In this document: piece after piece, positions 1 through 64,000 of the stretch | Numbering within the stretch: the first letter of the stretch is position 1 | Layout: each line of letters opens with the position of its first letter | From: a virus | Taxonomy: Duplodnaviria > Heunggongvirae > Uroviricota > Caudoviricetes | Direction: 5' to 3' (one strand) | IMG/VR virus record: IMGVR_UViG_3300027782_003987 | Span: 27,069 to 91,068 of that record | Length of the DNA: 64,000 bases | Program-made: the position numbers and the translations under genes | Notes under the pieces: model-generated | The model's input: only the letters and a program-made list of their open reading frames with translations | What the model was told of the DNA's origin: nothing | Databases searched by the model: none

Positions 1-3000
1 AACATTGGTGATATTGTATTTGATAATAATCTCTATGTGGATACATTCATCTACACTCGAGACAATATCAGCACAACTGAGAACATCAGCAAAGGTTATG
101 TGAAACAGTATGCCGATAGAACTGTATATCAAAAGGAGATTGGGTGGCAACGGGCCGCGGTCAAGAGCCAGATTTATCAACAATTTAGTTTTACCTATGC
201 TCCGGTGGCCATCAGCGGTTACATAAATGAAACCACACTCACAGTCACTACTGCTCCTGCCGACGGATCATCCTTGCAGATAGGGCAAGAATTAAGAGGC
301 AAAGGCGTGACCGCAGGCACAGAGATTACTGGACTGATCAGCGGCACAGGTGGAACAGGAACCTACTCAGTAAGCATTTCTCAGACTGTGCTACCCACTG
401 CAATCACAGCAACAACACCATTTATCTTGGATGTGGCTGTTTTACTCAATGGCCCCATACCAAGTATTAAACTTTACGCCACGAGCATTTCACAGAATTA
501 CAGCAGTCAGTTCCAAGATCCAGGAACATATACTATTACCACTTCAGATAATAACACAGTGGTAAGAATCAATACCAATACAGAATTAGTGTATGGTGAC
601 ATAGTAGAAATACTGGCATTGAGTGATCAAGTCAGCAACGTGGGATTTTATCAAGTTCCTATCAACTTGGAAAATAATCCATTGAACGGTAATAGCCCAT
701 ATCTCACACTGGGTACTATCAGAACACATTACGATAGCATCGCACAGAATCTTGTGAATTTGACCGGATCGGTAAATGGTGCAAACAATACCAGAGATCT
801 AGGCAATATCATTCCTTATGGATTGATCATATTGCAACAAAGTTCACCAATGACTCTGGCCGGATATTTCTTACGCGAGCCGGACTACAATATTTTTGCT
901 TCGCTGGAATACAATTCCAGAGAATATCAAAAATTCAAAGCACAGTTTTTGAATCAGGCTGCTGCCGGTGATTATGTAAACATGACCATACCGGACATAC
1001 TCAATGCAGTATTTGATGAAATTAACATCGCCCGCAACAGTTCAAACTCATTCTATTGGTCAGACATGTTGCCTATCGGCACAGTTTACACCGAAACACA
1101 GACCACAGTGACGCCAATCACTACACAGATTTTTGATCTTAACCAGGTATACAATTACACATCAGCTAACTACCAGGCCTTGCTGGTATATCTTAGCGGG
1201 CAATATACCAATGGCGAAAGCCGACTATTGACACGAGATGTTGAATACATAGTCAGCACTGATGCTCCTACGATCACTATCTTGGTGCCATTGACCACCG
1301 GCGATGTTGTTACCATACAAGAATATGAAGCAACCTATGGCAGTTATGTTCCTAACACTCCGACTAAATTGGGATTGTATCCTGCGTATGTTCCTGAAAT
1401 CTTTTTAGATACCACCTATGTAGAACCAATTTTTGTGATCCGAGGACATGATGGTTCGATCACTAGAGCGTTCAACGACTTCCGTGATGCTTTGTTGTTG
1501 GAATACGAGACCAGGATTTATAACAATTTAAAACTTGATGGCAATCCTATACCACTCACCGCAGCAGAAGTGATACCGGGACAATTCCGCACCACTGACT
1601 ATTCTCTGGCGGAGATACAAGACATATTGAATCAAGATTTCTTAGCTTGGGTAGGATGGAACAAACTAGATTACAAAACACAGGATTACATAAAAACCAA
1701 TCAGTTCACTTGGAACTATTCTACAGCGGCAAACAAACTTACTAATAATCAACCACTGGTTGTTGGCGCCTGGCGCGGCATCTACAACTATTTCTACGAC
1801 ACAATCTATCCAACCACTAGACCTTGGGAGATGTTGGGCTTTAGTGAAATTCCTGTGTGGTGGATAAACGAATACGGCCCTCCACCATATACTTCAGGTA
1901 ACTTGGTGCTGTGGGGAGATCTCGCAGCTGGTCTAGTTCGCGATCCAGTAGCAAATTATATACGCCCCGAGTATGTGCGCCCGGGATTGTTAAACGTAAT
2001 ACCTGCAGGCAGCGAAGGTGAATTGCTAAGTCCTATGCAATGTGTGGTAGCCAATTTCAACAGCAACGACTTCCAGAAGAGCTGGGTAGCCGGCGACGAC
2101 GGCCCTGTGGAAAATGCTTGGAGAACTTCAAGCGCATATCCTTTTGCTATCATGAGATTGTTGGCGCTGACCCGCCCCGCAGAATTCTTCTCATTGTTTG
2201 CCGACAGAGATCTTTACAGATTTGACACTGACTACGATCAGTATCTATACAATCAGCGTTATAGATTGGATGCCAATGGTGTGGAAATCTATGGCAACGG
2301 CACCAGCAAAGCCAGCTACATTGATTGGATCGTGGATTTCAATAGACAACGAGGCATCAATTCTACCGATGCTCTCACTGCTGATCTCAAGAATCTCGAC
2401 GTGAGATTGTGCTATAGGATGGCCAGTTTCTCTGCCAAGAATCTATTGGGTGTTTACACAGAACAGAGCAGCCCCAACAGTTCAAATTCCAGTCTGTTGT
2501 TGCCCGACGATAGTTACAACCTGTTATTTTACAAAAATGTGCCATTTGGTGAACTCACATATTCAAGTGTGATTGTTCAAGTAACCGAAACAGGTTGGCA
2601 AGTGTTTGGTTACAATCAGAGTCGCCCGTATTTCAATATTTTACAAAGCCGCGTGAGTGGAACATTGGCTGAAATTTCAGCAGGTGGCAGCACGGTTCGT
2701 GTTCCAGTAGAATACAACAATAACGTGGTGCAAATTCCGTATGCATACGAGTTTATAAATCGCACCCTGGTGGTTGATTTCTTGTTGAGCTATGGTGCTC
2801 TGCTACAACAACAGGGCATGATATTTAAAAATCTGGAAAATGGATATGTATTAGACTGGAACCAGATGGCCAGCGAATTCTTGTATTGGAGCAATCAAGG
2901 CTGGTCACCAGGATCAATTATCAATCTTAACCCAAATGCCAGTCAGTTCTTGGTTGAAAAACCCGGCGCTATTGTAGAAAGTATTGCTGCACAAACTGTA

Positions 3001-6000
3001 GAGAACATGGTACTCACAGCCAATGGTACTCAATACAACGCTAGAGATCTAGTGGTTGATCGAGTCGACAATGTGTTCAGTGTCACAAGCCTCAGTAGAG
3101 AAACCATCAACTTCCTCAATATCAAGTTTACCAGTTATGAAAGCATGATTGTATTGGATAACACCAGTATTTTCAATGACTTGATTTATAATCCCATCAC
3201 AGGGGCCAGACAGAGTCGTATAAGATTGGTAGGATGGAATACCACACAGTGGAACGGTCAACTCAATGCTCCTGGTTTTATTTTGAATCAAGACAACATC
3301 GAGTCTTGGAATCCGTTGAAGAAATATTCTCGCGGTGAGATAGTAAAATGGAAAAATACCTACTACAGCGCGATAGACATAGTCCAACCGTCAAGCAAAT
3401 TTGAAATCACCAATTGGGTTGTTTCTGATTACACACGCATACAGCAAGGCTTATTGCCCAATGCTGCCAACAAGAGCGATCAATTGGCCAACAGTTACAA
3501 TGTTTATAGTGCCAATCTTGAACTTAATCAAGACTTGTTTTCTTATGCATTGATTGGATGGAAGCCAAGACAATACATGGTAAATCTAGAATTAGATTCC
3601 ACCAGCCAAGTCCAATTGTATCAACAATTCTTAGGAACTAAAGGAACTTTACGTGCTGCTGATGTATTCTCATTTGCTGATCTAGGTCGAGGTGTGGCTC
3701 AATATGACATTTACGAAAATTGGGCCATCCTGAGAGGAACTTATGGAGCCAATGCTAACCGTAGTTTCTACGAACTACAACTGAACGAAGCATTGCTCAC
3801 AGCAAACCCTAGCACTATACAAGTGATAGAAACCGGGGAAAGCAGCGAAGCAAACCAAACTGTATTGGTGAGTGATTTGTGGAAGAGCAGTTATAAGATA
3901 ACTTCTCCAAATATCTTAACCACAGAGATCATACCTCTCACTGACACAGCATTACCTAGTGCCGGTTATGTTAATTTCGAAGATGTTGACATCACAGTGT
4001 TTGATCTCACTATTCCCATCAACCTAGATATAAATCTAAATGATATTGTGCTAGGCGCTACCATCTGGGCTGCCAAAATCAATGATTATGATTGGGGTAT
4101 CTACAGGATCAATACTCTGCCCGGATATCTACGATCAGTTACTGCCAACCTTGATGGTACCAGTGTGTTTACATTTACCCATCCACATGGTATTTCAACT
4201 GTTGATGCGACCACTGCAAATCTCACGTTTATAGTAAGATACTTTGCTGATCAGGTTGATGGAACTTATAAAATATTGAATGCTCCAAGTATTACTCAAT
4301 TGGTAGCAGTGTTCTCTTTTGCCAATAGCAACCAAGTCAGCGAAAGTGGTAATGGTATTGGATTTGTGTTACAGACTCAACGTGTTAGCCAAGCCAGCGA
4401 TACAGTTAATTTACCATATGCAAATAGTCTGATTCCGGGCAATAAAGTTTGGGTAGATAATAATGGTCTTGGACTGTGGCAGGTATTAGAAAAGCAAGAG
4501 GTGTTTACCTCGGCAACCGAAGTCAAGGCTCAGGTTCCTATAACCGACAGTTTATTTGGGAATAGTGTAGCACAAAGCAACAATAATCTATACGCCATAG
4601 TTGGAAGTCCTGGATATGGGTCGTCAGTTGGAGTAGTGTATACCTATATACGAACAGCCACCAACCCATTACAAGAAAATTCTATCCTTGAATTAAGTGG
4701 AGTTCCGGACGTATTTCTATTTGGGTGGGCTGTTAGTATAGGTGACCAAATTTGGCAAGTAGTTGGTGCACCGGCCAGTTACAATGACAGTGGATATGCA
4801 GCGGTATATTACAGAAGACCCGGGTCAAATGATTTTACCAACACAGCATTGCTCACAGCGCCTGACACAGATTTAACATTGTCGGCAGAATTTGGTTACA
4901 GCGTGGCGATAAGCCGCGATGAGCATTGGATGTATATTGGTGCTCCAGGAGTTAACAAAGTATTTGCATATGGACTGGTTGAAGTTCAATCTCAAACAGT
5001 ATCATATGTGACCAATGGGACTACCGCAATTTACAACTATAGTGATAGTATTGTAGTCAATTCAGCATATCCCGGACAACTCACTGTGGTATTGAATAAT
5101 CAATTACTGACTTATGGGTCGGACTATACACAGACAGCCACTAACATTGTTCTTAATTCGATTCCGCCTACACAGTTAGGATTGACGATCAGTCGTAGAA
5201 CTTCAGCATCATATACCAGTGATGGATCAACAAATGAATTTTCATTACAGGACTATCTATACACTGCTACTAATATCTATAGCGCGATAGTATTTGTAAA
5301 TGGGGTCACACAACGACCAAACATTGACTACGAATATATATTTGATGACAGCTCATACGGGTATGCAATATCATTTTTTGACGCACCGCCCCCAGATGCT
5401 GACATCATTATAACTGCCAACAGCTATTACACATTAGCTGACACCATAGAATTTACTATTCCGGTCACAGCTTCTATCTCAGGTTCTGTGATGACAGTGA
5501 CTAACACATCAATTGGCAGTCCACTACTTACAAAAGGTATGAAGCTCAGTGGAACTGGCGTGAGTAGCATACCTGAAACTACAATCACTGATTTCATCTC
5601 GGGCACCGGTGGTACCGGAACATACACAGTATACCCTAGCCAGTCTGTAGCATCCACTACTATCACAGCTAGATTGCCCGACACTGCTAGATTTGGCCAC
5701 AGCGTGGCTTGCACCGTTGATGGTCGACAGGTCATGATTGGCACACCCAACGATCGTTATGACAGCATAGCGGATGCCGGTGCAGTATATGTTTACGATC
5801 GTTCAGTGCAGAACATTGTGATAACCAATGCTTCGCAAACATCTTATACAGTGGCCGGTGGTGTATTGGTTGATCCTACTTTTGTGTCTCTAAACAATGA
5901 ATTCTTGGTCAATACCCAGGACAACATAGGTGGCACATTCACCGTCGCAGACGACCAGTATGGTAAACCTGAAGTTATAGTTAATGCGACCCTAGCAGTG

Positions 6001-9000
6001 GGTGATGTTCTACAAATTCAACCCAACACCTTCAATCTATTACAGATCATAAATGCCAACACGCCATCAAATTCAGCATTTGGATCAGCTGTGGATATCT
6101 GCCGATACAGTTGCAGTCTATACACTGGAGCACCCAATGATAGCTCTGTATTACCTTACGCTGGATCAGCGCAACGCAATGTAAATCAAAGCCGTGTGTA
6201 TGGTGTTATCACCAGTTTAAATACCAATCCAAGATTGCAGCCAGGTCAGAGTATAAGAATCAATGATCAAGAAGTGATCATGAGTGTGCTCACTCAATGG
6301 AATATAAACTTAGCCTGGCCGATCAATACTATAGTCCAATATGATCTGGGCGTGTACCGTTCAATCAAAGCAGTCCCGGTAGGAACAGCCATAACTGATA
6401 CCAAATATTGGCAACAAAGCACCTGGGTAGCCAGCCTAGTCAATGATATCAACTCGTCGGGCATTGCAAACATCATCGCCAGTACCGGATTGCCCGGAAC
6501 ATCCACGTTTGGATTGTTAACTGTTAGTGTAAAAAACATATTGGCCGCAGAAGAAGGCAACCGACTCACAGTGCTACCAGGATTGATAGGTGACATGTTC
6601 CAACGTCTGGGATACAACACATTTGTTTATACACAGACTATCACCAGTCCATTGCCTGTGTTGAATGCTGAATTTGGTTCCGCGTTGACCATTGATACAT
6701 CGGCATTGACTTTGACTGTGGGTGCCCCAGCAGGCAATCTATATCGTCCCAATACCTTTGACAAGGGTGACACATATTTCGATGGACGTACAACTACATT
6801 CAGCGGGCCCTTAAATCAAAGTGGTGCCGTGTACACTTATGATTATCTACGTAGTGCAGCTGACTCCGTCAGTAATCCAGGCAAGTTTGTGTTTGGACAG
6901 CAGATTTATGATCAGCGAGTTCGAGAGCTAGATCGATTTGGAACAGCAATAAGTTACACCAATGGACTGTTGTTGATAGGTAGTCCAGGCAGCGATTTGA
7001 ATGATAGCACTCTGTCAGAAATGAATTACGGTCGTGTGGCTGTGTTTAAAAATGCCACCCTCACTCCGGCGTGGACAGTGATACGTGAACAAGTCCCAGT
7101 GGTAAACACAGCACTGATCAATTCAGTTTACAGCTACAGTTCTAGAACTGGAGCAACTACTACATATTTTGATTTTATTGATCCGTTACAAGGTAAGATA
7201 CTAGGTGCTGCTGCTGAGAATCTCAATTACACTGGAGTGGTTGATCCTGCGGCGTATAATGTGGGTCCTATAAACAATCAAGGTCAAAGTTGGCTTGCCG
7301 CGCATGTGGGCGAGCTATGGTGGGATACCAGTCGTGTGAGATTCATTGATCCCAATCAAGACAATATCACATATGCGTCACGCCGCTGGGGCCAGGTATT
7401 TCCTGGATCAAACATAAATGTATATCAATGGATTGGTAGTTCTGTGCCTCCAGGTAATTATACAGGCCCCGGTACCCCTAAAAACATCATAAGTTACAAT
7501 GTTGTTTCCGGAGTCAATGACAGCGGAATGATCGAAACAACGTATTATTTCTGGGTGCAAGGTATCACTACCATAGATACTCGAGCTGGTAAAACTCTAA
7601 GTTCTCAAGGAGTGGCAAGATACATTGCTGATCCTCGTGCATCTGGAATACCTTACGTGGCATTCTTAACTGCCGGTGCTACTGCCATATACAATGCTGG
7701 GTCAAACATATCCGCACAAGATACTATACTCAGTATTGAATATGATCAACAGCTCACAGACAGCAATGTTCACGTTCAGTACAGTTTGGTTCCTCAGAAT
7801 CGTGCTGATGGGTTTCTTCCTGACAATCTGTATCTCAAATTTCAAGACAGTCTGTGCGGGGTAAATTCCACTGGTGCCAAAGTTCCTGATGTCACTCTGA
7901 GTTTGGCTAATCGTTATGGAGTGCAATTTAGTCCGCGTCAGAGCATGTTTGAGGATAGATTCTTAGCTCTGAAGAACTATTTTGGGCGAGCAAATTCGAT
8001 ATTAGCAAAGTTTCCAATCACAGAGATTCGTAGTTTTGCATTGTTGAACAGCAAAGAACCTGAACCTCCAGCAGGAACCGGTGAATGGGACAAGAGAGTT
8101 GCCAATATTGAAGAACTCAGCTATCAGAACTTTGTACAGGTTCCAGTAGGATACCTATATCTAGTGGTTAGTGATTCTGTACAAAACGGCCTTTGGGCGA
8201 TCTATGAGGTCACCACAGCAAAAACATTCGCCACGCTGTTATTGACGAGAGTACAGAATTACGATACTAGCAAATATTGGAATCATATTAACTGGTATCT
8301 TCCTGATTATGATCCTAGCAAACAGATCGTTACTACAGTAGCAGTATACAGTGATCTCAGCAAACTGAGCCTGTATCAAGCACCAGTGGGATCCAGTGTG
8401 CGGGTCACTGCTAATTCACAAAACAAGTGGGAAATATATCTGCGCTTGACTGCTGATAACTGGGAACGTGTAGGACTTCAAGATGGCACCATAGAAATTT
8501 CTTCATTGCTGTGGGATTATAAGGCTGCTGGATTTGGATTTGATTCACAAGTATTTGATAGTCAATACTTTGATCAAGAGCCAGTGATTGAAACTCGACG
8601 TATAATCCAAGCCATCAATCAGGAATTACTGGTTGACGAACTCTTAATCGAGCGCAACCGCGCATTGATGTTGATGTTCAACTTTGTTCTGTCAGAGTTC
8701 TTGGCACCTAACTGGTTAACAAAAACTTCATTGATTGACGTGGATCATACCATACGCGAATTGCTGGCATTCCAAACATATCGCAAAGACAATCAAGATT
8801 TCGTGGTTGATTACATACAAGAAATTAAACCATACCATGTGCAAATACGTGAGTTGAATCTGATCTATAACGGATTAGATGATTATCAAGGCACGTTGAC
8901 AGACTTTGATGTTCCTGCATATTACGATACTAGTGTTATACCCAATCAATTTGTTAGCCCTATACTCACACCTTATGCGGTGAGCACTGCGGTAGGCACA

Positions 9001-12000
9001 GGGACCCCTAGCGATGTCAGTGATACTGCATCTAGTAGCTTGATATGGCAAGATCAACCTTGGAATTTCTGGTATCAGAACTATACTCTTGCTGTGGTGG
9101 GTGCTATAGTAGCCGAGGCCGGATCAGGATACACAGTTGCGCCCGTGGCAACGGTCACCGGTGACTGCGTGAGTCCTGCTGTGATCACAGTTAACATAAA
9201 TGGCTCGGGCAACATAACCGGAGTTACGATCGTTGATCCAGGCATTGGGTATATCACCACAGCAATAATAACATTGAGCGGTGGTAATGGCACTGGCGGG
9301 CAATTGGTAGCCATCATGGCCGGGCCAGGGCAAGGTGAAAATACCGATCCTACCGCAGGAACTACAGGAGAAACACAATACTATAATTTGGTTCGCAGTT
9401 TCAATCTCACCATGAGGTATGATAGATACCAATACGCATCTACCATTGTTGATTGGGAAGCAAACGTGTCATACAACAACGGTACCCTGGTGCGCTATGA
9501 TAACAGAGTATGGGAAGCTAATAGTCCAACGATTCCTGTCACAGCTTCTATAGCAAGTTCAGTGATGACAGTGAGTATCATACCAAATGGTAGTCCAGCA
9601 CTTGCGATAGGTATGATACTCAGTATAACTGGAGTAACCGGCGACCCCACAATCATTGGTTCAATCATTGGTTTTCTCTCGGGCACCGGTGGCGTTGGAA
9701 CATACACAGTGTCACCGGGACAGACCGTGCTAACCACCACTATCACAGCAAGATCCACAACGGTAGAATCTGCTACATTTGATCCTGCATATTGGTTGCT
9801 GGTAAATGCTGGCACTTATTCATACCCGTTAAATCTCAATGTTGCAACTGGATTCCCAGTCAATACTGGATTGAGTGGTGTAGATCGAACCATGGGATTA
9901 TATATTCCATCTGTAAATGAACCAGGATTAGATTTAAATCTGCTGATTGATGGAATAACATATCCGGGTGTGCAAGTGTCTGCACCAACATTTAGCCAGA
10001 ACACCGGATTTGATGTGGGCAATTTTGATATCAACCCGTTTGATAACATATCTTTTGGTCCAGAAGGACGTCCTACTTACGACCCAGGTATATTAGATAC
10101 CATATATGAAAGCAATTTTCTCGATACCTATCTTGGACTACGTGCCACTGACATCAATGTAGTAGGCGGTGAATTCGTTGGACCATACGAAAGTCATGCT
10201 CCCGAAGAGCTAGTTCCTGGTTCAGAGTTTGACACATTAGATTTCCGTGTTTATACCCGCCCAGGATCAGATTGGGATGAAAATGGTCATGGATTCAGCT
10301 GGAAGACCATTAAATGGATATATAACAGCACCACAGCATATACACAGAGTTTTGCCGGCCTTGCGCTTAACCCAGTTCAGATACGTGTGACCAATCAGAC
10401 ACAGGGGCGAGATCTCATACAAGGAATAGCGTATACTGTGGATTGGGTAAATCAGGTTGTGGAAATTATTCCTAGTGTGAGCGCACCTCCAGCTGCCAAC
10501 GGTAACATTCTAGTTGTTAGTTCTTTTGGCATTGGCGGCGGCAATCAGCTCTATAAAAACATTTACAATGGCGCAGATATTTCAAATCCATTGAACATTC
10601 CAGTGGCACGAGTTGAAATTTTTGAGCTAGTGATCTTTGTGAATGGTGTGTTGATAAATGATTACACATATTCCGCAGGATTCAATCGAACTACAAATAT
10701 CGTGTTTGGTAACACTTACACGTCAACAGACGAGATAAATGTCACAGCCATTGGGACCACTAGTGGATCGTTGACATACACTTGGTCCACTCCACAGACA
10801 CAATACTTTGTGAGTTATGGGCAATTAGATTACATGCTGGACAATTCCATGTCCGGAACCAATATCTCTAACTTGGTAGTAGAAGTCAATGGTATTCGCG
10901 CAAGACCTCCTGAAGGTGCGATGTATGTTGCTGACGGTAGTTCGGGATATGCCCTGCCCAATCGCGGCGGATATAGTTTAGCACTAGTAGCAGACAATGA
11001 AGTCCTTGTGTATGTCGACAATGAAAAACTCACATTGGGCAGCGATTATATCGTAGAGCCATATACCGGCAATGACACTAGATATGTAGATTTTGCTGTG
11101 GCTCCTGCTACAGGTTCGGAAGTTTTGATCAGTGTGACCACCAAAGCAGATTACGTGATCATTGACGATGGCAGTAGCATCATGGATAACTATACCTTGG
11201 TATTCCGCACATCTGGTGGTTTCTATCCTCAATATGGTGACATCGTTGGTGTGACATCATGGAATGACACAGCACAACAAAGCATAGTGACATTGTTGTG
11301 GCAAGGACCAGTGATCGAGGGCACAGGAGCAAATGAACCTTTTGATAGCACAAATTTTGATGTAGGCACTGTGACTGGCGAAGCTGGTAGCTTTGACTAT
11401 ACCGCGGAGGTCCAGGTAATTGTAAATGATTTCCAATTGGGCAGAATTATCACTGATCCTACACGTATGTGGGTCACAAAGAATGGTGTTCGCATTTTCT
11501 ACAGTGATGACTATTTGATTGTTGGGGAACAATTGATATTACATGGTCCACCGATTGGAGTGACCGACGTTGTTGTTGCTCAATTGTTTACCGATTCAGT
11601 TGTGCCCGAAGCCATGGAATTCCGTATATTCCAAGACATGCGTGGAATACAAGCTACCTATCGTATGACTCCAAATACCACAACTGTATTAGTTCAACCG
11701 TTGCTGGCCGACCAAGATATCATTTATGTGGACAATGCTGATGCATTAACACAGCCTAATTTGGCAATCAATATCTGGGGAGTGATCACAATCAACGGTG
11801 AGCGCATCATGTATCGCGAGTTGGATACTGCTAACAACACGGTCAGCAGTTTGATGCGCGGAACAGCAGGCACAGCAGTCGCAGACCACGTGAATGGATC
11901 CACAGTCTACAACATAGGAATTGGTAATCTTGCTCCAGTTGAATATCAAGATCGTGTGATCTATACAAATACCCTAGGCGACGGCAGCACTACAACATTC

Positions 12001-12279
12001 TCGGCACCAAACATTGATTTGAGCCAATTGTCTACAAGTTTTGCTGAACAAGCCATATTGGTGTATGTTGCCGGATTGCGTGTGTACACAGGCTATGCTG
12101 TGGATTCTGTAGCACCCGCAACAATCACATTCGATGCGGCGCCCACAGCAGGGTATGAAGTTTCGATACGTGTAAGGCAAGGGTTAGGGTGGTATTACCC
12201 AGGCGATGGCTCAACTAACGGACAAGCATTACAAATAACCCAAACTGACGCCGCAAGGTTCTTCAGAGGACAAAATTAA
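1..12279 (+). CDS. giant virion fibre/adhesin-like structural protein (>4080 aa; 5' end lies outside the window). Contains an FG-GAP beta-propeller region and three internal ~75-aa repeats
   Basis: The listed ORF uses a GTG at 37, but the frame stays open back to nt 1, so the gene is 5'-truncated. Seven or more FG-GAP-like repeats (FGxSVAxxxxxxxIGAPG) span about nt 4555-7000. The module ...FxSGTGG(T/V)GTY(T/S)V...TITA(R)... occurs three times. Composition is Thr/Ser/Asn/Gly-rich. Tail-fibre genes lie downstream. Confidence 0.8.
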   Translation, partial: NIGDIVFDNNLYVDTFIYTRDNISTTENISKGYVKQYADRTVYQKEIGWQRAAVKSQIYQQFSFTYAPVAISGYINETTLTVTTAPADGSSLQIGQELRGKGVTAGTEITGLISGTGGTGTYSVSISQTVLPTAITATTPFILDVAVLLNGPIPSIKLYATSISQNYSSQFQDPGTYTITTSDNNTVVRINTNTELVYGDIVEILALSDQVSNVGFYQVPINLENNPLNGNSPYLTLGTIRTHYDSIAQNLVNLTGSVNGANNTRDLGNIIPYGLIILQQSSPMTLAGYFLREPDYNIFASLEYNSREYQKFKAQFLNQAAAGDYVNMTIPDILNAVFDEINIARNSSNSFYWSDMLPIGTVYTETQTTVTPITTQIFDLNQVYNYTSANYQALLVYLSGQYTNGESRLLTRDVEYIVSTDAPTITILVPLTTGDVVTIQEYEATYGSYVPNTPTKLGLYPAYVPEIFLDTTYVEPIFVIRGHDGSITRAFNDFRDALLLEYETRIYNNLKLDGNPIPLTAAEVIPGQFRTTDYSLAEIQDILNQDFLAWVGWNKLDYKTQDYIKTNQFTWNYSTAANKLTNNQPLVVGAWRGIYNYFYDTIYPTTRPWEMLGFSEIPVWWINEYGPPPYTSGNLVLWGDLAAGLVRDPVANYIRPEYVRPGLLNVIPAGSEGELLSPMQCVVANFNSNDFQKSWVAGDDGPVENAWRTSSAYPFAIMRLLALTRPAEFFSLFADRDLYRFDTDYDQYLYNQRYRLDANGVEIYGNGTSKASYIDWIVDFNRQRGINSTDALTADLKNLDVRLCYRMASFSAKNLLGVYTEQSSPNSSNSSLLLPDDSYNLLFYKNVPFGELTYSSVIVQVTETGWQVFGYNQSRPYFNILQSRVSGTLAEISAGGSTVRVPVEYNNNVVQIPYAYEFINRTLVVDFLLSYGALLQQQGMIFKNLENGYVLDWNQMASEFLYWSNQGWSPGSIINLNPNASQFLVEKPGAIVESIAAQTVENMVLTANGTQYNARDLVVDRVDNVFSVTSLSRETINFLNIKFTSYESMIVLDNTSIFNDLIYNPITGARQSRIRLVGWNTTQWNGQLNAPGFILNQDNIESWNPLKKYSRGEIVKWKNTYYSAIDIVQPSSKFEITNWVVSDYTRIQQGLLPNAANKSDQLANSYNVYSANLELNQDLFSYALIGWKPRQYMVNLELDSTSQVQLYQQFLGTKGTLRAADVFSFADLGRGVAQYDIYENWAILRGTYGANANRSFYELQLNEALLTANPSTIQVIETGESSEANQTVLVSDLWKSSYKITSPNILTTEIIPLTDTALPSAGYVNFEDVDITVFDLTIPINLDINLNDIVLGATIWAAKINDYDWGIYRINTLPGYLRSVTANLDGTSVFTFTHPHGISTVDATTANLTFIVRYFADQVDGTYKILNAPSITQLVAVFSFANSNQVSESGNGIGFVLQTQRVSQASDTVNLPYANSLIPGNKVWVDNNGLGLWQVLEKQEVFTSATEVKAQVPITDSLFGNSVAQSNNNLYAIVGSPGYGSSVGVVYTYIRTATNPLQENSILELSGVPDVFLFGWAVSIGDQIWQVVGAPASYNDSGYAAVYYRRPGSNDFTNTALLTAPDTDLTLSAEFGYSVAISRDEHWMYIGAPGVNKVFAYGLVEVQSQTVSYVTNGTTAIYNYSDSIVVNSAYPGQLTVVLNNQLLTYGSDYTQTATNIVLNSIPPTQLGLTISRRTSASYTSDGSTNEFSLQDYLYTATNIYSAIVFVNGVTQRPNIDYEYIFDDSSYGYAISFFDAPPPDADIIITANSYYTLADTIEFTIPVTASISGSVMTVTNTSIGSPLLTKGMKLSGTGVSSIPETTITDFISGTGGTGTYTVYPSQSVASTTITARLPDTARFGHSVACTVDGRQVMIGTPNDRYDSIADAGAVYVYDRSVQNIVITNASQTSYTVAGGVLVDPTFVSLNNEFLVNTQDNIGGTFTVADDQYGKPEVIVNATLAVGDVLQIQPNTFNLLQIINANTPSNSAFGSAVDICRYSCSLYTGAPNDSSVLPYAGSAQRNVNQSRVYGVITSLNTNPRLQPGQSIRINDQEVIMSVLTQWNINLAWPINTIVQYDLGVYRSIKAVPVGTAITDTKYWQQSTWVASLVNDINSSGIANIIASTGLPGTSTFGLLTVSVKNILAAEEGNRLTVLPGLIGDMFQRLGYNTFVYTQTITSPLPVLNAEFGSALTIDTSALTLTVGAPAGNLYRPNTFDKGDTYFDGRTTTFSGPLNQSGAVYTYDYLRSAADSVSNPGKFVFGQQIYDQRVRELDRFGTAISYTNGLLLIGSPGSDLNDSTLSEMNYGRVAVFKNATLTPAWTVIREQVPVVNTALINSVYSYSSRTGATTTYFDFIDPLQGKILGAAAENLNYTGVVDPAAYNVGPINNQGQSWLAAHVGELWWDTSRVRFIDPNQDNITYASRRWGQVFPGSNINVYQWIGSSVPPGNYTGPGTPKNIISYNVVSGVNDSGMIETTYYFWVQGITTIDTRAGKTLSSQGVARYIADPRASGIPYVAFLTAGATAIYNAGSNISAQDTILSIEYDQQLTDSNVHVQYSLVPQNRADGFLPDNLYLKFQDSLCGVNSTGAKVPDVTLSLANRYGVQFSPRQSMFEDRFLALKNYFGRANSILAKFPITEIRSFALLNSKEPEPPAGTGEWDKRVANIEELSYQNFVQVPVGYLYLVVSDSVQNGLWAIYEVTTAKTFATLLLTRVQNYDTSKYWNHINWYLPDYDPSKQIVTTVAVYSDLSKLSLYQAPVGSSVRVTANSQNKWEIYLRLTADNWERVGLQDGTIEISSLLWDYKAAGFGFDSQVFDSQYFDQEPVIETRRIIQAINQELLVDELLIERNRALMLMFNFVLSEFLAPNWLTKTSLIDVDHTIRELLAFQTYRKDNQDFVVDYIQEIKPYHVQIRELNLIYNGLDDYQGTLTDFDVPAYYDTSVIPNQFVSPILTPYAVSTAVGTGTPSDVSDTASSSLIWQDQPWNFWYQNYTLAVVGAIVAEAGSGYTVAPVATVTGDCVSPAVITVNINGSGNITGVTIVDPGIGYITTAIITLSGGNGTGGQLVAIMAGPGQGENTDPTAGTTGETQYYNLVRSFNLTMRYDRYQYASTIVDWEANVSYNNGTLVRYDNRVWEANSPTIPVTASIASSVMTVSIIPNGSPALAIGMILSITGVTGDPTIIGSIIGFLSGTGGVGTYTVSPGQTVLTTTITARSTTVESATFDPAYWLLVNAGTYSYPLNLNVATGFPVNTGLSGVDRTMGLYIPSVNEPGLDLNLLIDGITYPGVQVSAPTFSQNTGFDVGNFDINPFDNISFGPEGRPTYDPGILDTIYESNFLDTYLGLRATDINVVGGEFVGPYESHAPEELVPGSEFDTLDFRVYTRPGSDWDENGHGFSWKTIKWIYNSTTAYTQSFAGLALNPVQIRVTNQTQGRDLIQGIAYTVDWVNQVVEIIPSVSAPPAANGNILVVSSFGIGGGNQLYKNIYNGADISNPLNIPVARVEIFELVIFVNGVLINDYTYSAGFNRTTNIVFGNTYTSTDEINVTAIGTTSGSLTYTWSTPQTQYFVSYGQLDYMLDNSMSGTNISNLVVEVNGIRARPPEGAMYVADGSSGYALPNRGGYSLALVADNEVLVYVDNEKLTLGSDYIVEPYTGNDTRYVDFAVAPATGSEVLISVTTKADYVIIDDGSSIMDNYTLVFRTSGGFYPQYGDIVGVTSWNDTAQQSIVTLLWQGPVIEGTGANEPFDSTNFDVGTVTGEAGSFDYTAEVQVIVNDFQLGRIITDPTRMWVTKNGVRIFYSDDYLIVGEQLILHGPPIGVTDVVVAQLFTDSVVPEAMEFRIFQDMRGIQATYRMTPNTTTVLVQPLLADQDIIYVDNADALTQPNLAINIWGVITINGERIMYRELDTANNTVSSLMRGTAGTAVADHVNGSTVYNIGIGNLAPVEYQDRVIYTNTLGDGSTTTFSAPNIDLSQLSTSFAEQAILVYVAGLRVYTGYAVDSVAPATITFDAAPTAGYEVSIRVRQGLGWYYPGDGSTNGQALQITQTDAARFFRGQN
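232..430 (+). repeat. internal protein repeat copy 1 (TLTVTTAPADGSS...ISGTGGTGTYSVSISQTVLPTAITA)
   Basis: Seen directly in the translation; approximate coordinates. Confidence 0.6.
5461..5690 (+). repeat. internal repeat copy 2 (PVTASISGSVMTVTNTSIGSPLL...FISGTGGTGTYTVYPSQSVASTTITAR)
   Basis: Similarity to copy 3 is visible at both DNA and protein level (for example ccggtcacagcttctat...gtgatgacagtga). Confidence 0.7.
9538..9770 (+). repeat. internal repeat copy 3 (PVTASIASSVMTVSIIPNGSPAL...FLSGTGGVGTYTVSPGQTVLTTTITAR)
   Basis: DNA and protein similarity to copy 2; approximate coordinates. Confidence 0.7.
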
Positions 12280-12291
12280 GGTAAATAAAAT

Positions 12292-12438
12292 ATGCAGCAA
12301 AAACAGCAGATTCAACCACAGCCGCCCAAGCCAAAGCCCGTTACTCGTCCTGATGAACGCGGTGCTATCGCGGTTTCGAGCTTTTTAAAGATCTCGGATC
12401 CAGAAACTAAAAAAGTATTTGTGGAGACACGAGCATGA
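12292..12438 (+). CDS. small hypothetical protein (48 aa, Gln/Pro/Lys-rich N-terminus)
   Basis: ATG at 12292 follows an AAGG...AAAAT RBS-like stretch immediately after the giant ORF stop. Its stop overlaps the ATG of the next gene (ATGATG coupling). Not in the ORF track because it is under 60 aa. Confidence 0.35.
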   Translation: MQQKQQIQPQPPKPKPVTRPDERGAIAVSSFLKISDPETKKVFVETRA

Positions 12439-13046
12439 TGATACCTATTCAAATTCAAGGATTTGTAAAGATCTTTGATCCTGTGAGCGGTGAAGTATTT
12501 GTGGACAAAAAAAATGCAATTCACTATGAAAACATGAGCGTGGCACTGGCTCAAACTTTGAGCAATAGAACGCTGGCGCAAGGCGGCGGCTATATCTATG
12601 CCATGGCATTTGGTAATGGTGGTAGTTCTGTGGATCCTACTGGGGTGATTACCTATTTGCCACCTAACACCACAGGTGCCAACGCCGATCTTTACAATCA
12701 AACCTATGCCAAAGTAGTGGACGATAACTCAGCAGCAGACACAGATATCACTAACAATTATATGCAAGTGTTACACACTAGTGGGCAAGTGTATACAGAC
12801 ATCCTAGTGAGTTGTTTGCTGGACTATGGCGAACCGCCAGAGCAGCAAGCATTTGATAATAGCAGCAATTTCAATGGTGAATTTGTGTTTGATGAACTAG
12901 GGTTAAAGGCAGTGAATGGAGATACAACCAATTTACGGTTATTGACCCATGTGATTTTCCACCCTGTACAGAAGAGTTTGAACCGCCAGATACAGATTGA
13001 TTATACTGTGCGTATACAGACCTTAACTAATCTAAGTACAACATAA
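12435..13046 (+). CDS. hypothetical virion or tail-fibre-associated protein
   Basis: 203-aa ORF, translationally coupled to its neighbours, in a structural gene context. Confidence 0.6.
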   Translation: MMIPIQIQGFVKIFDPVSGEVFVDKKNAIHYENMSVALAQTLSNRTLAQGGGYIYAMAFGNGGSSVDPTGVITYLPPNTTGANADLYNQTYAKVVDDNSAADTDITNNYMQVLHTSGQVYTDILVSCLLDYGEPPEQQAFDNSSNFNGEFVFDELGLKAVNGDTTNLRLLTHVIFHPVQKSLNRQIQIDYTVRIQTLTNLSTT

Positions 13047-13098
13047 ATATGTGTAGATTAACAGGTAATAAATACCTATAAGATTCGGAGCAACCAAC

Positions 13099-14514
13099 AT
13101 GTCATATACAATTACTCTTACCGATGGTCAGATTTTCGATACCATTCCAGATGGCACCATCAATACCGCGTCGAGCATGACCCTGGTAGGTAAAAACTAC
13201 GCCGGTTACGGACAATTTATCAACGACGACATTATTCGTTTGTTGGAAAATGGTTCTAACACCACTGCACCCGGAGCGCCGCTCACAGGTCAACTTTGGT
13301 GGGATATCACAACCGGAACCATGAAAGTCTATAACGGCACAGCATTTAAAGTTATCTCAGGTGCCACTGCTTCTAGCACCGCTCCATCTGGCGCTGTTAG
13401 TGTAGCAGGTGATTTATGGTATGATACTGTAAATGCTCAACTTAATGTTTATACTGGTGCCGCCTGGATTTTAGTAGGACCGGCTTTCTCTGGCAACACA
13501 GGGGTAAGTGGTGCTATTGTTACCACAATCACAGATACCAATGCAGTAAGCCATGTAGCTGTGGAAATGTATGTTCAGGATTCTGTTATTGGTATCTTCA
13601 GCAAAGATGCTGCTTATACGCCTAACACAGCACCAGCAGGTGGTGGTTGGACCGGAAGCAAACAAGTCCAACCTGGACTAACAATGTCTGGATCAGTGGG
13701 GAATGTTTCATACCTTCTGCAGGGCACAGCTAACAATTCTAGCTTCCTAAACGGAATTGCATCTTCAGGATTTGTACAAACTACAACCAATCAGACCATG
13801 ACAGGTACGTTGGGTATCCTTAACAATACCGGTCTTTCAGTGGGTCTTAATTCCGATGCTCGAATAAGTGTTACTGGAACTGATGTTTACATGCGTAACC
13901 AGACCAGCAATGGTAATTTGTTGATCCAGATCAACCAGGGTGGTGTTCCTACTACCGTGATGACTTTCTCTGGATCAAATGGTAGGACTACCATTGCTGG
14001 AACTACTATTATTAACACAGCCGGTGGCGACACTGCTATTGTTAATGGTGCAGGCAATGCCGTGGGTAACATTGGATCTAGTTCTAGTTATTTCAACACA
14101 GTATTTGCACAGGCTACTACAGCATTGTATGCTGACGTGGCAGAACGTTTTGCATCTGATGAGATTTATGAACCAGGCACCGTGGTTGAATTGGGTGGAT
14201 CTGCAGAGATCACTCGAGTTCGGCATGATGCCAGCGAAACAGTATTTGGAGTGATCTCCACACGTCCGGCTTTCACTATGAATGGTGGCGCAGGTGATAA
14301 TGATACGCATCCTCCGGTAGCTATGACGGGACGTGTCCCGGTTAAAGTAGCAGGCATTGTGAACAAAGGTGATCGATTGATTTCCGCAGGTGATGGCCTA
14401 GCTCGTGCTGCACAGCCCGGCGAAGCTACTTCGTTTAATGTGATTGGTCGTGCGTTAACTAGCAAGACTACTGCCGAGGTAGGCACAGTCGAAGCTATAG
14501 TAACGATTAAGTAA
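13099..14514 (+). CDS. tail fibre protein with a conserved C-terminal tip domain
   Basis: Gly/Thr/Ser-rich beta-strand-like repeats. The C-terminal block ADVAERFASDEIYEPGTVVELGG...GRVPVKVAG resembles conserved phage tail-fibre C-terminal (intramolecular-chaperone-like) domains; this domain assignment is from memory and was not verified. Confidence 0.65.
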   Translation: MSYTITLTDGQIFDTIPDGTINTASSMTLVGKNYAGYGQFINDDIIRLLENGSNTTAPGAPLTGQLWWDITTGTMKVYNGTAFKVISGATASSTAPSGAVSVAGDLWYDTVNAQLNVYTGAAWILVGPAFSGNTGVSGAIVTTITDTNAVSHVAVEMYVQDSVIGIFSKDAAYTPNTAPAGGGWTGSKQVQPGLTMSGSVGNVSYLLQGTANNSSFLNGIASSGFVQTTTNQTMTGTLGILNNTGLSVGLNSDARISVTGTDVYMRNQTSNGNLLIQINQGGVPTTVMTFSGSNGRTTIAGTTIINTAGGDTAIVNGAGNAVGNIGSSSSYFNTVFAQATTALYADVAERFASDEIYEPGTVVELGGSAEITRVRHDASETVFGVISTRPAFTMNGGAGDNDTHPPVAMTGRVPVKVAGIVNKGDRLISAGDGLARAAQPGEATSFNVIGRALTSKTTAEVGTVEAIVTIK

Positions 14515-14527
14515 TAGGATATAGAAT

Positions 14528-15532
14528 ATGACATATTCAACAGGCGGATTGATACAAGCAACAGACTATAATACCTTTGTGGGTAATACCACAGCAGGGT
14601 TAAATCGAGTATGGGGTACTGGATCAGGTGACGCAGGGTGGGGCCAAACATCAATATCGACTGTGAGCTCTAGCGCCGTTGTTACTGCCACTAACTGGGC
14701 CACGCTGGTCAACACTCTCTCTACAACTGGATCTCAAACTACTACTGCCCTAACATCAAGAACTGCTCCTGTAACAGGAAATCTCGTTGCTATCTTGGCT
14801 AACGTACAGACTGACATCACCAGTTGTACTACCAATCGCGGTAATGCCACAAGCTCGGGTACTATTAGTACAACTTGGACTGGTAACATTGCTAAACTCA
14901 CTGCTACCGGGGTCACTTCTCCTACAAAGCCCGGTACAGCTTGGACCATAGTCTGGACACAGACAGTAACATTCCCTAGTGCAGATGCTGCTAGATATTT
15001 CTGGAACGCTGGCGGATTGGTACGATTGGACATGAGTAAAACATCAACTGGTACAGACCTCGATCCTGACTGGAATACTTTTGTAGGAACAGCGGGTACA
15101 TTGTATATGAGTGGCAGAGTTAACAGTGCTGCACAAACCATTGCGGGTGTAAGCTATACAGGATTTACCAGAGTTGGCGGAACAGGAACACCAAGTCCGA
15201 ATTTGACCACAACAGGATGGTACTCTCTTACAGCCGGAGCAGCCGCAACCACGATGTGGCAACTAGCTCAAACTGTATACCCTTATACTACTGAGTTTAT
15301 ACGGGTAACTGCGGCTGTTGATGCAACCAGTACAATATTAACTTTAGTTACTACATGGAACCAGGGCACACAAAGCAATGCTACTGGTATCTCCGGCGGA
15401 ACTAATACTGCAAGTCCTTACACCGCATTTGGAACAGCACCATCAGTGTTGTGTCGTTTTATCCCGCCATCAACTGCACAAGGATTGGCCAATACCTGGG
15501 GTACTCCAACAGTTGCCAGTTCCGTGGCCTAA
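14528..15532 (+). CDS. Thr/Ser-rich tail-fibre-like protein
   Basis: 334 aa with extreme T/S/G/A content, adjacent to the fibre gene. Confidence 0.6.
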   Translation: MTYSTGGLIQATDYNTFVGNTTAGLNRVWGTGSGDAGWGQTSISTVSSSAVVTATNWATLVNTLSTTGSQTTTALTSRTAPVTGNLVAILANVQTDITSCTTNRGNATSSGTISTTWTGNIAKLTATGVTSPTKPGTAWTIVWTQTVTFPSADAARYFWNAGGLVRLDMSKTSTGTDLDPDWNTFVGTAGTLYMSGRVNSAAQTIAGVSYTGFTRVGGTGTPSPNLTTTGWYSLTAGAAATTMWQLAQTVYPYTTEFIRVTAAVDATSTILTLVTTWNQGTQSNATGISGGTNTASPYTAFGTAPSVLCRFIPPSTAQGLANTWGTPTVASSVA

Positions 15533-15548
15533 TAGGCTAAACTTCATC

Positions 15549-15579
15549 GGGCAAAAGGTAGACTTTTGCCCTTTTTTCG
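15549..15579 (+). terminator. rho-independent terminator after the fibre genes
   Basis: Hairpin GGGCAAAAG-gtaga-CTTTTGCCC followed by TTTTTTCG. Confidence 0.6.
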
Positions 15580-15587
15580 TTTATAAT
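15559..15587 (+). promoter_or_regulatory. sigma70-like promoter TAGACT-N17-TATAAT for the 15.6-34 kb operon
   Basis: Same TAGAC(C/T)-N17-TATAAT architecture as the promoters at 45292 and 48641. Overlaps the terminator; the first ATG of the operon is at 15594. Confidence 0.5.
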
Positions 15588-15593
15588 ATCTCA

Positions 15594-15899
15594 ATGAACA
15601 CAGATAATTTACTTGCTCATGCACGAGCCCGGTTTGATCATGCGTCTGCACGTCGTGTGTTAAAAGAAAAATACCAAGCCAAAATGCTATTTGCACATGG
15701 CGGAGGTATGTGGCGCGCAGACCCTGAACTTCTAGTATTATTAGCCACAGTTCCTCCTGGTGATGCAGTAATCCTGGACTTGTATGAAACTCCTATACAA
15801 GTCAATCCCGAAGAACTTCGCGGCCTGGCCATGATTCGGTGGCAAGAGCAAATGAATGCTTGGTTCGTAGAACACGAACAATTAAATAAAAAACGATGA
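15594..15899 (+). CDS. hypothetical protein (first gene of the biosynthetic operon)
   Basis: ORF 15378..15899 overlaps the fibre gene at its 5' end. The internal ATG at 15594 (MNTDNLL...) sits downstream of the promoter and terminator. Confidence 0.5.
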   Translation: MNTDNLLAHARARFDHASARRVLKEKYQAKMLFAHGGGMWRADPELLVLLATVPPGDAVILDLYETPIQVNPEELRGLAMIRWQEQMNAWFVEHEQLNKKR

Positions 15900-16699
15900 C
15901 CACAGGCGCTCTGATATTTGCGTTTGACAATGAGCAAACAGATTATATTGCCATGGCTTCTTGGAGTGCAGACCGTATACGTCGGCACTTAAAAATACCC
16001 ACAGCAGTGATAACAGATTGTAAGGACCCATCTCGACTGACCAAATTTGATCATGTGATATACGCAGAACCGGTACCAGGCGGAACAAGATTTTTTAACG
16101 ATTACACACAATTACTCACATGGTACAATGCCGGTCGGGTTGATGCATACACCTTGACACCGTGGGATCAGACATTGTTATTAGATGCTGATTATGTTGT
16201 GTGTAGTGATCAGTTGACTGCGGTGATTGATAGCAACCAAGATTTTTTAAGCCATCGGCTGGCATGGGATATCACAGTTACCAATGATTTTAAGGGATTG
16301 AATTGGTTTGGTGATCATCGCATGCCCATGTGGTGGGCAACTGTCATGATGTTCCGTAAAGGTCCCACAGCCGAACATATTTTTGATTGTATGAAAATGA
16401 TCAAAGACAATTGGCGTCATTATAAAAACTTGTATCACATTCACGGAAGTACGTTTCGCAATGACTATGCACTCAGTATAGCCTTGGGTATAGTAAGTGG
16501 TCATACCTTCGATATAAATAATATACCTTGGAATCTAGCCAGTATCATTGATATACAAAACTTAAAACAACTCGCCCCGGATCACTTTCAAATTGATTAT
16601 CATGATCAGGGTAAGCTAAAAACAATTGATTGGCAAGACATGGATTTTCATGCCATGTGCAAAAAACAATTAGGAGATATCGTTGCCAATACAGTCTGA
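15896..16699 (+). CDS. GT8-like (LgtC-type) glycosyltransferase, putative
   Basis: N-terminal pattern LIFAFDNExTDY...A..S....IRRHL..P..VITD plus a DxD-like LLLDADYVV, reminiscent of family 8 glycosyltransferases. Paralogous to the next gene. ATGA overlap with the upstream gene. Confidence 0.45.
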   Translation: MTTGALIFAFDNEQTDYIAMASWSADRIRRHLKIPTAVITDCKDPSRLTKFDHVIYAEPVPGGTRFFNDYTQLLTWYNAGRVDAYTLTPWDQTLLLDADYVVCSDQLTAVIDSNQDFLSHRLAWDITVTNDFKGLNWFGDHRMPMWWATVMMFRKGPTAEHIFDCMKMIKDNWRHYKNLYHIHGSTFRNDYALSIALGIVSGHTFDINNIPWNLASIIDIQNLKQLAPDHFQIDYHDQGKLKTIDWQDMDFHAMCKKQLGDIVANTV

Positions 16700-17456
16700 A
16701 CGCGGCTATTTAATAATGGCCCTAAACTCTGGCACAGTTGATTATGTTGACTGTGCATACCAGTTGGCTAGATCTATACGACACTTTCACCCCGATGCTG
16801 AAATTTGTCTGCTATCCAATATAGATGTGTCTGAATCAGACCTATTCAACTATCATCGAACTTTTGTATCTCCGATTAACAACAATCCTTATGCCAATGA
16901 TTGGCAAGTGTTTGGTGCCAGTCCATTTAGACAGACCATCAAACTTGAAGCAGATATGATCATTGCCAGTGCGATAGAACATTGGTGGACTATGTTAGAA
17001 CATCGAGACGTTGTGATATCAACCGGAGCCAGAGATTTCTATGACCAACAAACTCCTAATAGATCTTATAGAAAAGTTTTTGATACCAACAATTTGCCGG
17101 ATGTGTACAATGCTATAACCTATTGGAGAATGAGTGCTACTGCACAGGAGTTCTTTCGATTAGTAAGACAGATCTTTGAAAACTGGGAACAATTCAAGAC
17201 CTTGGTAAAATTCCCAGATAATATTCCATCAACAGATTTGGTGTATGCGATGGCGGCACAGATCATGGGGCCGGAACGTGTGACCATGCCGTTTGTGAGT
17301 TATCCTCGGATTGTACACATGAAACGCCATATAATTCCCACACGGTCTGAAGATTGGACACAGGAAATAACCTGGGAATCCAATCCGCTAAGAATCAATA
17401 CAGTAGCACAATGGGGTGCAGTGCATTATCACCAAAAGGACTGGCGACATGAATGA
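16683..17456 (+). CDS. GT8-like glycosyltransferase, putative (paralog)
   Basis: Pattern MALNSGTVDYVDCAYQLARSIRHFHPDAEICLLSNIDVSE is LgtC/GT8-like. TTG start at 16683 is preceded by an AGGAGA SD; an alternative ATG lies at 16716. Confidence 0.45.
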   Translation: MPIQSERGYLIMALNSGTVDYVDCAYQLARSIRHFHPDAEICLLSNIDVSESDLFNYHRTFVSPINNNPYANDWQVFGASPFRQTIKLEADMIIASAIEHWWTMLEHRDVVISTGARDFYDQQTPNRSYRKVFDTNNLPDVYNAITYWRMSATAQEFFRLVRQIFENWEQFKTLVKFPDNIPSTDLVYAMAAQIMGPERVTMPFVSYPRIVHMKRHIIPTRSEDWTQEITWESNPLRINTVAQWGAVHYHQKDWRHE

Positions 17457-17793
17457 AGAAGAACTTTTAGAATTTTATAAAAACTACAATTGGTCTGATC
17501 CTGCCCCGATTCATTACCGGTTATATCACGACGATGAAGGTACTCCGTTGTTTTACAGTCAGGAAGATTTGCCCGGTAAGTACATTGATATCACGCCCCG
17601 ACAGTTTGCATTGCAGGACATGGAAGCACGAGTAGTTGATGAAAAACTCATCCGCGTCAGGATTTCCTGGTTAAACAAAGTTGTACATGCAGATTCAGGC
17701 ACACTTTGCCACCACAACGATGTAACCATCGTAGTTGATCAACAACCCGGACAGTATTGGAAGAAAAAAGAAAATGTCGTTGAAACAAATTGA
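17449..17793 (+). CDS. hypothetical protein
   Basis: ATG at 17449 overlaps the upstream stop (ATGA). The ORF is listed from 17416. Confidence 0.45.
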   Translation: MNEEELLEFYKNYNWSDPAPIHYRLYHDDEGTPLFYSQEDLPGKYIDITPRQFALQDMEARVVDEKLIRVRISWLNKVVHADSGTLCHHNDVTIVVDQQPGQYWKKKENVVETN

Positions 17794-18706
17794 TATAGCA
17801 GATCTAGACTGCGTTTACCTAAGTTATGATGAACCTGCTAAGGAAGAGTTTTGGGTCAAGATCCGTAACATGGTGCCTTGGGCCACAAGGGTAGATGGTG
17901 TTAAAGGAAGTGATGCAGCACACAAAGCAGCCGCAGCGGCCAGCACTACTGAGCGTTTCATCTTGATAGATGGCGACAATCTTCCTGATCCTGAATTCTT
18001 TAATCAAACACTAAAATTCCCCACCGAAGAACATGAAAAAGCAGTGTTCCGATGGAGAGCTAGAAATCACATCAATGGCTTGATGTATGGCAATGGTGGT
18101 TTAAGTTCTTGGACTAAGACCTATGTGAAAGATATGCACACACATGAGAATACAGATGGGCGCACAGAAACTCAAGTAGAGTTTTGTTTTGATCCATTAT
18201 ATTGGGCTATGCACGACTGTTATAGCACTACACACCCAAATGGATCTGCTTTCCAAGCCTGGCGTGCTGGATTCCGTGAAGGTGTGAAGATGTGCCTGGA
18301 TCGTGGTCGCAGACCCACAGTGAGTGAGTTTCAGACTCTGGTTCATCAACGTAATCTTGATAATCTTACTATTTGGCATAATGTGGGCGCAGATGTGGAT
18401 TACGGATATTGGGCCATTGCAGGTGCAAGGCAGGGCACATACATGACCATGCTCACCAATTGGGATTATTTGCAGGTACAGAACTTTGATGCATTAGCCG
18501 AGCTATGGAAAACTGTAGAGGATGATCAGCCCGAACATATCATTAACAGCATTGCTAATGAATTGCATACTCAGCTGGATCTCCCCATGCACATGCTGAC
18601 AGTAGACGCTAGTAAGTTTTTCAAACATCATTACAAATCAAACTGGCGTAATCGTGATGTTATGGTTCGAGAAATAGACATGGTCCATCAACAAGAAGCA
18701 CGGTAA
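17774..18706 (+). CDS. hypothetical protein
   Basis: ATG at 17774 has an upstream AAAAGAAA RBS-like stretch. The ORF is listed from 17735. Confidence 0.5.
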   Translation: MSLKQIDIADLDCVYLSYDEPAKEEFWVKIRNMVPWATRVDGVKGSDAAHKAAAAASTTERFILIDGDNLPDPEFFNQTLKFPTEEHEKAVFRWRARNHINGLMYGNGGLSSWTKTYVKDMHTHENTDGRTETQVEFCFDPLYWAMHDCYSTTHPNGSAFQAWRAGFREGVKMCLDRGRRPTVSEFQTLVHQRNLDNLTIWHNVGADVDYGYWAIAGARQGTYMTMLTNWDYLQVQNFDALAELWKTVEDDQPEHIINSIANELHTQLDLPMHMLTVDASKFFKHHYKSNWRNRDVMVREIDMVHQQEAR

Positions 18707-19761
18707 TGAACTGGAACTGTGCAGCGATTGATCATGGAATCACTTTTCATGAAAATGGTCAAATAGCACCATGCTGTTTAATCTCGTCTACCTACAGTAA
18801 AAACATCTCAGAAATTGATAACAATCCGTTTGCAGATTTAAAAACATCGACACCTCCACTGGTTTGTAAAGTTTGCGTTGATGCAGAAAATAACAATATA
18901 CCAAGTTATCGCCAAGGATTCAATCAACGAAAAAGCGATCACCCTGGATTTCAGTTTGTCGATATAAGAAATACAAATTTGTGTAACTTTAAATGCAGAA
19001 CTTGTGGACCTCAGAACAGCAATCTCTGGGCCAAGGAACTCGGAGAAACTATTCCTATCAGACATTTTCCATTGTCTAATTACAAACAATATATTGTTAA
19101 TCAAAGTGTGCAGAGCATTTATTATACCGGGGGCGAACCGTTAATCAACAGTGAGCATTGGGATTTGCTAGAAGAATTAACAGTTGCCGGAATGAGTAAA
19201 AATATCACATTAAATTACAATTCCAATATGTCGGTATTAAAATTCAAAGACAAAAATATTTTTGACGTTTGGAAAAATTTTAAATCAGTACAAATTATGG
19301 CCAGCATTGATGCGATCGGAGAAAAGTTTGATCATATACGGTCCGGCGGCAAGTGGGATGTAGCAAATGAAAATATCCGTGCTTTAAAAAACCACAATAT
19401 AACCTTAGCCATTGGGACCACAGTAAGCATTTTGAATTTGTGGTTTTTAGAAGAATTATTGATGTTTTTTAATGATCAGAACATTTCAGTTGAGCTATCT
19501 GATTTGCATTATCCTCCCTACTTTTCATTATCGGCTATACCCGATGAACTTAAAAATTTAGCATTGAGCTGTGTTAATAAAATTGAAAAAATATATCACA
19601 ATAAAAACAAATGTGATTACATGAGATTACAGATAAACAATAATAGTAAGCAACATCTATTCAAAGATGCCGTTATGAAAACTCTATCACTGGATAAAAT
19701 AAGAGGAGAAAAATTATTTGATTTTCTTCCTTTCCGAGATCATGCACTACCGCTAATATGA
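18706..19761 (+). CDS. radical SAM enzyme, subfamily A (N-terminal twitch/SPASM-like Cys domain followed by the rSAM core)
   Basis: CNFKCRTC (CxxxCxxC) and YYTGGEPL (GGE SAM-binding motif). N-terminal APCCLIS...CKVCVDAE cysteine motif. Confidence 0.8.
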   Translation: MNWNCAAIDHGITFHENGQIAPCCLISSTYSKNISEIDNNPFADLKTSTPPLVCKVCVDAENNNIPSYRQGFNQRKSDHPGFQFVDIRNTNLCNFKCRTCGPQNSNLWAKELGETIPIRHFPLSNYKQYIVNQSVQSIYYTGGEPLINSEHWDLLEELTVAGMSKNITLNYNSNMSVLKFKDKNIFDVWKNFKSVQIMASIDAIGEKFDHIRSGGKWDVANENIRALKNHNITLAIGTTVSILNLWFLEELLMFFNDQNISVELSDLHYPPYFSLSAIPDELKNLALSCVNKIEKIYHNKNKCDYMRLQINNNSKQHLFKDAVMKTLSLDKIRGEKLFDFLPFRDHALPLI

Positions 19762-21131
19762 ATAATAAAAGTTTTTTTCAAAACTCGGCTGAGCAAATGA
19801 AAGATCAACTAGGACCTGCACTATGCTTGGCTAAATGGAAACAGGTCAGCTTACATCTTACCACAGGATTAAATAACAGTTGCTACCATCCGCCCTTGCA
19901 TCCGATAGACTCTGCTGCGATTGCTGCTAATCCAGCAGCTCTACATAACACCGAGCATAAAAAAGCACAGCGTAAGATAATGCTACAGCACGAACGTCCT
20001 AGTGAATGTAGTTACTGCTGGAACATGGAAGATCTCGGCAAGCTGAGTGACCGGCATTACAGATCAGGAGAACCATGGGCTGCTGTAGATTTTAAAAAGA
20101 TAAAAAACTCAACTGGAGATGAAGAAGATGTCATACCGTCATATGTGGAAGTCAATTTCAACAATGCCTGCAACCTTAAATGCAGCTATTGCAGCCCGCA
20201 GTTCAGCTCTAGCTGGCAACAAGAAGTTGACCGGCATGGGGCATTTCCTACTTTGGTTCCTCATAACGCTGCTGAGCATTTTAGCGGCAGCCGCAGGCCT
20301 ATCCCTGCCCGTGATCACAACCCTTATGTAGAAGCATTTTGGGCATGGTGGCCCACGCTGTATCCTGAGCTCAAACACTTTCGTATGACCGGCGGCGAAC
20401 CACTGATGGATCGAAACACCTATCGAGTGTTTGACTATGTGTTAGAACACCCCAAGAGCGATCTACATCTAGCAGTCACATCAAACTTCAGCGTAGAGCC
20501 CGAGCTATCAACAAAATACTTTGACTATGTGAAACGCTTATGCGACACTGATATCGAACATTTCATGCAGTATGTTAGCCTTGACTCGGGCACAGGGCCA
20601 CAAGCAGAATACATCCGACATGGATTAGATTTTGACCGCTTAACGCACAATGTGGAAACATATCTCAGAGATATTCCTTATCGTAATAGTCTTACGTTTA
20701 TTGTAACTATGAACAATCTTAGTGTGACAGGGTTCCTGCCATTGATGCAGTGGATATTAGATCTTCGACGCCGACACAGTCACACATATCAGCGTGTGTG
20801 GTTTGATACCCCTGTGTTGAGACAACCTGCATGGCAAAGCCTACAGACCTTGCCTGAGAGCTATGCTGCGAAACTAGAACAAGCAAGAGATTTTATGTTG
20901 GCCAATCTCGAAACTGCAGAAGACCCGTTCCACGGATTCAAGGACTATGAGGTGCAACGACTTGAGCGCGACATTGCCTGGATGCGATCGGTACCAAATG
21001 TAAGCACACGAGACTTGGCAGATTTTTATAGATTCTTCACAGAACACGATCGACGCAGAGGCACAGACTTTGAAAAAACATTCCCAGAGATGATCACCTG
21101 GTGGAAACAGTGTGGTCTGCATGCTAGGTAA
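19758..21131 (+). CDS. radical SAM enzyme, subfamily B (N-terminal AKW...SC-HPP...CSYCW twitch-like domain followed by the rSAM core)
   Basis: CNLKCSYC and RMTGGEPLM motifs. Paralogous to 23398..24729 and 26438..27838. Confidence 0.8.
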   Translation: MNNKSFFQNSAEQMKDQLGPALCLAKWKQVSLHLTTGLNNSCYHPPLHPIDSAAIAANPAALHNTEHKKAQRKIMLQHERPSECSYCWNMEDLGKLSDRHYRSGEPWAAVDFKKIKNSTGDEEDVIPSYVEVNFNNACNLKCSYCSPQFSSSWQQEVDRHGAFPTLVPHNAAEHFSGSRRPIPARDHNPYVEAFWAWWPTLYPELKHFRMTGGEPLMDRNTYRVFDYVLEHPKSDLHLAVTSNFSVEPELSTKYFDYVKRLCDTDIEHFMQYVSLDSGTGPQAEYIRHGLDFDRLTHNVETYLRDIPYRNSLTFIVTMNNLSVTGFLPLMQWILDLRRRHSHTYQRVWFDTPVLRQPAWQSLQTLPESYAAKLEQARDFMLANLETAEDPFHGFKDYEVQRLERDIAWMRSVPNVSTRDLADFYRFFTEHDRRRGTDFEKTFPEMITWWKQCGLHAR

Positions 21132-22278
21132 GTCAAAACTCGTCCTGGACCAGAATTGCCAATTCCACTGCGAAGTGTATGATTTACTACGCCCACTGGC
21201 AGATGATGATTTCTATGAATTACAAGATAAACCGATCTCTACGGGTGCCATTTATGTCGTGGGGTATGCTCAATTTGAAAAGCATAGAGATTGGTTGGTT
21301 GAACTAGTCGAAAGTGACACAGTTAAAATTATCTTGAGTCAGACCTCCGAAGGTTCGTGGACTATGTTAGGAGTATTGAGACGATTGAGAATTGAACATT
21401 TAGTAAAATCCAAGAAAATTTTATTGATAACCACTGGCGACATGGATGATTCTTGGGCAAATCTTCAATTCGACAGTTATATGCTTAGACTATATAATCA
21501 TAAAGAAAACTTAAGAGCATGTGATCGAACCCAGGAAATCTATTCAAAATCTCATAAACCTTACAAATTTCTTTTTTTAAATGGTAGAGGTAGACCACAT
21601 CGTAAGTATCTTATTGAAAGATTTGCTCTGTCAGGAATATTGGATCAATCATTGTGGTCGTCGTTAGACTCAGATACCATTGATAAGCATGGATGGATTG
21701 ATCTGATTCACCAGGGTAAAAATTTAATACTCAATCCAAGACCGATAAAATATCTACCACCCCAATACGAATACGATAGCTATCAAGATAGAATTGATAG
21801 CCCCACCACTGACACATTTGTTAAACATCATCTATTCAATAATACCTGGGGAGATATTTACCTTAAGGCAGAACCTTATATCGATACCTATTTTAGTTTA
21901 GTTACTGAAACAGTATTTTTCTATCCACATTCATTACGGTCTGAAAAAATTTACAAACCCATAGCTATGGGTCATCCGTTCATTGCTGTAGCTAATTGTG
22001 GATTCTATCGAGACTTGCATAAGTTAGGTTTTAAAACATTTGGTCATCTCATCGACGAGAGTTTTGATACTATAGAGGATAATCAATCTCGAATCGAGCG
22101 AATCGCAGAAGTAGTTGAAGACTTATGCCAACAGGATCTGGCAAGTTTCCTTGATTCATGCCATGATATCTGTAAATACAATCAACAACGATATGCAGAA
22201 GCAAGATTAGAAGTACGTGAAGAATTTCCAGATCGCTTTTTAAATTTTCTTAATCAACATTGGCCCAATGCAACATAA
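21121..22278 (+). CDS. unknown-function paralog 'family X' (possible glycosyltransferase-like)
   Basis: Shares the block YFSLVTETVF...SEKIYKPIAMGHPFIAVAN..YRDL.KLGFKTFGH.IDESFD with 22268..23401, 34017..35204 and 35201..36328. Confidence 0.6.
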   Translation: MLGKSKLVLDQNCQFHCEVYDLLRPLADDDFYELQDKPISTGAIYVVGYAQFEKHRDWLVELVESDTVKIILSQTSEGSWTMLGVLRRLRIEHLVKSKKILLITTGDMDDSWANLQFDSYMLRLYNHKENLRACDRTQEIYSKSHKPYKFLFLNGRGRPHRKYLIERFALSGILDQSLWSSLDSDTIDKHGWIDLIHQGKNLILNPRPIKYLPPQYEYDSYQDRIDSPTTDTFVKHHLFNNTWGDIYLKAEPYIDTYFSLVTETVFFYPHSLRSEKIYKPIAMGHPFIAVANCGFYRDLHKLGFKTFGHLIDESFDTIEDNQSRIERIAEVVEDLCQQDLASFLDSCHDICKYNQQRYAEARLEVREEFPDRFLNFLNQHWPNAT

Positions 22279-23401
22279 TTTACAAATAGATACCCGTAGT
22301 GTACTGTATGATATTCTAAAACCCTACGCGGTAGAAGAGTTTTGGGATTTCAGAGACTGCGAGCCAGTTCCTGGCAGTATATATGTGGTCGGCCGGCAAC
22401 AGTTGATAGATAACCTGGACCAGATTCGTAGCATGGCGTTGAGTCAGGATTATACCATGGTGTTTGATTGCGCGGCAGAAGGTTCGTGGACCTTACAACA
22501 ACTAATTCTGTCTCTTAAAATTGACGACTTAATTGTGTCGGGACATCTATTGATGATAGCCGGCGGCGACATGCCTAGCAATTATCCATATATAAGACAT
22601 GATCATTTTATCAATGTGTTCCTGGATTACGAACACAACTTGCAACAAATGACTCGTCTTGATGAATTATACAATCAACCCGATAAACCTTATAAGTTTT
22701 TGTTCCTCAATGGATCTGCCAGAACACACAGGAAATATCTATGGCAACGATTCCGTCAGATGGGGCTATTGGATCAGGCGCTGTGGACCATGTTGGATTC
22801 AAGGCCAGTGAGGTGGGGAAAGATGAAACTAATAGAAAACGGCGTTGATCTCTTTGGTGAGATTACACCTATACAGCACTTGCCCAGCAAATATGAATAC
22901 ATGCAATATCAGGATGTTGAGATAAAAACTGATCCATCGGACCAGAAATTTATCAAACATGATTTATTTGGTAATACCTGGGGAGAAGGTTATTTACAGG
23001 CCGAACCTTATCGTGACACCTATTTTAGTCTTGTTACAGAAACTGTGTTTGGGGAAAGTAATTATAGTTTCCGAACAGAAAAAATAGTCAAACCATTGGC
23101 TATGGGGCATCCTTGGATAGTGGCTGCTAATACCGGCTATTATAGAGATTTACGAAACTTAGGATTCCAAACATTCGGACATGTGATAGATGAAAGTTTT
23201 GATCTAATCGACTCGCCTATGGATCGAGCCGAACGTATTATTTCTATAGTCAACGATTTATGTCAGCAGGATCTTGCAAGTTTCCTTGATTCATGTTACA
23301 ATGTCTGTAAATACAATCAGCAACATCTCCGGGAACTACGCGAACAGATTCGTAAAGAGTTTCCAGACCGTTTTTGGCAATTCCTACAACAACATCAATG
23401 A
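22268..23401 (+). CDS. family X paralog
   Basis: Conserved block YFSLVTETVFGES..FRTEKIVKPLAMGHPWIVAAN.GYYRDLRNLGFQTFGHVIDESFD. Confidence 0.6.
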   Translation: MQHNLQIDTRSVLYDILKPYAVEEFWDFRDCEPVPGSIYVVGRQQLIDNLDQIRSMALSQDYTMVFDCAAEGSWTLQQLILSLKIDDLIVSGHLLMIAGGDMPSNYPYIRHDHFINVFLDYEHNLQQMTRLDELYNQPDKPYKFLFLNGSARTHRKYLWQRFRQMGLLDQALWTMLDSRPVRWGKMKLIENGVDLFGEITPIQHLPSKYEYMQYQDVEIKTDPSDQKFIKHDLFGNTWGEGYLQAEPYRDTYFSLVTETVFGESNYSFRTEKIVKPLAMGHPWIVAANTGYYRDLRNLGFQTFGHVIDESFDLIDSPMDRAERIISIVNDLCQQDLASFLDSCYNVCKYNQQHLRELREQIRKEFPDRFWQFLQQHQ

Positions 23402-24729
23402 CCGATTTAGAATTTAAACAACAGGTGTTGGACACCAAGAGTGCAAGTTTTTGTGCAGCAAAATGGTATAATGCAACCATCTGGTTGGGTAGTGGCATGA
23501 CTACAAGTTGCCATCATCCTCCTGCCCACTTAGTAGATGTATCTATGTTATCCTCTAACCCTAGGCTGCTGCACAATACCGATCAGAAGAAAGAGGATCG
23601 ACGCAAGATGATAGCCGGCGAGCGTCCGTCAGGTTGTGAATATTGCTGGAAAATCGAAGACATGGGCAGTGATGCCATCAGCGATCGTGTGTACAAGAGT
23701 AAAATTTATCCCTTAGAGTTGTTAAATGAAGCACATACCAATCCACCCGATCAGGACTTCAACCTCCGTACCCTGGAGATTGCTTTTGACCGCACTTGTC
23801 AATTTGCTTGCAGTTATTGTAATCCTGCATTCAGCAGCACTTGGGTTCGAGACATTCGTAAAAATGGACCCTATCAGGGCCTTGTGTCTGATGGCAGGAA
23901 TCACTTTACTCATGATCATGGCAGCAGTCAGCTTTATAGCTTCGGTGAAACCAATCCTTATGTGGAGGCGTTCTTTGCGTGGTGGGAGTCGGACCTACAT
24001 CGAACCCTCCAGGAACTGAGAATCACTGGCGGCGAACCACTGATGTCAGGAGAGACTTGGAAACTGATTGATTGGTTCAAGAACAATCCTGGGCGTAGCC
24101 AAACACGCCTGGCAATCAATTCAAATCTAGGCACTGCGGTAGATCTAGATCGATTGATGGCCAGTATTGATGGATTAGAAGTTGACTTATACACTTCCAA
24201 CGAAAGCGTAGGTCTACAGGCTGAATACATCAGAGATGGTCTGGTGTGGGATGACTGGGCTAATAATGTGGAACGCTTGTTGGATAGTAGAAAGTTCCGC
24301 GGCATACACATGATGAACACCATCAATGCATTGTGTCTGTATTCGCTGGATCAGTTCTTGGAATGCATAATGAACTGGAAAATAGAATACGGCCGTGATG
24401 CTGTGAGTTTTACCTTGAACATCCTGAGATTCCCCAGTTTCCAATCACCCTTGGTGTTGCCCAACGAACTACGCACAGTATTTCGACAGCGGTTAGAAGT
24501 CTGGCTTGACGCTTGGTGGAATAGTGAATTCTTGCATGAGCATGAAGTCAACCATGTGCAACGCTTGATTGATTACTTAGACATAGTCAAGACTCCGCAT
24601 TCAGAAGCATTTGACCGGCCCAAGTTGTTGAATGATTTCAAGCAGTTTTACACACAATATGACCAGCGTCGAGGCAAATGCTTTGATCTGGCATTTCCTG
24701 CACTAAAACCCTGGTATGACACACTATGA
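23398..24729 (+). CDS. radical SAM enzyme, subfamily B
   Basis: CQFACSYC and RITGGEPLM motifs. N-terminal AKWYNATIWLGSGMTTSCHHPP...GCEYCW. ATG at 23398 overlaps the upstream stop (ATGA); the ORF is listed from a TTG at 23374. Confidence 0.8.
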   Translation: MTDLEFKQQVLDTKSASFCAAKWYNATIWLGSGMTTSCHHPPAHLVDVSMLSSNPRLLHNTDQKKEDRRKMIAGERPSGCEYCWKIEDMGSDAISDRVYKSKIYPLELLNEAHTNPPDQDFNLRTLEIAFDRTCQFACSYCNPAFSSTWVRDIRKNGPYQGLVSDGRNHFTHDHGSSQLYSFGETNPYVEAFFAWWESDLHRTLQELRITGGEPLMSGETWKLIDWFKNNPGRSQTRLAINSNLGTAVDLDRLMASIDGLEVDLYTSNESVGLQAEYIRDGLVWDDWANNVERLLDSRKFRGIHMMNTINALCLYSLDQFLECIMNWKIEYGRDAVSFTLNILRFPSFQSPLVLPNELRTVFRQRLEVWLDAWWNSEFLHEHEVNHVQRLIDYLDIVKTPHSEAFDRPKLLNDFKQFYTQYDQRRGKCFDLAFPALKPWYDTL

Positions 24730-26441
24730 CACTAGATGAAAAAATAACACAACTAAAAGCTCAGTACGATGTCGTGGCAGTGATCAATCTTGACCCATGG
24801 CACGATCAGACTGAATATGGTAAAAAACCTTGGCTGATGCAAACTATCAGTCTTGTGCATCAAGATCCTTATGCAGATAATCAGAGAATATTGTTCACAG
24901 TCTCACGAGGTGATATCTACGCAGAAAACGATAGTCCAGCAGGGCAGTTATTAACACAACTACAACGAAGACTAAACGAAATTGATATATCTAATTTTTT
25001 TATCATAGTGCTTACTAATGATATCACAATGAGAGATGCATATCTCGGTCACTATCAAGATTTTTCACAAGATCCTGTTCCATTTACTGTGGAGGTCTAT
25101 GCTGACGAGATTACGGAACGACATATACAAGATAAAATGTCTAACAACACAACAGCGGGCAAGTATAATTACACCAATCTAGATCCAATAAAGATTGATG
25201 TCAAAGATCTCAGTGAGCAAGAAAAATTCCTGCTCACAAAAAGTTCTACATTTTGTATGTTTCCGTGGATACATATTCACGCTTATCCTACTGGCTCAGC
25301 GTATCCATGTTGTATGGCGGAGATGGAATTTCCTATTGGTGATATGAGAAAAAACACCATTCGGGAAATATGGAATCAGGAACCCATGAAACAAATACGC
25401 AGGCAGATGCTAAACGAAAGATCTCTCCCGGCTTGTAACAGATGCTATGAACAAGAATCAATTGGAGTTGTTAGTGGAAGAATGAGTGCTAACAAGCATC
25501 ACGGCCATCTAATCAACCGTATACATGAAACTAAAGAAGATGGAACACTAGATAGATTTGAATTGACCTACTGGGATATAAGATTTTCAAATCTCTGTAA
25601 CCTCAGTTGCCGTAGTTGCGGGCATATATTCTCAAGCTCTTGGTATCAGGATCAAGCCAAAATAGCCGGGCCAGAGTGGAAAAAAACACACAAGGTATTA
25701 AACTATGCTGGTAGATTTGAAACGGATGCGTGGGATCAGTTGGTAGATCATATTGAACATGTGGAACAGATCTACTTTGCAGGCGGCGAGCCTTTGCTGA
25801 TGGAAGAGCATTATAAGATTCTTGATGAACTGGTGCGTCGAGAAAAGTTTGATGTAAGATTGATTTACAACACTAATTTTACTCATACCAATCTTAAAGA
25901 TAAGAGCGTATTTGAATATTGGAAATTATTTGATTCAGTCAGCGTAGGTGCTAGCCTTGATGGATCCGGAAGATATGGCGAATATATACGTAAGGGTACT
26001 GAGTGGAAACAAGTTGAACAAAATAGGATTGACATGTTAAAAATTTGCCCAAAAGTAGATTTTTACATCAGCCCTACGCTCAGTATAATGAATGCCTGGC
26101 ATCTTCCGGACTTTCATCGAGACTGGGTAGAACTCGGACTTATCAAGCCCCAAGATATCAACGTGAACATCTTACAAGATCCGCCATACTATCGAATTGA
26201 TATTGCTCCGATAAAATATAAACAACGTCTACGGATAAAATATCAAGAACATCTAGAATGGTTAAAAAATCAAGATCCATTACAGCGGGCCAGCACAGGA
26301 TTCAACTCAGCTATCAATTTTATGATGGCCGCAGACAACACACATCTTATTGATACTTTTTGGCGTAAAACACATGAGCTAGATGCTATACGTTCAGAAA
26401 GCTGGTCAGATGTGTTGCCCGAGCTGAGTGCATTGCAATGA
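24726..26441 (+). CDS. radical SAM enzyme, subfamily A, with an extra 170-aa N-terminal domain
   Basis: N-terminal FCMFPWIHIHAYPTGSAYPCC...IGDMRKNTIREIWNQE...ACNRCYEQE matches the SPASM first-half consensus. Followed by CNLSCRSC and YFAGGEPLLM. Confidence 0.8.
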   Translation: MTLDEKITQLKAQYDVVAVINLDPWHDQTEYGKKPWLMQTISLVHQDPYADNQRILFTVSRGDIYAENDSPAGQLLTQLQRRLNEIDISNFFIIVLTNDITMRDAYLGHYQDFSQDPVPFTVEVYADEITERHIQDKMSNNTTAGKYNYTNLDPIKIDVKDLSEQEKFLLTKSSTFCMFPWIHIHAYPTGSAYPCCMAEMEFPIGDMRKNTIREIWNQEPMKQIRRQMLNERSLPACNRCYEQESIGVVSGRMSANKHHGHLINRIHETKEDGTLDRFELTYWDIRFSNLCNLSCRSCGHIFSSSWYQDQAKIAGPEWKKTHKVLNYAGRFETDAWDQLVDHIEHVEQIYFAGGEPLLMEEHYKILDELVRREKFDVRLIYNTNFTHTNLKDKSVFEYWKLFDSVSVGASLDGSGRYGEYIRKGTEWKQVEQNRIDMLKICPKVDFYISPTLSIMNAWHLPDFHRDWVELGLIKPQDINVNILQDPPYYRIDIAPIKYKQRLRIKYQEHLEWLKNQDPLQRASTGFNSAINFMMAADNTHLIDTFWRKTHELDAIRSESWSDVLPELSALQ

Positions 26442-27838
26442 CAAAAAATCTACATCTATACATAACAGAACAAGATTATAAAGAAATGGCTGGGTCAGAC
26501 TGGCCTTTGTATAGTAATTTTTTGCAAGGAGCTCGTGGAGAGAAACCAGCGGTACAACAAGAGCTAGAAGCATATATCAAAATGCATCGAGCACAAGGAA
26601 TAAAATTTCCTATCAAGACTGCCACGGCTTGTCAAAGCAAATGGACCTGGAGCACGATCTATCTTAATTCACTTAGCACAGCCAGCTGCCACCGTGTTAA
26701 CCCGATACCTTTTGATCTTGAAGATTTTGATAATTTCCATAACATACCCAAGAAACTTAACGATCGACGGCTCATGCTTGAAGGCAAATGGCCCACCGGT
26801 GGATGTGAATACTGTCAAGAAATTGAAAATGCAGGTGGCTGGAGTGATCGACAACATAATCTAGACATAAGAGGACTTACTCCTCCGGAACTGGAGTCGG
26901 ACCCCACTGCTGTGTCAGTTACTCCTCGACTGGTTGAGATATTTGCTCAGAACACCTGTAATCTAAGTTGCGTTTATTGCAATGGATCTTTGAGCAGCAA
27001 AATCGAACAAGAAAATATCAAGCATGGAGAGTTTACCCAAGGTAATGTAACAATACCGATTGTAACAATTCCCACAGCAGCAACCAAAGAATACTTTGAT
27101 CGATTTCTTGCTTGGCTAGAAAAAAACATTCAAGAACTGCCTCGATTGCATCTATTAGGAGGAGAAACATTTATACAGCACGAGTTGATGAATTCGGTGT
27201 TAGACATAATAGAACGCAAGCCCAATCCAAATTTAGAACTCTGTATTTTTAGTAATTGTAATGTGCCCGACAAATGGTGGGATTATTACATTGGCCGAAT
27301 CCATGCACTACAAATCGCAGGAAACATGAAAGTATTTGATCTAACAGCCAGCATTGATTGTTGGGGGCCTGAACAGGAGTATGTAAGATCTGGACTCAAT
27401 TTAAACAAGTTTGAAAAACGATTCGCATGGGCAAGTCAACAAGGGGATTGGTTACGACTCAATGCCAATCAGACCGTTACTGCAATGACTATAAAAACAA
27501 TGCCCGGGCTGATTGAAAAAATAAAACAATATAGTAAAAACAAACACATTGGGCATTATTTTCAATTTTACACCGGGGTGCATATGTTTCACCATCCAAA
27601 GATATTCGCTTGGGATTTTTGGAAAGATGATTTTGAAAAAATATTAAATACCATGCCCACCGACACAGGCGCACAAAGAGAAGCGATTCCTCGTATGCAA
27701 GGATTGCAGAGTTTGTTAAAGCAAAGTTCAGAGAATGATCTGGTTTCTATAAAGCAGTTGCATGTGTACCTCGACGAACTTGATCGACGTCGATCGACTA
27801 ATTGGCGGTCTTTGTTTTCCTATCTTGACGTATCATGA
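26438..27838 (+). CDS. radical SAM enzyme, subfamily B
   Basis: CQSKWTW...SCHRVNPIPF...GCEYCQE N-terminal domain, then CNLSCVYC and HLLGGETFI. Confidence 0.8.
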   Translation: MTKNLHLYITEQDYKEMAGSDWPLYSNFLQGARGEKPAVQQELEAYIKMHRAQGIKFPIKTATACQSKWTWSTIYLNSLSTASCHRVNPIPFDLEDFDNFHNIPKKLNDRRLMLEGKWPTGGCEYCQEIENAGGWSDRQHNLDIRGLTPPELESDPTAVSVTPRLVEIFAQNTCNLSCVYCNGSLSSKIEQENIKHGEFTQGNVTIPIVTIPTAATKEYFDRFLAWLEKNIQELPRLHLLGGETFIQHELMNSVLDIIERKPNPNLELCIFSNCNVPDKWWDYYIGRIHALQIAGNMKVFDLTASIDCWGPEQEYVRSGLNLNKFEKRFAWASQQGDWLRLNANQTVTAMTIKTMPGLIEKIKQYSKNKHIGHYFQFYTGVHMFHHPKIFAWDFWKDDFEKILNTMPTDTGAQREAIPRMQGLQSLLKQSSENDLVSIKQLHVYLDELDRRRSTNWRSLFSYLDVS

Positions 27839-29040
27839 AAATACCCCACGAACAATTCTGCGTATTACCCTGGATTAGTTTGGAAGCCAGTCCTATTGGT
27901 ACTGTGAGACCTTGTTGTCTGGCCGATGACGAGGTTCATGATGATGCCGGAAATAAATTTGAATTAGCCACAGCTGATTTTTCTACTATACAAAATAGTC
28001 GTCACATGCAAGAACTACGCACAGGATTCTTGTCAGGACAACGGCCAGAAACATGTAGAAAATGTTGGAACGAAGAAGATGCAGGCCGTACAAGTAAACG
28101 TATGCATACATTAGATCGTCTCAAACACTCACTGAAGGATGATGATTGGAGCTCGGATGCTAAATCATTGATGTTCTTAGATCTCAAACTGGGCAACATT
28201 TGCAATCTCAAATGTAGGATATGCGGGTCATGGTCGAGCTCACAGTTTGCTGGAGAAGAGATTTCTTTCATGCCACGAGCAGAACAAAAATCCAGCCATG
28301 CTTACAAAATGTTACGAGCTGGCGCCTGGCCCAAAGAGAACACACAGTTCTGGCAGCAGATTGATAGCGTGCTTGATGATATACGCTACATTGAATTCAC
28401 CGGTGGCGAACCATTTATGATTGATCAACACTTTGACATGTTGCAACACATAGTGGATCGTGGTATTGCTGGGCAAGTTGAAATACACTATAACACCAAT
28501 GGCACATTGTTTCCTGATCGTGGACCGGATATATGGCGACACTTTAAAACTGTGGAAATTGCGTTCAGTGTGGATGATATTGGTCCACGATTTGAATATC
28601 AACGCTCAAATGCCTCTTGGGGCACCGTGAAAGAGAACATCAACCGGTTCAGGATCATGCGTGAAGGTATGCCTAACTTACAGTTGCAATGCTGCACCAC
28701 GGTGAATGTGTTTAATGTGAGATATCTTGATCAAGTAGCACTATGGATAGCATTGCAAGATTTTGATTTTGTGTATTGGAACATGATGCATGATGCTTGG
28801 TATTTTTCGATATCAAGACTGCCCGCCGACGCTAAACAACACATTGCTGATTATCTAGCAACCTGTGATACACCTGACCAGTTCCGAGAGGAGTTTGGAC
28901 GTATCATTGATTTTATGATGCGGGGTGAATCATCTGACGGCGAAGAAACAAGACAACAGATTCGTCGACTGGATCAACGTAGGCACGAAGATCTAACAAA
29001 AATAGCGCCAGAGTTAGCAAGTATATTAAATTATAACTAA
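27835..29040 (+). CDS. radical SAM enzyme, subfamily A
   Basis: FCVLPWISLEASPIGTVRPCC...TCRKCWNEE N-terminal domain, then CNLKCRICGS and EFTGGEPFM. Confidence 0.8.
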   Translation: MKIPHEQFCVLPWISLEASPIGTVRPCCLADDEVHDDAGNKFELATADFSTIQNSRHMQELRTGFLSGQRPETCRKCWNEEDAGRTSKRMHTLDRLKHSLKDDDWSSDAKSLMFLDLKLGNICNLKCRICGSWSSSQFAGEEISFMPRAEQKSSHAYKMLRAGAWPKENTQFWQQIDSVLDDIRYIEFTGGEPFMIDQHFDMLQHIVDRGIAGQVEIHYNTNGTLFPDRGPDIWRHFKTVEIAFSVDDIGPRFEYQRSNASWGTVKENINRFRIMREGMPNLQLQCCTTVNVFNVRYLDQVALWIALQDFDFVYWNMMHDAWYFSISRLPADAKQHIADYLATCDTPDQFREEFGRIIDFMMRGESSDGEETRQQIRRLDQRRHEDLTKIAPELASILNYN

Positions 29041-29041
29041 T

Positions 29042-30157
29042 ATGGGATTTTTTTGTGCCTTTCCTTTTGAAAAATTGCAGATCTTCAGCGACGGAAGTAC
29101 AAATCCTTGTTGCATGTGGACCGGTGACAAAACCGAAACATTAGGCACATATTTTCAAAGCCACCAGATTGCACAGGTTCAGAAACAATTATTACAAGAC
29201 CAAGTGCCTAGGCAATGTATCAAATGCTATGACAGCGAACAACGGTCTGGGCAGAGTCTTAGGACCATGAACCAGGCTTTTGAAAATGTTGAATCGGTTA
29301 TCCGAGATCGAGCAACTACTTTACCTAGCTTTGATATCAAAGAAATATCTATTGCAACTAGCAATATTTGCAATCTCAAGTGTTTGCCTTGTGAGAATGC
29401 AAGTTATCTAAGAAACGTAGAATTACACAAATTAAAAATAAAAAAAGATGTTCCTATACTAGCAATTTATAAAAATGAATACAATCTCAAAGACTTTAAA
29501 TCATTGGAACAAATAACTTTTCTCGGCGGCGAACCGTTTGCAGACAAAATCACATTTGAACTAATAGATCAGCTGATTGAATCAGGACAAAGTCGAAACA
29601 TTAGATTAGATCTAAATACAAATCTGACGCTGTGTAACAGAGAAAATCTTTTAAAGATTCGTGACAATTTTCAAGACGTGCTCATCAAAGGTAGCATTGA
29701 TGGCACAGGAGAATTCCATGAATATTTACGTTACCCTAGCAAATGGACAGAGATTGAACAAGCCGTTGACCTAATCCAAGAACTTGAAATTCCAATGATA
29801 CTGACCACGGCATTGAGTAATTTAGCATTGCTACGATATGTTGATCTTGTGCATTGGGCTATGCATCGGGGAATAAATGAGTTATTCTTGAGCATGGTAG
29901 ACACGCCAAAAGTTCTAACATTCGACCATTTGCCATTGGCTATTAAATCTCAGTTGCTAGAACAATTTAAAATTTTACGCACACAATATCCGTTTACCGG
30001 ACGCACTGAATATGCTATTGATACGTGTATAAAAATTTGCTCCAATACTGATATAGAGCATGACATGTCGGATCTAAGTAGTTGGTTGAGCAAGCATGAT
30101 GATCTCAGGGGAACAGATTTTAGAAAACTATGGCCGGAGTTAAATGACCACATCTAA
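29042..30157 (+). CDS. radical SAM enzyme, subfamily A
   Basis: FCAFPFEKLQIFSDGSTNPCC...QCIKCYDSE N-terminal domain, then CNLKCLPC and TFLGGEPFAD. Confidence 0.8.
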   Translation: MGFFCAFPFEKLQIFSDGSTNPCCMWTGDKTETLGTYFQSHQIAQVQKQLLQDQVPRQCIKCYDSEQRSGQSLRTMNQAFENVESVIRDRATTLPSFDIKEISIATSNICNLKCLPCENASYLRNVELHKLKIKKDVPILAIYKNEYNLKDFKSLEQITFLGGEPFADKITFELIDQLIESGQSRNIRLDLNTNLTLCNRENLLKIRDNFQDVLIKGSIDGTGEFHEYLRYPSKWTEIEQAVDLIQELEIPMILTTALSNLALLRYVDLVHWAMHRGINELFLSMVDTPKVLTFDHLPLAIKSQLLEQFKILRTQYPFTGRTEYAIDTCIKICSNTDIEHDMSDLSSWLSKHDDLRGTDFRKLWPELNDHI

Positions 30158-31442
30158 ATCACTGTGTTTAGCACCTTGGGTTCACACCTATCTCTCTCCG
30201 CAGACCGAAAGACGTATGTGCTGTGCGTCAAGAGAGCCGGCACAGAATTTCCAACAATACATTGATACTGAATCAGGAACAGGTACTTTCATTCCCATCA
30301 CATTGGAAGAACACTGGAATGGTGATCACATGAGATCGGTCCGACGCCGTATGATGGCCGGAGAACTCTTGCCTGAGTGTGAAGTGTGCAATGATCAGCT
30401 GTTGAATACAGATGTATATCGCACATATTTTGGACAGCTCTTTCAACATAAATACTTTGAAATTTTAGAACAAACGGATGCCGACGGTTACACCACAATG
30501 CAACCAGTGAGTTGGGATTATAGATTCAGCAACCTGTGCAATTTCAAGTGCAGGACATGTGGTGACATGTTAAGCAGTAGTTGGGAATCGGAAGAAAAGA
30601 CACATCATATGGTCAATTGGTCCGATTCCAAAAACAATTGGATGCGACCCAAGGTACGAGAACAGATAAGCCAGTTCCAAGACAATCAAATTGAACAAGA
30701 GTTCAGTGATGCTGTAGAACAACATAGGGTAGAGGAAGTGTATTGGGTAGGCGGTGAACCGTTGATGTATGAGCAGCATTGGCGATACATGCAACGTATA
30801 ATAGAACTAGGAGATGGGCCAAGAGTATATGCTAGATATAATACAAATTTATCCAGGGTGGAGTATCGTGGCATCAATCTCTATCGCGACATTCTTCCTG
30901 GGATTAGGGATTGGCAGATATGTGCAAGTCTCGACGGCACAGGCTCAATTGGAGAATACATTAGAACAGGCCTTGATTATGATCAATGGCTTGAACACTT
31001 CCGTGGAGCAGTTGCAATCAAATCTCACTCACGTCAAGTCAGAATTGACTTTACGCTCACTCTGCCCGGAATGTTCGAAGTTGGCTCAATTACAGAACTC
31101 GCTAGACAATTCGGCGTAGATATTTTAGCCAAAGTTATCTTCTCATTCACTCCAGAGATCATCATGAGTCCATTGGCCTTGCCCAGGCATTTGCTTGAGC
31201 CTTGGCTGGACGAATTGATTCCGGAAACAACAGGGGCCATGAAAGATGTGTTGATACAGTTAAAGAATCGCCCTACATTTGAAGAACAATGGCCAGATAC
31301 TTATAAACAAGGTCTTGCTCAAGGCCGTGCTCGTATGTTACAATTAGAACAGATACGAACTAACCCGATAACTATGACCGATATCCTATCAGCAAGACCT
31401 GATGTACTAAAATGGTGGATGGAAATTGACGAATTTAATTGA
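30144..31442 (+). CDS. radical SAM enzyme, subfamily A
   Basis: LCLAPWVHTYLSPQTERRMCC...ECEVCNDQ N-terminal domain, then CNFKCRTCGD and YWVGGEPLMY. Confidence 0.8.
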   Translation: MTTSKSLCLAPWVHTYLSPQTERRMCCASREPAQNFQQYIDTESGTGTFIPITLEEHWNGDHMRSVRRRMMAGELLPECEVCNDQLLNTDVYRTYFGQLFQHKYFEILEQTDADGYTTMQPVSWDYRFSNLCNFKCRTCGDMLSSSWESEEKTHHMVNWSDSKNNWMRPKVREQISQFQDNQIEQEFSDAVEQHRVEEVYWVGGEPLMYEQHWRYMQRIIELGDGPRVYARYNTNLSRVEYRGINLYRDILPGIRDWQICASLDGTGSIGEYIRTGLDYDQWLEHFRGAVAIKSHSRQVRIDFTLTLPGMFEVGSITELARQFGVDILAKVIFSFTPEIIMSPLALPRHLLEPWLDELIPETTGAMKDVLIQLKNRPTFEEQWPDTYKQGLAQGRARMLQLEQIRTNPITMTDILSARPDVLKWWMEIDEFN

Positions 31443-32463
31443 AATAGATCTGCGTAGCAAACACGATCATGTGCTAACCGTGTACGTTGATGTAGAGGAC
31501 AACAGCCTTTCACGAAAATGGTTGGCAGCATTGACTCATCTGATCGAGCATGACTATCATCTAGAAAAAAACTACTGCTGGTTAGGATGGGCCGAAGGCG
31601 ATCGCTCACTAGAATACATCTGTGGAGAAATCAATCGCAGTATCGCGGCTGTCAACGCAGCTGATCTAGGATATAAGATTGACGATGTGTTCTCTCCGGA
31701 AAATACTGTAGCTGATGATCTTGGTATCAATCATGATCATATGAATCAATTACATAGATACTTTGAAGATTTGCAAGGTGTATCGGGTGCAATGAGTCCG
31801 TATTATACAGCCGCTGATGCAACCACACGCTGGCATATACGACAGTTGAATCTGCTATGTCACGAGCATGAAAGTTTAGTGTTGAGTATGCGTAAGTTAC
31901 AACAAGCACCCGAATGGCGCAGGCCATCTCAACTGATGTGCTGGTTGCAGGCACCAAGATTTGTATTAGATCGTGAAGATTACGAACTGTTTGGTGTAGA
32001 TACTATCAATCGAAAAATAGGTGGAGTATACGTAGGAGTTAACAAAGCAGTAGGAAAACATCATTGGGAAGTATTCAATGATGAAGGTCGAGATAGTCGT
32101 GTGGGAGAATTAGTGACCAGCAGCTTGAAATCACAGACCGAGGCCGCGGGAGATTTTGATATTGAATGGGCCAAGGATCCAGGTGCGTTTCCTTGGCAGG
32201 TAAAGGCACTAACTGAGTTTAGAACATGGCTTGTAACAAACGGGTTTGATCCTGAAGATAAATCGCTAACCATTGGACACCCCAAGGTAGCACAGGTAGA
32301 TCTCATGCGTAGTTTTGGAACAACAGACTACAATGATATTTGGATTCAATTAGCCGATCATCTAGATGTTTATAAAATAAGAATCGGTGAAAAACAAGCT
32401 ACATATGAGTATCGTTGGAGTGACCCTGACTATCAACAACAACAAATAAGGAACATGCTATGA
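31426..32463 (+). CDS. hypothetical protein (TTG start)
   Basis: 345-aa ORF in the operon with no recognisable motifs. Confidence 0.5.
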   Translation: MTNLIEIDLRSKHDHVLTVYVDVEDNSLSRKWLAALTHLIEHDYHLEKNYCWLGWAEGDRSLEYICGEINRSIAAVNAADLGYKIDDVFSPENTVADDLGINHDHMNQLHRYFEDLQGVSGAMSPYYTAADATTRWHIRQLNLLCHEHESLVLSMRKLQQAPEWRRPSQLMCWLQAPRFVLDREDYELFGVDTINRKIGGVYVGVNKAVGKHHWEVFNDEGRDSRVGELVTSSLKSQTEAAGDFDIEWAKDPGAFPWQVKALTEFRTWLVTNGFDPEDKSLTIGHPKVAQVDLMRSFGTTDYNDIWIQLADHLDVYKIRIGEKQATYEYRWSDPDYQQQQIRNML

Positions 32464-32561
32464 ATTGGATTAAAAGAATGTGGGCCAAGATCACACTAGA
32501 AATTCGCTATCGTAAAAAATTGCGAGAACTTCGTAAACGAGATCCGTTCATCTACAAATGA
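32460..32561 (+). CDS. small basic hypothetical peptide (33 aa, MNWIKRMWAKITLEIRYRKKLRELRKRDPFIYK)
   Basis: ATGA overlaps with both flanking genes, filling the gap between 32463 and 32558. Under 60 aa, so absent from the ORF track. Confidence 0.3.
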   Translation: MNWIKRMWAKITLEIRYRKKLRELRKRDPFIYK

Positions 32562-34033
32562 ACTATGTAGGAATATCTGCTGGATTCCATGATGCCGCTG
32601 TAAGTGTGATCAATCAGGCTGGCGATATCTTATTTGCTGCTCATAGCGAACGCTACAGCAAGAAAAAGCACGACAAGGATATCTGTGAAGATCTCATACT
32701 AGATGCGTTAGCGCATACAGATTCCGATAAACTAGAGTATCACTACTACGAACGCCCGTGGATTAAAGCCATGCGACAACTACGCAGTGGCGAAGGATTC
32801 TCATGGCCCAGTTGGGATCGACTGCTAGGATCTGCATACAGAATCATAGGGCGGCCTCAGATACATACTCATGGGCATCACCTGTGTCACGCAGCAGCAG
32901 GATTCCAGACCAGTCCATTTGAGGATGCCACTGTGGTGGTGATAGATGCCATTGGTGAGTTTGATACCATAACCATTTGGGATGCTTGGTATGAAAACGG
33001 GCAAGCCAAATACAAAAAAGTGTGGAGCCTGGGATATCCCAATAGCATTGGATTATTTTACTCGGCCATGACTGCCCGTGTGGGACTCAAACCCATGGAT
33101 GAAGAATACATACTCATGGGCATGGCAGCATATGGCGAACCTGTGTATCTTGACGAGATACGGAAGCAACTGCTAGATCTATCAAAAGGCTTACACTTTA
33201 AAAAGAATCTACACATTGGTGTAGACGATGATTTCTTGCCTCATGCTGATCCTGCAAACATTGCCAGCACAGCACAATTTCTAGTGGAAAGCATGATCCG
33301 AGATGTTCTACAAAAGGCCAGAGAGCATGGGCGCAGCCGTAATCTAGTATACGGCGGTGGTGTGGCATTGAACTGCCTGGCCAATAGATTCTTAGGACAA
33401 TACTATGAAAAAATTTGGATCATGCCTAATCCGGGGGATGCTGGCAATAGTCTCGGTGCTAGTTGTTTGGCTCATGGTGGCCGTGTTAATTGGCGAGATG
33501 CTTTTCTCGGGCATAATATACCCGGTGCTTACCCGGTAAACGAAATCTTGGATTATCTAGTCACAGACAAGATCGTGGGTGTGGCATCGGGCCGTGCAGA
33601 GTTTGGCCCAAGAGCATTAGGAAATCGTAGTCTACTAGCAGATCCTCGAGGGCATTCAATAAAGAACCGAGTGAATGAGATCAAACGTCGACAAAAGTTC
33701 CGACCATTTGCACCAGTGATTCTAGAAGAATATGCAGCAGAATACTTTGACATGCCGCCTAACTTTAATACCAGCCCATACATGCAGGTAGTGGCCGACT
33801 GCCGCAATCCAGAACTATTCCCAGCCATTGTGCATGTGGATGCCACCAGCAGAGTGCAGACCGTGCCTCGAGATGGATCGGGTATTCGCCAACTATTAGA
33901 AAAATGGTATGTGATGACCGGATGCCCTATGCTGTTAAACACCAGTCTCAACATTCGCGGAGAGCCTATGGTCAACGATCCTGGGGATGCTGATCGATTC
34001 CAGCGGGTTTACGGAATCAAGGTCTGTAGCTGA
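32558..34033 (+). CDS. carbamoyltransferase (NodU/CmcH family)
   Basis: N-terminal GISAGFHDAAVSV...AAHSERYSKKKHD is typical of NodU/CmcH O-carbamoyltransferases; 491 aa. Confidence 0.7.
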   Translation: MNYVGISAGFHDAAVSVINQAGDILFAAHSERYSKKKHDKDICEDLILDALAHTDSDKLEYHYYERPWIKAMRQLRSGEGFSWPSWDRLLGSAYRIIGRPQIHTHGHHLCHAAAGFQTSPFEDATVVVIDAIGEFDTITIWDAWYENGQAKYKKVWSLGYPNSIGLFYSAMTARVGLKPMDEEYILMGMAAYGEPVYLDEIRKQLLDLSKGLHFKKNLHIGVDDDFLPHADPANIASTAQFLVESMIRDVLQKAREHGRSRNLVYGGGVALNCLANRFLGQYYEKIWIMPNPGDAGNSLGASCLAHGGRVNWRDAFLGHNIPGAYPVNEILDYLVTDKIVGVASGRAEFGPRALGNRSLLADPRGHSIKNRVNEIKRRQKFRPFAPVILEEYAAEYFDMPPNFNTSPYMQVVADCRNPELFPAIVHVDATSRVQTVPRDGSGIRQLLEKWYVMTGCPMLLNTSLNIRGEPMVNDPGDADRFQRVYGIKVCS

Positions 34034-35204
34034 TACGATCCACAACGGCTTGTAGTCTATGAGACATGCCGGTTTGGAACACTTGAGAATTGTGCTGTAT
34101 CTCAGGTGCAAGATTCTGATACAGACCATGTAAATGCTCCTGCCCGGATTGTATCAATGACTTGGTGAGGTCAAGCACAGCTTCAAAGCGATCCTGATTG
34201 TTAGTAATAGAATCATAACTTTCATCTATGCATCGACTAAAAGTTTGATATCCTAGATCACGTAGGTGACGCAAATGATCGGCAGAACTTACTACTACAA
34301 AAAATTGATTGTTGAATATAGGTTTGAATGTTTTTTCTGTGACAAACTGTCCACCCGACTCATCTATGTCAATCATGGTCTCTAGCACGATGTTAAAATA
34401 ACTATCTGCATACAATTCGGTCATGTTTCGATTGTAGGTATTGTGAGCTCGAGTATCAAGATCATCTACCAGAAATGGCCCAGCAGAAATAAAACGATCC
34501 ACTCTAGACTGACATTTGGCTAGATACCCATTCCTCAACGCACATCCATAGTAGTCGTCCTCTCCACCCAGTAGGTGTTGAGTATAACTGAAGTATCCTT
34601 GCTTATGTAAATCGTGACTCCATAGGTCACTCATGAATACTTTACGCCATAGTTTATCTATCCTGCATAAACCAGTATAAGCTCGTGATCTTGGGTCAAG
34701 ATGATATCGGGCATTAGAGTTACGATCTACAGTGCGCCAATACATGAGCTCAAGTTCCGGCCAATATATACAATTCTGATATTGATCAGCACTGGTATTG
34801 CCAGATATCAACCAGGTCATTTCTCTATCAATACCATGCTGATCGCAAAGTATGTTCAGTCGATCACGAATACGACCGGGATGATCACCTTCATGATATG
34901 TAAACACCAAAGTCATCTCCTTGCGTTTTATTTTGGTCATCGCAGCATCGCTGATCTGTGCGATATAGTCTTGACTGAAATCAAACCATCCCGACACCAT
35001 TGGATACCACGATCCGACGGGAGCATCATTGGTTAATACAACTTGATAGGGAATTTTACAATCTTGAAGATAGTATATAATACGCGGAAAATCTAATCGA
35101 TATCCATCCATGTGGTCAATCTGATCGTGCAGTTCCACAGGTATACCGTTAGGCATGGGTCTAGCGTTCTGAGAATGAATATGATCTACGGCTATATAAA
35201 TCAT
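34017..35204 (-). CDS. family X paralog
   Basis: YFNIVLETMIDIDESGGQFVTEKTFKPIFNNQFFVVVSSADHLRHLRDLGYQTFSRCIDESYD block. Confidence 0.6.
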   Translation of the reverse strand: MIYIAVDHIHSQNARPMPNGIPVELHDQIDHMDGYRLDFPRIIYYLQDCKIPYQVVLTNDAPVGSWYPMVSGWFDFSQDYIAQISDAAMTKIKRKEMTLVFTYHEGDHPGRIRDRLNILCDQHGIDREMTWLISGNTSADQYQNCIYWPELELMYWRTVDRNSNARYHLDPRSRAYTGLCRIDKLWRKVFMSDLWSHDLHKQGYFSYTQHLLGGEDDYYGCALRNGYLAKCQSRVDRFISAGPFLVDDLDTRAHNTYNRNMTELYADSYFNIVLETMIDIDESGGQFVTEKTFKPIFNNQFFVVVSSADHLRHLRDLGYQTFSRCIDESYDSITNNQDRFEAVLDLTKSLIQSGQEHLHGLYQNLAPEIQHNSQVFQTGMSHRLQAVVDRISYRP

Positions 35205-36328
35205 TGTGATATATATGTTTTAATTGAATCTAACATGTCAATGAGTTCGGTCCATAACACAGATTCAAATCTGCCCCGATAGAACCAATTCCAATTGTGT
35301 TCAATCACCGGCCAGCAGTCTTGAAAAAGTTCTTGTTTCTTTTGGTCTGAGAGATCATCTAGTCGTTTTAATACAGCAGCCACCTTCTCGGCTCGGATAA
35401 AATCATCAGTCTCAAGATCATAACTCTCGTCCCAGAACTCACCAAATGTTTGGAATCCGTAACTACGCAAGTATTCCAAACTTCCAGCGGTAGCAGTTAG
35501 TATGAATGGCATTCCTAGAGCAATAGGTTTAAATGATTTTTCAGTAAGATGTAATCTCCGACCGGAGTATACAGTTTCAGTCACATGATACACCAGACTT
35601 TCGGCACAGAGCTCAAATTGATCTAACCAACAACTGCTCATTCGAGGTGTATCTTCGTCGGGAAATAGCCTAGGTAAATCTATTTTGTTAACAGTATCAA
35701 CAATGTCAGGGTATCGTTCCTGATATTCTTTGGCAATTTCACCAATAGAAATATTTTCCACAGGGCACACAGCACTGGCACTGATCCAATTATGCATGAG
35801 ATCTAACTTACTAAAGTGATATAACATCAATACACGATGTTGTCTTGCTCCGCCAATGATACGATTGGCACTGAAGAATGTTTTTCGAATTTTTCTCTCA
35901 GTCCACGGTGTGATTGCAAAAGTTCGATCGTATCCACGATACCAATCCAGTGCAGCCCACCCGTGAAAAAAATAATAAAAAGGTTGCAAGTCTCTCGATA
36001 TACATATATAATCTACATAGTCACTGTCGGTTTCACTAACTACAATGACTCCAGGATCTCTGTAATGAAATCTCCAATGTGGATGATGATCGCAATGAAA
36101 ATTCCTATAATCAATTTGATCAAATGTTTCTTGGTGGAGATCTACTACCATGGGTTCTTGATCAAAAAAATATATGAAATTTTTATTTGTGTTGTTCGAC
36201 ACAGTGTCGCAAATACTGTCAGGGTCACTTCTCCCAAAAGGATCATGATAAAGCATTCTGGTATGCGGCAAATTTTTTCTCACCCAAGGCAAGAATGTAT
36301 TTTCGTAAATCTCATCTATTCTAATCAT
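35201..36328 (-). CDS. family X paralog
   Basis: VYHVTETVYSGRRLHLTEKSFKPIALGMPFILTATAGSLEYLRSYGFQTFGEFWDESYD block. Confidence 0.6.
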   Translation of the reverse strand: MIRIDEIYENTFLPWVRKNLPHTRMLYHDPFGRSDPDSICDTVSNNTNKNFIYFFDQEPMVVDLHQETFDQIDYRNFHCDHHPHWRFHYRDPGVIVVSETDSDYVDYICISRDLQPFYYFFHGWAALDWYRGYDRTFAITPWTERKIRKTFFSANRIIGGARQHRVLMLYHFSKLDLMHNWISASAVCPVENISIGEIAKEYQERYPDIVDTVNKIDLPRLFPDEDTPRMSSCWLDQFELCAESLVYHVTETVYSGRRLHLTEKSFKPIALGMPFILTATAGSLEYLRSYGFQTFGEFWDESYDLETDDFIRAEKVAAVLKRLDDLSDQKKQELFQDCWPVIEHNWNWFYRGRFESVLWTELIDMLDSIKTYISQ

Positions 36329-37955
36329 GTTTGACGTATTTTATATTGGAACCAAACCAAATCTGTTTGCACATGAGCAACAGGTTCAAACCATTGAGCA
36401 AGCACAACAACAGTCACGCACACGGTTTTTCTGGATGGTATCATACTTAGTGGATTACACAGGCTTTGATTTCCTTTATGAACCAGTGCCTTGGCAAGAA
36501 CATCAACGTCATGCATGGCCTAGCCAATGGCAAGAAGATTCGGGCACGTATCTTGTTCCAACAGTAGGCTACACAGATACCAATTATCGTTCCGGACCAA
36601 TATTGCCGAGAACTCTAGCTACGGCTAGGTACGAAATAGATCACATGGATGGTGCAGCCGGACAGATACCCGATGTTGCCCGTCGTGTACGATACTTTGA
36701 CAACTACAGAGATACCCTGATACGATTGGCCAAAAGCATTGGTACCGAACACGAATTTGTATGGGTATGTTCTAGCATCTGTGATTACACTAACTTTGAC
36801 TTCTCTTGGCATCCTAGCCATTGGCAATATAAACTGCTTCACGTGTTTGCCAGTGATGAACAAAAGTTTGGAGACACATTCTTCATGCATGTGCCTAGTT
36901 TTGCTGCTAAGGCAGAAACTGTAGATTTACTGGACTGGTATGATTGTAATTTTGTTGACACATATATATCGGTGCCACGTAGACCTATGTCGGTGATACA
37001 TCACAACCATGATAGCCATGTTGATGCTGTGCTGACCCGAGATTTTTCTGGACCATTGGCTATCTTTTCAACTGGAAACACTGCCATCCACGGCCTAAGA
37101 CCCCCGGCTGTTTCTTTGTGGAGAGAGAAAACCAAGACCATAGTTCCGTTAAGTCCCGGTGCCGGCAGTGTGGTCGTTCCTAAAACTGCTATACCTTACA
37201 TAAAGACACAGTTATATGATTATCCTTACATAGACAAAACACACTGCAATGACCGTGTTGACAAATTGATGGATGTGGTATTCATCTCTTATGATGAACC
37301 AGATGCAGAACAAAATTGGAACATACTAGCACAACGATGTGCCAGAGCCAAGCGTGTGCATGGTGTTGCTGGTATGGAAACTGCCCTCGAAGCAGCAGCA
37401 GATCTCAGTTCAACTCCTTGGTATTACGCAGTATTTGCCAAGACACGATTGTATGAACAATTTGATTTCTCCTACGTTCCTGACTTTATGCAGCAACCCA
37501 AGAACTATATCTTTGATTGCATCAACACAGTGAACGGGTTACAATACGGCCATATGGGCGTGGTGATGTATAACTGTCAAGGTGTCCGAGAACTCAATCA
37601 AGCAAAGAACTTTGGGTTAGATTACACATTGAGTTTTGCTCACGAAAGTGTGCCTATAGTCAGTTGCTACGGCAACTTCAATCAGACTCCTTACCATACA
37701 TGGCGAACAGCATTTAGAGAGTGTGCCAAGCTAGCCTACTTTGAATCACAGTCACCCACTGTGGATGGTGAATACAGATTGAACACCTGGCTATCTCGTG
37801 CCCAAGGAGATCATGCTGAATGGTGTTTGAAAGGTGCCCAAGATGGCGTGGAGTTCTTCAAAGCCAGCGATCGAGCATTAGCAACTCTTAAACAGTCATT
37901 TAGATGGGAATGGTTGCGTGAGTATTTTGTGTCACGCTACGGAGACTTACAGTAA
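36327..37955 (+). CDS. hypothetical protein with a thrice-repeated Y-x2-FDF-x-(Y/W)-x-P motif
   Basis: DYTGFDFLYEPVPW, DYTNFDFSWHPSHW and YEQFDFSYVPDF seen in the translation. Confidence 0.55.
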   Translation: MFDVFYIGTKPNLFAHEQQVQTIEQAQQQSRTRFFWMVSYLVDYTGFDFLYEPVPWQEHQRHAWPSQWQEDSGTYLVPTVGYTDTNYRSGPILPRTLATARYEIDHMDGAAGQIPDVARRVRYFDNYRDTLIRLAKSIGTEHEFVWVCSSICDYTNFDFSWHPSHWQYKLLHVFASDEQKFGDTFFMHVPSFAAKAETVDLLDWYDCNFVDTYISVPRRPMSVIHHNHDSHVDAVLTRDFSGPLAIFSTGNTAIHGLRPPAVSLWREKTKTIVPLSPGAGSVVVPKTAIPYIKTQLYDYPYIDKTHCNDRVDKLMDVVFISYDEPDAEQNWNILAQRCARAKRVHGVAGMETALEAAADLSSTPWYYAVFAKTRLYEQFDFSYVPDFMQQPKNYIFDCINTVNGLQYGHMGVVMYNCQGVRELNQAKNFGLDYTLSFAHESVPIVSCYGNFNQTPYHTWRTAFRECAKLAYFESQSPTVDGEYRLNTWLSRAQGDHAEWCLKGAQDGVEFFKASDRALATLKQSFRWEWLREYFVSRYGDLQ

Positions 37956-38819
37956 GTTTTTTACTTGTTGAACTATGTTGGCCACATGAGCAGCCTGCTC
38001 GATGTCACTGCTGGGTGTTTGCCGAGAATGTATACAATCGATCCAATGCTCGAGTTCGGCTTCTAATGGTGTGATACCGTCGAGATATGTTTCAACTGGA
38101 TTCTCGTGCGCCACAGCACGATTGTTGATGATCAGATTCTTCTTCACAGTCACAGCATTCACATCTTGATCCCAAACAATCTGTCCTTGTGTGCCGATGA
38201 ACACAGTTTGCCTGGTGCGAACAGGCCAATGCCAACTCACATCAACATCAAAAGTCACACCATCAGCATACCCGCTGAATGACACTCGGTCACATTGTGG
38301 TCCTTGGGCATAGTTCCATGCCTGGGCATGAGTGACTGTAGGGTGGGGGCATACCTGTAGCAATATACTGATGTCATGCACTGCAAGACTCAACAGTGGA
38401 TCCGTTTTGGTTTGGTAGATACCCCAGTTCAATCTACGGCTGGTCACATGCTGTAATTTTCCTATCACACCTTGATCGATCAGAGAACGGATCTCATGCA
38501 TCTGTGGATGATGCACAAACAAATGTCCCACCATGAGCAACTGCCCAGGTTGTAGATACCGTTGTATATCAGCGATTTGATTCACTGTTTCGGCCATGGG
38601 CTTTTCTACATACACATCATGCCCACGTTTTAACAGTTCTACAGTTTGCTCGTGATGTTGCCACAATGGTGTGGCCAACATAACTGGATCCTTTGTTGTG
38701 ATATCCGCAATGGTTTGTCCATTGCGGATATCAATGACCTGTGCGGTCACATCAAACTTCTTCAAAGTTTCCAACAATTTAGATCCCCAATAACCCGCAC
38801 CAACCAACCACATGTTCAT
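37947..38819 (-). CDS. Gfo/Idh/MocA-family NAD(P)-dependent oxidoreductase (sugar dehydrogenase-like)
   Basis: N-terminal Rossmann motif MWLVGAGYWGSK; 290 aa. Confidence 0.6.
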   Translation of the reverse strand: MNMWLVGAGYWGSKLLETLKKFDVTAQVIDIRNGQTIADITTKDPVMLATPLWQHHEQTVELLKRGHDVYVEKPMAETVNQIADIQRYLQPGQLLMVGHLFVHHPQMHEIRSLIDQGVIGKLQHVTSRRLNWGIYQTKTDPLLSLAVHDISILLQVCPHPTVTHAQAWNYAQGPQCDRVSFSGYADGVTFDVDVSWHWPVRTRQTVFIGTQGQIVWDQDVNAVTVKKNLIINNRAVAHENPVETYLDGITPLEAELEHWIDCIHSRQTPSSDIEQAAHVANIVQQVKNLL

Positions 38820-39931
38820 GCAAAGAACTCCTTGACACTATTAGCAACATGATCAAGTTGATCTTGAGTCATGCTATACCAACAAGGCAGGCTCAGTATT
38901 TCTTTCACTGTGGTCTCTGCTACTGGGCATGGAGAATACCATGCTTGATATGCCGGTTGTTGATGTGTGGTAGTGGCATAATGCACATTGGTCTGGATAC
39001 CACGATCCGCTAAAAACTGTTTCAATGCATCTCTCTGCGGTGTTTGTATCACATATACATAATGTCCTTGGCCCACACGTGGATCTCGATGTATGGTTTT
39101 AACAATATCACTTAGTCTTTCATCATACCATGAGCAGATCGCTCGCTTTCGATTGATCCAATGCACCAGTTTGGGCAACTTGGCCAGCACAATGTTGCTT
39201 TGCATGTTGTCAATTCTAGCATTGTATCCCAGTTCTACTATGTCATAGCGTCCTGTGCGACCGTGATCTCGATACATACGCACCCGGTCCATGAGTTCTC
39301 TACTGCCGGTCACACAACCGGCATCGCCCATGGCACCAAGATTCTTCACCGGGTTAAAACTAAAGCAGGTAAGATCAGCTATACTTCCAATCTGTTGACC
39401 ACGCCATTGTGTTCCTAGACTGTGAGCAGCATCTTCAATCATCACTAGATCGTTTAATACGCAGATCTCTTTTATGCGATCCAGATCCGGACATTGCCCA
39501 TACATGTCTACCCAAAGAACTGCTCGTGTTCTAGAGGTAATCTTTGATAGCATTAGGTGCAGGTCCATGAGATGCGTGGCAGGATCAATGTCCACAAACA
39601 CAGGTCGGGCACCCACCATAACAATGGCTTCTGTGGTGGCCACAAAGGTGTGTGGAGTGGTCAATACTTCGTGTCCTGGACCAATACCGGCTGCCCGTAA
39701 TGCACAGATTAGGGCCATGGTTCCTGATCCTGTGCTGGCACAATCTTCAGCACCAACATATTCGGCCATTGCTGCTTCAAACACAGTGACATCAGGACCT
39801 GTGATGTAGCTGCTACTGGCGATAGTTTTTTCTATGGCCTGATCTATCTCTGTTTTACAATCGAGATACTGTTGTTGTAAATTTGTAAATGATATGTTCA
39901 TAATTTCCAATACGGACTGGTAGTGAACCAC
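38816..39931 (-). CDS. DegT/DnrJ/EryC1/StrS-family PLP-dependent sugar aminotransferase
   Basis: Fold-type I sugar aminotransferase pattern (...FSFNPVKNLGAMGDAGCVTG...) and 371 aa length. Confidence 0.65.
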   Translation of the reverse strand: MVHYQSVLEIMNISFTNLQQQYLDCKTEIDQAIEKTIASSSYITGPDVTVFEAAMAEYVGAEDCASTGSGTMALICALRAAGIGPGHEVLTTPHTFVATTEAIVMVGARPVFVDIDPATHLMDLHLMLSKITSRTRAVLWVDMYGQCPDLDRIKEICVLNDLVMIEDAAHSLGTQWRGQQIGSIADLTCFSFNPVKNLGAMGDAGCVTGSRELMDRVRMYRDHGRTGRYDIVELGYNARIDNMQSNIVLAKLPKLVHWINRKRAICSWYDERLSDIVKTIHRDPRVGQGHYVYVIQTPQRDALKQFLADRGIQTNVHYATTTHQQPAYQAWYSPCPVAETTVKEILSLPCWYSMTQDQLDHVANSVKEFFA

Positions 39932-40863
39932 TTGTAGTAATTCTCAAATCCTTCTGCTACATCAACTTTTGGATCATAGCCTAACACAGCTCTAGCACGA
40001 TCTATGTTCAACGCACCACGGCTTGGAAAGTCAGCATCCTTGTCGCGTAGTTCAATCGAGCCTTGCCCCACGAGCTCAACGATCATGCCAGCAGCCTGTA
40101 GTAGACTCACGCTGTGACTTTTTGTAATGTTGAATGTTCGGCACTCACCCACAAATCTCGTAGCAGCGGCCACGATACCATCAGCAGCGTCATCCACATA
40201 GGTGAAGTCTAGGGTTTCACTAGATCCGTTGACCCGGAGCACTCCGCCGCGCATTGCTGCGAGCATGAATTTGGAGACGACTCGGTCTTCAACATCAAGT
40301 GGCCCATAAACAGCACTGGGACGGATAATAACGTGATCAAAACAACCACGGCGAGTATAATCTTTGACAAGTTCTTCTCCTGCTAGTTTCATTATGCCGT
40401 ACTGACCTTGTGGCCTACATACAGCGTCTTCGGTGACATCATCTTTGAAGTCACCATACACCATTGAGCTGGAAATATACACAACTCGGTTTACTTTGTG
40501 TTTTTTGGCACTCTCAAGCACATTGATCAAGCCTTCCATCATCACTCTAGATCCCCATGCAGGGTCGGCATTCACAACCTTCTGTCGTGGAAAGCTGGCC
40601 ATATGGATCACTACATCGGGCTGCTCTATCTCAAATATGTCGTCGATTGATTCTCTATCACAGATATCTCGATTATACAAGTGCGATGGTGATAACTGGA
40701 TCTTCTTCAGTCTTTCCACCATCAAGTAGTCAAGTTCTGATTGTGGAATCATTCCGTATGTGGTACGATTATCAATTATGGATGCTGTGTGGCCTTGCTC
40801 TTGTAGTCGTTTGACCACATTGTGCCCGATCAGACCTAGCCCGCCTGTTACTAGAATTTTCAT
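39898..40863 (-). CDS. NAD-dependent sugar epimerase/dehydratase
   Basis: MKILVTGGLGLIGHNVVKRL Rossmann motif. Start at 40863 is preceded by a GGGAGGGAAG SD; the listed ORF is extended upstream. Confidence 0.7.
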   Translation of the reverse strand: MKILVTGGLGLIGHNVVKRLQEQGHTASIIDNRTTYGMIPQSELDYLMVERLKKIQLSPSHLYNRDICDRESIDDIFEIEQPDVVIHMASFPRQKVVNADPAWGSRVMMEGLINVLESAKKHKVNRVVYISSSMVYGDFKDDVTEDAVCRPQGQYGIMKLAGEELVKDYTRRGCFDHVIIRPSAVYGPLDVEDRVVSKFMLAAMRGGVLRVNGSSETLDFTYVDDAADGIVAAATRFVGECRTFNITKSHSVSLLQAAGMIVELVGQGSIELRDKDADFPSRGALNIDRARAVLGYDPKVDVAEGFENYYKWFTTSPYWKL

Positions 40864-41132
40864 CTTCCCTCCCATTTCAGTTTGTAGAACATATACACCT
40901 GTTCGTCCATCACGGTAAATTTCCCCTCGTAATGATCCCAATGGCGACCATTTAGATATTGCCCACGCGGTCCGTAAGTGTTCCGTAACCACTGATGCAC
41001 TTCGTCCTTGAGATGTCCTTGTATCCTATACACCAGTATAGGCACAAATTCTGTGCCGTTCCATACCAGTTTTCTTACAGTGCGGTATGGGACTTCTACT
41101 GCGTCTATGTATTCAATTTGTGGTGCGAACAT
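40860..41132 (-). CDS. hypothetical protein
   Basis: ATGA coupling to the epimerase gene. Confidence 0.45.
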   Translation of the reverse strand: MFAPQIEYIDAVEVPYRTVRKLVWNGTEFVPILVYRIQGHLKDEVHQWLRNTYGPRGQYLNGRHWDHYEGKFTVMDEQVYMFYKLKWEGR

Positions 41133-41460
41133 ATTTCAGCGTGTAAAAAGTTTGATCAGATTCTTTCATGCGGGCCACAATAGCAAACTGATATCCATAG
41201 TCCATTGGATCCATGTGCCGCACCCACCAAGGAGATTCCATGGCATGTTCCATCACAAACTTGCCTGCCTCAGTCTGTTGCCACGCATGTATGGGTTGGG
41301 CAGCATATAGCACAGGATCTTCAACATCTCCCATGCGGAATCTATGCACCACCATGTCCGAAACTTTCACTACTTGACCATTGATGATCATGTGTTCCGG
41401 ACCTTTGGCGTGTTGGTTGTATTCTCGTTCTCGAGATAAATCTCTAAGTAGTTTAGCCAT
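41113..41460 (-). CDS. hypothetical protein
   Basis: 115-aa ORF. Confidence 0.45.
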   Translation of the reverse strand: MAKLLRDLSREREYNQHAKGPEHMIINGQVVKVSDMVVHRFRMGDVEDPVLYAAQPIHAWQQTEAGKFVMEHAMESPWWVRHMDPMDYGYQFAIVARMKESDQTFYTLKYVRTTN

Positions 41461-41483
41461 ACGCTAGTATAGCAGGTTGACTT

Positions 41484-42152
41484 CTACTTTGCAACCAAGT
41501 CTGCTGCCATTGGGAAAATTCGTGCTATAACTTGAGCACAGGCCACAGCAACTTCTTGATGTTCCTTTTGTGTGCCATTGGCAGATCTTAGTTCAATGAA
41601 ATGGATCCATGATCTAAGTGTGCCATTCATGTATAGTTTGCTAACCGTGTTGCCTTCGGGCAGGATGGAACGGGCTTGTTCTTTGGCAATGCCCAGTTCA
41701 ATAGCACGGGCATAATGCTTCCGGGCAAGATCAATAATCTCTTGTTGGGCACTATCCCACCACAATGCAAGATCTTCGTCGCTAGTCTCTATGCTGTTTT
41801 GTCTATTTTTGGTGTCTTGGAGTCTAGCAGCCCGCAATACGAAACTGAGATCCTTTGTTGGGTCAGCGTAGCGTTGGCTGAACTCTTGGAATGAGAAACT
41901 TCTGTGCCGTAGTATTTGGCGGGCAATGTCTCTTGTGGTAGTGATTTCCAAGCAGGCTGAGACCATTTCCAATGGTGACCAGTGTTGGTGTTTGACCAAG
42001 TATCGGATGAGTTTTTCTGATGTTTCTGTATTGAGCTGATTGCTGGGATTGCTGACACGGGCGCAATACGCGATGAGTTCTTGAGCATCGTGGATGCCCA
42101 GTTCTGCAAATTCTGGAGTTGGTTGGCTGTGACTAAGTAATTTAACATTCAT
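41484..42152 (-). CDS. thyX: FAD-dependent thymidylate synthase ThyX
   Basis: ThyX signature RHRSFSFQEFSQRY (RHRx7S motif); 222 aa. Confidence 0.85.
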   Translation of the reverse strand: MNVKLLSHSQPTPEFAELGIHDAQELIAYCARVSNPSNQLNTETSEKLIRYLVKHQHWSPLEMVSACLEITTTRDIARQILRHRSFSFQEFSQRYADPTKDLSFVLRAARLQDTKNRQNSIETSDEDLALWWDSAQQEIIDLARKHYARAIELGIAKEQARSILPEGNTVSKLYMNGTLRSWIHFIELRSANGTQKEHQEVAVACAQVIARIFPMAADLVAK

Positions 42153-42451
42153 AAACTTTTCAATAATTTGTCTGTAGCTGGTTGTATGATTCCGGCCACG
42201 GTGTTGACGTCTAAAATAAAATCAATATTGTTTACTGATTCACCCAGGATATGGAGATTCCTATTCATAATCTCTTCAATCTCGTCGTCATCGAGTCCGT
42301 CTCTTCGTAGTCTAGCAAGGTTGATGGTCTTTTGTTTGCCCCCGGCAATCTTTATCACCATCTTGTTGATACATTTTAACGGAACTTGAGTCTTCTCGAC
42401 TTCAGAAATTATGTGATCCCACTTGGCAAGAAACTCTTCACTCAGTGGCAT
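42149..42451 (-). CDS. hypothetical protein
   Basis: 100-aa ORF coupled to thyX. Confidence 0.45.
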   Translation of the reverse strand: MPLSEEFLAKWDHIISEVEKTQVPLKCINKMVIKIAGGKQKTINLARLRRDGLDDDEIEEIMNRNLHILGESVNNIDFILDVNTVAGIIQPATDKLLKSL

Positions 42452-43196
42452 GAGCAGCAGCCTTAGCCTTGGCCGGGCGGCCTCGTTTTACTGCGGGAGC
42501 CTTAGGTGCTTCTGTTTCCACCTGTGGAATTGGTGCCATTTTAGGCAAGTCCATCATCTTCACACCGGGAAACATTCTCTCTGCTTCTTTCTTCATCCTT
42601 GCTGCTTCATTGATCAAAGAAGTAGCTTCGTTGTGCATTTTCACGGCCTGTGTAAGCATGTTAGCAGCGATAGCGCGATCATCTAAAGCACCATCTGTGG
42701 GTGCCGAAGTGTATCCTGCTTCTACTTTACTACGAGGAGATTGTTGTCCGGCTTTGTAAGCGGCTTCTGCGGCCCGCTTGGTCTTAGGATCAACCATGCC
42801 GCGAGCTGAATCTAATTCGGCCATCTTACGAACAGCATCTTCGCCTTTCTTCATTTCGTTGAGGATCTTGTTGAGTTCGCTGAGACGAACATTAGATTGC
42901 AAGGTGGGTGTCATCAAGATCTGTTCAGTCTGCACACGCTTCATCAGGCGTTCGGTGTGCAGGGTCTGCAACATGTTACGACCGTCTGGGAAGATATTGC
43001 GATTCAAAGCATCAGCAAACTCTTCGGCACTTTGTCCTACTGGGCTCTCCAATACCTTCATCAAGGGATCGTGCAAGTTGATGGGCAACAGATCTGGATA
43101 GATGCACAAACACATGTGATCGTCCCCGGGAATCTGTCTAAAGATCACTGCCACTTTACGGTCGGCGTGTTTACCAATGTGTTTCAAAAATGCCAT
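42438..43196 (-). CDS. hypothetical protein with a basic AT-hook-like C-terminus (KRGRPAKAK)
   Basis: 252-aa ORF. Confidence 0.5.
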   Translation of the reverse strand: MAFLKHIGKHADRKVAVIFRQIPGDDHMCLCIYPDLLPINLHDPLMKVLESPVGQSAEEFADALNRNIFPDGRNMLQTLHTERLMKRVQTEQILMTPTLQSNVRLSELNKILNEMKKGEDAVRKMAELDSARGMVDPKTKRAAEAAYKAGQQSPRSKVEAGYTSAPTDGALDDRAIAANMLTQAVKMHNEATSLINEAARMKKEAERMFPGVKMMDLPKMAPIPQVETEAPKAPAVKRGRPAKAKAAAHATE

Positions 43197-43197
43197 A

Positions 43198-43455
43198 TTA
43201 TTCTCCTTGAGTTTCTGGCGCGGTAGCTGATTCTGGCACTCCAGCCTCAGCTTGCTTTTCTGCTTCAGCCTGTGCTACAGCAGCCTTGATAAACTGATCC
43301 AGTTTTTCAAATAAGGTTCCAACCTGCTTGGCCTCAGCACCACTGAAGGCGCCACGCTTGCAAGCAAGGTCGATCACATCGCGTGTGAGAGCGATGTCGG
43401 TGATTGTGAGTTGAGTGTCGGTATTTTCCATACAGATATTTACAAAAGAAAACAC
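43198..43455 (-). CDS. hypothetical acidic protein
   Basis: 85-aa ORF. Confidence 0.4.
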   Translation of the reverse strand: MFSFVNICMENTDTQLTITDIALTRDVIDLACKRGAFSGAEAKQVGTLFEKLDQFIKAAVAQAEAEKQAEAGVPESATAPETQGE

Positions 43456-43499
43456 CCTGAGATAAATTTCTCAGGGTGTTTCGGACAAACTCGTTGAGT

Positions 43500-44822
43500 T
43501 TATTTGTCTGCTTCTTCGTAGTAAGCCCAAGTACCAAACGGTGGCTCAATCGTTGTAGTGCCATGCAAAATCCAAGTGACTTCACAGTAGTTCTCATCAC
43601 CCCATGAACCACCAGGGTAACCGTCTGTGAACACTACCATGCGATGCGGCGTGATGTCGTTTTCTTTGAAATACTCGTAAAAGCATTCAAAGCTGGTGCC
43701 GCCACCTCCTTGCACCTCGTAGTCAACAATACTGTCCAAGTTATCCGAATCGTATTGTTGCGGATTGTATACTTGGGTATCAAACGATATCACATGGATT
43801 TTGTATACAGGAAACGAATCCATAATACCTTGTACTTCACTCAAGATATCCTTGAGCATGCCTTCATCCATACTGCCCGAAGCGTCAATAACAAGAGCAA
43901 CATCGATCATCTCATCGGGCTTCATGCCGGGCATAACTGCATCCATATGCCACCCACGTCGACTGGCTCGCATCCAAGTGTAGTCACTCTTGATAGTGCT
44001 CTCCAAGTTCATACGCAACAGTTCACGCCAGTTCATCTTGGGTTCTGTCATCTCTTTGATAAGACGCTGAACACCTAGTGGAATGTTGCCAGCACCATCT
44101 ACTGTGGCGGCTGCTGCCAGCATGGCTTCCTTGATCTCGTCGCGGATGGCTCTGCGTTCTTCGTCGGAAATCTTGGGACGACCTTTGCCTTTGCCGCTGC
44201 CATCAACTTCTTCACCATCATCTTTACCACCACCTTCGCCCTCGTCGTCACCTTCACCATCCAAGTGCTCGTCGATCATCTGATCCAATAGGTCGCTCAG
44301 ATTGATCTTCTTGACATTCTTCATGAGGTCATCGTAGACCTTTTCAGAACTCCAACCGTTATACTTGCGATCATATAGGCACGGCACTGAAGTGATGAAC
44401 TCGCCTACGCCGTGTTCCTTCAAGTCTGCGTTCACACAGAAGTCGTTAGCGACATTCCAGATCTGCGGTTCGCGATCTCCACGGCGACCAAAGTGATCAT
44501 ATACACAATGCAATACCTCATGTCCAAACAAGAACTCAATCTCTTTGGGCTTGAGCAGTTGGATAAAGCGGGTGTTGTAATAGAAGTTCCTGCCGTCTGT
44601 TGCGGCAGTAGCACACCATTCGTCCGCATTGATCAGTTTCAACCGAGTAGCAAGATTGCCAAAGAAACTGGCCTTGAGCAGCAAGCCCACACGGGCAGTG
44701 ATCAGTTTCTCACGCACTATGCCGTCCAGTTTCATGTCCTTGGGACCCACAAGATCTTTAAACTTGTTGTCTTTGGTATCTGCTGTGGTGCCTTTAGTTG
44801 CCATATGTGTCCTTTGTTTCAA
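43500..44822 (-). CDS. VWA-domain protein with a zinc-metallopeptidase-like HExxH motif (MoxR partner)
   Basis: LFGHEVLHCVYDHF HExxH motif. An Asp/Gly-rich acidic linker and a C-terminal von Willebrand A-like region (DASGSM). Sits beside the MoxR ATPase gene. Confidence 0.6.
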   Translation of the reverse strand: MKQRTHMATKGTTADTKDNKFKDLVGPKDMKLDGIVREKLITARVGLLLKASFFGNLATRLKLINADEWCATAATDGRNFYYNTRFIQLLKPKEIEFLFGHEVLHCVYDHFGRRGDREPQIWNVANDFCVNADLKEHGVGEFITSVPCLYDRKYNGWSSEKVYDDLMKNVKKINLSDLLDQMIDEHLDGEGDDEGEGGGKDDGEEVDGSGKGKGRPKISDEERRAIRDEIKEAMLAAAATVDGAGNIPLGVQRLIKEMTEPKMNWRELLRMNLESTIKSDYTWMRASRRGWHMDAVMPGMKPDEMIDVALVIDASGSMDEGMLKDILSEVQGIMDSFPVYKIHVISFDTQVYNPQQYDSDNLDSIVDYEVQGGGGTSFECFYEYFKENDITPHRMVVFTDGYPGGSWGDENYCEVTWILHGTTTIEPPFGTWAYYEEADK

Positions 44823-44853
44823 TAGTGCAGTATAACTGAGATTGCATTTCTAG

Positions 44854-45057
44854 TCAACCCGCCAAGTCAGCCAGTTTCTCTTCCCAGTAGAACGCATAGT
44901 CCTCTGCTGAATGGGTAATCTGTTTCACCAAGCGTATCTTCTCCCAGCGGTTGGTTTCCAACTTGGCCTGCTCCAAGCGATCGATGATACGCTGGATGTC
45001 GTCGTTCATTCGGGTGTTTAGCATGCTCATATCAACCCCAATCCTTCTTGTCACCAA
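44854..45057 (-). CDS. hypothetical protein
   Basis: 67 aa. Confidence 0.35.
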   Translation of the reverse strand: MVTRRIGVDMSMLNTRMNDDIQRIIDRLEQAKLETNRWEKIRLVKQITHSAEDYAFYWEEKLADLAG

Positions 45058-45265
45058 ACTGTTCGTTGTCGTTGAAGCCTGCGGTGTAGGCTGTGATTTC
45101 AGCGGCAGTCATCTCGGCCATCTCCACACGAGGAGTGATAGAGGTAGCACCTTCGAAGTAGTGCGGGTTGAAACCGCGCTGGTAGTAACTATCTGCGGAT
45201 CCACGGTCATATGGACCACCGTGGCGTGCGTCATAAAGTGCGGTGCGAGGGCGTTCTGCTATCAT
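45032..45265 (-). CDS. hypothetical protein
   Basis: 77 aa, downstream of a conserved promoter. Confidence 0.4.
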   Translation of the reverse strand: MIAERPRTALYDARHGGPYDRGSADSYYQRGFNPHYFEGATSITPRVEMAEMTAAEITAYTAGFNDNEQFGDKKDWG

Positions 45266-45291
45266 CTGGTACTCCTTGTTGCTATGTATGT

Positions 45292-45320
45292 ATTATAGCA
45301 TTTCGAGCAATACCGGTCTA
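45292..45320 (-). promoter_or_regulatory. sigma70-like promoter TAGACC-N17-TATAAT (minus strand)
   Basis: Minus strand reads cggTAGACCggtattgctcgaaatgcTATAATaca. Near-identical to the copy at 48641. Confidence 0.55.
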
Positions 45321-45536
45321 CCGAATTTGCCAACCGAAGTTGCGATTTTCAGTAGATTTCTTTGATCACTTTGTAGTCTGTGTCCGGATACAATGCTTTG
45401 AATTCGTCTGTTTTGACATAGTCATTGAACTCCTTGGCATTGAAAAACACCTTCTTGAAAACGGTGTTATGCTGGTTGATGGGTGTGACTGTGAGGTATA
45501 CGGATTTTGCTTTGCCTGCCATGATGTTTCCTAGTG

Positions 45537-45824
45537 TTAAAGGTATTTAAGTTGAAACCATGTGAGTGCCGAAGTGCTGAAAAAGTCTAGATGCACTTGA
45601 TTTTGAAAATACCAGCGGGGAGTGACGATATCTCCAATGTGGTTCTTATTGACGGTTTGCCAGTTCTGGTGAAGCCGCACAGTGAATCCTAGTTCGCGTC
45701 TCATGACCCATCTCAACAAATGGCTGGGACCATACTCTGCCACGATCTTTTTTTTGATGGGCTCCCAAAGGGACTCGCTATCAAAGATGATAAGATCAGT
45801 TTTTACTGTGATGCCGTTGGTCAT
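45537..45824 (-). CDS. hypothetical protein
   Basis: 95 aa. Confidence 0.4.
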   Translation of the reverse strand: MTNGITVKTDLIIFDSESLWEPIKKKIVAEYGPSHLLRWVMRRELGFTVRLHQNWQTVNKNHIGDIVTPRWYFQNQVHLDFFSTSALTWFQLKYL

Positions 45825-46162
45825 GATTCGTTGGTGAATTTTAACTGGAACCAGGCAACCTCGGGCTCATTGGCATAGATACGGAAGTCTCGGTATTCTG
45901 TGTGATATGCCCAATGTGTGTTTGACTCTGCTGCCTGACTGAGTTGGCGAGCGTCTTTGTCTATCTTGGTCTGGAGGTCTGCTTCTTGACTCCATCCATA
46001 GGTCTCGTTGAACCAGCGACGAGCACGATCAAAATCCAATGCTCCAGTGTTGTAAGTGGGTATACCCAGAGTTCCTAGTCGCCGCTTGGAGAACTCAATC
46101 ATGTGAGAGAACCTCTCATGATGTGAGTGCCGACGATCTAAACGGGTGACTTGATATTGCAT
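45821..46162 (-). CDS. hypothetical protein
   Basis: 113 aa. Confidence 0.4.
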   Translation of the reverse strand: MQYQVTRLDRRHSHHERFSHMIEFSKRRLGTLGIPTYNTGALDFDRARRWFNETYGWSQEADLQTKIDKDARQLSQAAESNTHWAYHTEYRDFRIYANEPEVAWFQLKFTNES

Positions 46163-46195
46163 ATGGAAAACGGGGACCGTAGTCCCCGTCCTTGT

Positions 46196-47281
46196 TTAGC
46201 TCTGTGCTTGGAGCACATACTTTCCAAACTTGCTGTGGAACTCATCAAAGTGCTTGAGCTTGGTAGGCTTGAACGGCAAGTCGTATGTGGTCAATGCAAT
46301 ACGCGAACCCATCACAGTCAACTCAGTCTCAAAGTTCCGCATCATGTAGCTGAGGAAGTTATCAGCCATTTCGTGGAACTTCTTCTCGTCTGTCTTGTTC
46401 TCAACAGCCGCCTTGAGTTCGTAGCACATGGAAATAACCAGGCTATACATAGCACTGACTTCTTTCACATTCAAGTCCTTGACCTTGCCACTCAAGATGT
46501 CTTCGGGCTTGGGCATGCGTCCAGCAACCTTGCGGTGTGCCATGAACTTCACTGCCAAGCCTTCGCCCACAGTGCCCGCTACCAAGTTGGTAGTGGTGTC
46601 GGTGTCGCTGTCTTCGTCGTCCAACAGTTGGCTAACGAATGTCCACGAACGCGGAGTAGCGAACGCACGGCTAGCGGTCTTGGCATCAAAGTCGTAAAGG
46701 TCTTGCTTGGCAAAGCTCAAGTAGCCCACCACGTCTTTGTGGATGTTGTTGAGCACAGCCCATTCCAACCAACTGGCAAAATCCACTTTCATTTCTTGGT
46801 GGATGAAACGATTTGCCAACGGAGTAGGCATACGATAGGTCACACCCTTGTCGCTTTCGCGGTTACCTGCGGCAACCATTACAACGTTCTTAGGCAGCAC
46901 ATACTTGCCAATGCGACGGTTCAAGATCAACTGATAAGCAGCGGCTTGAACACTAGCCGCGGCACTGTTCAGTTCGTCCAAGAACAGCACAACGATAGGA
47001 TATTGGCTGGCCAGTTCGTCGTCGGGCAGTTCCACAGGAGGTGCCCAGTCCATCTTGCCAATCTCTTTGTTGTAGAACGGGATACCGCGGATGTCAGTGG
47101 GTTCCATCTGACCCAAACGCAGGTCGATCATGTAGCCGTTGAGTTCCTTGGTGATACCTTCCACTAATTCGCTCTTGCCAATGCCGGGAGGGCCCCACAG
47201 GAACAGCGGGCGTTGGGCTTTGAATGCCTTAAGCAGACTCTTGTGTGCTTGGCGCGAAGTAACGGTGCGTGAATCGCTCAT
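46196..47281 (-). CDS. MoxR/CbbQ-family AAA+ ATPase (phage CobS-like)
   Basis: Walker A LFLWGPPGIGKSEL; 361 aa; paired with the VWA gene. Confidence 0.75.
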   Translation of the reverse strand: MSDSRTVTSRQAHKSLLKAFKAQRPLFLWGPPGIGKSELVEGITKELNGYMIDLRLGQMEPTDIRGIPFYNKEIGKMDWAPPVELPDDELASQYPIVVLFLDELNSAAASVQAAAYQLILNRRIGKYVLPKNVVMVAAGNRESDKGVTYRMPTPLANRFIHQEMKVDFASWLEWAVLNNIHKDVVGYLSFAKQDLYDFDAKTASRAFATPRSWTFVSQLLDDEDSDTDTTTNLVAGTVGEGLAVKFMAHRKVAGRMPKPEDILSGKVKDLNVKEVSAMYSLVISMCYELKAAVENKTDEKKFHEMADNFLSYMMRNFETELTVMGSRIALTTYDLPFKPTKLKHFDEFHSKFGKYVLQAQS

Positions 47282-47311
47282 ATCGGAGACCTTTCTGTTG
47301 TTGATGAGTGT

Positions 47312-47340
47312 ATTGTAAGTGATCTTGAATTTCTTGTCAA
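47312..47340 (-). promoter_or_regulatory. sigma70-like promoter TTGACA-N17-TACAAT for the MoxR gene
   Basis: Minus strand reads TTGACAagaaattcaagatcactTACAAT. Confidence 0.5.
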
Positions 47341-47807
47341 ACAGTTTCTTTCGCCAACTGCTCGCTCAGGACATACAGGGTGTCAGGAATCATGCCTTCC
47401 ACAGCATACCGACTACCGCAATACCACACACCATCTCGCATGATGTAAAAGTATTCAGCACCAGTGCCTTCTACCAGTTCCAAGAACTCGTCGAAGCTTT
47501 GGCTTACTTGGAAGTCCACATCTTTCTCTTCGCGATCGCGACCGTAGAAGGTAGTCCACTTGTTCTCGCGGGCGCGGTCATACAAGACTTTGGCTTCTTC
47601 GCCCGAGTAGCCGTCGAAGGGATGCTTCTCGCCAATCTGCTCATCCAGGCTGCTCATGTCGCCCAATGCCACAAGATGGTTGGCTTTGGAACTGTCATAG
47701 TGATCTTGCAGTATCTTGCCATTGTGCGACAGATAGCCGTCCCAATGACAGTAAACACTTTTGCACTTGTCTCCATGCATGACGCCAATGCGGCTACGAG
47801 TTCCCAT
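47337..47807 (-). CDS. hypothetical protein
   Basis: 156 aa. Confidence 0.45.
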   Translation of the reverse strand: MGTRSRIGVMHGDKCKSVYCHWDGYLSHNGKILQDHYDSSKANHLVALGDMSSLDEQIGEKHPFDGYSGEEAKVLYDRARENKWTTFYGRDREEKDVDFQVSQSFDEFLELVEGTGAEYFYIMRDGVWYCGSRYAVEGMIPDTLYVLSEQLAKETV

Positions 47808-47849
47808 ATTAGACTCCAGAGTTGGTTGGTGATGTGTGTATTATAGCAG

Positions 47850-47878
47850 TTCGCGGATTAGTGGTCAACCGAATTTTG
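47850..47878 (-). promoter_or_regulatory. sigma70-like promoter TTGACC-N17-TATAAT
   Basis: Minus strand reads TTGACCactaatccgcgaactgcTATAATacac. Shares the downstream TATAATACAC box with the other copies. Confidence 0.5.
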
Positions 47879-48079
47879 ATTGCCAAACAAGGTTTCATAT
47901 ACTGCTTCGCGCACAGCGGTGTCTATGGCTTCTTCGTAGGCTTCTTCTAAACAGATAGCCTCCAGCATGTCATGCACCGTTTGCCATGACAGTTGGTGCT
48001 TGCGGGCCATCTCAACGATGGAATCAACTGCCGAGTTACCGGCGTCAGTATACATGCCATAATCTTGTGTTGCGATCAT
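47858..48079 (-). CDS. hypothetical protein
   Basis: 73 aa. Confidence 0.35.
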   Translation of the reverse strand: MIATQDYGMYTDAGNSAVDSIVEMARKHQLSWQTVHDMLEAICLEEAYEEAIDTAVREAVYETLFGNQNSVDH

Positions 48080-48089
48080 CTTGTGCTCC

Positions 48090-48329
48090 TTAACCTAAAA
48101 CTACCACACGGCGAGTACCTTCGAAGTCGCCTTCTTCTTCGTACATCTCGTCCTCGTCCATCAACCGGTCCATGCGGTGGTAGTCGCTATACTTCACCAG
48201 TCCCTCGTCTACCGTGTCCACAGTAGGGGCCACTTGGGTGCTCCAGTGGTCGCCGTAGTTATAACTCAAGTGGACTTCGGCGTTAGGGTCCAGGTCCATC
48301 AAACGCTCGATCAGTTGGAAAACTTGCAT
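48090..48329 (-). CDS. hypothetical acidic protein
   Basis: 79 aa. Confidence 0.35.
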   Translation of the reverse strand: MQVFQLIERLMDLDPNAEVHLSYNYGDHWSTQVAPTVDTVDEGLVKYSDYHRMDRLMDEDEMYEEEGDFEGTRRVVVLG

Positions 48330-48331
48330 GA

Positions 48332-48634
48332 TTATTCACCGTCCTTCATAACATATTCAAACAGGATCCACTTGGCACGATTCAGGCATTGACGGGCATC
48401 TTCGGCTCGCATGCTATCAACTTCGCCGTATTCGGTGTTGATCATCTCCTGGGCATCGCTCATGAGGCTTGCAGCCATCATAGCAGGACCAGAGAAGCGA
48501 AAAGTGATTGAGGATTCTACCGATTCACGCATGCCTGCTTCAGTCACGCCATACATGCGGACTTCACGCTTTTGTTTCTCGGTGAGTGCTTGGTAAGTTG
48601 CTGTAGACACTTGGGGCTCCTTTTTGCTGAACAT
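48332..48634 (-). CDS. hypothetical protein
   Basis: 100 aa, downstream of a conserved promoter. Confidence 0.4.
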   Translation of the reverse strand: MFSKKEPQVSTATYQALTEKQKREVRMYGVTEAGMRESVESSITFRFSGPAMMAASLMSDAQEMINTEYGEVDSMRAEDARQCLNRAKWILFEYVMKDGE

Positions 48635-48640
48635 GCGTGT

Positions 48641-48669
48641 ATTATAGCATTTCGGACAATAGCGGTCTA
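48641..48669 (-). promoter_or_regulatory. sigma70-like promoter TAGACC-N17-TATAAT
   Basis: Minus strand reads cggTAGACCgctattgtccgaaatgcTATAATacac. Confidence 0.55.
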
Positions 48670-48743
48670 CCGTTTTTTCAACAGAAAGTTGCGATTTTTC
48701 ACAACTTTTTCTGTTGTTTTTTTACAACAATTAGAGTTGTAAT

Positions 48744-51326
48744 TTATTGAGGAGGTTGAGCAGCGTTTTTCTTGGCTTTTTCTACTACCATTTTCTTAAA
48801 TTCTGTACTACGTGCGGCTACCTCTATGGCTTTTTTCTGAACATCGTATGGTAATGCCTCAAATGTTTCTTTATCAGGAATCAATTTATTCAGCTGGGCA
48901 TCCAACTGTTCCCATTCTTGTAAATCTTGGGGCGATATTCCTGCTGCTGTAGCCGACCTTGGATCAGACTTAATCCACTCCCAAAAAGTGTTTGCTGCAA
49001 TACCCGCAGTAAACAATGCTCCCCACCAACCTACCTTACGGACTCCCCGGCCGAGAAATTTAAGAGCCTCCCAAGATTTAGATAACGCAGATTGTAATCC
49101 ACTAGGAGGAGGAGTAGGAATAGCAGAAGAGCCTCTGGCAGCAGACCGTCCAGCAGCAGCACCAGCAGCAGCACCAGCACCGGCGCCGATAGCAGCGCCA
49201 GTTGCCCAATCAGTCCAATCTTCTTTAAATAAGTCTCTGTGTAATGCCATCCGTTCTGTTTCGCTCAGAAGGTGCTGGTTCTTTAGTAGTTCCTTGCGAT
49301 CATTTTCAAATTGCTTCTTCTTTAAGAACTGGTCCAGTTTATCTAATGTGGTGTTGATATCGGGAGTCGCAGCCGGTATCCCATTGGTTGCCCCACTACC
49401 GGCAGGAGCAGGTTCAGCAGAGGCAGGTGCAGCAGGAGCAGGAGCAGGTGCAGCAGGAGCAGGTTTCTGGCTGCTCGGCTGTGCTAGTGCTGCCTTGGCT
49501 GCTTTCGTCACTGTATCAATTCTGGCTCGGAGTTCGGGCGTGATTTCGGAAGGATTGTTTTTAACAAAATCTTCAATGATAGCTAGATTCTGTGTGATAG
49601 CGGCTCGATCTTCTGCAGTCATTGACGGTGATCCACCGGTGCCATAAAGGCTATCAACAATCTGGTCTGTGATAGCATTTACAGAGTCGCCTAGTAAGTA
49701 ACTAGCCGCGATACCACCTGCACCACCAGCAACAAATCCAATCAAGGCACCTGGTCCAGTTACAGCACCGGCTATCGCGGCACCAAGTATAGCGCCTACC
49801 CAGAACAATCCAAACTCATTTACCAATCTAGCAACAATCTTAGCCACTGCGGCACGATATTGATCTTCGGGCATACTGGTATCAAGAGCCGATATCTGTT
49901 TATAGCCTTCCCAGATTGAATAAATGGCAGTGAGTGGCAATGCTGCTTTTGCTGCCAGACCTTTGGCCCCTTTCCAGAGTTTGCTTAATGTCCCAGCTTC
50001 TCCCGCTGCTGCTCCTGCTGCTGCCTGTGTGCCCGGCATTGCTTGAGCTGGACCAGTAGGTTGGCCACTAGGAGTGTTGAATCGATCATAGATCGACGGT
50101 TCAGGTTTTGGCACAGACGTCGCAGTGCGATCTGCCTGGGCCGCGGCTGCACGTTGTAGACGTATGCGTCTTTGTTCCGGAGTCTCATTAGGCGGCGGAG
50201 GTGCTGCTGCCGGTGCCGCTGGCGCTGCTGCTGCCGGCGCCTGACCAGGATCGGGTGGTAGATTTCTAAGATACGCTTCTATCTCATTCCTAGTAGGACG
50301 TTTACGTCTGGCTTCGTCTACTTCACTGTATTCTAACAATGTTCGCCATGCTCGCATCTGACCTGAGGGAGTCAACGGTTCCGTGTGTTCCTTGAGTTTG
50401 GTTTTGTATTTGTTTAGTATTTGTTCGATTGTGGTTAAGGCGGTGTTAACTTTATCTAGACTGACTTTGGTCTCTTTGTTTTCTGCTCCACCTGTGCCGA
50501 GATCGGGGTATTTCTTTGCTATGTCAGGATACTTGGCCATGGCAGCACGAGTAAACTTACCTATCACTCCGTCGATTCCATTACCATCGGGTCCGAATGT
50601 GCCTAGATCAGCGCCGGCTTTTTTAAGCTCTTCTTGCATTTTTTTAATGCGGTCTGATCTTTCACTATTACCAGTTTCACCAGTTTGTGGAACTGGATCA
50701 GGGCGACGATCATCTCCTTGCACAAAATCGTGTTCGAGACCTTTGTGCATCATTTTAGGAGTGCCACATCGGACACAATGAGAGTCACCGCCTAGTTTTG
50801 AGTTGCCCTCTTCGCCGCCTGCGACTGCTACACTACTTGCCGCGCTATCTGCACTTTTTTCTGCACCGCCGTCTTTTGTTTTTTCTGCTGCGGCAGCGAC
50901 CGGGGGCAAAGGCGCATCCTTGACTATACTTGATGTAGTCGGTGCAGCAGAAATCTCTGCATTCTGTCTATCTGTTCCAGCTAGTGCTTTGGCCAGTTTT
51001 TCGAGATCCACAGCAGCTACTGGATATGATCCAAATAATGAAGGCTTCTCTACAGATATGATTTCTAATCCTGCTGCCGCTAATGCTTTTTTTATTTCCT
51101 GGGCTTCTGGTTGTTTTAATAATCCCAAAGTCAATGGTTTGGGATCTGGATCCGGAGAATCAAGGCCTGCTTTTGGGGATTTACGAGGAACATACATAAT
51201 GATCCCAGTTTTGGGATCAATATAGTTGCCGCCATCGGAGCGAGGTTTAATTAGATCCTGAAGAGGATTAACTGTTTCTGCCTCGTTTAAAAGATCGAGG
51301 TATCTGCGGAAAGTATCTGTGCTCAT
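48744..51326 (-). CDS. large Pro/Ala-rich protein with a peptidoglycan-binding-like segment, a Cys4 zinc-ribbon-like motif and a Gly-zipper membrane segment (possible ejection, lysis or internal virion protein)
   Basis: 860 aa. GIDGVIGKFTRAAMAKYP resembles PG_binding_1. HCVRCGTPKMMHKGLEH. GAILGAAIAGAVTGPGALIGFVAGGAGGIAASYLLG. Long AP-rich linkers. Confidence 0.55.
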   Translation of the reverse strand: MSTDTFRRYLDLLNEAETVNPLQDLIKPRSDGGNYIDPKTGIIMYVPRKSPKAGLDSPDPDPKPLTLGLLKQPEAQEIKKALAAAGLEIISVEKPSLFGSYPVAAVDLEKLAKALAGTDRQNAEISAAPTTSSIVKDAPLPPVAAAAEKTKDGGAEKSADSAASSVAVAGGEEGNSKLGGDSHCVRCGTPKMMHKGLEHDFVQGDDRRPDPVPQTGETGNSERSDRIKKMQEELKKAGADLGTFGPDGNGIDGVIGKFTRAAMAKYPDIAKKYPDLGTGGAENKETKVSLDKVNTALTTIEQILNKYKTKLKEHTEPLTPSGQMRAWRTLLEYSEVDEARRKRPTRNEIEAYLRNLPPDPGQAPAAAAPAAPAAAPPPPNETPEQRRIRLQRAAAAQADRTATSVPKPEPSIYDRFNTPSGQPTGPAQAMPGTQAAAGAAAGEAGTLSKLWKGAKGLAAKAALPLTAIYSIWEGYKQISALDTSMPEDQYRAAVAKIVARLVNEFGLFWVGAILGAAIAGAVTGPGALIGFVAGGAGGIAASYLLGDSVNAITDQIVDSLYGTGGSPSMTAEDRAAITQNLAIIEDFVKNNPSEITPELRARIDTVTKAAKAALAQPSSQKPAPAAPAPAPAAPASAEPAPAGSGATNGIPAATPDINTTLDKLDQFLKKKQFENDRKELLKNQHLLSETERMALHRDLFKEDWTDWATGAAIGAGAGAAAGAAAGRSAARGSSAIPTPPPSGLQSALSKSWEALKFLGRGVRKVGWWGALFTAGIAANTFWEWIKSDPRSATAAGISPQDLQEWEQLDAQLNKLIPDKETFEALPYDVQKKAIEVAARSTEFKKMVVEKAKKNAAQPPQ

Positions 51327-51362
51327 GAAGATATTTATCTTTTTCCATGAGCACAGTATAGA

Positions 51363-51596
51363 TCAATATTTGCGGTGATGACTGCGAGAAACCACATCTT
51401 GCGGCTTGTAAAGCCAACTGCGATCTACAAATCCTTGCTCAATTTCGCGCAGAGCAGTTACAGCGTGGCTGGAAACTTTGGTAACTTTGGGCATGTCTCC
51501 ACGGGCTAATTCTCGGGCTCGACGTGCTGCGACCAGCACCATTTCGTAACGGTTTCCGATCATTGCTACTGCGTTTTGACTGGTGATTCTTGCCAT
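51363..51596 (-). CDS. rpoZ: RNA polymerase omega subunit (RpoZ)-like protein
   Basis: [29 protein letters not shown]...ALREIEQG aligns to bacterial RpoZ ([29 protein letters not shown]...ALREIEEG). Confidence 0.6.
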   Translation of the reverse strand: [77 protein letters not shown]

Positions 51597-51647
51597 GGGT
51601 TTCTCCTAGAGGTTGTTGATAGTTACAGTATACAGCAAATTCACCGG

Positions 51648-51971
51648 CTAGTCAATCTTATTGTAGCCAATTTTATTCTTAGTCACCATCAGGTCATCGG
51701 TGCAGCCGGTGCATCTTGATCGATTGCATATAGTAGGTTGATCAAGTAATCGCCACCCGGAGGTTAGATTACCCAAGTGGTCATTTTGGCATTGCCCACC
51801 ATATACATTGTTGTCAGTGTCTATGTAGAGCCTGCTGTAACCAACTTCGCACTCCCATCCTGACCAATGGTCTAGATCTTGGTTGTGTAGCCAATTTGCA
51901 TCAACACGATATCTCTGTGAATCAGACAATACCAGTTCGCAATTATAAAATTCATGTGTTGGGTATTGCAA
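51648..51971 (-). CDS. SPASM/twitch-like Cys-rich domain ORF, probably the frameshifted C-terminus of the upstream rSAM gene (PqqE-like)
   Basis: CEVGYSRLYIDTDNNVYGGQC...HLGNLTSGW...CNRSRCTGC fits the SPASM consensus. Only a TTG start is available and it overlaps the rSAM ORF by 20 nt in another frame. Confidence 0.45.
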   Translation of the reverse strand: MQYPTHEFYNCELVLSDSQRYRVDANWLHNQDLDHWSGWECEVGYSRLYIDTDNNVYGGQCQNDHLGNLTSGWRLLDQPTICNRSRCTGCTDDLMVTKNKIGYNKID

Positions 51972-52584
51972 GATTCAATTTACCTTTCATGATAGGGATC
52001 GCACGGGTCTGAAAGCCATAATCAATTTCGTTAACATTGTGGCTTATGTTGTGATCTGTCAGCAACTTTTGATAGTGTGGAATCCGATCTTGATTCCATG
52101 TTTCATTCATGATGTTCACATGTATGAATTTATCACTATGGATGTTTTTGTGTAGTTTGACAACGGTATCAAAGAACCTTTGTTCGTTGATATGTTCTGT
52201 GTGGGTGCTAAATGATATGTTGTCCACAACTTCAAACAATTTGAGATAATAATTGTAGGTCGCACTACCATTAGTAGTTAGTAATATTTGCTTTATGTTG
52301 TCTGCGTATTCTTCTCGTAACCATCGTATCAATGGATAAAATGCTCGATTACCAGTGACCTCTCCGCCGGTAAAACCGATCTTGTATTTGAGGTTGCGAT
52401 GACTGCTTTGATTATAGATGCTGATCCAATTGGATTTAAGCTCATCTAGGCTCTTGTGTTTGCTGGTATCGTCATGCCACTGAGTAGGGCAATACATACA
52501 ATCGTAATTACATCGACGACCTAGTTCCCAAGTGATTGAGAAACACTTGTCTGTGGGTAATATCTTTACTAGTTCCGGCTGCAT
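51952..52584 (-). CDS. radical SAM enzyme core (PqqE-like, lacking a SPASM domain in this frame)
   Basis: CNYDCMYC CxxxCxxC and GFTGGEVT GGE motif. The local pattern ITWELGRRCNYDCMYCPT resembles PqqE LAELTYRCPLQCPYCSN. Confidence 0.7.
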   Translation of the reverse strand: MQPELVKILPTDKCFSITWELGRRCNYDCMYCPTQWHDDTSKHKSLDELKSNWISIYNQSSHRNLKYKIGFTGGEVTGNRAFYPLIRWLREEYADNIKQILLTTNGSATYNYYLKLFEVVDNISFSTHTEHINEQRFFDTVVKLHKNIHSDKFIHVNIMNETWNQDRIPHYQKLLTDHNISHNVNEIDYGFQTRAIPIMKGKLNLAIPNT

Positions 52585-52593
52585 CTTTGTTAC

Positions 52594-52839
52594 TTACCAC
52601 TCAACTAATTTCTTGATATCTTTGTGCTTGACGATGATGATGTTGTGTATCCGATCTTGGAACTGTATGGGTAGGTCGAGATGGATGGATATCTGAGGAC
52701 CGTTAGCTTCGTTGATCACTGTGTCATTGCCCACAGAGCCAACAAAGGGAATCTTGTTCCAATGGCCGAACACACGGTCGCCGATCCAGTATTTTGGCTT
52801 GTAACCTTTTTCGTTGAAGTAATCTGATTGGGTTCCCAT
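52594..52839 (-). CDS. hypothetical 81-aa protein between the precursor peptide and the rSAM gene (candidate peptide-binding partner)
   Basis: Position only; no recognisable motif. Confidence 0.4.
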   Translation of the reverse strand: MGTQSDYFNEKGYKPKYWIGDRVFGHWNKIPFVGSVGNDTVINEANGPQISIHLDLPIQFQDRIHNIIIVKHKDIKKLVEW

Positions 52840-52875
52840 AGTGCATTGTAGTATATATCAAACAAAAAGTCAAGA

Positions 52876-52897
52876 AAAAGCCCACCGAAGTGGGCTT
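52876..52897 (-). terminator. attenuator/terminator hairpin directly after the PqqA-like peptide gene
   Basis: Minus strand reads AAGCCCACTTCGGTGGGCTTTTTCTTG. An identical 22-26 nt element recurs at 54139..54160. Confidence 0.55.
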
Positions 52898-52904
52898 GTG
52901 CTTG

Positions 52905-52979
52905 TTAGCGATTCAAAATATACATAGAAATTTCAAATCCGAAACGCATATCGCTTGCTTGTGGTGTAGACCATTTCAT
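52905..52979 (-). CDS. PqqA-like RiPP precursor peptide (24 aa: MKWSTPQASDMRFGFEISMYILNR)
   Basis: Strong SD AAAGGAGAAAATT before the ATG. Aligns to PqqA ([23 protein letters not shown] / [23 protein letters not shown]) with the E-x3-Y cross-link residues and C-terminal NR conserved. Under 60 aa, so absent from the ORF track. Confidence 0.65.
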   Translation of the reverse strand: MKWSTPQASDMRFGFEISMYILNR

Positions 52980-53023
52980 AATTTTCTCCTTTAGAATGAC
53001 ATACTGTCCAAGTATGTATGTGT

Positions 53024-53052
53024 ATTATAACACAAGATTCCTAAAGATAATC
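53024..53052 (-). promoter_or_regulatory. candidate promoter for the PqqA-like cassette (good -10 TATAAT, weak -35)
   Basis: Minus strand reads ...gattatctttaggaatcttgtgtTATAATacacatac. Shares the TATAATACAC box with the other promoters. Confidence 0.35.
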
Positions 53053-53081
53053 ATGATTGTGAGTTAGTGTTACTACTGAGT

Positions 53082-53882
53082 TTACTTGCCACTGTTCATC
53101 ATCAGTGCGTTGAAGTTACTTGGAACAACAATGGTCTGGACCCGGCCGTTCTTAATACCTTCAGAGATATTCAACATGGCCTGTGCCTGCATGAATGCAA
53201 TTGAACTACCTGAGTTGTTGGCCAATGCTGCCATACGACGGCTTTCAGCTTCAGCAGTCTTAACTTCAATTTCTTTCTGCTTTAGTTCGTTCTTGGATTT
53301 AACCAATTCATTAGCACTAGCCACAACCGAATCTGCTGGAACAATGTTACGAATCAACACCTGACTGATGGTGATGCTACCATCCAATTTTTCCTCAGCA
53401 AGATTTCGAATGATCTCTTCCTTGATGAAGTTTTCCATATCGCTACGAGCATCTGCCATATCCAAGGCTTCATGCTTACGAGCAGCTTTGTAGATAGCAT
53501 TACGAGCGTTCTGCACAATGTAGTTGTACATCACATAGGTGTCGCCCCTAAACTCGGCATGGAAGCTCTTGTTCTTAGTGGAGTACAGCTCGGATACTTG
53601 CTGGGGGTTGATGTTGTAGACCACAACTGCGTCGAAGTCTTTCATTGTTGAGTTGTCTTTGGCCACTGGAGTCATATTCTCCAAGGTAACATTGACATCT
53701 TTGATTGGAAAGGTCAGCACTTCTCCAATCAAACTTTGATTAAACGAACCTGGCAAGAGTTCTCCACTCTGAACCTGTTTATCAAACCCAACTCGTACAC
53801 CGACTTCGCCGGTTTCAATACGAGTGCAACCTGTGGCTAGAACAGCCGCAGCCAAAATAGAGAGAGTGAGAATACGCTTCAT
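53082..53882 (-). CDS. SPFH/band-7 (prohibitin/stomatin-like) lipoprotein
   Basis: Lipobox LATGC signal peptide. SPFH-like core with a coiled-coil EIEVKTAEAESRR tail. Confidence 0.6.
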   Translation of the reverse strand: MKRILTLSILAAAVLATGCTRIETGEVGVRVGFDKQVQSGELLPGSFNQSLIGEVLTFPIKDVNVTLENMTPVAKDNSTMKDFDAVVVYNINPQQVSELYSTKNKSFHAEFRGDTYVMYNYIVQNARNAIYKAARKHEALDMADARSDMENFIKEEIIRNLAEEKLDGSITISQVLIRNIVPADSVVASANELVKSKNELKQKEIEVKTAEAESRRMAALANNSGSSIAFMQAQAMLNISEGIKNGRVQTIVVPSNFNALMMNSGK

Positions 53883-53892
53883 TGTGTGTCCT

Positions 53893-54069
53893 TAAAATAA
53901 AATAACGATACCAGTCATTACCGCTAATGCCAGCAGTGAAACAACTATACTATAGAACGCTGTCTTTGTCAATGACCAACGCTCTTTTTCTTCCATCTTT
54001 CGCCAAGCAGTGATACCAAAATGTATCACCACTGCAAAGATAACAAATGCTAACCAAAGTCTAATCATT
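53893..54069 (-). CDS. small two-TM membrane protein (58 aa), possible NfeD-like partner of the SPFH protein
   Basis: AGGAG SD 7 nt before the ATG. Hydrophobic sequence MIRLWLAFVIFAVVIHFGITAW...; immediately upstream of the SPFH gene. Confidence 0.45.
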
Positions 54070-54138
54070 CGGCAACTCCTGAATATGTGTCGTTAACAGT
54101 TTTATTGTACACGAAGAGCCCGGGTGTGTCAACCAAAA

Positions 54139-54160
54139 AAAAGCCCACCGAAGTGGGCTT
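54139..54160 (-). terminator. terminator hairpin after the tmRNA coding piece (plausibly bidirectional)
   Basis: AAAAGCCCACCGAAGTGGGCTT flanked by T-runs on both strands. Identical to the element at 52876. Confidence 0.55.
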
Positions 54161-54174
54161 TGGTTGTTTTGATG

Positions 54175-54560
54175 ACAAGGTAAGTCCTACCTCGGAGATC
54201 ATGCTGCTAGAGCGAAGATCTCATCGTTAGATGCGTTTGCATTTAAAGGTTTTGCGTCTACGGCCGGGAATCCCCAACCCTACGGCTTCTGCTTTGCCGA
54301 GCTGTCCACTCTGTTACTTGTTGCCCTGTCGAAACCATGGCAGGCCCATCAAAAGCATATTGTAAAATCACTTGCGAAAACATCGAAACGCCAAGGTGAT
54401 CGGTCTTTCGAATACACACCGCAATATGCTTGTGGTGGACCTGGCGGGAGTCGAACCCGCGTCCAGAACACTTTTCTCTTTGCTTCATACAGCAATAACT
54501 TTCAACACTATACGGTCTATCCATGCTACTTCTTGGAGAGGTTGCATGTGGTGTACCAGC
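54175..54560 (-). ncRNA. ssrA: two-piece, circularly permuted tmRNA (ssrA): acceptor piece ~54560->54425, intervening hairpin 54424->54348, coding piece 54347->~54175 with tag ANASNDEIFALAA
   Basis: The acceptor piece ends GCGGGTTCGACTCCCGCCAGGTCCACCA (T-arm, acceptor 3' strand and CCA). The coding piece starts GGGCCTGCCATGGTTTCGACAGGG (compare E. coli GGGGCUGAUUCUGGAUUCGACGGG), which pairs with CAGGTCC and includes a G3.U70 pair. The tag frame GCA AAC GCA TCT AAC GAT GAG ATC TTC GCT CTA GCA GCA TGA lies at 54199..54240. A 10-bp inverted repeat (aagcatattg/caatatgctt) brackets the intervening segment. The outer boundaries are approximate. Confidence 0.8.
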
Positions 54561-54764
54561 CCTGAGATTTGATACAATCTAATCTTCTATAGTGCTAACT
54601 CTTATTTATCGCCAAGTTTTTTTAGCGATCCAATGTTGTATCTCTTGCACACGCCACGCTAGTCCCTGGGGCAGTGTGAAAAATATCTTATTACCACTAG
54701 GAGTATACATGGTTTTACCATCGTTGTCAACACCCATCAATCCTATAAACATATCGTCTCCTTT

Positions 54765-55547
54765 TTACAATCGATTCTTATTCTGCCGGGCTAACCAGTG
54801 ATCATAGATCTCGAAATATTGATCTGGATCAACAATGTCAACCAGGTCTGTGATACGAGATCTGAACCGAATTGGATCCAACAGATCACTGAGATCAATG
54901 CTCTCATCAAAATCATATGAACATTCTCGCGGTGGGAATTGCACCCCACCGGCTAGGGCTTGTTCGTGATACCATGCACCCAGTTGTTTATTGCGTCCCA
55001 GTTCAATGAACCATTCACGCTGTTCGGGAGTCTTGGCTGCCGCATTAAGAAAGTTTTCACCAATGTCATCGCGGGTGAGATAGTCGTCGGCATCCAGCAC
55101 TTTGTAGCAGAATGAATCTAACACAAATAGCCAATGCTGTTTATAATAGGTCACACCAATGAGTTTTACACGATCCTTGAAATGTGATTTGATCAGTCTT
55201 GCTTGTTCAATGTCGCATACGTTAAAGAAAAATGGTTTCTCTAAGTTGGATACCCGTTCTAGATCCTGTTGCCAGTTACGACTATACCAATGTCGATACG
55301 GTGTGCAGGGAAACTGCTCTAATACAGAGTTATCCCAAGTCACAGTGGCTCTACCAGCAGCATTGATTCCGCTGTATCTCACAGCAGAAATGATATCAGG
55401 ATTCAAGGTCCAGGCAGTGCTGATGATGTCGCCACCTGAACCTGCGGTATGGTATAGGATGGTTCCTGTTTGCATTGTTTTATTTAGTGGTGCTCCTAAC
55501 AAGAATTGAACTTGTAGCTCGCCCTTACCAAGGGCGTGTATTGCCAT
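54765..55547 (-). CDS. hypothetical protein, possibly glycosyltransferase-like (DxD VLDADDYL)
   Basis: 260-aa ORF. The true start may be the internal MQTGTILY. Confidence 0.45.
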   Translation of the reverse strand: MAIHALGKGELQVQFLLGAPLNKTMQTGTILYHTAGSGGDIISTAWTLNPDIISAVRYSGINAAGRATVTWDNSVLEQFPCTPYRHWYSRNWQQDLERVSNLEKPFFFNVCDIEQARLIKSHFKDRVKLIGVTYYKQHWLFVLDSFCYKVLDADDYLTRDDIGENFLNAAAKTPEQREWFIELGRNKQLGAWYHEQALAGGVQFPPRECSYDFDESIDLSDLLDPIRFRSRITDLVDIVDPDQYFEIYDHWLARQNKNRL

Positions 55548-55565
55548 TATACTATAGGAGCATGT

Positions 55566-55640
55566 TGGTCTCCGCGACCAGAATTGAACTGATATTTAAG
55601 TCTTAGGAGGACCTCGTTCTATCCTTTGAACTACACGGAG
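55566..55640 (-). tRNA. tRNA-Arg (anticodon CCU)
   Basis: Manual fold: acceptor CTCCGTG/CGCGGAG (C1-G72), D-arm GTTC-AAAGGATA-GAAC, anticodon loop CTCCTAA, T-arm ATCAG-TTCAATT-CTGGT, CCA encoded. Confidence 0.65.
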
Positions 55641-55645
55641 CGGAA

Positions 55646-55720
55646 TGGCCGGCCCTGAGAGGATCGAACTCCCACCTCCGGGTTCGAAGCCCGGAATGAT
55701 ATCCATTTCACCAAAGGCCG
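55646..55720 (-). tRNA. tRNA-Arg (anticodon UCG)
   Basis: Manual fold: acceptor CGGCCTT/AGGGCCG, anticodon arm CCGGG-CTTCGAA-CCCGG, T-arm GGGAG-TTCGATC-CTCTC, CCA encoded. Confidence 0.65.
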
Positions 55721-55790
55721 ATGTAAAAGAACCCTGCCGTAACATGCAACATTAGAAGAGGTTGCATGCCAGAGGGCAGAGCCGTGTTGT

Positions 55791-55878
55791 TGGCGGAAGC
55801 GGTGAGATTCGAACTCACGGACCCTTGCGAATCGCTAGTTTTCAAGACTAGAGCCATAGACCACTCGACCACACTTCC
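55791..55878 (-). tRNA. tRNA-Ser (anticodon UGA), type II
   Basis: Acceptor GGAAGTG/CGCTTCC, anticodon loop CTTGAAA, long variable arm, T-arm GTGAG-TTCGAAT-CTCAC, CCA encoded. Confidence 0.7.
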
Positions 55879-55886
55879 TGGATTGT

Positions 55887-55961
55887 TGGAGCGGGCAACG
55901 AGAATCGAACTCGTAACTTAACTTTGGCAAAGTTATGTGTTACCACTAGCACCATGCCCGC
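55887..55961 (-). tRNA. tRNA-Gly (anticodon GCC)
   Basis: Acceptor GCGGGCA/TGCCCGC, anticodon loop TTGCCAA, T-arm ACGAG-TTCGATT-CTCGT, CCA encoded. Confidence 0.7.
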
Positions 55962-55971
55962 TTATGTTGTT

Positions 55972-56000
55972 ATTATATATTCAAATTTGATTGATGTCAA
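55972..56000 (-). promoter_or_regulatory. consensus sigma70 promoter TTGACA-N17-TATAAT driving the tRNA block Gly-Ser-Arg-Arg
   Basis: Minus strand reads TTGACAtcaatcaaatttgaataTATAAT. The -10 ends about 10 nt before the tRNA-Gly 5' end, and the element overlaps the 3' end of the rSAM ORF. Confidence 0.6.
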
Positions 56001-57024
56001 TCTTCTTAGTAGCATTGACTCGCCTCACGCTGTGACTGATCCCACAATACTGTCTGCAAGGTCTCATTAGATTTCTCACCGGTTCGGCACTCTCCCACAA
56101 ATGTGCGAGATCACCCCGTTTACCAATCTTGAAACTGGGAAACTGATCTGAAAAACACAGTCGGGCAACACCGTCCATATTGACCATGATGTTGCGATCA
56201 AAACTATTACATATGGCATCTTCTGTGCCGTCGCCATCCCAACCTGTGACAGCATCCTGATTCCGAAACACACTGCGATGATACTTGCGAACTGTTTCCA
56301 TGTATTCAGGATCCAGATTCAACTGGTATTTTTCTGTACAGTGATTCAAGATCTCAAACAATGTTTCATGATCACGGATCACATTGTTGTCGTAGAACTT
56401 GTCAGGTCTTGGATCACCATTCCGGTCCAGTAATGTGCCAAATGTGGGCTGCAACCAGTTTAACTTTAACTTGTCTGCCTTTAGATCATTCAACACAAAG
56501 TCATAGAACTGATCTAGGTCCTTGTAATTCTGTTCGCACATCACGCTCATGGCGTAGATGGGTGTGTTGCTGTTTAATTCTTTTCTTGCCTGCAACAACA
56601 ACCGGATAGCGTTCACTGCTAGGTCAAATGATCCTGTGACTCCGCGGGTGGAATCATGCACCTCAGGGATATAACTGTTTAGAGATATTGTTATTTCACT
56701 TGGGCCTTCGGTGAGTAATCTCCGAGCAAAACGAAGATCAGTGACCATGGTACCGTTCATCACGCTTAGACATCGTAATCCTAGTGAGCGGCACTGCCTT
56801 GTTATGGGCCAATACCTTTCGGGATTCATCAATGCTTCACCACCACAGATCACCACAGCCCCTTGGGGATTCAGTGTGCTGAACTCTGCGATGATATCAC
56901 TACGCTGTTCAATAGATATATGTGTGGGTAATACGACTTCTTCCCGTGTCCAATACATGCAGGTCTTGCATTTGAGATTGCATTGTAGGTTGATATCTAA
57001 GAACAGGAACTTGGGTGGTTGCAT
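55981..57024 (-). CDS. radical SAM enzyme with a C-terminal twitch/SPASM-like domain
   Basis: N-terminal CNLKCKTC and VICGGEALM motifs. C-terminal MDGVARLC...IGKRGDLAHLWES...CRQYC. Confidence 0.75.
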   Translation of the reverse strand: MQPPKFLFLDINLQCNLKCKTCMYWTREEVVLPTHISIEQRSDIIAEFSTLNPQGAVVICGGEALMNPERYWPITRQCRSLGLRCLSVMNGTMVTDLRFARRLLTEGPSEITISLNSYIPEVHDSTRGVTGSFDLAVNAIRLLLQARKELNSNTPIYAMSVMCEQNYKDLDQFYDFVLNDLKADKLKLNWLQPTFGTLLDRNGDPRPDKFYDNNVIRDHETLFEILNHCTEKYQLNLDPEYMETVRKYHRSVFRNQDAVTGWDGDGTEDAICNSFDRNIMVNMDGVARLCFSDQFPSFKIGKRGDLAHLWESAEPVRNLMRPCRQYCGISHSVRRVNATKKIDINQI

Positions 57025-57718
57025 TATCTATTTAACACAACATTCTCGGGTTTGACTCCGTGCTCGTTGCTGCTGCTCAACAACCATGCCTTCTCGTGTT
57101 GGACTTGGATTCTAGGATCTGCCCATACTTGGTATCCTGCGTTTATTGCTCTGTGGCAGAATCCTGTGTCCTCGGATAGGAAAGCGGTTGTATCATCTTT
57201 GATTTCGTATTCAACGGGTTTGAAGAATGGGCATTCCATGGATTCAAACACACCTTTTTGCACAGCCATAAAGCCCATGCCAGAAGCAGCCAACTGGAAT
57301 CTATATCCATTCACATGCACCATCTCTCGTGGTAACCATAGCAAGTCGGTTTTACTATCACTGTGGAACACTGCCTGTGCATAAGTTTTGTTGTCGTGCT
57401 GTATATAGAATCCAGTGACGATCCGGTGTTCAGGAACACTGATTAACTTTTCAAGATCCTCGGGTGTCCAGATGTTATCGTTGTCAATCCAGATGATCCA
57501 ATCGTAATCTAGCACACCGTTGAATGGCTGGAAGGTCCTTGGCGGATTTCCTGTGGCACCCAACAGCATGTTTCTACAGTTGTAGATCACTGGCGAATAT
57601 GCATTTATCGTCACATATTCTATGTTGTTTTTATAAAGCCAGCGTATGGTCGAATTCCATGCGTTCATCCAGTTCTTGCTGAATGATTGACCAGGAAAAC
57701 AAAAAACTAATTTCATTT
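57024..57718 (-). CDS. glycosyltransferase-like protein (DxD DNDNIW)
   Basis: The listed ORF (to 57782) would overlap tRNA-Ser. The ATG at 57718 (MKLVFCFPG) sits just below the tRNA. Confidence 0.5.
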
Positions 57719-57725
57719 TAAATAT

Positions 57726-57812
57726 TGGCGGAGAGTGTGGGAGTCGAACCCACTCGCCCCTTTCGGAGCGTCGGATTAGCAATCCGATGCCTTACCATCC
57801 AGCCCACTCTCC
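57726..57812 (-). tRNA. tRNA-Ser (anticodon GCU), type II
   Basis: Acceptor GGAGAGT/ACTCTCC, anticodon loop TTGCTAA, long variable arm, T-arm with TTCGACT, CCA encoded. Confidence 0.7.
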
Positions 57813-57821
57813 AATGTTGCT

Positions 57822-57850
57822 ATTATATAGCAAAATTCAAAACAAGTCAA
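57822..57850 (-). promoter_or_regulatory. sigma70-like promoter TTGACT-N17-TATAAT for tRNA-Ser(GCU)
   Basis: Minus strand reads TTGACTtgttttgaattttgctaTATAATagcaacatt followed by the tRNA 5' end. Confidence 0.55.
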
Positions 57851-58048
57851 TCAAAATCGAGCACTGCATCAAGTTTAAGGGCAGTCAGGTTCAACACCCG
57901 GAGCCCTCCAGTCACATATTTAGATGATGACTACTCACCTCCCTAATCTGGGTCAGAGGCACTGGTTTCAATTTTTGGTCCCTTGCAGTTGGGCCCATCG
58001 TCAATGAGTTTTTAACTCGCCCGATTTGATTGATCTTAAATATTCCTG

Positions 58049-58321
58049 ATGTTGAAGCAACACATACCTCGTAACCTACGACAACGAATCATCGAACGCG
58101 ATGGGCCTCGGTGTGTGTATTGTGACGAAGATCTCAGCAGTGCCGAAATCCACATGGATCATGTGATACCTGAATCACAGGGTGGAGAGACCACTTACAA
58201 CAATCTGCAAGTGACCTGCCGCAAGTGTAATCTTGCCAAGGGCGTTCTCACCGAAAGTGAATTCACACAACGACTCAGGACTCGTGCTTCTAACATTCTA
58301 AATAGACTTGGAGCGGGGTAG
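58049..58321 (+). CDS. HNH endonuclease
   Basis: CVYCDEDL...HMDHVIPESQGG...NLQVTCRKCNLAKG HNH motif. The 3' end overlaps tRNA-Gly(UCC) on the other strand by ~13 nt. Confidence 0.75.
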   Translation: MLKQHIPRNLRQRIIERDGPRCVYCDEDLSSAEIHMDHVIPESQGGETTYNNLQVTCRKCNLAKGVLTESEFTQRLRTRASNILNRLGAG

Positions 58322-58382
58322 GAGAATCGAACTCCTGACATCAACTTGGAAGGATGAGGTAATACCATTTTACGAACCCCGC
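58309..58382 (-). tRNA. tRNA-Gly (anticodon UCC)
   Basis: Acceptor GCGGGGT/ACCCCGC, D-arm GTAA-AATGGTA-TTAC, anticodon loop CTTCCAA (one T.T mismatch in the stem), T-arm AGGAG-TTCGATT-CTCCT, CCA encoded. Confidence 0.6.
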
Positions 58383-58454
58383 GGTATTGGGATGGGCTTC
58401 TCACCCAATTGACCCTAAACGGGCTGTTGACGGCTCTCTTTCACGCCGCCCAGG

Positions 58455-58937
58455 TTAGGCTGCTTTGCGATTGCTCAGCACCCAATCTAGTCTGTCTGCT
58501 GCATAACTAGCAGCGAACGCTCTTGGCTTGACCATTGGAATCACATTACAAGTTCCTTTTATATATCCAATTGCCTGGTTTACTACCACAGAACTCTTGT
58601 GCATCTGATCAGGGTTGATGTCCAAGTGGACTTCAACTAAACGATCTTCTAACACATCTGCCATCTTCTGGAACAGTTCACTTACCTTGTAAACTTCATT
58701 CATCAGTCGCATGCTGGGCTTATCGCTGCGTTGATCCCAGTCGCGTTCACGATGCACTTCACCAAAGATCTTGCAACCATGACAGCTATCGATATGTACA
58801 ACTACCGCCAGAGCATAGTCGGCATGCCATATGCCATCTACTTTGACTCGTTCACTATCGCAGCCCAGATACACACTGGTTTCAGGACTTTGAGCATGTA
58901 TAAATGCTTTGACTTTTTCTAGGTCCATTTTTTTCAT
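58455..58937 (-). CDS. hypothetical protein
   Basis: 160-aa ORF. Confidence 0.45.
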   Translation of the reverse strand: MKKMDLEKVKAFIHAQSPETSVYLGCDSERVKVDGIWHADYALAVVVHIDSCHGCKIFGEVHRERDWDQRSDKPSMRLMNEVYKVSELFQKMADVLEDRLVEVHLDINPDQMHKSSVVVNQAIGYIKGTCNVIPMVKPRAFAASYAADRLDWVLSNRKAA

Positions 58938-58943
58938 GATTCA

Positions 58944-58975
58944 CTTTCTTTGTTGGCGTACCCACTAGGACTCGA
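58944..58975 (-). pseudogene. tRNA 3'-half fragment (T-arm, acceptor 3' strand and CCA only)
   Basis: AAGTCTAGGTTCGAGTCCTAGTGGGTACGCCA. No matching 5' half nearby. The 3' acceptor end GGGTACGCCA is identical to that of tRNA-Trp at 59449, which lies on the other side of an HNH gene. Confidence 0.45.
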
Positions 58976-59001
58976 ACCTAGACTTTTGTATAAATAAACA
59001 T

Positions 59002-59448
59002 ATGAAATGTTTACATTGTTCTAACCCACTAAGTGGTTATCAAAAAAAGTTTTGTTCGAGTTCCTGTTCGGCTATTCATTCTAACTTACTTACTCCACGC
59101 AGAACTAAAACTAATCCTTTGTGGCACGATTGTCCTACTTGCGGTAAGCAAACACGGAACATTCGCTACTGTTCCAATGAATGCAAACCTAAACTAACTC
59201 CGCAAGAAAGATATGCTAAACATAAAGCCATGCATAACGAAGCCTGGCACCGCTATATGGCTAAACGAAAAAATCAAACACCCAAGAGTGTTGATATAAA
59301 AGCATTACAACAGTTCTATATAAACTGTCCTGATGGACACGAGGTAGATCATATTCATCCTGTATCTAAAGGTGGGTTGCACACCTTGGAGAATTTACAA
59401 TATCTTACGATATCAGAAAACAGGAAAAAATCTAACAAACTAATATAG
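59002..59448 (+). CDS. HNH endonuclease
   Basis: Cys4 N-terminus plus HEVDHIHPVSKGGLHTLENLQYL HNH-N motif. Embedded between the tRNA fragment and tRNA-Trp. Confidence 0.7.
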   Translation: MKCLHCSNPLSGYQKKFCSSSCSAIHSNLLTPRRTKTNPLWHDCPTCGKQTRNIRYCSNECKPKLTPQERYAKHKAMHNEAWHRYMAKRKNQTPKSVDIKALQQFYINCPDGHEVDHIHPVSKGGLHTLENLQYLTISENRKKSNKLI

Positions 59449-59522
59449 TGGCGTACCCTGAGAGATTTGAACTCCCACCGACGGTTTTGGAGACCGATAT
59501 GCTGCCGTTACACTAAGGATAC
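59449..59522 (-). tRNA. tRNA-Trp (anticodon CCA)
   Basis: Acceptor GTATCCT/AGGGTAC, anticodon loop CTCCAAA, T-arm GGGAG-TTCAAAT-CTCTC, CCA encoded. Confidence 0.6.
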
Positions 59523-59538
59523 ATTTCACATTACACTT

Positions 59539-59630
59539 TGGTACGAGCGGAGAGGATCGAACTCTCTCAAGAACGCTAATCTGGCGCTAAAAGGCGTATA
59601 AGACCTCTCTGACTCCCAAGTCTCGCTCGC
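59539..59630 (-). tRNA. 92-nt tRNA-like gene of unresolved identity (possible anticodon UAU, or a type II or intron-containing tRNA)
   Basis: Clear acceptor GCGAGCG/CGCTCGT-A-CCA (G1.U72) and T-arm GAGAG-TTCGATC-CTCTC. The D and anticodon arms do not fold canonically by hand. Confidence 0.4.
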
Positions 59631-59636
59631 ATTGTC

Positions 59637-59711
59637 TGGTCCGGCGTAACAGAATCGAACTGCTATCTAGGGAGTAGAAATCCCCTGTATTATCCATTAT
59701 ACTAACGCCAG
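59637..59711 (-). tRNA. tRNA-Arg (anticodon UCU)
   Basis: Acceptor CTGGCGT/ACGCCGG, D-arm GTAT-AATGGATA-ATAC, anticodon arm GGGGA-TTTCTAC-TCCCT, T-arm AGCAG-TTCGATT-CTGTT. Confidence 0.65.
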
Positions 59712-59713
59712 AT

Positions 59714-59752
59714 AAATTTACTCTGATATTCTCTGTAAATTTACTTTGATAT
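59714..59752. repeat. tandem 17-nt direct repeat (AAATTTACTCTGATATT / AAATTTACTTTGATATT) between tRNA-Leu and tRNA-Arg
   Basis: Seen directly in the sequence; approximate coordinates. Confidence 0.5.
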
Positions 59753-59839
59753 TGGTACGACTGACCGGACTCGAACCGGTACGCCCTTACGGACATCAGA
59801 TTTTAAGTCTGAGGCGGCTACCTATTTCGCCACAGTCGC
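59753..59839 (-). tRNA. tRNA-Leu (anticodon UAA), type II
   Basis: Acceptor GCGACTG/CAGTCGT (G1.U72), D-arm GCG-AAATAGGTAGC-CGC, anticodon arm TCAGA-CTTAAAA-TCTGA, 15-nt variable arm, T-arm ACCGG-TTCGAGT-CCGGT. Confidence 0.7.
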
Positions 59840-59845
59840 GTTGTT

Positions 59846-59919
59846 TGGTCTCGGTAGGAAGAATCGAACTTCCGCTTCATGCTCCCAAAGCACGGGTGAT
59901 ACCATTTCACTATACCGAG
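59846..59919 (-). tRNA. tRNA-Pro (anticodon UGG)
   Basis: Acceptor CTCGGTA/TACCGAG with the C1-G72 typical of tRNA-Pro, D-arm GTGA-AATGGTA-TCAC, anticodon loop TTTGGGA, T-arm GGAAG-TTCGATT-CTTCC. Confidence 0.7.
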
Positions 59920-59925
59920 TAGACC

Positions 59926-60004
59926 TGGTTGCGGAGGCAGGATTCGAACCTGCGATCTCCAGCTTATGAGACTGGCGGGGACGACCGGACTCCCCTACTC
60001 CGCG
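59926..60004 (-). tRNA. tRNA-Met (anticodon CAU), possibly initiator (C1xA72 mismatch)
   Basis: Acceptor CGCGGAG/CTCCGCA-A-CCA gives a C1-A72 mismatch. D-stem GGGG/CCCC, anticodon loop CTCATAA, T-arm GCAGG-TTCGAAT-CCTGC. Confidence 0.6.
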
Positions 60005-60686
60005 ATATTCTTTCTATCCTGGGCAAAAACACTGGATCTATTCTTTCACAGATACCAGCAGCTAGATCAATCTGATATTGCTTGCAAGGCACTGTGTTCT
60101 GATCTTGATGATCATGATGCTGATAATGTTCTGATCTTTCGTATTGATCATACAACGGATCAGAAATGTTTGAAATGATCGAGCTCAACACAGATCTCTG
60201 CGATTCGGTCCACGGTATGTCATATGCCTGCAATACTATGAACTCAATGTTGCGTGACTGACACCAATCCTGCAACAGCATGACCTTACAAAATACATCT
60301 TGTGCTTCTAACCCCGGACTTGCTAACCATTGATTATACAATCTTTTTGATTTGTGGTCAACACTATGACTGCTGGGCCATATGCCTCGGAATGTAAAGT
60401 TTCTCAACGAATCGGATTCAACCAATTCAGTTTGTCTTTGTGCATCAACTTCTACATCCAATTTGCCTGTGCTGGTCAGTTGCAGGATCACTTGGTTGAT
60501 CAAAGCATCTTCTAGTAGTTTTAAGAATGCTTGATTCAAGATCCATTGATTGCTCACTGCTGGACCTCCTGCATCAACAAGGTCGACCCCTACGGATCTC
60601 AGCACATTGACCCAGGTCTTTCTTTCCTGCCCGCCAAAGCTGAATCCGCAACCACTAACTAAGACTTTTTTGTTTGATAACGACAT
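59964..60686 (-). CDS. hypothetical protein
   Basis: 240-aa ORF. Its C-terminal ~40 nt overlap tRNA-Met, so the real stop and the overlap need checking. Confidence 0.45.
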   Translation of the reverse strand: MSLSNKKVLVSGCGFSFGGQERKTWVNVLRSVGVDLVDAGGPAVSNQWILNQAFLKLLEDALINQVILQLTSTGKLDVEVDAQRQTELVESDSLRNFTFRGIWPSSHSVDHKSKRLYNQWLASPGLEAQDVFCKVMLLQDWCQSRNIEFIVLQAYDIPWTESQRSVLSSIISNISDPLYDQYERSEHYQHHDHQDQNTVPCKQYQIDLAAGICERIDPVFLPRIERISRSRGVRSSPPVS

Positions 60687-61488
60687 TGATTGTATTTAAG
60701 TGATCAACTACTACCGCCTGTGATCTGTTTGGACACTGACCGCATACCGATTCCGGCACTCCTATGCCAGCGATAAATCGATCAAGATTCACCGCATCCG
60801 AGCAAGGTTCGTAATCAAACCAATTCTCTCCTGTGATATCCATCACATTTGCCACTGCTGGACATTTATACAATCGTCCCTTATACAATATTGGTGTGTC
60901 GGGAGATCCGCATATAGCATGTGACTCAGCTGGCTCGCTCATCCAAGGAGAGATTCTATTTTCTTCCAATCTAAATGGAACCACAAAATCTTTGAAAACA
61001 CTCTTGTAAATTTTAAAATCGCCCAACTGCCAAGATATTTGGCAATGATCCTGCGGATCTTCACTTACCTGTGTCTGCCATCCTTTGCGTGTTAGCAGGA
61101 TGTTTTTTATAGCCTGATCGATTATGTTTCGATGATCTGCCCGGTGCATGCTGACCTGCATCTCAAATGGCTCAAAATCAAACCAAGCCGCACTATCAAA
61201 ATTCTTTAGTAGATACCCATTGGTTATAAGGCGTATGATTGCTGTGGGCCATGATTTTCTTACCCGTCTACATATCTCTATCAATTCAGGATGCAAACAA
61301 GGTTCGCCTCCAAACAAGGTCACTACCTTGGGTTGCAATATTGTGCTCCAGTGCTCTATCCACATGGTGATGTCGTTGAGTCTGGCCACGCCATTTCTTG
61401 GCAAGTCACTGAGACTGATACAGCCACGGCAGCTGATATTGCAGGAATATGCGATCATGATATCTAATCTTGGAATCTTTTTAGGCAT
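60655..61488 (-). CDS. radical SAM enzyme with a C-terminal twitch-like domain
   Basis: CNISCRGC and TLFGGEPCLHPEL motifs. C-terminal GRLYKCP...CGQCPN. Confidence 0.75.
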   Translation of the reverse strand: MPKKIPRLDIMIAYSCNISCRGCISLSDLPRNGVARLNDITMWIEHWSTILQPKVVTLFGGEPCLHPELIEICRRVRKSWPTAIIRLITNGYLLKNFDSAAWFDFEPFEMQVSMHRADHRNIIDQAIKNILLTRKGWQTQVSEDPQDHCQISWQLGDFKIYKSVFKDFVVPFRLEENRISPWMSEPAESHAICGSPDTPILYKGRLYKCPAVANVMDITGENWFDYEPCSDAVNLDRFIAGIGVPESVCGQCPNRSQAVVVDHLNTINVVIKQKSLS

Positions 61489-62140
61489 AGCTTGACAACC
61501 AATCTCCTACTACTGTTATTTCAAATTTGTCATACAACGCTTTACGCACTTGATCGGGCTCATACACCAGATGTTCATATGGTATGATGAGATCATACAG
61601 TTGATCAGATTCTACATATCTTGTTGTTCTGACTTGATTGATATATTGTTCTACTGCATCCGGGGTAGGATCAATGTTCTGACTTAGCAACATTAACTCC
61701 ACTGTGAGCATGTTGTATTTTACTTTTTTAACAAAATCCTGATTTGTTTCGGATAACGATTTTACCATACCAAAAAAGTATTCCGGTGAAGGCTCTCTGG
61801 TCAACAGCACTTTTTTTATTCTTTGTTCTATCAGCTGTTTATACAACTCAGGATCCTGCGGTAATTGGATACGGATACTTTGCACATCCTCCAGCATGGA
61901 TCTTGCTAGATCGGTATGCCTGTGTGTGGGCACAATGGTATGCAGCCCTGGATGGGATTTTTTAAAAACAGGATTAGGTGTTTCTTTTAAGAACTCCTGT
62001 GCAAACACATCATGAACTTTGGTCCTACCGTTTTCATATTTTTTAAAAATGAGTTTTTCGCATTCCGAGCTCTCGCCGAGTCCAGCACAAAATCTTTCAC
62101 CACCAGCACCTTGGTCGTAGTCAACAAATAAAAACGGCAT
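61481..62140 (-). CDS. hypothetical protein
   Basis: 219-aa ORF, coupled to the flanking genes. Confidence 0.45.
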   Translation of the reverse strand: MPFLFVDYDQGAGGERFCAGLGESSECEKLIFKKYENGRTKVHDVFAQEFLKETPNPVFKKSHPGLHTIVPTHRHTDLARSMLEDVQSIRIQLPQDPELYKQLIEQRIKKVLLTREPSPEYFFGMVKSLSETNQDFVKKVKYNMLTVELMLLSQNIDPTPDAVEQYINQVRTTRYVESDQLYDLIIPYEHLVYEPDQVRKALYDKFEITVVGDWLSSYA

Positions 62141-62283
62141 ACACTATTTAACTCTTGGTAAGCCAACAGTCCATATAGAAACACACTCTTTTCCTAGCTT
62201 TCGGTAAGCATGCCTGCTCTTTCGGATAGCCCCTGCGTCCAGTTGCTAGGTATCCCAACCGTGAATGTGTTCTTATATGAACC

Positions 62284-62970
62284 TTAAAAATTGATTCTAT
62301 TCTTATCGTAATTAAATTTGATTACATTAGCATTGTCAGTATCAGTGATCTTCATTATACGTCTATATGTTTGTCCTAACACAATGTTATATTTTGCAGG
62401 ATCCTCGTAAGGAAAATGCGGAGCAATAGATGAGACTATAACACTTTTCTGATTGTGTTCGGCTAGCCCCATCATGAGAGCATTCTGATAAGATTTACTT
62501 CCTATATAACCAACATGATGTGCATATCTTGCTGTATACGCATTTTCATCAAACCTAGCATAGGTAAGACCAGTGGTCATAAAAACTATCCTATCACCGC
62601 TGGTCATTTTCGACAATGCTTTTATTGCAAAAAAGTGCGGACAAATTACTTGTATCTGTAAAGACTCTCGGTATGCAGTTGCAGGAACAGTAGAGGTCTC
62701 GGTGAACATCTGTGTTTCGTTTGGAATATCCACATAATTTGAATTATACAACATCATATCTAAATGAGCAACCTCTTTGGTCAACGCATCAAATGCATTG
62801 TTCATTGACTCAATGTTATTGAAGTCTGCAAATATCTGGTTTGGCTCTACTTTCTTACTGTGTCCATGTGATATTGTAAAAACATCATGCCCATCATCAC
62901 ATGCAAGTTCACAGAAATCTTTACCAAATTTTCCCGAGGTTTGTCCAGGGCCAATCACTAATATATTCAT
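62284..62970 (-). CDS. hypothetical Rossmann-like protein
   Basis: N-terminal MNILVIGPGQTSGKFG; 228 aa. Confidence 0.45.
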   Translation of the reverse strand: MNILVIGPGQTSGKFGKDFCELACDDGHDVFTISHGHSKKVEPNQIFADFNNIESMNNAFDALTKEVAHLDMMLYNSNYVDIPNETQMFTETSTVPATAYRESLQIQVICPHFFAIKALSKMTSGDRIVFMTTGLTYARFDENAYTARYAHHVGYIGSKSYQNALMMGLAEHNQKSVIVSSIAPHFPYEDPAKYNIVLGQTYRRIMKITDTDNANVIKFNYDKNRINF

Positions 62971-63959
62971 GAAGTCACTAATTTCCTTATTGAAATCTTC
63001 TTATGTCCTGCTGCAAATGGTTCAGCAGAAGGATTTTCCGGACACAACCTACATTGTTCAATGCTATGTCCTCGTTGAAGATTAGTTAAAAAACTTGTCA
63101 ATCGTTCATCACTCCAGGACAATTCAGCAGCCTGATAACTGTTGACTAGATCTCGTTGTTGATCGGTCATCGATACAGGAAACTGTTTTATGAACTCTGG
63201 TAATACAGTAGTGACACCGCACTTGTACAAGCGTCCTTGGAAAAAATGATGCGACCATTTAGAAAAACATGCGCTGGCTGCTCGATCAGGATCACTCATG
63301 TGAGTCAATGATAACTTACCAGTGTCTGCACTATAACCAACCGCTACATTATCAAAGCTATTGGCCACACCATATTTTACAAGGATATTATTATCGTCAC
63401 AGTAAGAGAATTCATATGTGGGGTCGTCCCATATATGCAATCCGTATTTCTGATCTACGAATTTAAATTGTTCGCTGTGATCCGGAGATTGTGTAAAGTA
63501 CCCGGGCTCAGGGTGTTCAACTCGATCGGGGTTCACATAGTATTTTCTATATGGTCCTGGATAAAATTTTTCAATCCTTGACAAGGTCGCAGCAGTTTGG
63601 TCTGCATTATGTCTATTGACATTTATTCGAATACGGCCTTGATATTCTAATAGAAGATCATACAAACCAGGCCAACGGTCAAATTGCGTACCATTGGTCA
63701 GAATCTGAATACTACTTTTAGGCCATAACTCAGCTATTCCTCGTATCCATTTTTCTAATCCTGGATTCAATAATGGCTCACCACCAAGAATTCCAATGTT
63801 TGACACGTTTAATTTCTTACTCCATTCCTGATATTCTTCAGCATGGTCGTCCCAATCAAGATGACCAGAGAATGCATAGTTGTTGTATCGATTGCATCTC
63901 GAACAATTGAGATTGCACACATTGGTGATATAAAATTCACAGTAATCAAGATTGAACAT
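62967..63959 (-). CDS. radical SAM enzyme with a C-terminal twitch-like domain
   Basis: CNLNCSRC and GILGGEPLLNP motifs. C-terminal GRLYKCG...CRLCPENP. Confidence 0.75.
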   Translation of the reverse strand: MFNLDYCEFYITNVCNLNCSRCNRYNNYAFSGHLDWDDHAEEYQEWSKKLNVSNIGILGGEPLLNPGLEKWIRGIAELWPKSSIQILTNGTQFDRWPGLYDLLLEYQGRIRINVNRHNADQTAATLSRIEKFYPGPYRKYYVNPDRVEHPEPGYFTQSPDHSEQFKFVDQKYGLHIWDDPTYEFSYCDDNNILVKYGVANSFDNVAVGYSADTGKLSLTHMSDPDRAASACFSKWSHHFFQGRLYKCGVTTVLPEFIKQFPVSMTDQQRDLVNSYQAAELSWSDERLTSFLTNLQRGHSIEQCRLCPENPSAEPFAAGHKKISIRKLVTS

Positions 63960-63972
63960 GCATTACTTATAA

Positions 63973-63999
63973 CTGGAGTAGCGGGTGAGATTTGAACTC
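63973..63999 (-). tRNA. partial tRNA (3' portion only, truncated by the window edge)
   Basis: Minus strand reads ...TGAGTTCAAATCTCACCCGCTACTCCA (T-arm, acceptor 3' strand and CCA). Confidence 0.4.
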
Positions 64000-64000
64000 A

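Follow-up and report, generated by a model that had tools for sequence, protein, structure and literature searches.

Jumbo-phage virions contain giant proteins of 380-540 kDa that rank among their largest parts, and in all phages examined from this group the genes for them lie beside baseplate wedge genes. The described representatives belong to PHROG 10938, a family of jumbo-myovirus 'virion structural proteins'. These include gp355 of PA5oct (3,857 aa), gp180 of Atu_ph07 (4,449 aa), gp140 of SCTP-2 (3,807 aa), gp538 of PBECO4 (3,333 aa) and the 382-kDa gp245 of phAPEC6. PA5oct gp355 is annotated as detected in the virion by ESI-MS/MS, and phAPEC6 gp245, which adjoins a 131-kDa wedge protein, was represented by 17 peptides in virion mass spectrometry (PMC7247149). 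In PA5oct, Atu_ph07 and PBECO4, the gene order is gp5-like, gp25-like, gp6-like, the giant gene, a gene for a protein of about 200 aa, and adaptor-bearing fibre genes. A second point of reference is the FG-GAP propeller, of which the integrin alpha-subunit head is the archetype. In some integrin alpha chains, an I-domain is inserted between two propeller blades.

The window analysed here is a 64,000-nt stretch of viral DNA, and all features located below lie on its plus strand unless stated otherwise. Positions 1..12279 form the 3' portion of one gene of 14.65 kb, which probably encodes a giant baseplate-associated structural protein; the phage is an uncultured jumbo myovirus with the Rak2-like, PA5oct, Atu_ph07 and SCTP-2 phages as relatives. 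Frame 1 is open from nt 1 and free of stops up to the TAA at 12277-12279, giving 4,092 codons plus the stop. The original prediction had described a 5'-truncated protein of more than 4080 aa (a figure reckoned from nt 37, where the first GTG lies), and this was borne out by an overlapping sequence. L001 (IMG/VR contig IMGVR_UViG_3300009159_008227), identical to window positions 1-617 (617/617 bases), has no in-frame stop right before nt 1 and adds 790 in-frame codons 5' of the window (L001 positions 1961-4330), reaching an ATG that is the true start. This ATG overlaps the TAA of the preceding gene, is preceded by GGAG and lies 11 codons downstream of an in-frame stop. The complete protein comprises 4,882 aa (536.5 kDa, pI 4.4), of which the window holds the last 84%, and it is the largest among the PHROG 10938 homologues compared. 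Its N-terminal motif, MA..R[ST]VDFLP[EP]IFQT, is common to about 20 metagenomic relatives.

Judged by profile similarity, the giant protein is a member of PHROG 10938. The phrog_10938 profile matches the window part with E 3.7e-206 and the N-terminal 790 aa with E 5.3e-66; the alignment covers profile positions 20-393 for the N-terminal part and 565-1463 for window aa 183-1097. A tblastn search with the protein recovers 90 jumbo-phage records. Megablast of the gene against 50,697 phage records gave no match, as did an NCBIfam search of the protein, and PDB sequence searches with the protein, an N-terminal profile and a module profile returned nothing meaningful, the sole hit being alpha-latrotoxin (E 0.5).

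The giant protein and its homologues have in common the N-terminal motif and four collinear conserved blocks (full-length aa ~1-147, 434-808, 983-2130 and 3136-3820), within which identity is about 22-36% and between which lie slots of variable length. The N-terminal block is the best conserved, at 29-36% identity versus 22-33% in the others. Block C (full aa ~983-2130; 577..4020) is the largest block common to all jumbo-phage homologues, with BLASTP E-values of 1e-58 to 1e-126 against PA5oct gp355, Atu_ph07 gp180, PBECO4 gp538 and SCTP-2 gp140. Block D (full aa ~3136-3820; 7036..9090) matches the same four proteins at 1e-36 to 1e-47, and the slot between the two blocks measures about 120-1,500 aa, depending on the phage. 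A further C-terminal block (full aa 4660-4758; 11608..11904) is common to the PA5oct homologue only, aligning with gp355 aa 3710-3804 (34% identity, E 9e-6). The present example shows the family architecture, in which a conserved scaffold is interrupted by slots able to take up entire folded domains. Full aa 168-246 match a gp9-like connector PHROG weakly (E 0.0076).

The surroundings of the gene place it among baseplate genes. The ORF preceding it on L001 is gp6-like (baseplate wedge phrog_10646, E 3e-102). In L008, which carries an orthologue that is collinear over at least 4,305 aa at 71-75% identity, the order is GPW_gp25 (124 aa), gp6-like (1,156 aa) and giant gene. In every phage of the group examined, wedge genes of gp25-like and gp6-like type precede the giant gene, which occupies the T4 gene 7 slot. 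This position, directly after the gp6-like gene with stop and start overlapping, is the same as that of T4 gp7, P2 gpI and TssG, wedge proteins that each associate with two chains of gp6, gpJ or TssF, and, as with T4 gp7-type genes, peripheral baseplate and fibre genes come next. Directly 3' of the giant gene lies a conserved partner gene (12435..13046; phrog_11259, E 2e-70), whose product of about 200 aa is 50% identical to Atu_ph07 gp177, 41% to SCTP-2 gp139 and 37% to PA5oct gp357 (annotated as MS-detected). It is followed by a gene for a fibre-like protein of 471 aa (13099..14514; phrog_14394). The N-terminal adaptor of this protein is common to PA5oct gp358 (annotated as T4 gp10-like), PA5oct gp359 and Atu_ph07 gp176 (BLASTP with the N-terminal 80-140 aa, E 1e-11 to 5e-21). 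Its C-terminus bears a weak likeness to Peptidase_G2, an intramolecular chaperone domain (20.3 bits versus a cut-off of 25).

Because the gene always sits after the gp25-like and gp6-like wedge genes, its product is probably a peripheral part of the baseplate and not a classical fibre. It would fill the place of gp7 in T4, gpI in P2 and TssG in the T6SS, each wedge containing a single chain. The best-conserved N-terminal ~150 residues would dock onto the gp6-like pair, and the conserved blocks would form the outer baseplate and give attachment sites to the downstream ~200-aa protein and the adaptor-sharing fibres. The fast-evolving, exchangeable inserts (propeller, CBM-like motif and barrels) would lie on the outside and make contact with the surface of the host, probably with polysaccharide. 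Pfam and NCBIfam gave no match between the giant protein and gp7, gpI or TssG, and no fold similarity to these proteins was detected with an N-terminal model whose first ~120 residues are of low confidence. Alignment by hhalign of N-terminal profiles of 5 and 24 sequences with T4 gp7 and P2 gpI gave probabilities below 1%, and no bridging family emerged from a permissive PHROG scan, with no PHROG common to the giant protein and T4 gp7. T4 gp7 is smaller than the giant protein by a factor of 4.7, and P2 gpI by a factor of 28. The T4 gp7 core itself matches PHROG profiles of 3,231, 4,179 and 6,136 positions, and such giant gp7-type families in other lineages show that the gp7 role tolerates huge additions. 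A search of the literature on Rak2/PA5oct-type baseplate structure found nothing relevant.

The protein had been predicted to be a virion fibre or adhesin. A virion location is backed by the homologues of PA5oct and of phAPEC6 (PMC7247149), which mass spectrometry detected in virions; these virion-detected homologues are only 25-29% identical to the giant protein. The adhesin part of the claim is made plausible by the domain make-up, namely a propeller, a CBM5/12-like motif and surface beta-barrels. Fibre is not the best label, given the slot in a baseplate cassette, the globular domains and the lack of a Pfam fibre domain, fibre repeat or C-terminal chaperone.

A tail fibre or fibrous adhesin, hanging off the baseplate as a long appendage outside the wedge proper, is a less likely reading. 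The structure model of the N-terminal part is a string of beta-sandwich domains (its first ~120 residues are of low confidence) with weak structural neighbours that include bacterial adhesins and an S-layer protein, and the predicted propeller, CBM5/12-like motif and surface barrels would suit binding. The recurring module described below matches phrog_38233, which is named 'tail fiber protein', and phAPEC6 has unusual fibres with proteins unassigned (PMC7247149). Against these points, the gene, whose start overlaps the stop of a gp6-like wedge gene, lies between that gene and the adaptor-bearing fibre genes, and it is the downstream 471-aa protein that has fibre features. Pfam searches of the giant protein gave no hit to collar, fibre-repeat or Peptidase_S74/G2 domains, Phage_T7_tail reaching no better than E 0.9, and BLASTP self-comparison found no shaft periodicity. 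Additionally, a seven-blade propeller is a single-chain globular fold that is hard to place in an intertwined trimeric shaft. Conservation at the two termini, at the C-terminal one in comparison with PA5oct only, suggests that both ends are anchored.

The propeller candidate occupies window aa ~1513-2365 (4537..7095) and was delimited by Pfam FG-GAP_2, a regular expression and a blade HMM. The FG-GAP units recognised in the original prediction are confirmed by profile search, FG-GAP_2 (PF14312) scoring 38.4 bits against a cut-off of 23. The pattern FG.[STA][VILA]...G[AST]P occurs exactly seven times, at window aa 1519, 1574, 1631, 1898, 2027, 2225 and 2313 (FG motifs starting at nt 4555, 4720, 4891, 5692, 6079, 6673 and 6937), and nowhere else in the protein. 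The blade HMM likewise returns seven domains (i-E 1e-16 to 1e-25; next best 0.8), with large inserts after blades 3, 4 and 5. Seven units are enough for closure, and the region fits a predicted seven-bladed propeller. The three example strings first quoted for it are blades 3, 4 and 7.

The seven FG...GAP repeats are shared with the integrin archetype, as is, with some integrin alpha chains, the presence of a folded domain inserted between two blades. The insert between blades 3 and 4 consists of a domain of about 100 aa (5077..5370) and a beta-barrel, and it is not a von Willebrand A domain. A diverged second copy of the ~100-aa domain lies at 10624-10956, the two being related weakly in self-BLASTP (window aa 1693-1790 versus 3542-3652, 31% identity, E 3e-4). 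Unlike the integrin archetype, the predicted propeller is an internal insert within a phage structural protein.

The distribution of the FG-GAP region points to a lineage-specific element. It is kept in the orthologue L008, and PF14312 is precomputed for the relatives P0001, P0002, P0004 and P0005; it has no match in 50,697 phage records, and the blade HMM finds no blades in the PA5oct, Atu_ph07, PBECO4 and SCTP-2 homologues. The propeller occupies a hypervariable slot between conserved blocks, which is the largest slot in this lineage, and homology to the four homologues resumes just past blade 7. An ancestral origin of the propeller in the family was considered because block D seemed to begin within blade 7, and was rejected on the lack of blades in the four homologues and on the point at which homology resumes. 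The rate of evolution in the propeller and insert region is about double that in the conserved blocks (pN 0.18-0.30 versus 0.12). A literature search on FG-GAP in phage tails or baseplates found nothing relevant.

The second addition is a beta-barrel module of about 65 aa. The three repeat copies noticed originally were recovered by BLASTP and by an HMM built from 71 instances in independent proteins (i-E 1e-18 to 1e-22); the length of 75 aa first assigned to them was too long. Copy 1 covers window aa 71-137 (full aa 861-927; 211..411; i-E 1.5e-22), and copy 2, which lies between blades 3 and 4, covers window aa 1822-1890 (5464..5670; i-E 1.8e-21). Copy 3 is a nested insertion at window aa 3180-3250 (9538..9750; i-E 2.7e-18). 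Spacings of 5,259 and 4,080 nt are not meaningfully even, contrary to what had been proposed, the unevenness being due to independent insertions. Copies 2 and 3 are the closest pair in BLASTP (60% identity, E 8e-16), followed by 1 and 3 (E 1e-8) and 1 and 2 (E 6e-4). The DNA-level identity claimed for copies 2 and 3 is real, at 75% over 207 nt versus 58 +/- 3.6% in codon shuffles, and copy 1 is at background level. The DNA repeats D1/D2 are associated with copy 2.

Comparison with relatives shows how readily the module comes and goes. None of the 65-aa barrels is found in the PA5oct, Atu_ph07, PBECO4 and SCTP-2 homologues. Copy 1 is missing in most relatives, where the alignment passes directly from full aa 856 to 930, and is present only in the closest ones (P0031, P0033, P0043, P0046 and P0075). 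Copy 3 is cleanly missing from L008, the 75%-identical orthologue. Copies 1 and 3 are clean insertions, presence/absence polymorphisms not found in close relatives. The three repeats are best described as separately inserted copies of a widespread mobile domain and not as relics of internal periodicity. The module family counts 8,525 representative clusters (formed at 50% identity) at E<=1e-3, and a single protein can carry up to 27 copies in tandem. Two PHROGs, phrog_38233 and phrog_21413, cover the family, for which Pfam has no model; a word-indexed search with the 77-aa module alone gave no match.

An AlphaFold2 model of copy 2 is a small beta-barrel (pLDDT 95). The module can be likened, short of established homology, to small EF-Tu-domain-II-like barrels such as gp7 of Arthrobacter phage Bridgette (PDB 8ECI chain 2), a free-standing capsid decoration protein of 124 aa that forms dimers around pentons (bioRxiv 10.1101/2022.09.09.507160). 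Unlike free-standing Bridgette gp7, the module occurs as a repeat or as an insert, either in tandem arrays or nested in loops.

Copy 3 splits a CBM5/12-like (chitin-binding type 3) motif located at 9454..9810, leaving an N-terminal half at about nt 9454-9537 and a C-terminal half at about 9751-9810. Pfam CBM_5_12 scores 24.6 bits, just below its cut-off of 26.2, and only the N-terminal half of the profile is matched because the module interrupts the motif. In L008 the motif is uninterrupted, and one PA5oct-like homologue bears the annotation of a chitin-binding type-3 protein. Just upstream, a Gly-rich segment of 'GxGY' repeats (window aa ~3031-3110; 9091..9330) resembles repeats at aa 2500-2665 of Atu_ph07 gp180. 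BLASTP of full aa 3822-3913 against gp180 aa 2502-2665 gives E 1e-4 to 3e-6, and the segment matches phrog_460 weakly (E 6e-4).

The PHROG 10938 family is known, and what appears to be added in this lineage is an integrin-like propeller and three small mobile beta-barrels. It can be proposed, tentatively, that the 65-aa barrel is an undescribed and very widespread 'plug-in' domain of phage virion surfaces that spreads by copy-and-insert into loops at the surface, and that together with the propeller and its nested insert it makes the gp7-position protein a modular, integrin-like host-recognition platform. The insertion of a copy-2-like module that splits the CBM5/12 motif would be an example of such copy-and-insert. 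If this is true, the present jumbo-phage lineage reads the host surface with the baseplate itself and not only with fibres. The reading as a peripheral baseplate protein yields testable predictions, namely that the N-terminal ~150 residues anchor on the gp6-like pair and that the propeller and barrels face outward. A module family that has no Pfam model, and that enters and leaves phage surface proteins over short evolutionary distances, is also relevant to host-range prediction and to the annotation of metagenomic phage genomes.

The giant protein had further been suggested as a substrate of a downstream modification operon. About nine radical SAM/SPASM paralogues and a carbamoyltransferase lie at 18706-34033 on the same strand as the giant gene, and at least three radical SAM genes are found about 5 kb downstream of the giant gene in Atu_ph07. 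Such an arrangement would suit a system in which these enzymes modify the giant protein, or part of it, as a baseplate protein. The operon begins 6.4 kb and six genes 3' of the giant gene, however, and PA5oct, PBECO4 and SCTP-2 carry the giant gene without radical SAM genes nearby, so that the link was not upheld. In addition, other radical SAM genes lie far off on the opposite strand (55981-57024 and 62967-63959). The usual substrates of SPASM enzymes are short peptides with leader sequences, and no leader-bearing short peptide was identified in the giant protein. A substrate role is very unlikely.

In L008, two frameshifts break the region corresponding to the giant gene into three called ORFs of 812, 320 and 3,588+ aa. 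A real gene fission there was considered and rejected as unproven, the alignment being collinear across two simple frameshifts. The split call is the one observation in keeping with an artefactual long frame (a chimeric assembly, a pseudogene or genes fused through sequencing error), which is scarcely credible in view of 4,092 codons without a stop in DNA of 43% GC, an independent contig identical across the 617-base overlap, collinearity with L008 across both frameshift points, homologues that are single genes of 3,333-4,449 aa in four isolated phages, and strong purifying selection along the whole gene, with pN of 0.12-0.30 against pS of 0.66-0.80 relative to the 75% orthologue and pN far below pS in all regions.

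The giant protein encoded at window 1-12279 (+) is a new, enlarged version of a known but uncharacterised family. The original observation holds and can be extended; its interpretation is correct in part. Frame 1 is stop-free from nt 1 until the stop at 12277-12279 (4,092 codons), in agreement with the original observation that the frame is already open at the window's edge and the protein longer than 4080 aa, and the missing start lies on L001, the 4,947-bp IMG/VR contig IMGVR_UViG_3300009159_008227, found by searching the window's first 40 bases. This contig is identical to the window across the whole 617-base overlap and adds 4,330 bases upstream, in which the frame, with no in-frame stop right before nt 1, extends 790 codons back to an ATG, preceded by GGAG, that overlaps the stop codon (TAA) of the gene before it. 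Eleven codons further upstream there is an in-frame stop, and the N-terminal motif MA..R[ST]VDFLP[EP]IFQT is common to the starts of about twenty metagenomic relatives; the complete protein thus has 4,882 aa (536.5 kDa, pI 4.4). No membrane-like segment was found in it.

Both halves of the protein match phrog_10938, "virion structural protein" (PHROGs, E 4e-206 and 5e-66; profile length 3,324 positions). A tblastn search retrieves 90 phage records; every one is a jumbo myovirus, with identities of 25-30%. Among them are PA5oct-like Pseudomonas phages, Agrobacterium phage Atu_ph07, Salicola phage SCTP-2 and PBECO4/Rak2-like coliphages. At the nucleotide level the gene has no match among phage records, and the phage itself is therefore new. 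BLASTP against four homologues (PA5oct gp355, Atu_ph07 gp180, SCTP-2 gp140, PBECO4 gp538) defines conserved blocks at residues ~1-147, 434-808, 983-2130 (block C) and 3136-3820 (block D) of the full protein, the N-terminal one being best conserved (29-36% identity), and an extra block at 4660-4758 common to PA5oct only. An orthologue on contig L008, 61.7 kb and of the same lineage, is 71-75% identical overall and collinear across at least 4,305 aa. Two frameshifts, which may be real or assembly errors, split the L008 gene (JGI contig Ga0133913_10001106, at ~12415-12433 and ~13332), which is called as three ORFs of 812, 320 and 3,588+ aa. In the big protein collection, giant genes seem to be present as fragments only, because none of the homologues from it (P0031-P0092) exceeds ~1,220 aa, even where the contig is 46-74 kb long, and this will hide the family from routine searches. 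Among minor features, a Gly-rich "GxGY" segment (window 9091-9330, +) resembles the repeats of Atu_ph07 gp180 aa 2500-2665 and weakly matches a PHROG named head closure Hc2 (E 6e-4), and L001 2462-2698 (full aa 168-246) weakly matches phrog_677, "baseplate wedge tail fiber protein connector" (T4 gp9-like, E 0.0076).

PA5oct gp355 is annotated as virion-detected by ESI-MS/MS, and phAPEC6 gp245, a 382-kDa homologue adjoining a 131-kDa wedge protein, yielded 17 peptides (PMC7247149); neither the PA5oct nor the phAPEC6 paper (PMC7247149) assigns a function. In PA5oct, Atu_ph07 and PBECO4, a gp25-like gene and a gp6-like wedge gene of 1,150-1,320 aa precede the giant homologue (3,857, 4,449 and 3,333 aa, respectively). 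The same series occurs on L008 as GPW_gp25 (124 aa), gp6-like (1,156 aa) and giant gene, and the ORF that precedes the giant gene on L001 hits a PHROG of baseplate wedge proteins (E 3e-102). Downstream, a 203-aa ORF (12435-13046, +) is 37-50% identical to the gene after the giant in PA5oct, Atu_ph07 and SCTP-2, and a 471-aa ORF (13099-14514, +) has its N-terminal 80-140 residues in common with PA5oct gp358 (annotated as T4 gp10-like), PA5oct gp359 and Atu_ph07 gp176.

The slot after the gp6-like gene is the place of T4 gene 7, P2 gene I and T6SS tssG, and the T4 and P2 orders were confirmed. Because of this shared slot, we infer a wedge-anchored arrangement in which one giant chain per wedge would be held by its conserved N-terminus, the conserved blocks would build the outer baseplate with docking sites for the 200-aa partner and adaptor-bearing fibres, and the variable inserts would be exposed for host-surface contact. 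Giant size has precedent, as the T4 gp7 core matches other giant PHROG families (profiles of 3,231-6,136 positions); neither a sequence link nor a fold link of the giant protein to gp7-type wedge proteins was found. The first 120 residues of the model have low confidence. As the main alternative, the protein could be a fibrous adhesin that hangs from the baseplate, in line with the original reading as a virion fibre or adhesin. Its domain content fits this; the place of the gene, the absence of fibre features and the conservation of both termini (the C-terminal one common to PA5oct only) argue against it.

The new elements in the giant protein are a putative propeller insert and a mobile barrel family. 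The FG-GAP assignment survives profile search (Pfam FG-GAP_2, 38.4 bits; curated cut-off 23), and a simple FG...G(A/S/T)P pattern gives exactly seven units, at window aa 1519, 1574, 1631, 1898, 2027, 2225 and 2313, with none elsewhere in the 4,092 window residues. An HMM built from these units recovers the same seven (i-Evalues 1e-16 to 1e-25; next best match 0.8). Blades 1-3 are contiguous, and inserts of about 210, 70 and 140 residues come after blades 3, 4 and 5, respectively; repeat count and family assignment point to a putative propeller. The region occupies the gap between blocks C and D, which measures about 120 aa in PBECO4, 290 in PA5oct, 440 in SCTP-2, 1,500 in Atu_ph07 and 1,000 here. 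In none of these four homologues does the blade HMM detect a blade, and tblastn of the region finds no match in 50,697 phage records; the region is kept in the L008 orthologue and in metagenomic fragments P0001-P0005. A second, weaker repeat of ~100 aa (window 5077-5370 and 10624-10956, +; 31% identity, E 3e-4) has one copy nested in the putative propeller, beside module copy 2, and a second in the variable part of the C-terminus.

Self-comparison of the ORF bears out the three predicted repeat copies, which iterative HMM searches define as a ~65-aa module, a beta-barrel in the predicted model (window aa 71-137, 1822-1890 and 3180-3250). At the protein level copies 2 and 3 share 60% identity and, as had been proposed, they retain DNA-level identity (75% over 207 nt against 58 +/- 3.6% in codon shuffles); in DNA, copy 1 does not rise above background. 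When 1.84 billion representative proteins were searched exhaustively with the module's profile, 8,525 clusters matched at E<=1e-3 and 4,437 of them at E<=1e-10; a single protein can have as many as 27 copies. The module lacks a Pfam model, and by sequence it matches no solved structure. In 57 carriers, nearly all the Pfam domains that accompany the module belong to the virion surface: tail collar, XM1 minor capsid, cement, sheath, Baseplate_J, baseplate wedge, pectate-lyase spikes and collagen. None of the three copies falls within a conserved block. Most relatives, whose alignments jump from full aa 856 to 930, lack copy 1, and only the closest ones carry it. Copy 3 is cleanly absent from L008, where a CBM5/12-like motif (VRYDNRVW.ANS...ATFDPA.WLLVNA) runs uninterrupted; in the window the copy sits inside that motif. 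Since its closest DNA relative is copy 2, copy 3 most likely arose by within-gene copying. Every part of the gene is under purifying selection relative to L008: synonymous sites are saturated (pS 0.66-0.80), with a pN of 0.12-0.13 for blocks C and D and of 0.18-0.30 for the putative propeller, its inserts and module copy 2, so that inserted parts evolve about twice as fast.

The suggestion that the giant protein is a substrate of the downstream modification operon gained no support, as nothing ties the radical SAM/SPASM enzymes to it. Window 18706-34033 (+) holds a run of about nine radical SAM paralogues, of which several carry SPASM domains, and after them a carbamoyltransferase; two further radical SAM ORFs are found at a distance on the opposite strand (55981-57024 and 62967-63959, -). 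Atu_ph07 has at least three such genes ~5 kb downstream of its giant gene, in a similar position; none lies near the giant gene in PA5oct, PBECO4 or SCTP-2.

Elsewhere in the window, Rfam and ARAGORN identify a phage-encoded permuted (two-piece) tmRNA at 54138-54548 (-; beta_tmRNA 105 bits, gathering score 84; tmRNA_permuted 113 bits) with the ARAGORN tag AKPLNANASNDEIFALAA, and its betaproteobacterial type hints at the host group. A tRNA gene array, typical of jumbo phages, spans 55488-60004 (-), with 12 genes by Rfam and 14 by ARAGORN, the latter including one probable false positive on the plus strand, which overlaps two other calls. On the minus strand, within 38816-40992 and 43500-44822, an aminotransferase gene adjoins one for an NDP-sugar epimerase, which suggests sugar modification, and there is an HNH endonuclease further along.

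Follow-up and report, generated by a model that had tools for sequence, protein, structure and literature searches.

Eight N-terminal-twitch radical SAM paralogs in a jumbo phage module that may tailor a virion glycoconjugate

What would a phage do with eight radical SAM (rSAM) genes in a row? Within a 64,000-nucleotide stretch of DNA from an uncultured freshwater jumbo phage (the window, by which we mean the whole stretch analysed), eight rSAM ORFs lie on the + strand within 18706-31442, each with one CxxxCxxC and one GGE motif (Table 1). A preliminary description of this locus regarded so many consecutive copies as exceptional and proposed that they serially modify a shared glycan or a large protein.

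One radical SAM subfamily with two paralog groups

The preliminary description had staked the rSAM identity of the eight ORFs on HMM thresholds. All eight passed the 170-bit cutoff of the curated NCBIfam model NF033640 (N_Twi_rSAM, "N-terminal twitch-domain radical SAM") with 191-405 bits (E 4e-56 to 5e-121), and the matches, which span nearly the whole model in every case, cannot be attributed to chance. The generic Pfam model PF04055 reached its gathering score in only four of the eight, and 19758, 23374, 26438 and 30144 stayed below its threshold of 29.5 bits (21-25 bits); half of the array thus fell short of PF04055, but none of it of NF033640, and with the motifs present in 8/8 the genes are genuine rSAM genes. 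BLASTP returned the same two paralog sets as before, group A (18706, 24726, 27835, 29042 and 30144) and group B (19758, 23374 and 26438), with low identities among paralogs (20-32%). The longest ORF of 23374 opens at TTG 23374; its ATG at 23398, where the JGI gene call (443 aa) also starts, produces an ATGA overlap.

In the eight-way alignment the twitch cysteines C9, C28, C74 and C77 were invariant, as were C123/C127/C130, G190-G191-E192, N222, S245 and R257; in 18706, for example, CNFKCRTC lies at residue 93 and GGE at 142. All eight belong to one defined subfamily, NF033640, in which the auxiliary-cluster twitch domain is N-terminal. BtrN/DesII-type enzymes and C-terminal-SPASM peptide maturases were the two options raised earlier, and the paralogs are neither. 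The catalytic motifs are intact in essentially all orthologs: with our own N_Twi profile, derived from the window's eight paralogs, CxxxCxxC and GGE were both kept in all but one matching ORF of ≥300 aa in 80 related loci, which indicates that every copy is maintained as an active-looking enzyme.

The largest paralog, 24726, carries an extra N-terminal domain of ~170 aa and a Pfam SPASM match at 177-241. The AF2 model of its residues 170-571 (pLDDT 91.3) matched, in its core only, anSME, CteB, SkfB and BlsE as the nearest solved structures; anSME is a SPASM dehydrogenase that modifies proteins or peptides, and BlsE is a twitch rSAM with a sugar substrate.

A compact array with glycosyl-transfer partners

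Directly upstream come the fibre genes 13099 and 14528, in the window and in its relatives alike, and a terminator-like hairpin directly 3' of fibre gene 14528-15532 separates them from the glyco/rSAM operon. A promoter-like site (15559-15587) overlaps this hairpin. A scan of the + strand for terminator-like sites that have >6 stem pairs and 4 G-C pairs found none within 15896-31442. The eleven array junctions measure -1, -4, -20, -11, -28, -4, -4, -4, +1, -14 and -17 nt, and alternative starts change -20 to -11 (ATG 21121) and -28 to -4 (ATGA, ATG 23398). Of the single co-translated array described earlier, the tight co-directional packing holds, while the overlaps do no more than suggest translational coupling. 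As also described, the array has no intergenic room for a precursor-peptide ORF.

Table 1 Features of the glyco/rSAM region (window coordinates)
Position	Strand	Feature	Details
15549..15581	+	Terminator-like hairpin and T-run	9-pair stem, 5 G-C pairs, then TTTTTT
15896..16699	+	Putative GT-A-type transferase	Motif LLLDADYVV only; paralog of 16683
16683..17456	+	Paralog of 15896	22% identity; phrog_1903
17416..17793	+	Small conserved ORF	Probable start ATG 17449; in 61 related loci
17735..18706	+	17735-family protein	Probable start ATG 17774; invariant D-G-D, Y-G-N-G-G (alignment)
18706..19761	+	rSAM group A, accessory	NF033640 228.9 bits
19758..21131	+	rSAM group B, core	NF033640 317.6 bits
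21112..22278	+	Family X, GT-B-fold glycosyltransferase	Probable start ATG 21121
22268..23401	+	Family X paralog, GT-B-fold glycosyltransferase	
23398..24729	+	rSAM group B, core	NF033640 288 bits
24726..26441	+	rSAM group A, core	NF033640 404.7 bits on residues 173-569
26438..27838	+	rSAM group B, accessory	NF033640 191 bits
27835..29040	+	rSAM group A, core	NF033640 337.6 bits; SPASM at 9-78
29042..30157	+	rSAM group A, accessory	NF033640 236.7 bits
30144..31442	+	rSAM group A, core	NF033640 283.6 bits
31426..32463	+	Conserved core gene between last rSAM and carbamoyltransferase	In 72 related loci
32558..34033	+	NodU/CmcH-type carbamoyltransferase	Pfam PF02543 E 9e-38; PF16861 E 1e-49
34017..35204	-	Family-X-related, C-terminal (donor-binding) GT-B domain	
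35201..36328	-	Family-X-related, C-terminal GT-B domain	
36327..37955	+	Protein with 17735-family domain	Residues ~315-508; BLASTP E 7e-14
37947..38819	-	GFO/IDH/MocA-family oxidoreductase (sugar-nucleotide tailoring)	Pfam
38816..39931	-	DegT/DnrJ/EryC1-family sugar aminotransferase	Pfam PF01041 E 9e-103
39898..40992	-	NAD-dependent sugar-nucleotide epimerase/dehydratase	Pfam PF01370 E 2e-44

Upstream of the array, the label GT8-like previously given to 15896 and 16683 was not borne out by any HMM or structural match; its support is a DxD-type motif. For 15896, Pfam, NCBIfam and PDB searches gave no match, and hhalign against GT2 gave a probability of 3.6%, the aligned stretch being the DxD region; the gene is kept in 40 IMG/VR loci and as RsoM2USA_353 (E 3e-31) of a cultured Ralstonia phage, in which RsoM2USA_352 is the ortholog of 16683 (E 1e-24). 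The only match of 17416 was a weak one to DUF5969. The 17735 protein had no match in HMM or PDB searches and aligned with GT2 at 7% (hhalign), again in the DxD region. A GT-A identity of 15896, 16683 and 17735 is putative. The 17735 family is the hallmark partner 5' of a group-B rSAM, and its adjacency to N_Twi rSAMs is kept in IMG/VR loci, in RsoM2USA_350/_349/_348 (E 2e-68) and in a 30%-GC contig, L166 (E 1.6e-53).

Family X, earlier noted as two paralogs, has four members in the window and consists of glycosyltransferases of the GT-B type. The pair within the array shares 49% identity (BLASTP); 34017 shares 37-40% with 21112 and 22268 across ~91 aa and enters the family X alignment, and copies of the 35201 type occupy variable array slots in related phages. 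The NodU-type carbamoyltransferase recognised earlier was confirmed by both Pfam models, and its homologues adjoin N_Twi rSAMs on an Azospirillum plasmid (E 3e-71) and in four MAG loci. The intervening core gene 31426 had no match in Pfam, NCBIfam, PHROG or PDB-profile searches. Membrane components are absent: among proteins 12435 to 40992 there was no TM-like segment except one borderline hydrophobic stretch in 22268, and no look-alike of Wzx, Wzy or an initiating phosphoglycosyl transferase.

Conservation in phages and bacteria

The neighbourhood comparison proposed in the preliminary description recovered the whole array, conserved with modular variation, in at least 58 IMG/VR jumbo-phage contigs. 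Five rSAMs per array are the norm (48/58 loci; range 4-8) and X genes number 0-4, while three constant slots are empty or hold an additional X or rSAM gene. The claim that eight rSAMs in a row are exceptional was overstated, since the window stands at the high end of the range of a conserved module whose usual number is five. Accessory copies are scarce: 18706 has seven orthologs among related loci, few of which have this copy, 26438 has twelve, and 29042 has only one in 80 loci, its slot being filled by a family-X glycosyltransferase in many relatives (slot comparison). The core copy 27835 has >7500 close homologues in metagenomes.

RsoM2USA carries a one-rSAM version of the module (RsoM2USA_349 is the ortholog of 19758, E 1.9e-94), and this mini-module, ORF348-353, abuts the structural block, where a virion protein is encoded by ORF356 and the tail sheath by ORF359 (PMC8504454). 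Published work has already noted, in passing, similar groups of several rSAM genes in the structural or host-recognition regions of phages: the structural/tail-fibre cluster of Aeromonas phage 332-Vera includes eight (PMC12390700), and rSAM cassettes differ between the host-recognition clusters of pelagimyophages (PMC7029224). Contig L166, which is unrelated, holds six N_Twi rSAMs, four Pfam-verified GT2 genes and the 17735 homologue, and its protein P0330 is an rSAM-GT2 fusion; the rSAM-GT linkage thus recurs, gene fusion included.

The linkage also extends to the triple-rSAM fusion P0244, which lies next to GT1, GT2, DegT, PMT_2 and a pair of TPP enzymes. On the Azospirillum plasmid, three annotated radical-SAM genes, of which one matched the N_Twi profile well (76 bits), another scored a weak 18 bits and the third gave no match, lie amid sugar-pathway genes (nucleotide-sugar dehydrogenase, epimerases, FkbM methyltransferases, carbamoyltransferase and GT). 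The bacterial homologues are less uniform. Among 125 neighbour proteins of 21 single-copy bacterial loci were PhyH (6), ketoacyl synthase (4), GT2 (4) and carbamoyltransferase (2); the 93 proteins of multi-copy bacterial loci included only three GT2, fewer than the eight other rSAMs, five PhyH and four GDSL hydrolases. TPR-repeat fusions occurred in 4/10 fusion proteins examined, and a subtilase-fragment fusion was also found. These mixed neighbourhoods indicate that the N_Twi family as a whole is not tied to glycans, and because of them the array is not a new enzyme class.

A proposed soluble glycosylation pathway and its alternatives

Serial modification of a shared substrate, which may be a glycan or a large protein such as a fibre, remains the best frame. 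The reading we favour, with about an even chance of being right, is a late-expressed soluble phage pathway that decorates a glycoconjugate, with one radical step per rSAM and a fibre as the probable acceptor. The heterogeneous bacterial neighbourhoods count against a glycan, and the TPR and subtilase fusions would equally fit protein substrates. It is rather unlikely, all the same, that the rSAMs act directly on residues of a large structural protein (the 4080-aa fibre, or the 13099 and 14528 fibres) by RiPP-type chemistry on a virion protein, such as C-alpha epimerisation, side-chain cross-links or formylglycine-like oxidation, with the GTs either working separately or sharing that protein as a substrate. 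Structurally, the best matches are anSME, CteB and SkfB, which like SuiB are SPASM/twitch enzymes that modify proteins or peptides; the array adjoins fibre genes in several phage lineages (also PMC12390700; PMC7029224), and the lack of membrane components and the TPR and subtilase fusions fit as well. Pfam, however, found no RRE domain, a leader or precursor peptide is absent, and two features link these enzymes to glycosyl transfer rather than to a peptide: the fusion of an rSAM with GT2, and slots that are filled interchangeably by an rSAM or a GT. Cysteines number 0 in the 13099 fibre, 2 in 14528 and 7 in the 4080 residues of the largest, and this near-absence argues against thioether chemistry.

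Aminoglycoside pathways combine GT-B enzymes, DegT aminotransferases, oxidoreductases and TobZ-type carbamoyltransferases with twitch rSAMs (BtrN, AprD4, NeoN). The enzyme classes of the window are those of aminoglycoside and O-antigen tailoring, the Azospirillum homologue sits in a polysaccharide-type cluster, and the bacterial neighbours number among them PhyH, methyltransferases and GDSL hydrolases, all typical of tailoring. A soluble aminoglycoside-like molecule or pseudo-oligosaccharide, or host LPS or capsule remodelled during infection, is nevertheless improbable as the product: the window families detected include no 2-deoxy-scyllo-inosose synthase, exporter, lipid-carrier glycosyltransferase, flippase or polymerase, the cluster lacks membrane proteins, and its late-structural-gene position and orientation, with conservation in a lytic jumbo-phage lineage, suit a virion component better. 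Hypermodified phage DNA seems very improbable. A modified base would then carry a glycan assembled by GT-B enzymes related to T4 alpha-/beta-glucosyltransferase, and tailoring of that glycan by the rSAMs and the carbamoyltransferase would protect against host nucleases. The window ORFs scanned gave no match to a hydroxymethylase, TET/5mYOX, DNA methyltransferase or nucleotide kinase, up to nine transferase-like genes and eight rSAMs far exceed the needs of any described DNA glycan, the module is linked to fibre rather than replication genes, and the cited paper on DNA glycans has no mention of radical SAM.

Under the favoured glycoconjugate pathway, the region 15896-40992 would be expressed as its own unit directly downstream of the tail-fibre genes. 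The dehydratase/epimerase, aminotransferase and oxidoreductase would supply deoxy or amino sugar donors, the four family X enzymes, and probably also the DxD proteins 15896, 16683, 17735 and 36327, would transfer the sugars, and the NodU-type enzyme would O-carbamoylate a hydroxyl group. Each of the eight rSAM paralogs could then perform one radical step on the phage-made glycoconjugate: its CxxxCxxC [4Fe-4S] cluster would cleave SAM, and the resulting 5'-deoxyadenosyl radical would take the hydrogen of one particular C-H bond in a sugar residue of the glycoconjugate as it grows, while an auxiliary [4Fe-4S] cluster on the four conserved N-terminal cysteines may accept electrons or bind substrate. 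That the rSAM substrate is a carbohydrate we infer from this context; the reaction type is pure inference and might be keto-sugar oxidation, epimerisation, deoxygenation or a C-C/C-O cross-link. A virion protein is the probable acceptor, most plausibly the fibres encoded just upstream, and the decoration is most likely a chemically unusual sugar. Extra rSAMs and GTs exchanged at the same insertion points suggest that this surface decoration would be modular and fast-diversifying.

Identity of the eight radical SAM ORFs

The plus-strand array (18706-31442) had been described from its sequence as eight consecutive radical SAM (rSAM) genes in two paralog groups. This description was confirmed, as each of the eight ORFs (named here by start coordinate) carries one CxxxCxxC and one GGE motif, and BLASTP recovered both group A (18706, 24726, 27835, 29042 and 30144) and group B (19758, 23374 and 26438). 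The second group B ORF can start at a TTG (23374) or an ATG (23398), and the latter, proposed in the preliminary description, matches the JGI gene call. Near-full-length matches to the N_Twi_rSAM model NF033640 were obtained for all eight ORFs, each above the curated cutoff of 170 bits (whole-protein score), whereas the gathering score of the generic rSAM model PF04055 (29.5 bits) was reached by only four (30.7-42.7 bits) and the other four scored 21.1-25.4 bits. The rSAM assignment therefore held in full for the subfamily model and in half of the ORFs for the generic one, and the subfamily match compensates for the sub-threshold PF04055 scores.

In an eight-way alignment, seven cysteines (four N-terminal, three of the cluster motif) are invariant, as are GGE and a few further residues. 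The N-terminal cysteines (C9, C28, C74 and C77, 27835 numbering) precede CxxxCxxC and form a twitch cysteine cluster N-terminal to the rSAM core; Pfam SPASM matches also lie N-terminal of PF04055 in 24726, 27835 and 30144. Across 80 related loci, every N_Twi-profile ORF of 300 aa or more, with a single exception, retained both CxxxCxxC and GGE. We are highly confident that the eight ORFs encode active rSAM enzymes. They are old paralogs rather than recent duplicates, since their identities by BLASTP are only 20-32%. Gene junctions in the array range from -28 to +1 nt, with ATGA overlaps at four or five of them, and from these overlaps translational coupling may reasonably be inferred. Every junction is an overlap or a 1-nt gap, so that no small ORF fits between the array genes, as had been noted. 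The 571-aa product of 24726 has an additional N-terminal domain (residues 1-170, 24726-25232), which matched only the C-terminal region of PgaB, below significance (E 0.005); a similar extension of ~140 aa is common in family representatives of ~530-545 aa.

The AF2 model of the 24726 core (pLDDT 91.3) superposed on the cores of anSME, BlsE, viperin and MoaA, and CteB, SkfB and GDGT-MAS matched as well, but these Foldseek matches covered only ~250 core residues, with TM scores of 0.35-0.42 and ~20% identity. A PDB sequence search by phmmer with two of the rSAMs returned nothing usable (E above 0.5). No close relative of the array enzymes has a solved structure, and none of the structural matches has its auxiliary domain at the N-terminal position.

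Comparison with described rSAM classes gave partial likenesses. The SPASM/twitch dehydrogenases and sugar-tailoring enzymes (anSME, BtrN, BlsE, AprD4, NeoN and DesII) combine, like the array enzymes, an rSAM core with an auxiliary [4Fe-4S] domain, and anSME and BlsE were among the best Foldseek matches; however, the auxiliary domain of that class is C-terminal. Membership among BtrN, BlsE and DesII was ruled out because there was no equivalog-level match (BlsE equivalog TIGR04466, 17 bits against a cutoff of 400) and the fold match was limited to the core. RiPP maturases (CteB, SkfB, SuiB, AlbA and PoyD/EpeE) also have a similar core fold and an auxiliary cluster, and several modifications on one substrate are typical of them. 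In contrast to these maturases, the array comes without a precursor peptide or a C-terminal 7-Cys SPASM domain, and no RRE-type Pfam match was found in its ORFs. As RiPP equivalog models scored at most 40 bits against cutoffs of 340-855, membership of the RiPP families was rejected on all these grounds. Orthology to viperin, QueE or MoaA was likewise rejected, all scores being far under the cutoffs. With the definition of NF033640 itself, the array shares the N-terminal 4-Cys twitch domain followed by the CxxxCxxC rSAM core; that definition is silent on arrays, glycosyltransferase partners and phages, whereas here five to eight paralogs stand in one operon.

Features in the window and their model scores
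Feature	Coordinates or start	Strand	Remarks
4080-aa fibre-like ORF	37-12279	+	Thr/Ser/Gly/Asn-rich, 7 Cys
Terminator-like hairpin	15549-15581	+	After fibre genes
Group A rSAM	18706	+	NF033640 228.9 bits
Group B rSAM	19758	+	NF033640 317.6 bits
Group B rSAM	23374/23398	+	NF033640 288.0 bits
Group A rSAM	24726	+	NF033640 404.7 bits
Group B rSAM	26438	+	NF033640 191.0 bits
Group A rSAM	27835	+	NF033640 337.6 bits
Group A rSAM	29042	+	NF033640 236.7 bits
Group A rSAM	30144	+	NF033640 283.6 bits
NodU/CmcH carbamoyltransferase	32558-34033	+	Carbam_trans_N 131.1 bits (gathering cutoff 24), Carbam_trans_C 168.8 bits (gathering cutoff 27)
ORF with family-X C-terminal domain	34017-35204	-	
ORF with family-X C-terminal domain	35201-36328	-	
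ThyX	41484-42152	-	Downstream of sugar genes
VWA/DUF2201 metallopeptidase-like protein	43500-44822	-	Downstream of sugar genes
MoxR-type AAA ATPase	46196-47281	-	phrog_1297
Non-N_Twi rSAM	51952-52584	-	PHROG rSAM match
Permuted two-piece tmRNA, betaproteobacterial type	54108-54548	-	RF01850 105 bits (gathering score 84); tag AKPLNANASNDEIFALAA
13-14 tRNA genes	55488-60004	-	Among minus-strand rSAM genes
Non-N_Twi rSAM	55981-57024	-	PHROG rSAM match
Non-N_Twi rSAM	60655-61488	-	PHROG rSAM match
Non-N_Twi rSAM	62967-63959	-	PHROG rSAM match

Partner genes and phage context

Two genes interleaved with the rSAMs (21112 and 22268, 49% identical) and the related minus-strand genes 34017 and 35201 make up family X. 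These proteins adopt a GT-B fold, built from two Rossmann-like domains of which the C-terminal one binds the donor, and resemble known GT-B enzymes in structure. For family X, no curated sequence family was found in Pfam, NCBIfam or PHROG even at E up to 5. The carbamoyltransferase placed downstream of the array in the preliminary description was verified by both of its Pfam domains (see the table); the genes past it encode a GFO/IDH/MocA oxidoreductase, a DegT aminotransferase and an NAD-dependent epimerase/dehydratase. The DegT, GT-B and carbamoyltransferase neighbours resemble enzymes of aminoglycoside and nucleoside-sugar pathways.

The remaining partners were harder to place. ORF 17735, just upstream of the array, and a domain of 36327 belong to one family with invariant DGD and YGNGG motifs; the paralogous ORFs 15896 and 16683 share a DAD motif. 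No significant family was assigned by Pfam, NCBIfam or PHROG to 15896, 16683, 17416, 17735, 31426 (between the last rSAM and the carbamoyltransferase), 34017, 35201, 36327 or the X genes, and PDB profile searches with the 17735, 15896 and 31426 families gave nothing usable. Against a GT2 alignment, hhalign returned probabilities of 7% for the 17735 profile and 3.6% for the 15896 profile, with the DxD regions aligned. The label 'GT8-like', given to two upstream genes in the preliminary description, remains a guess at the motif level, and a GT-A fold received no significant HMM, PDB-profile or hhalign support for these families.

The window comes from a tailed jumbo phage, with virion proteins identified by PHROG, and related IMG/VR contigs reach 350 kb. 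Near-identity DNA searches of INPHARED with the array and with 41484-51326 gave no match, so the phage has no sequenced close relative in that collection. The 4080-aa ORF upstream presumably encodes a fibre or baseplate-associated structural protein, a candidate acceptor of modification; its frame is open to the window edge, and the gene may begin upstream. Three more structural or fibre genes follow it (12435, 13099 and 14528), and after the hairpin the co-directional, mostly overlapping genes run without interruption from 15896 to 34033 on the plus strand. The VWA/DUF2201, MoxR and ThyX genes, all downstream of the sugar genes, are accessory genes of a kind typical of large phages, and nothing evident connects them with the array. 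The best NCBIfam matches of the four minus-strand rSAMs were viperin/MoaA/AhbD/HxsC-like and all far under cutoffs; at least 12 rSAM genes thus lie within 64 kb. Among these minus-strand genes, 57024-57782 gave a weak glycosyltransferase PHROG match. A betaproteobacterial host is hinted at by the tmRNA type and by the relationship of the module to Ralstonia phage RsoM2USA.

Homologues of the array are widespread: metagenomes contain more than 7,500 close homologues of 27835 alone. A viral-contig scan found 109 related places, of which 80 were compared; 58 of these 80 cover the whole array. Five N_Twi rSAMs were present in 48 of the 58 loci (range four to eight), and the number of family-X genes ranged from zero to four. 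Genes of the core follow the order 15896, 16683, 17416, 17735, [slot], 19758, X, 23374, 24726, [slot], 27835, [slot], 30144, 31426 and carbamoyltransferase, and each of the three slots may be empty or hold an extra X-type glycosyltransferase or an extra rSAM. The window has eight rSAMs because all three slots hold one (18706, 26438 and 29042), and a second X gene is also present. The full phage module (fibre genes, 15896/16683/17735, rSAM/X array, 31426 and carbamoyltransferase) was also seen, at up to 68% identity, on two contigs of Haliscomenobacter sp. MAG EUL_031 (L087 and L088; 183 and 148 kb) and one of a Legionellales MAG (L089). All three are most likely of phage origin and ended up in bacterial bins. 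The Haliscomenobacter MAG was accordingly rejected as host evidence, mis-binning being likelier and the beta-type tmRNA pointing to Betaproteobacteria.

The N_Twi family in cultured phages and bacteria

Cultured phages carry smaller versions of the module. In Ralstonia jumbo phage RsoM2USA, a mini-module of 15896-like (_353), 16683-like (_352) and 17735-like (_350) genes, a group-B rSAM (_349) and a second 17735-like gene (_348) abuts the structural block, in which ORF356 is a virion protein and ORF359 the tail sheath (PMC8504454). The rSAM is orthologous to 19758 (E 1.9e-94). The mini-module (ORF348-353) is orthologous to that of the window but has one rSAM against eight, and all of its genes are annotated as hypothetical; the family-X profile found no match in a 19-kb stretch of RsoM2USA. 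In Vibrio phage K566, four N_Twi rSAMs form a cluster. KVP40-like Vibrio phages carry one distant N_Twi-like rSAM (~23% identity; e.g. NC_005083 135058-135750), which is conserved in more than 30 such schizo-T4-like Vibrio phages; in the D48x/K5xx group such a gene adjoins a nicotinamide phosphoribosyltransferase gene.

Clusters of this kind have been reported from other phages. Aeromonas phage 332-Vera (PQ474292) has eight rSAM genes, which were termed "highly unusual" (PMC12390700), and the host-recognition clusters (HRC) of pelagimyophages differ by rSAM cassettes (PMC7029224). Both resemble the present loci in having many rSAM genes beside tail-fibre genes and cassette-like variation, but the likeness of 332-Vera is drawn from its published description, and neither report assigned a family, partners or a function (PMC12390700, PMC7029224).

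In the wider family, a profile of the eight paralogs matched 26,263 cluster representatives (50% identity clusters) at E <= 1e-3 and 7,403 at E <= 1e-30, and many of the best matches were two- or three-fold tandem fusions. Literature searches on NF033640, on the N-terminal twitch and on rSAM enzymes in connection with tail fibres, PTM or virion glycosylation gave no functional study, and no paper was found that assigns a function to this large family (7,403 clusters at the stricter threshold). Several loci link its members to glycosyltransferases. One protein (P0330) is an N_Twi rSAM fused to a Pfam GT2 domain, and its contig (L166, 30% GC) holds six N_Twi rSAMs, two other rSAMs, four GT2 genes and one 17735 homologue. 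A triple fusion (P0244) adjoins GT1, GT2, DegT, a TPP-enzyme pair and a PMT_2 transferase. On an Azospirillum brasilense plasmid, three annotated rSAM genes lie among nucleotide-sugar enzymes, FkbM methyltransferases and a glycosyltransferase, with a homologous carbamoyltransferase (E 3e-71); of these rSAMs, one gave a good match to the N_Twi profile (76 bits), another a weak match and the third none.

The neighbourhoods of bacterial homologues were mixed. Among 125 immediately neighbouring proteins at 21 single-copy loci, the most frequent Pfam families were PhyH (6), ketoacyl synthase (4), GT2 (4) and TPR, and among 93 proteins at 24 multi-copy loci they were other rSAMs (8), PhyH (5), GDSL hydrolases (4), methyltransferases (3) and GT2 (3); one 994-kb contig had an uninformative neighbourhood. 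Since the neighbours at these loci are heterogeneous and glycosyltransferases were not strongly enriched among them, the idea that the entire family is dedicated to glycans was dropped. The most recurrent non-rSAM neighbours were the PhyH-type Fe(II)/2-oxoglutarate dioxygenases (6/125 and 5/93), which points to a conserved pairing of rSAM and dioxygenase, chiefly in Bacteroidota and Bdellovibrionota. In addition, at least 10 contigs of an 'Elusimicrobia' MAG (MJ-2014_bin-0981; L099, L100, L103, L110-L113, L115, L121 and L096) bear N_Twi rSAM genes, six of them consecutive on L099 and four each on L100 and L112. Either the source organism has dozens of copies, or a mobile element or phage was binned wrongly into this MAG.

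Proposed function of the array and its alternatives

Eight intact twitch-type rSAMs, four GT-B enzymes, a carbamoyltransferase and three sugar-nucleotide tailoring enzymes form one soluble unit beside fibre genes. rSAM and glycosyltransferase cassettes are gained and lost in a modular way, and rSAM-glycosyltransferase linkage recurs, including as a gene fusion. We consider it somewhat probable that the array rSAMs work in a glycosylation pathway. They would act on sugar residues of a glycoconjugate made by the glycosyltransferases of the cluster, each rSAM abstracting a defined C-H hydrogen via the 5'-deoxyadenosyl radical. In the dehydrogenases anSME and BtrN, auxiliary clusters take up electrons or anchor the substrate, and the N-terminal cluster could do either here. 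The resulting features of the glycan could be keto or epimerised residues, or C-C or C-O cross-links. The acceptor may be a virion protein, probably a fibre, although we put forward a fibre or other virion protein only tentatively. For the reading as a whole, rSAM tailoring of a glycosyltransferase-built glycoconjugate on what is probably a virion fibre, we see the chances as evenly balanced.

A hydropathy scan of 12435-40992 found no membrane protein, the sole match being one borderline hydrophobic stretch in the soluble-looking GT-B paralog 22268, so the pathway does not itself include an initiating lipid-carrier transferase, a flippase or a polymerase. Synthesis of an exported O-antigen or capsule was rejected for the same want of membrane proteins.

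Alternatively, the rSAMs could modify residues of the fibre protein directly. Of ten fusion proteins checked in the N_Twi family, four bear TPR repeats and one a subtilase fragment (Peptidase_S8; P0245, P0257, P0286, P0383 and P0329 together), and such fusions fit protein substrates better than a glycan-only reading. The absence of a precursor and of an RRE, on which the reading as a RiPP cluster was rejected, speaks against this alternative, and we regard it as unlikely. The soluble gene set with its sugar enzymes might also yield a soluble saccharide metabolite or remodel the host surface, which appears quite improbable in a unit lying beside fibre genes, and glycan hypermodification of DNA is given very little weight.

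The putative virion glycosylation of this phage clade, the reading preferred here, would have parallels in the virus-encoded glycosylation of mycobacteriophage capsids and tail tubes and of chlorovirus capsids. We know of no rSAM enzyme in the described mycobacteriophage and chlorovirus systems. To our knowledge, rSAM enzymes acting on assembled glycans or glycoproteins are very rare, and we know of no viral use of them for particle decoration. The enzymes themselves are recognisable and multi-rSAM phage clusters had been glimpsed before; the central functional claim is what we infer. New here are the family identification, the GT-B and 17735-family partners, the slot structure in a widespread lake-phage clade, the rSAM-GT2 fusion and the tractable cultured models. 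The question is directly testable because cultured RsoM2USA (one rSAM) and K566 (four) exist.

A glycosyltransferase-interleaved array of five to eight members of an unassigned rSAM subfamily would be notable to rSAM specialists, and the clade, abundant in lake metagenomes, offers a natural 'combinatorial library' of rSAM/glycosyltransferase cassettes. It is conceivable, though doubtful, that N_Twi rSAMs are a large carbohydrate-tailoring class that works with glycosyltransferases, sometimes fused to them, on a tail-fibre glycan, and that in jumbo phages the swapping of rSAMs and glycosyltransferases acts as a hypervariable determinant of host range or anti-defence. If the substrate were protein or DNA, this would still be a new modification system. 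A product located on tail fibres would have consequences for host recognition, for resistance to host proteases or defence systems and for immunogenicity in phage therapy.

Follow-up and report, generated by a model that had tools for sequence, protein, structure and literature searches.

The four family X genes of this phage very probably encode GT-B nucleotide-sugar transferases, and the explanation that best fits the whole locus, which we consider probable on balance, is that they act within a radical SAM (rSAM) glycan operon whose presumed acceptor is a virion protein. The DNA analysed (the window, 64,000 nucleotides of IMG/VR record IMGVR_UViG_3300027782_003987) comes from a phage of the Rak2/Atu_ph07-like jumbo lineage.

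Four paralogues of an unannotated viral family

A sequence-only reading of the window had pointed to four paralogous genes, two inside the operon and two convergent on the minus strand. The coordinates, strands and arrangement are all correct:

21121..22278, plus strand: X1, family X, 385 aa, GT-B glycosyltransferase-like, inside the operon
22268..23401, plus strand: X2, family X, 377 aa, the copy with a predicted structure
34017..35204, minus strand: X3, family X, 395 aa, convergent with the carbamoyltransferase gene
35201..36328, minus strand: X4, family X, 375 aa, its start overlapping that of the divergent gene f

The stop ends of X3 and the carbamoyltransferase gene overlap by 17 nt, and the starts of X4 and gene f by 2 nt. 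When all six frames of the window were scanned with a profile HMM built for the family, X1–X4 were recovered and nothing else (E-values of 5.5e-142 for X1, 3.5e-95 for X3 and 3.4e-185 for X4). Over 366 aa, X1 shares 49% identity with X2 (BLASTP 8e-124); the remaining pairs align over only 91–147 C-terminal residues with 35–40% identity (6e-16 to 9e-15). Judged by their sequences, the mutual similarity of the four is far above chance. Doubt as to whether the reading frames are coding is answered by dN/dS values of 0.07–0.14 against metagenomic orthologues (NG86; 0.144 for X2, 0.071–0.082 for X3, 0.106–0.131 for X4) and by X1 orthologues with 100, 89, 86 and 81% identity, including metagenome protein P0001, which has the length of X1 and is 100% identical to it. 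Purifying selection is strong across the full length of the proteins. X1–X4 are expressed-type coding genes of a large viral protein family. Their products, with a pI of 5.2–5.8 and a whole-protein net charge of -10 to -18, are predicted to be soluble and acidic, with no transmembrane-like segment.

The family is unannotated, as had been supposed: X1–X4 have no match in Pfam, NCBIfam or PHROGs, and Pfam domains are absent from all 120 database relatives listed. It comprises 12,382 clusters at 50% identity, with at least 500 confirmed IMG/VR matches in each of two scans. Because so large a family has no profile in these three collections, thousands of 'hypothetical' phage genes could be annotated as GT-B glycosyltransferases.

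The paralogues share a C-terminal block:

21889..22068, plus strand: X1 donor-domain block, YFSLVTET ... SEKIYKP ... GFKTF ... DESFD
23021..23203, plus strand: X2 donor-domain block, YFSLVTET ... TEKIVKP ... GFQTF ... DESFD
34212..34400, minus strand: X3 donor-domain block, YFNIVLET ... TEKTFKP ... GYQTF ... DESYD
35417..35596, minus strand: X4 donor-domain block, LVYHVTET ... TEKSFKP ... GFQTF ... DESYD

The block is not of low complexity, since eight residues (E258, E271, K272, G299, E309, D312, R320 and N350 in X2 numbering) are invariant over 104 family sequences of at most 50% mutual identity. All eight lie in the C-domain, the first six within the X2 block at 23021..23203. The motif string first proposed for the block needs some correction: its TEK element is present in X2, X3 and X4 while X1 reads SEK, its G-(H/M)-P-(F/W)-I element is replaced by NNQFFV in X3, and its "acidic alpha-helical" tail is helical and only modestly acidic (D+E/K+R of 14/7, 10/8, 6/5 and 14/9). 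The contrast drawn between diverged N-termini and conserved C-termini holds within the set of four as well as over the 104 family members, with 17% identity in the N-domain vs 36–38% in the C-domain. In GT-B enzymes the N-terminal half binds the acceptor. A diverged N-terminus with a conserved C-terminus is therefore the pattern expected of GT-B enzymes that use a common donor and different acceptors, a point that the sequence-only reading missed. Within the N-domain one glutamate, E71, is nearly invariant and occupies the position where the catalytic base is expected.

Fold and relation to known glycosyltransferases

The predicted structure of X2, inspected for a GT-B Rossmann half as had been proposed, contains two Rossmann-like beta/alpha/beta domains and a C-terminal helix that returns to the N-domain. 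By this model, family X adopts the GT-B fold, with two Rossmann-like halves and the C-terminal helix crossing back. The conserved block is the C-terminal, nucleotide-sugar-binding (donor) half of a GT-B enzyme. Of the "sugar-transferase or acyltransferase-like" role first suggested, the sugar-transferase part agrees with the predicted donor domain and has indirect support from the genomic context, and we found no evidence for the acyltransferase alternative.

Sequence searches (Pfam, NCBIfam, PHROGs, PDB sequences) gave no link from family X to a known glycosyltransferase. The earlier view that no motif permits an assignment was nevertheless too pessimistic, as the core of the block is in register with the signature of GT10 alpha-1,3-fucosyltransferases. 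An hhalign comparison of 104 diverse family X members with 60 PF00852 sequences aligned 40 columns only (score 36.4, E 2.9e-4, probability 40.5%), pairing YFSLVTET..TEKIfKPI..GhPFI with KFxLAFENS..YVTEKlf..GsVPIy; the scores were 17.3 for the reversed control and 11.5±4.5 (maximum 18.9) for 40 column shuffles. At the level of aligned residues, the invariant Glu...Thr-Glu-Lys...Lys-Pro core appears to match the GT10 GDP-fucose-binding signature in register, over these 40 columns only. Family X differs from GT10 enzymes (H. pylori FucT, human FUT9, plant FUT11/13) in reading VTET for FENS (Asn to Thr), in a spacing of 12–15 residues to TEK compared with ~9 in the signature FxL/VxFENSxxxxYxTEK, in an insertion of ~70 residues, modelled with low confidence, in the C-domain, and in a long extra C-terminal helical tail. 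PF00852 matches none of the paralogues even at E<=1, its gathering threshold not being reached, and the domain occurs in none of the 120 relatives listed, nor in 10 long relatives. An assignment to GT4 (Glycos_transf_1, PF00534-type) was rejected: there is no Pfam match, and the invariant Glu pair lies 12–15 residues apart rather than as EX7E.

In structure, the X2 model resembles the alpha- and beta-glucosyltransferases of phage T4 (AGT/BGT; 1y6f, 1c3j). These share only 8–9% identity with family X, with no sequence-level match, and family X differs from them in being multi-copy and in lying within a tail-fibre/rSAM operon. Viral Foldseek matches of the family include a mimivirus-clade protein and APMV L138, and one BFVD relative also carries a fused UDP-glucose/GDP-mannose dehydrogenase domain.

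A conserved module beside the tail-fibre genes

The family X genes are embedded in the following neighbourhood:

37-12279, plus strand: 4080-aa structural protein (PHROG 10938 'virion structural protein', E 4e-206, and a tail-fibre PHROG)
12435-13046, plus strand: baseplate/structural protein of the upstream virion/tail-fibre block
13099-14514, plus strand: fibre-like protein whose C-terminal part weakly matches Peptidase_G2 (20.3 bits against a cut-off of 25 bits, E 3.9e-4)
14528..15532, plus strand: gene a, rich in Ser/Thr (31.7%) and of low charge, related to tail-fibre tips or adhesins, candidate acceptor of the glycan
15594..15899, plus strand: small conserved ORF between a and b (translation of 101 aa)
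15896-16699, plus strand: gene b, paralogue of c
16683-17456, plus strand: gene c, paralogue of b
17735..18706, plus strand: gene d, very strongly conserved, with a DGDN motif and homology to f in its C-terminal half
18706..21131, plus strand: rS1 and rS2, radical SAM, N-terminal-twitch subfamily (NCBIfam NF033640, E 1e-67 and 1e-94, above cut-off)
23374..31442, plus strand: rS3–rS8, six more N-terminal-twitch paralogues (NF033640, E 4e-56 to 5e-121)
31426..32463, plus strand: gene e, always directly 5' of the carbamoyltransferase gene
32460..32561, plus strand: conserved basic ORF of 33 aa between e and the carbamoyltransferase gene
32558..34033, plus strand: NodU/CmcH-type carbamoyltransferase, last plus-strand operon gene (Pfam Carbam_trans_N/C, E 9e-38 and 1e-49)
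36327..37955, plus strand: gene f, 542 aa, C-terminal half d-like, conserved beside X4/X3
37947-38819, minus strand: GFO/IDH/MocA oxidoreductase (Pfam; best NCBIfam UDP-GlcNAc 3-dehydrogenase, below cut-off)
38816-39931, minus strand: DegT-type aminotransferase (Pfam; best NCBIfam PseC, below cut-off)
39898-40992, minus strand: SDR epimerase/4,6-dehydratase (Pfam)

Homologues of the upstream genes (37..14514) are annotated as baseplate or structural in Rak2/Atu_ph07-type jumbo phages. From 15594 to 34033 the junctions between operon genes range from -59 to +1 nt, and this tightly overlapping operon keeps its gene order in hundreds of contigs from uncultured freshwater jumbo phages. The check that had been proposed, whether family X accompanies rSAM arrays elsewhere, showed a strong co-occurrence: the module order a-b-c-d-[R/X]-e-C recurs in 80 of 80 first-scan IMG/VR loci among the matches listed, contig ends permitting, with one to five family X copies per locus. 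Copy number and position of family X vary between phages, and the remaining operon is fixed. The other flank, SDR-DegT-f-X-X-C-e-R, recurs in at least 30 loci. In other architectures, X adjoins an N-twitch rSAM gene in 16 of 47 loci among the matches listed.

The window holds 12 rSAM genes in total. rS1 and rS2 carry CX3CX2C with an upstream Cys, and rS3–rS8 have Pfam Radical_SAM/SPASM matches and the motifs. Genes b, c, d and e have no Pfam or PDB match. Genes b and c (BLASTP 2e-6 to each other) are kept in 81 loci and gene e is found in 66 first-scan loci, both among the matches listed; LLLDADYVV and IKLEADMII in b/c look GT-A (DxD)-like, by eye only. Gene d has 71% mean column identity over 24 orthologues and matches f with a BLASTP E-value of 3e-14. 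A gene of the same size takes the place of the 101-aa ORF in locus L007, and one of the size of the 33-aa ORF is called in loci L005, L008 and L106. The carbamoyltransferase is conserved together with the module, and the SDR and DegT genes are kept beside it. The SDR matches the GDP-mannose-dehydratase family of Pfam, a match that does not identify the nucleotide of the donor.

Proposed glycan pathway and its alternatives

We propose that each paralogue would transfer a sugar from a nucleotide-sugar of one donor class to a different acceptor, and that together they would elongate or branch one glycan, so that gain or loss of copies diversifies it. Family X is in this respect likely to be the variable tailoring step of the operon's product. 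The adjoining SDR and DegT enzymes may supply an amino-deoxy-sugar donor, and the eight N-terminal-twitch rSAM enzymes and the carbamoyltransferase may tailor the sugars. The likeliest acceptor would be the Ser/Thr-rich tail-fibre-tip protein encoded by gene a, or a neighbouring fibre protein, which would yield a glycosylated host-recognition apparatus. Gene a is the first gene of the conserved module; its 83 homologues contain 26.5–33.6% Ser+Thr vs a window median of 12.2%, and some carry a fused Gly-rich adhesin domain of the Gp38 type. Its confident structure model has no structural neighbour that we could find. In loci of other architecture, only 6 of 43 among the matches listed have a Ser/Thr-rich ORF nearby, and the adjacency of gene a could reflect lineage synteny, not functional linkage. 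That a virion protein receives the sugars of family X is a serious candidate, to which we give somewhat less than an even chance.

The foremost alternative, which we regard as improbable, is that the module remodels the host surface, modifying not the virion but an envelope glycan of the infected cell (LPS, O-antigen, capsule or other), with a block to superinfection as one possible benefit. No polyprenyl-phosphate transferase, flippase, polymerase or membrane protein is recognisable in the module, the X proteins lack a transmembrane-like segment, and the module is fixed beside the tail-fibre-tip gene in every first-scan locus among the matches listed, although one of the proteins b–f might provide a membrane link.

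Still less likely is a free secondary metabolite, either an aminoglycoside-like pseudo-oligosaccharide or a glycosylated, rSAM-crosslinked peptide, with family X as its glycosyltransferases. Aminoglycoside pathways employ enzymes such as BtrN, NeoN and TobZ, and the GT-B glycosyltransferases, twitch-type rSAMs, DegT aminotransferase, GFO/MocA dehydrogenase and TobZ/NodU-type carbamoyltransferase resemble such an inventory; yet we recognised neither an inosose or cyclitol synthase nor an exporter or resistance gene. The twitch/SPASM rSAMs are mostly peptide maturases by their secondary NCBIfam matches and the operon includes the conserved 33-aa ORF, but its product, highly basic and without Cys, does not look like a typical rSAM-RiPP precursor, and the location in the virion/tail-fibre block suits a structural role better.

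The resemblance to the T4 glucosyltransferases raises a third reading, DNA hypermodification, in which family X would glycosylate modified phage bases and its paralogues would build a base-linked oligosaccharide. We judge it very unlikely. The structural Z margin over ordinary GT4-type enzymes is <1 unit, and the X proteins are strongly acidic (net -10 to -18, a whole-protein proxy), whereas DNA GT-B enzymes have a positively charged groove. Among the annotated genes of the 64-kb window (of a ~340-kb genome) there is no C5-methyltransferase, TET/5mYOX, ThyA-type hydroxymethylase or deazaguanine pathway; neither a dCMP/dUMP hydroxymethylase nor a C5-methyltransferase plus TET was found in the scan of these genes, and thymidylate-synthase-type genes are represented by a single canonical ThyX, which has the RHRxxS motif (RHRSFS). 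The module is tied to tail-fibre and not replication genes. A non-catalytic role, in which GT-B-like paralogues bind sugar-nucleotides or scaffold rSAM enzymes without sugar transfer, would suit the one-to-few interleaving of X copies with rSAM genes and the divergent R-X pairs of other phage lineages, but is barely credible given the invariant E and E-K, which in GT10 enzymes bind and activate the donor, the nearly invariant E71 and the strong full-length purifying selection.

The favoured reading, glycosylation of a virion protein, can be carried further. The 18-gene operon might form a new viral glycosylation system that places a carbamoylated, rSAM-edited oligosaccharide on the phage's own tail-fibre adhesin, where changes in family X copy number (1–5) re-programme the glycan to tune host range or defence evasion; this extended version we hold as speculative and rather doubtful. 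If it is true, the N-twitch rSAM enzymes would epimerise, oxidise or form C–C bonds on protein-bound sugars; we know of no virus for which rSAM editing of protein-bound sugars has been described. A product that decorates the adhesin would mean a new mechanism by which phages diversify their host recognition, and would also provide new radical chemistry on carbohydrates and enzymes for glyco-engineering. The pathway is in any case conserved in widespread freshwater jumbo phages and almost entirely uncharacterised; it comprises eight rSAMs, all from an unstudied N-terminal-twitch subfamily, together with the carbamoyltransferase and six unknown proteins.

Chloroviruses and mimiviruses also encode glycan machineries. 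To our knowledge, neither rSAM chemistry nor carbamoylation is part of glycosylation in mycobacteriophages, chloroviruses or mimiviruses. Glycans have been reported on mycobacteriophage capsids and tail tubes (Freeman et al. 2023, as cited in PMC12619734). The likeness to these viruses lies in cytoplasmic viral glycosyltransferases proposed to decorate structural proteins; virion glycosylation in the present phage is inferred from genes. Closer parallels come from aquatic T4-like myophages, which have a 'host recognition cluster' with glycosyltransferase and rSAM cassettes (Zaragoza-Solas et al. 2020, PMC7029224), and from a T4-like marine viral genome carrying 12 rSAM genes, the same number as the window (Nishimura et al. 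2017, PMC5332604). They share with our phage a hypervariable tail-fibre region in which such cassettes come and go between relatives. However, these papers list only annotated glycosyltransferases, mainly GT8, and contain no description of family X, of the carbamoyltransferase, of an array of N-twitch rSAM genes or of the gene order conserved here. The present phage is Rak2/Atu_ph07-like. The freshwater pelagimyophages of PMC7029224 are without rSAM genes. Outside viruses, distant chromosomal homologues of family X in bacteria adjoin genes for GT9, GT2, UDP-sugar dehydrogenase, AsnB-like, epimerase and cytidylyltransferase proteins.

Four paralogues and a large unannotated family

The sequence-only reading had assigned four open reading frames to one family, here called family X. 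All four are present where it placed them, and their products can be aligned over their full length.

Family X copies (coordinates, strand, feature)
21121-22278, plus strand, X1, open reading frame present
22268-23401, plus strand, X2, open reading frame present
34017-35204, minus strand, X3, open reading frame present
35201-36328, minus strand, X4, open reading frame present

X1 and X2 are 49% identical (BLASTP E 8e-124); in the remaining pairs similarity is confined to the last 91-147 residues (35-40% identity, E 6e-16 to 9e-15). Scanning a six-frame translation of the window with the family HMM recovers these four frames and no others. The shared C-terminal block is not a product of low complexity: across 104 diverse relatives with at most 50% mutual identity, eight positions are invariant (E258, E271, K272, G299, E309, D312, R320 and N350 in X2) and 11 further positions are at least 90% conserved. 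The motifs first read from the block hold overall, but X1 has SEK instead of TEK and X3 lacks the G-H/M-P-F/W-I element; the tail, described as acidic and alpha-helical, is helical but only mildly acidic. A coding-constraint test of the possibility that the frames are non-coding identified X2-X4 as genes, with low NG86 dN/dS against metagenomic orthologues (X2, 0.144; X3, 0.071-0.082; X4, 0.106-0.131; dS 0.4-2.2). Orthologues of X1 have 100, 89, 86 and 81% protein identity.

Family X is a viral family and is indeed unannotated: no copy is matched by Pfam (E≤1), NCBIfam (E≤1) or PHROGs. More than 4,096 relatives came back from a search of 5.8 billion proteins; the 120 listed all derive from metagenomes, with no Pfam domain and no better name than 'hypothetical'. 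When 1.84 billion representatives at 50% identity were scanned exhaustively with HMMER, 12,382 clusters passed E≤1e-3 and 8,489 passed E≤1e-10. Ten long relatives (738-1018 aa), none with a Pfam domain, look like tandem family X repeats, judging from two matched stretches in each. Two pattern-seeded scans of IMG/VR gave at least 507 and at least 564 confirmed relatives. The same type of scan over prokaryotes, with one genome for each of 185,579 species, gave at least 16 loci, a lower bound since the scan was seeded with patterns; these lie mostly on short MAG contigs or on MAG contigs with the phage module. No match was obtained with X2 and X4 by tblastn against 50,697 GenBank phage records, or with the 17-kb region by megablast. 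PDB sequence searches with three profiles of rising depth (A1, A2, A3) gave nothing real, a DsbA match (E 0.004) being rejected as an artefact of the Lys/Asp-rich composition of the variable N-region. We found no paper on family X.

In the 'Haliscomenobacter sp.' MAG EUL_031 (NZ_JBBAKG01), family X occurs on three contigs of 183, 148 and 70 kb (loci L010, L012 and L019), two of which have the phage module in full. The contigs are probably of jumbo-phage origin and were binned with the bacterium, or possibly hint at the host.

Fold, donor core and the divergence of the copies

The predicted structure of X2 places family X in the GT-B fold. GT4-type enzymes (WlaC, GlgM, PimA and others) are lower-ranked structural relatives. 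Among viral models, Foldseek finds many uncharacterised 'uncultured Caudovirales' proteins, one mimivirus-clade protein and APMV L138; one relative carries a fused UDP-glucose/GDP-mannose dehydrogenase domain. GT-B glycosyltransferases are a known kind of enzyme, but family X is unrecognised by every library tested, and the other members of its pathway are equally uncharacterised.

The shared C-terminal block is the donor-binding half, and its core resembles that of GT10 (alpha-1,3/4-fucosyltransferases, Pfam PF00852). An HMM-to-sequence search of the PDB fails even with the 104-sequence profile. The family X pattern VTET-x10-TEK-xxKP...P-hh, however, resembles the GT10 signature FENS-x8-TEK. 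We assembled a GT10 set from genuine PDB segments, a remembered segment serving only as bait, and expanded it to 60 PF00852 sequences. Against this set hhalign places YFSLVTETvF..lTEKIfKPI..GhPFI on KFxLAFENSi..YVTEKlf..GsVPIy over 40 columns only (probability 40.5%, E 2.9e-4, score 36.4). The reversed profile scores 17.3 and 40 column-shuffled profiles score 11.5±4.5, with a maximum of 18.9; an earlier alignment to four GT10 segments only was weak (probability 7%). Since the core match exceeds its controls, GT10 appears to be the sequence family closest to family X. Membership in GT10 fails: there is no PF00852 match, residues and spacing differ, and the core alone aligns. In H. pylori FucT, the Glu-Lys pair corresponding to this core contacts the fucose and beta-phosphate of GDP-fucose.

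The divergence of the N-termini noted from the sequence is borne out, both among the four copies and family-wide: identity is 36-38% in the C-domain vs 17% in the N-domain. GT-B enzymes bind the nucleotide-sugar with the C-terminal domain and the acceptor with the N-terminal domain. On the simplest reading, X1-X4 would be four enzymes that share one donor class, each with a different acceptor, and they may act at successive or alternative steps on one glycan. In the N-domain, E71 and R155 are both nearly invariant, E71 being a candidate catalytic base and R155 a candidate phosphate ligand.

The operon and the conserved module

Eighteen genes are tightly packed at 15594-34033 (junctions from -59 to +1 nt), overlapping or abutting in the order 101-aa ORF, b, c, 125-aa ORF, d, rS1-rS2, X1-X2, rS3-rS8, e, 33-aa ORF and a carbamoyltransferase (C) of the NodU/CmcH type; a-f denote proteins without a Pfam match and rS1-rS8 radical SAM (rSAM) genes. 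Gene a lies 61 nt upstream. X3 and X4 are convergent on the carbamoyltransferase gene, whose stop overlaps that of X3 by 17 nt (34017-34033). Past them lie f, a GFO/MocA oxidoreductase, a DegT aminotransferase (best NCBIfam match PseC, below cut-off), an SDR 4,6-dehydratase/epimerase and a canonical ThyX. X4 and f are divergent and share 2 nt at their starts (36327-36328), so each promoter must sit within the other gene.

The eight tandem paralogues rS1-rS8 (18706-21131 and 23374-31442) all match NF033640, a single NCBIfam subfamily named 'twitch domain-containing radical SAM protein', above its cut-off and with E of 4e-56 to 5e-121. Their auxiliary-cluster twitch domain is N-terminal, and every protein retains CX3CX2C and four or five upstream Cys. 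Four generic rSAM genes elsewhere bring the total to 12 within 64 kb.

Further rSAM genes (coordinates, feature)
51952-52584, generic rSAM gene
55981-57024, generic rSAM gene
60655-61488, generic rSAM gene
62967-63959, generic rSAM gene

A T4-like genome with 12 rSAM genes was reported earlier (Nishimura et al. 2017, PMC5332604), and earlier metagenomic studies mention only 'glycosyltransferases' and 'radical SAM cassettes' in aquatic myophage tail-fibre regions (Zaragoza-Solas et al. 2020, PMC7029224). We found no literature on N-terminal-twitch rSAM proteins or the NF033640 subfamily.

Proteins a-f have no Pfam match even at E≤5, and PDB profile searches for a, b/c, d and e gave none. The paralogous b and c (E 2e-6; 15896-17456) look by eye like GT8-type GT-A enzymes with DxD motifs (LLLDADYVV, IKLEADMII), a reading to which the Pfam and PDB profile searches lend no confirmation; d and f may, also by eye, be read as GT-A (DxD) enzymes. 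By far the most conserved module gene is d (17735-18706; 71% mean column identity, more than 100 invariant columns, a DGDN motif), which could encode the initiating transferase. The C-terminal half of f (36327-37955) is homologous to d (E 3e-14). The strongly basic 33-aa ORF, MNWIKRMWAKITLEIRYRKKLRELRKRDPFIYK (32460-32561), overlaps each neighbour by 4 nt, and an equally long gene is called at this position in the homologous loci L005, L008 and L106. It is unconvincing as a RiPP precursor, being basic and Cys-free.

We examined 10 kb on either side of each homologue, finding module genes in IMG/VR loci with HMMs built from the window proteins. The co-occurrence with rSAM arrays recurs in loci of both IMG/VR scans. 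In the first, the order a-b-c-d-(R/X mix)-e-C, R being an rSAM gene, is collinear in 80 of the 80 loci listed, where the contig permits (38-61% identity to X2; contigs of 9.6-364 kb). These loci hold 1-7 rSAM genes and 1-5 X copies each; the X positions vary around a fixed core R-X-R-R-R-R. Family X is thus the variable part of a conserved module. For the second scan the seed was a divergent subgroup; here the opposite flank, MoxR-VWA-u252-ThyX-SDR-DegT-f-X-X-C-e-R, recurs in at least 30 loci, making the amino-sugar genes and f conserved partners as well. A further 47 second-scan loci listed lack a, d, e and C, and 16 of them keep an N-twitch rSAM gene close to X, the two frequently forming a divergent pair (R-X), which argues that the link is not one of lineage synteny alone. 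On large bacterial contigs, distant homologues lie beside GT9, GT2 and UDP-sugar dehydrogenase genes (Bdellovibrionia), GT2 and an asparagine-synthase homologue (Rhodospirillaceae), and an epimerase and a cytidylyltransferase (a Pelagibacterales bin).

Genome setting and possible acceptors

The source is an uncultured freshwater jumbo phage, with the module in its tail-fibre region. Its orthologous contigs, of freshwater metagenomic origin, are as long as 336-346 kb. A single ORF of 4080 aa (37-12279) matches PHROG 10938 'virion structural protein' (E 4e-206) and has a tail-fibre-like N-terminus, which indicates a giant virion or fibre protein. A 203-aa protein has homologues (43-55% identical), annotated as baseplate or structural, in jumbo myoviruses of the Rak2/Atu_ph07/Phosso/Munch type (337-490 kb), and the C-terminus of a fibre-like protein matches Peptidase_G2 weakly (E 3.9e-4, under the Pfam cut-off).

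Ser and Thr make up 31.7% of the gene a product, Gly and Ala 22%, and acidic and basic residues about 3% each; Ser+Thr content is 26.5-33.6% in its 83 homologues vs a window median of 12.2%. Some homologues are fused to a C-terminal glycine-rich domain with PF05268 or PF21722, in which poly-Gly is directly visible. We take PF05268 to be the T-even Gp38 tail-fibre adhesin family. Tentatively, then, the likeliest role of the pathway would be glycosylation of the gene a adhesin or a neighbouring fibre. Such virion-protein glycosylation is favoured because X1-X4 are acidic, soluble proteins (pI 5.2-5.8) with no TM-like segment, no lipid-carrier machinery is recognised in the module, the module is tied to fibre genes, and the window has no base-modifying enzyme. 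We hold the remodelling of host glycans, the published view for glycosyltransferases in myophage host-recognition clusters (PMC7029224), to be distinctly less probable, and a free glycoside or peptide product to be improbable. DNA glycosylation is very unlikely given the missing base-modifying enzyme: the remaining window ORFs include no deazaguanine or hydroxymethylase genes, only the four generic rSAM genes. A non-catalytic role of family X is the least credible of all.

Farther along the window, an 860-aa ORF (48744-51326) matches a PHROG 'endolysin' only marginally (E 0.0045) and Pfam not at all. The translation genes lie beyond it.

Translation genes (coordinates, strand, feature)
54108-60004, tmRNA on the minus strand, 14 tRNA genes and a tmRNA marked with an asterisk by ARAGORN (tag peptide AKPLNANASNDEIFALAA)

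One tRNA-Leu, predicted on the plus strand and overlapping two tRNA-Arg genes of the minus strand, may be spurious. Many related phage contigs preserve the synteny of ThyX and the sugar genes with a pair encoded at 43500-47281, a MoxR-type AAA ATPase and a DUF2201 metallopeptidase/VWA protein.
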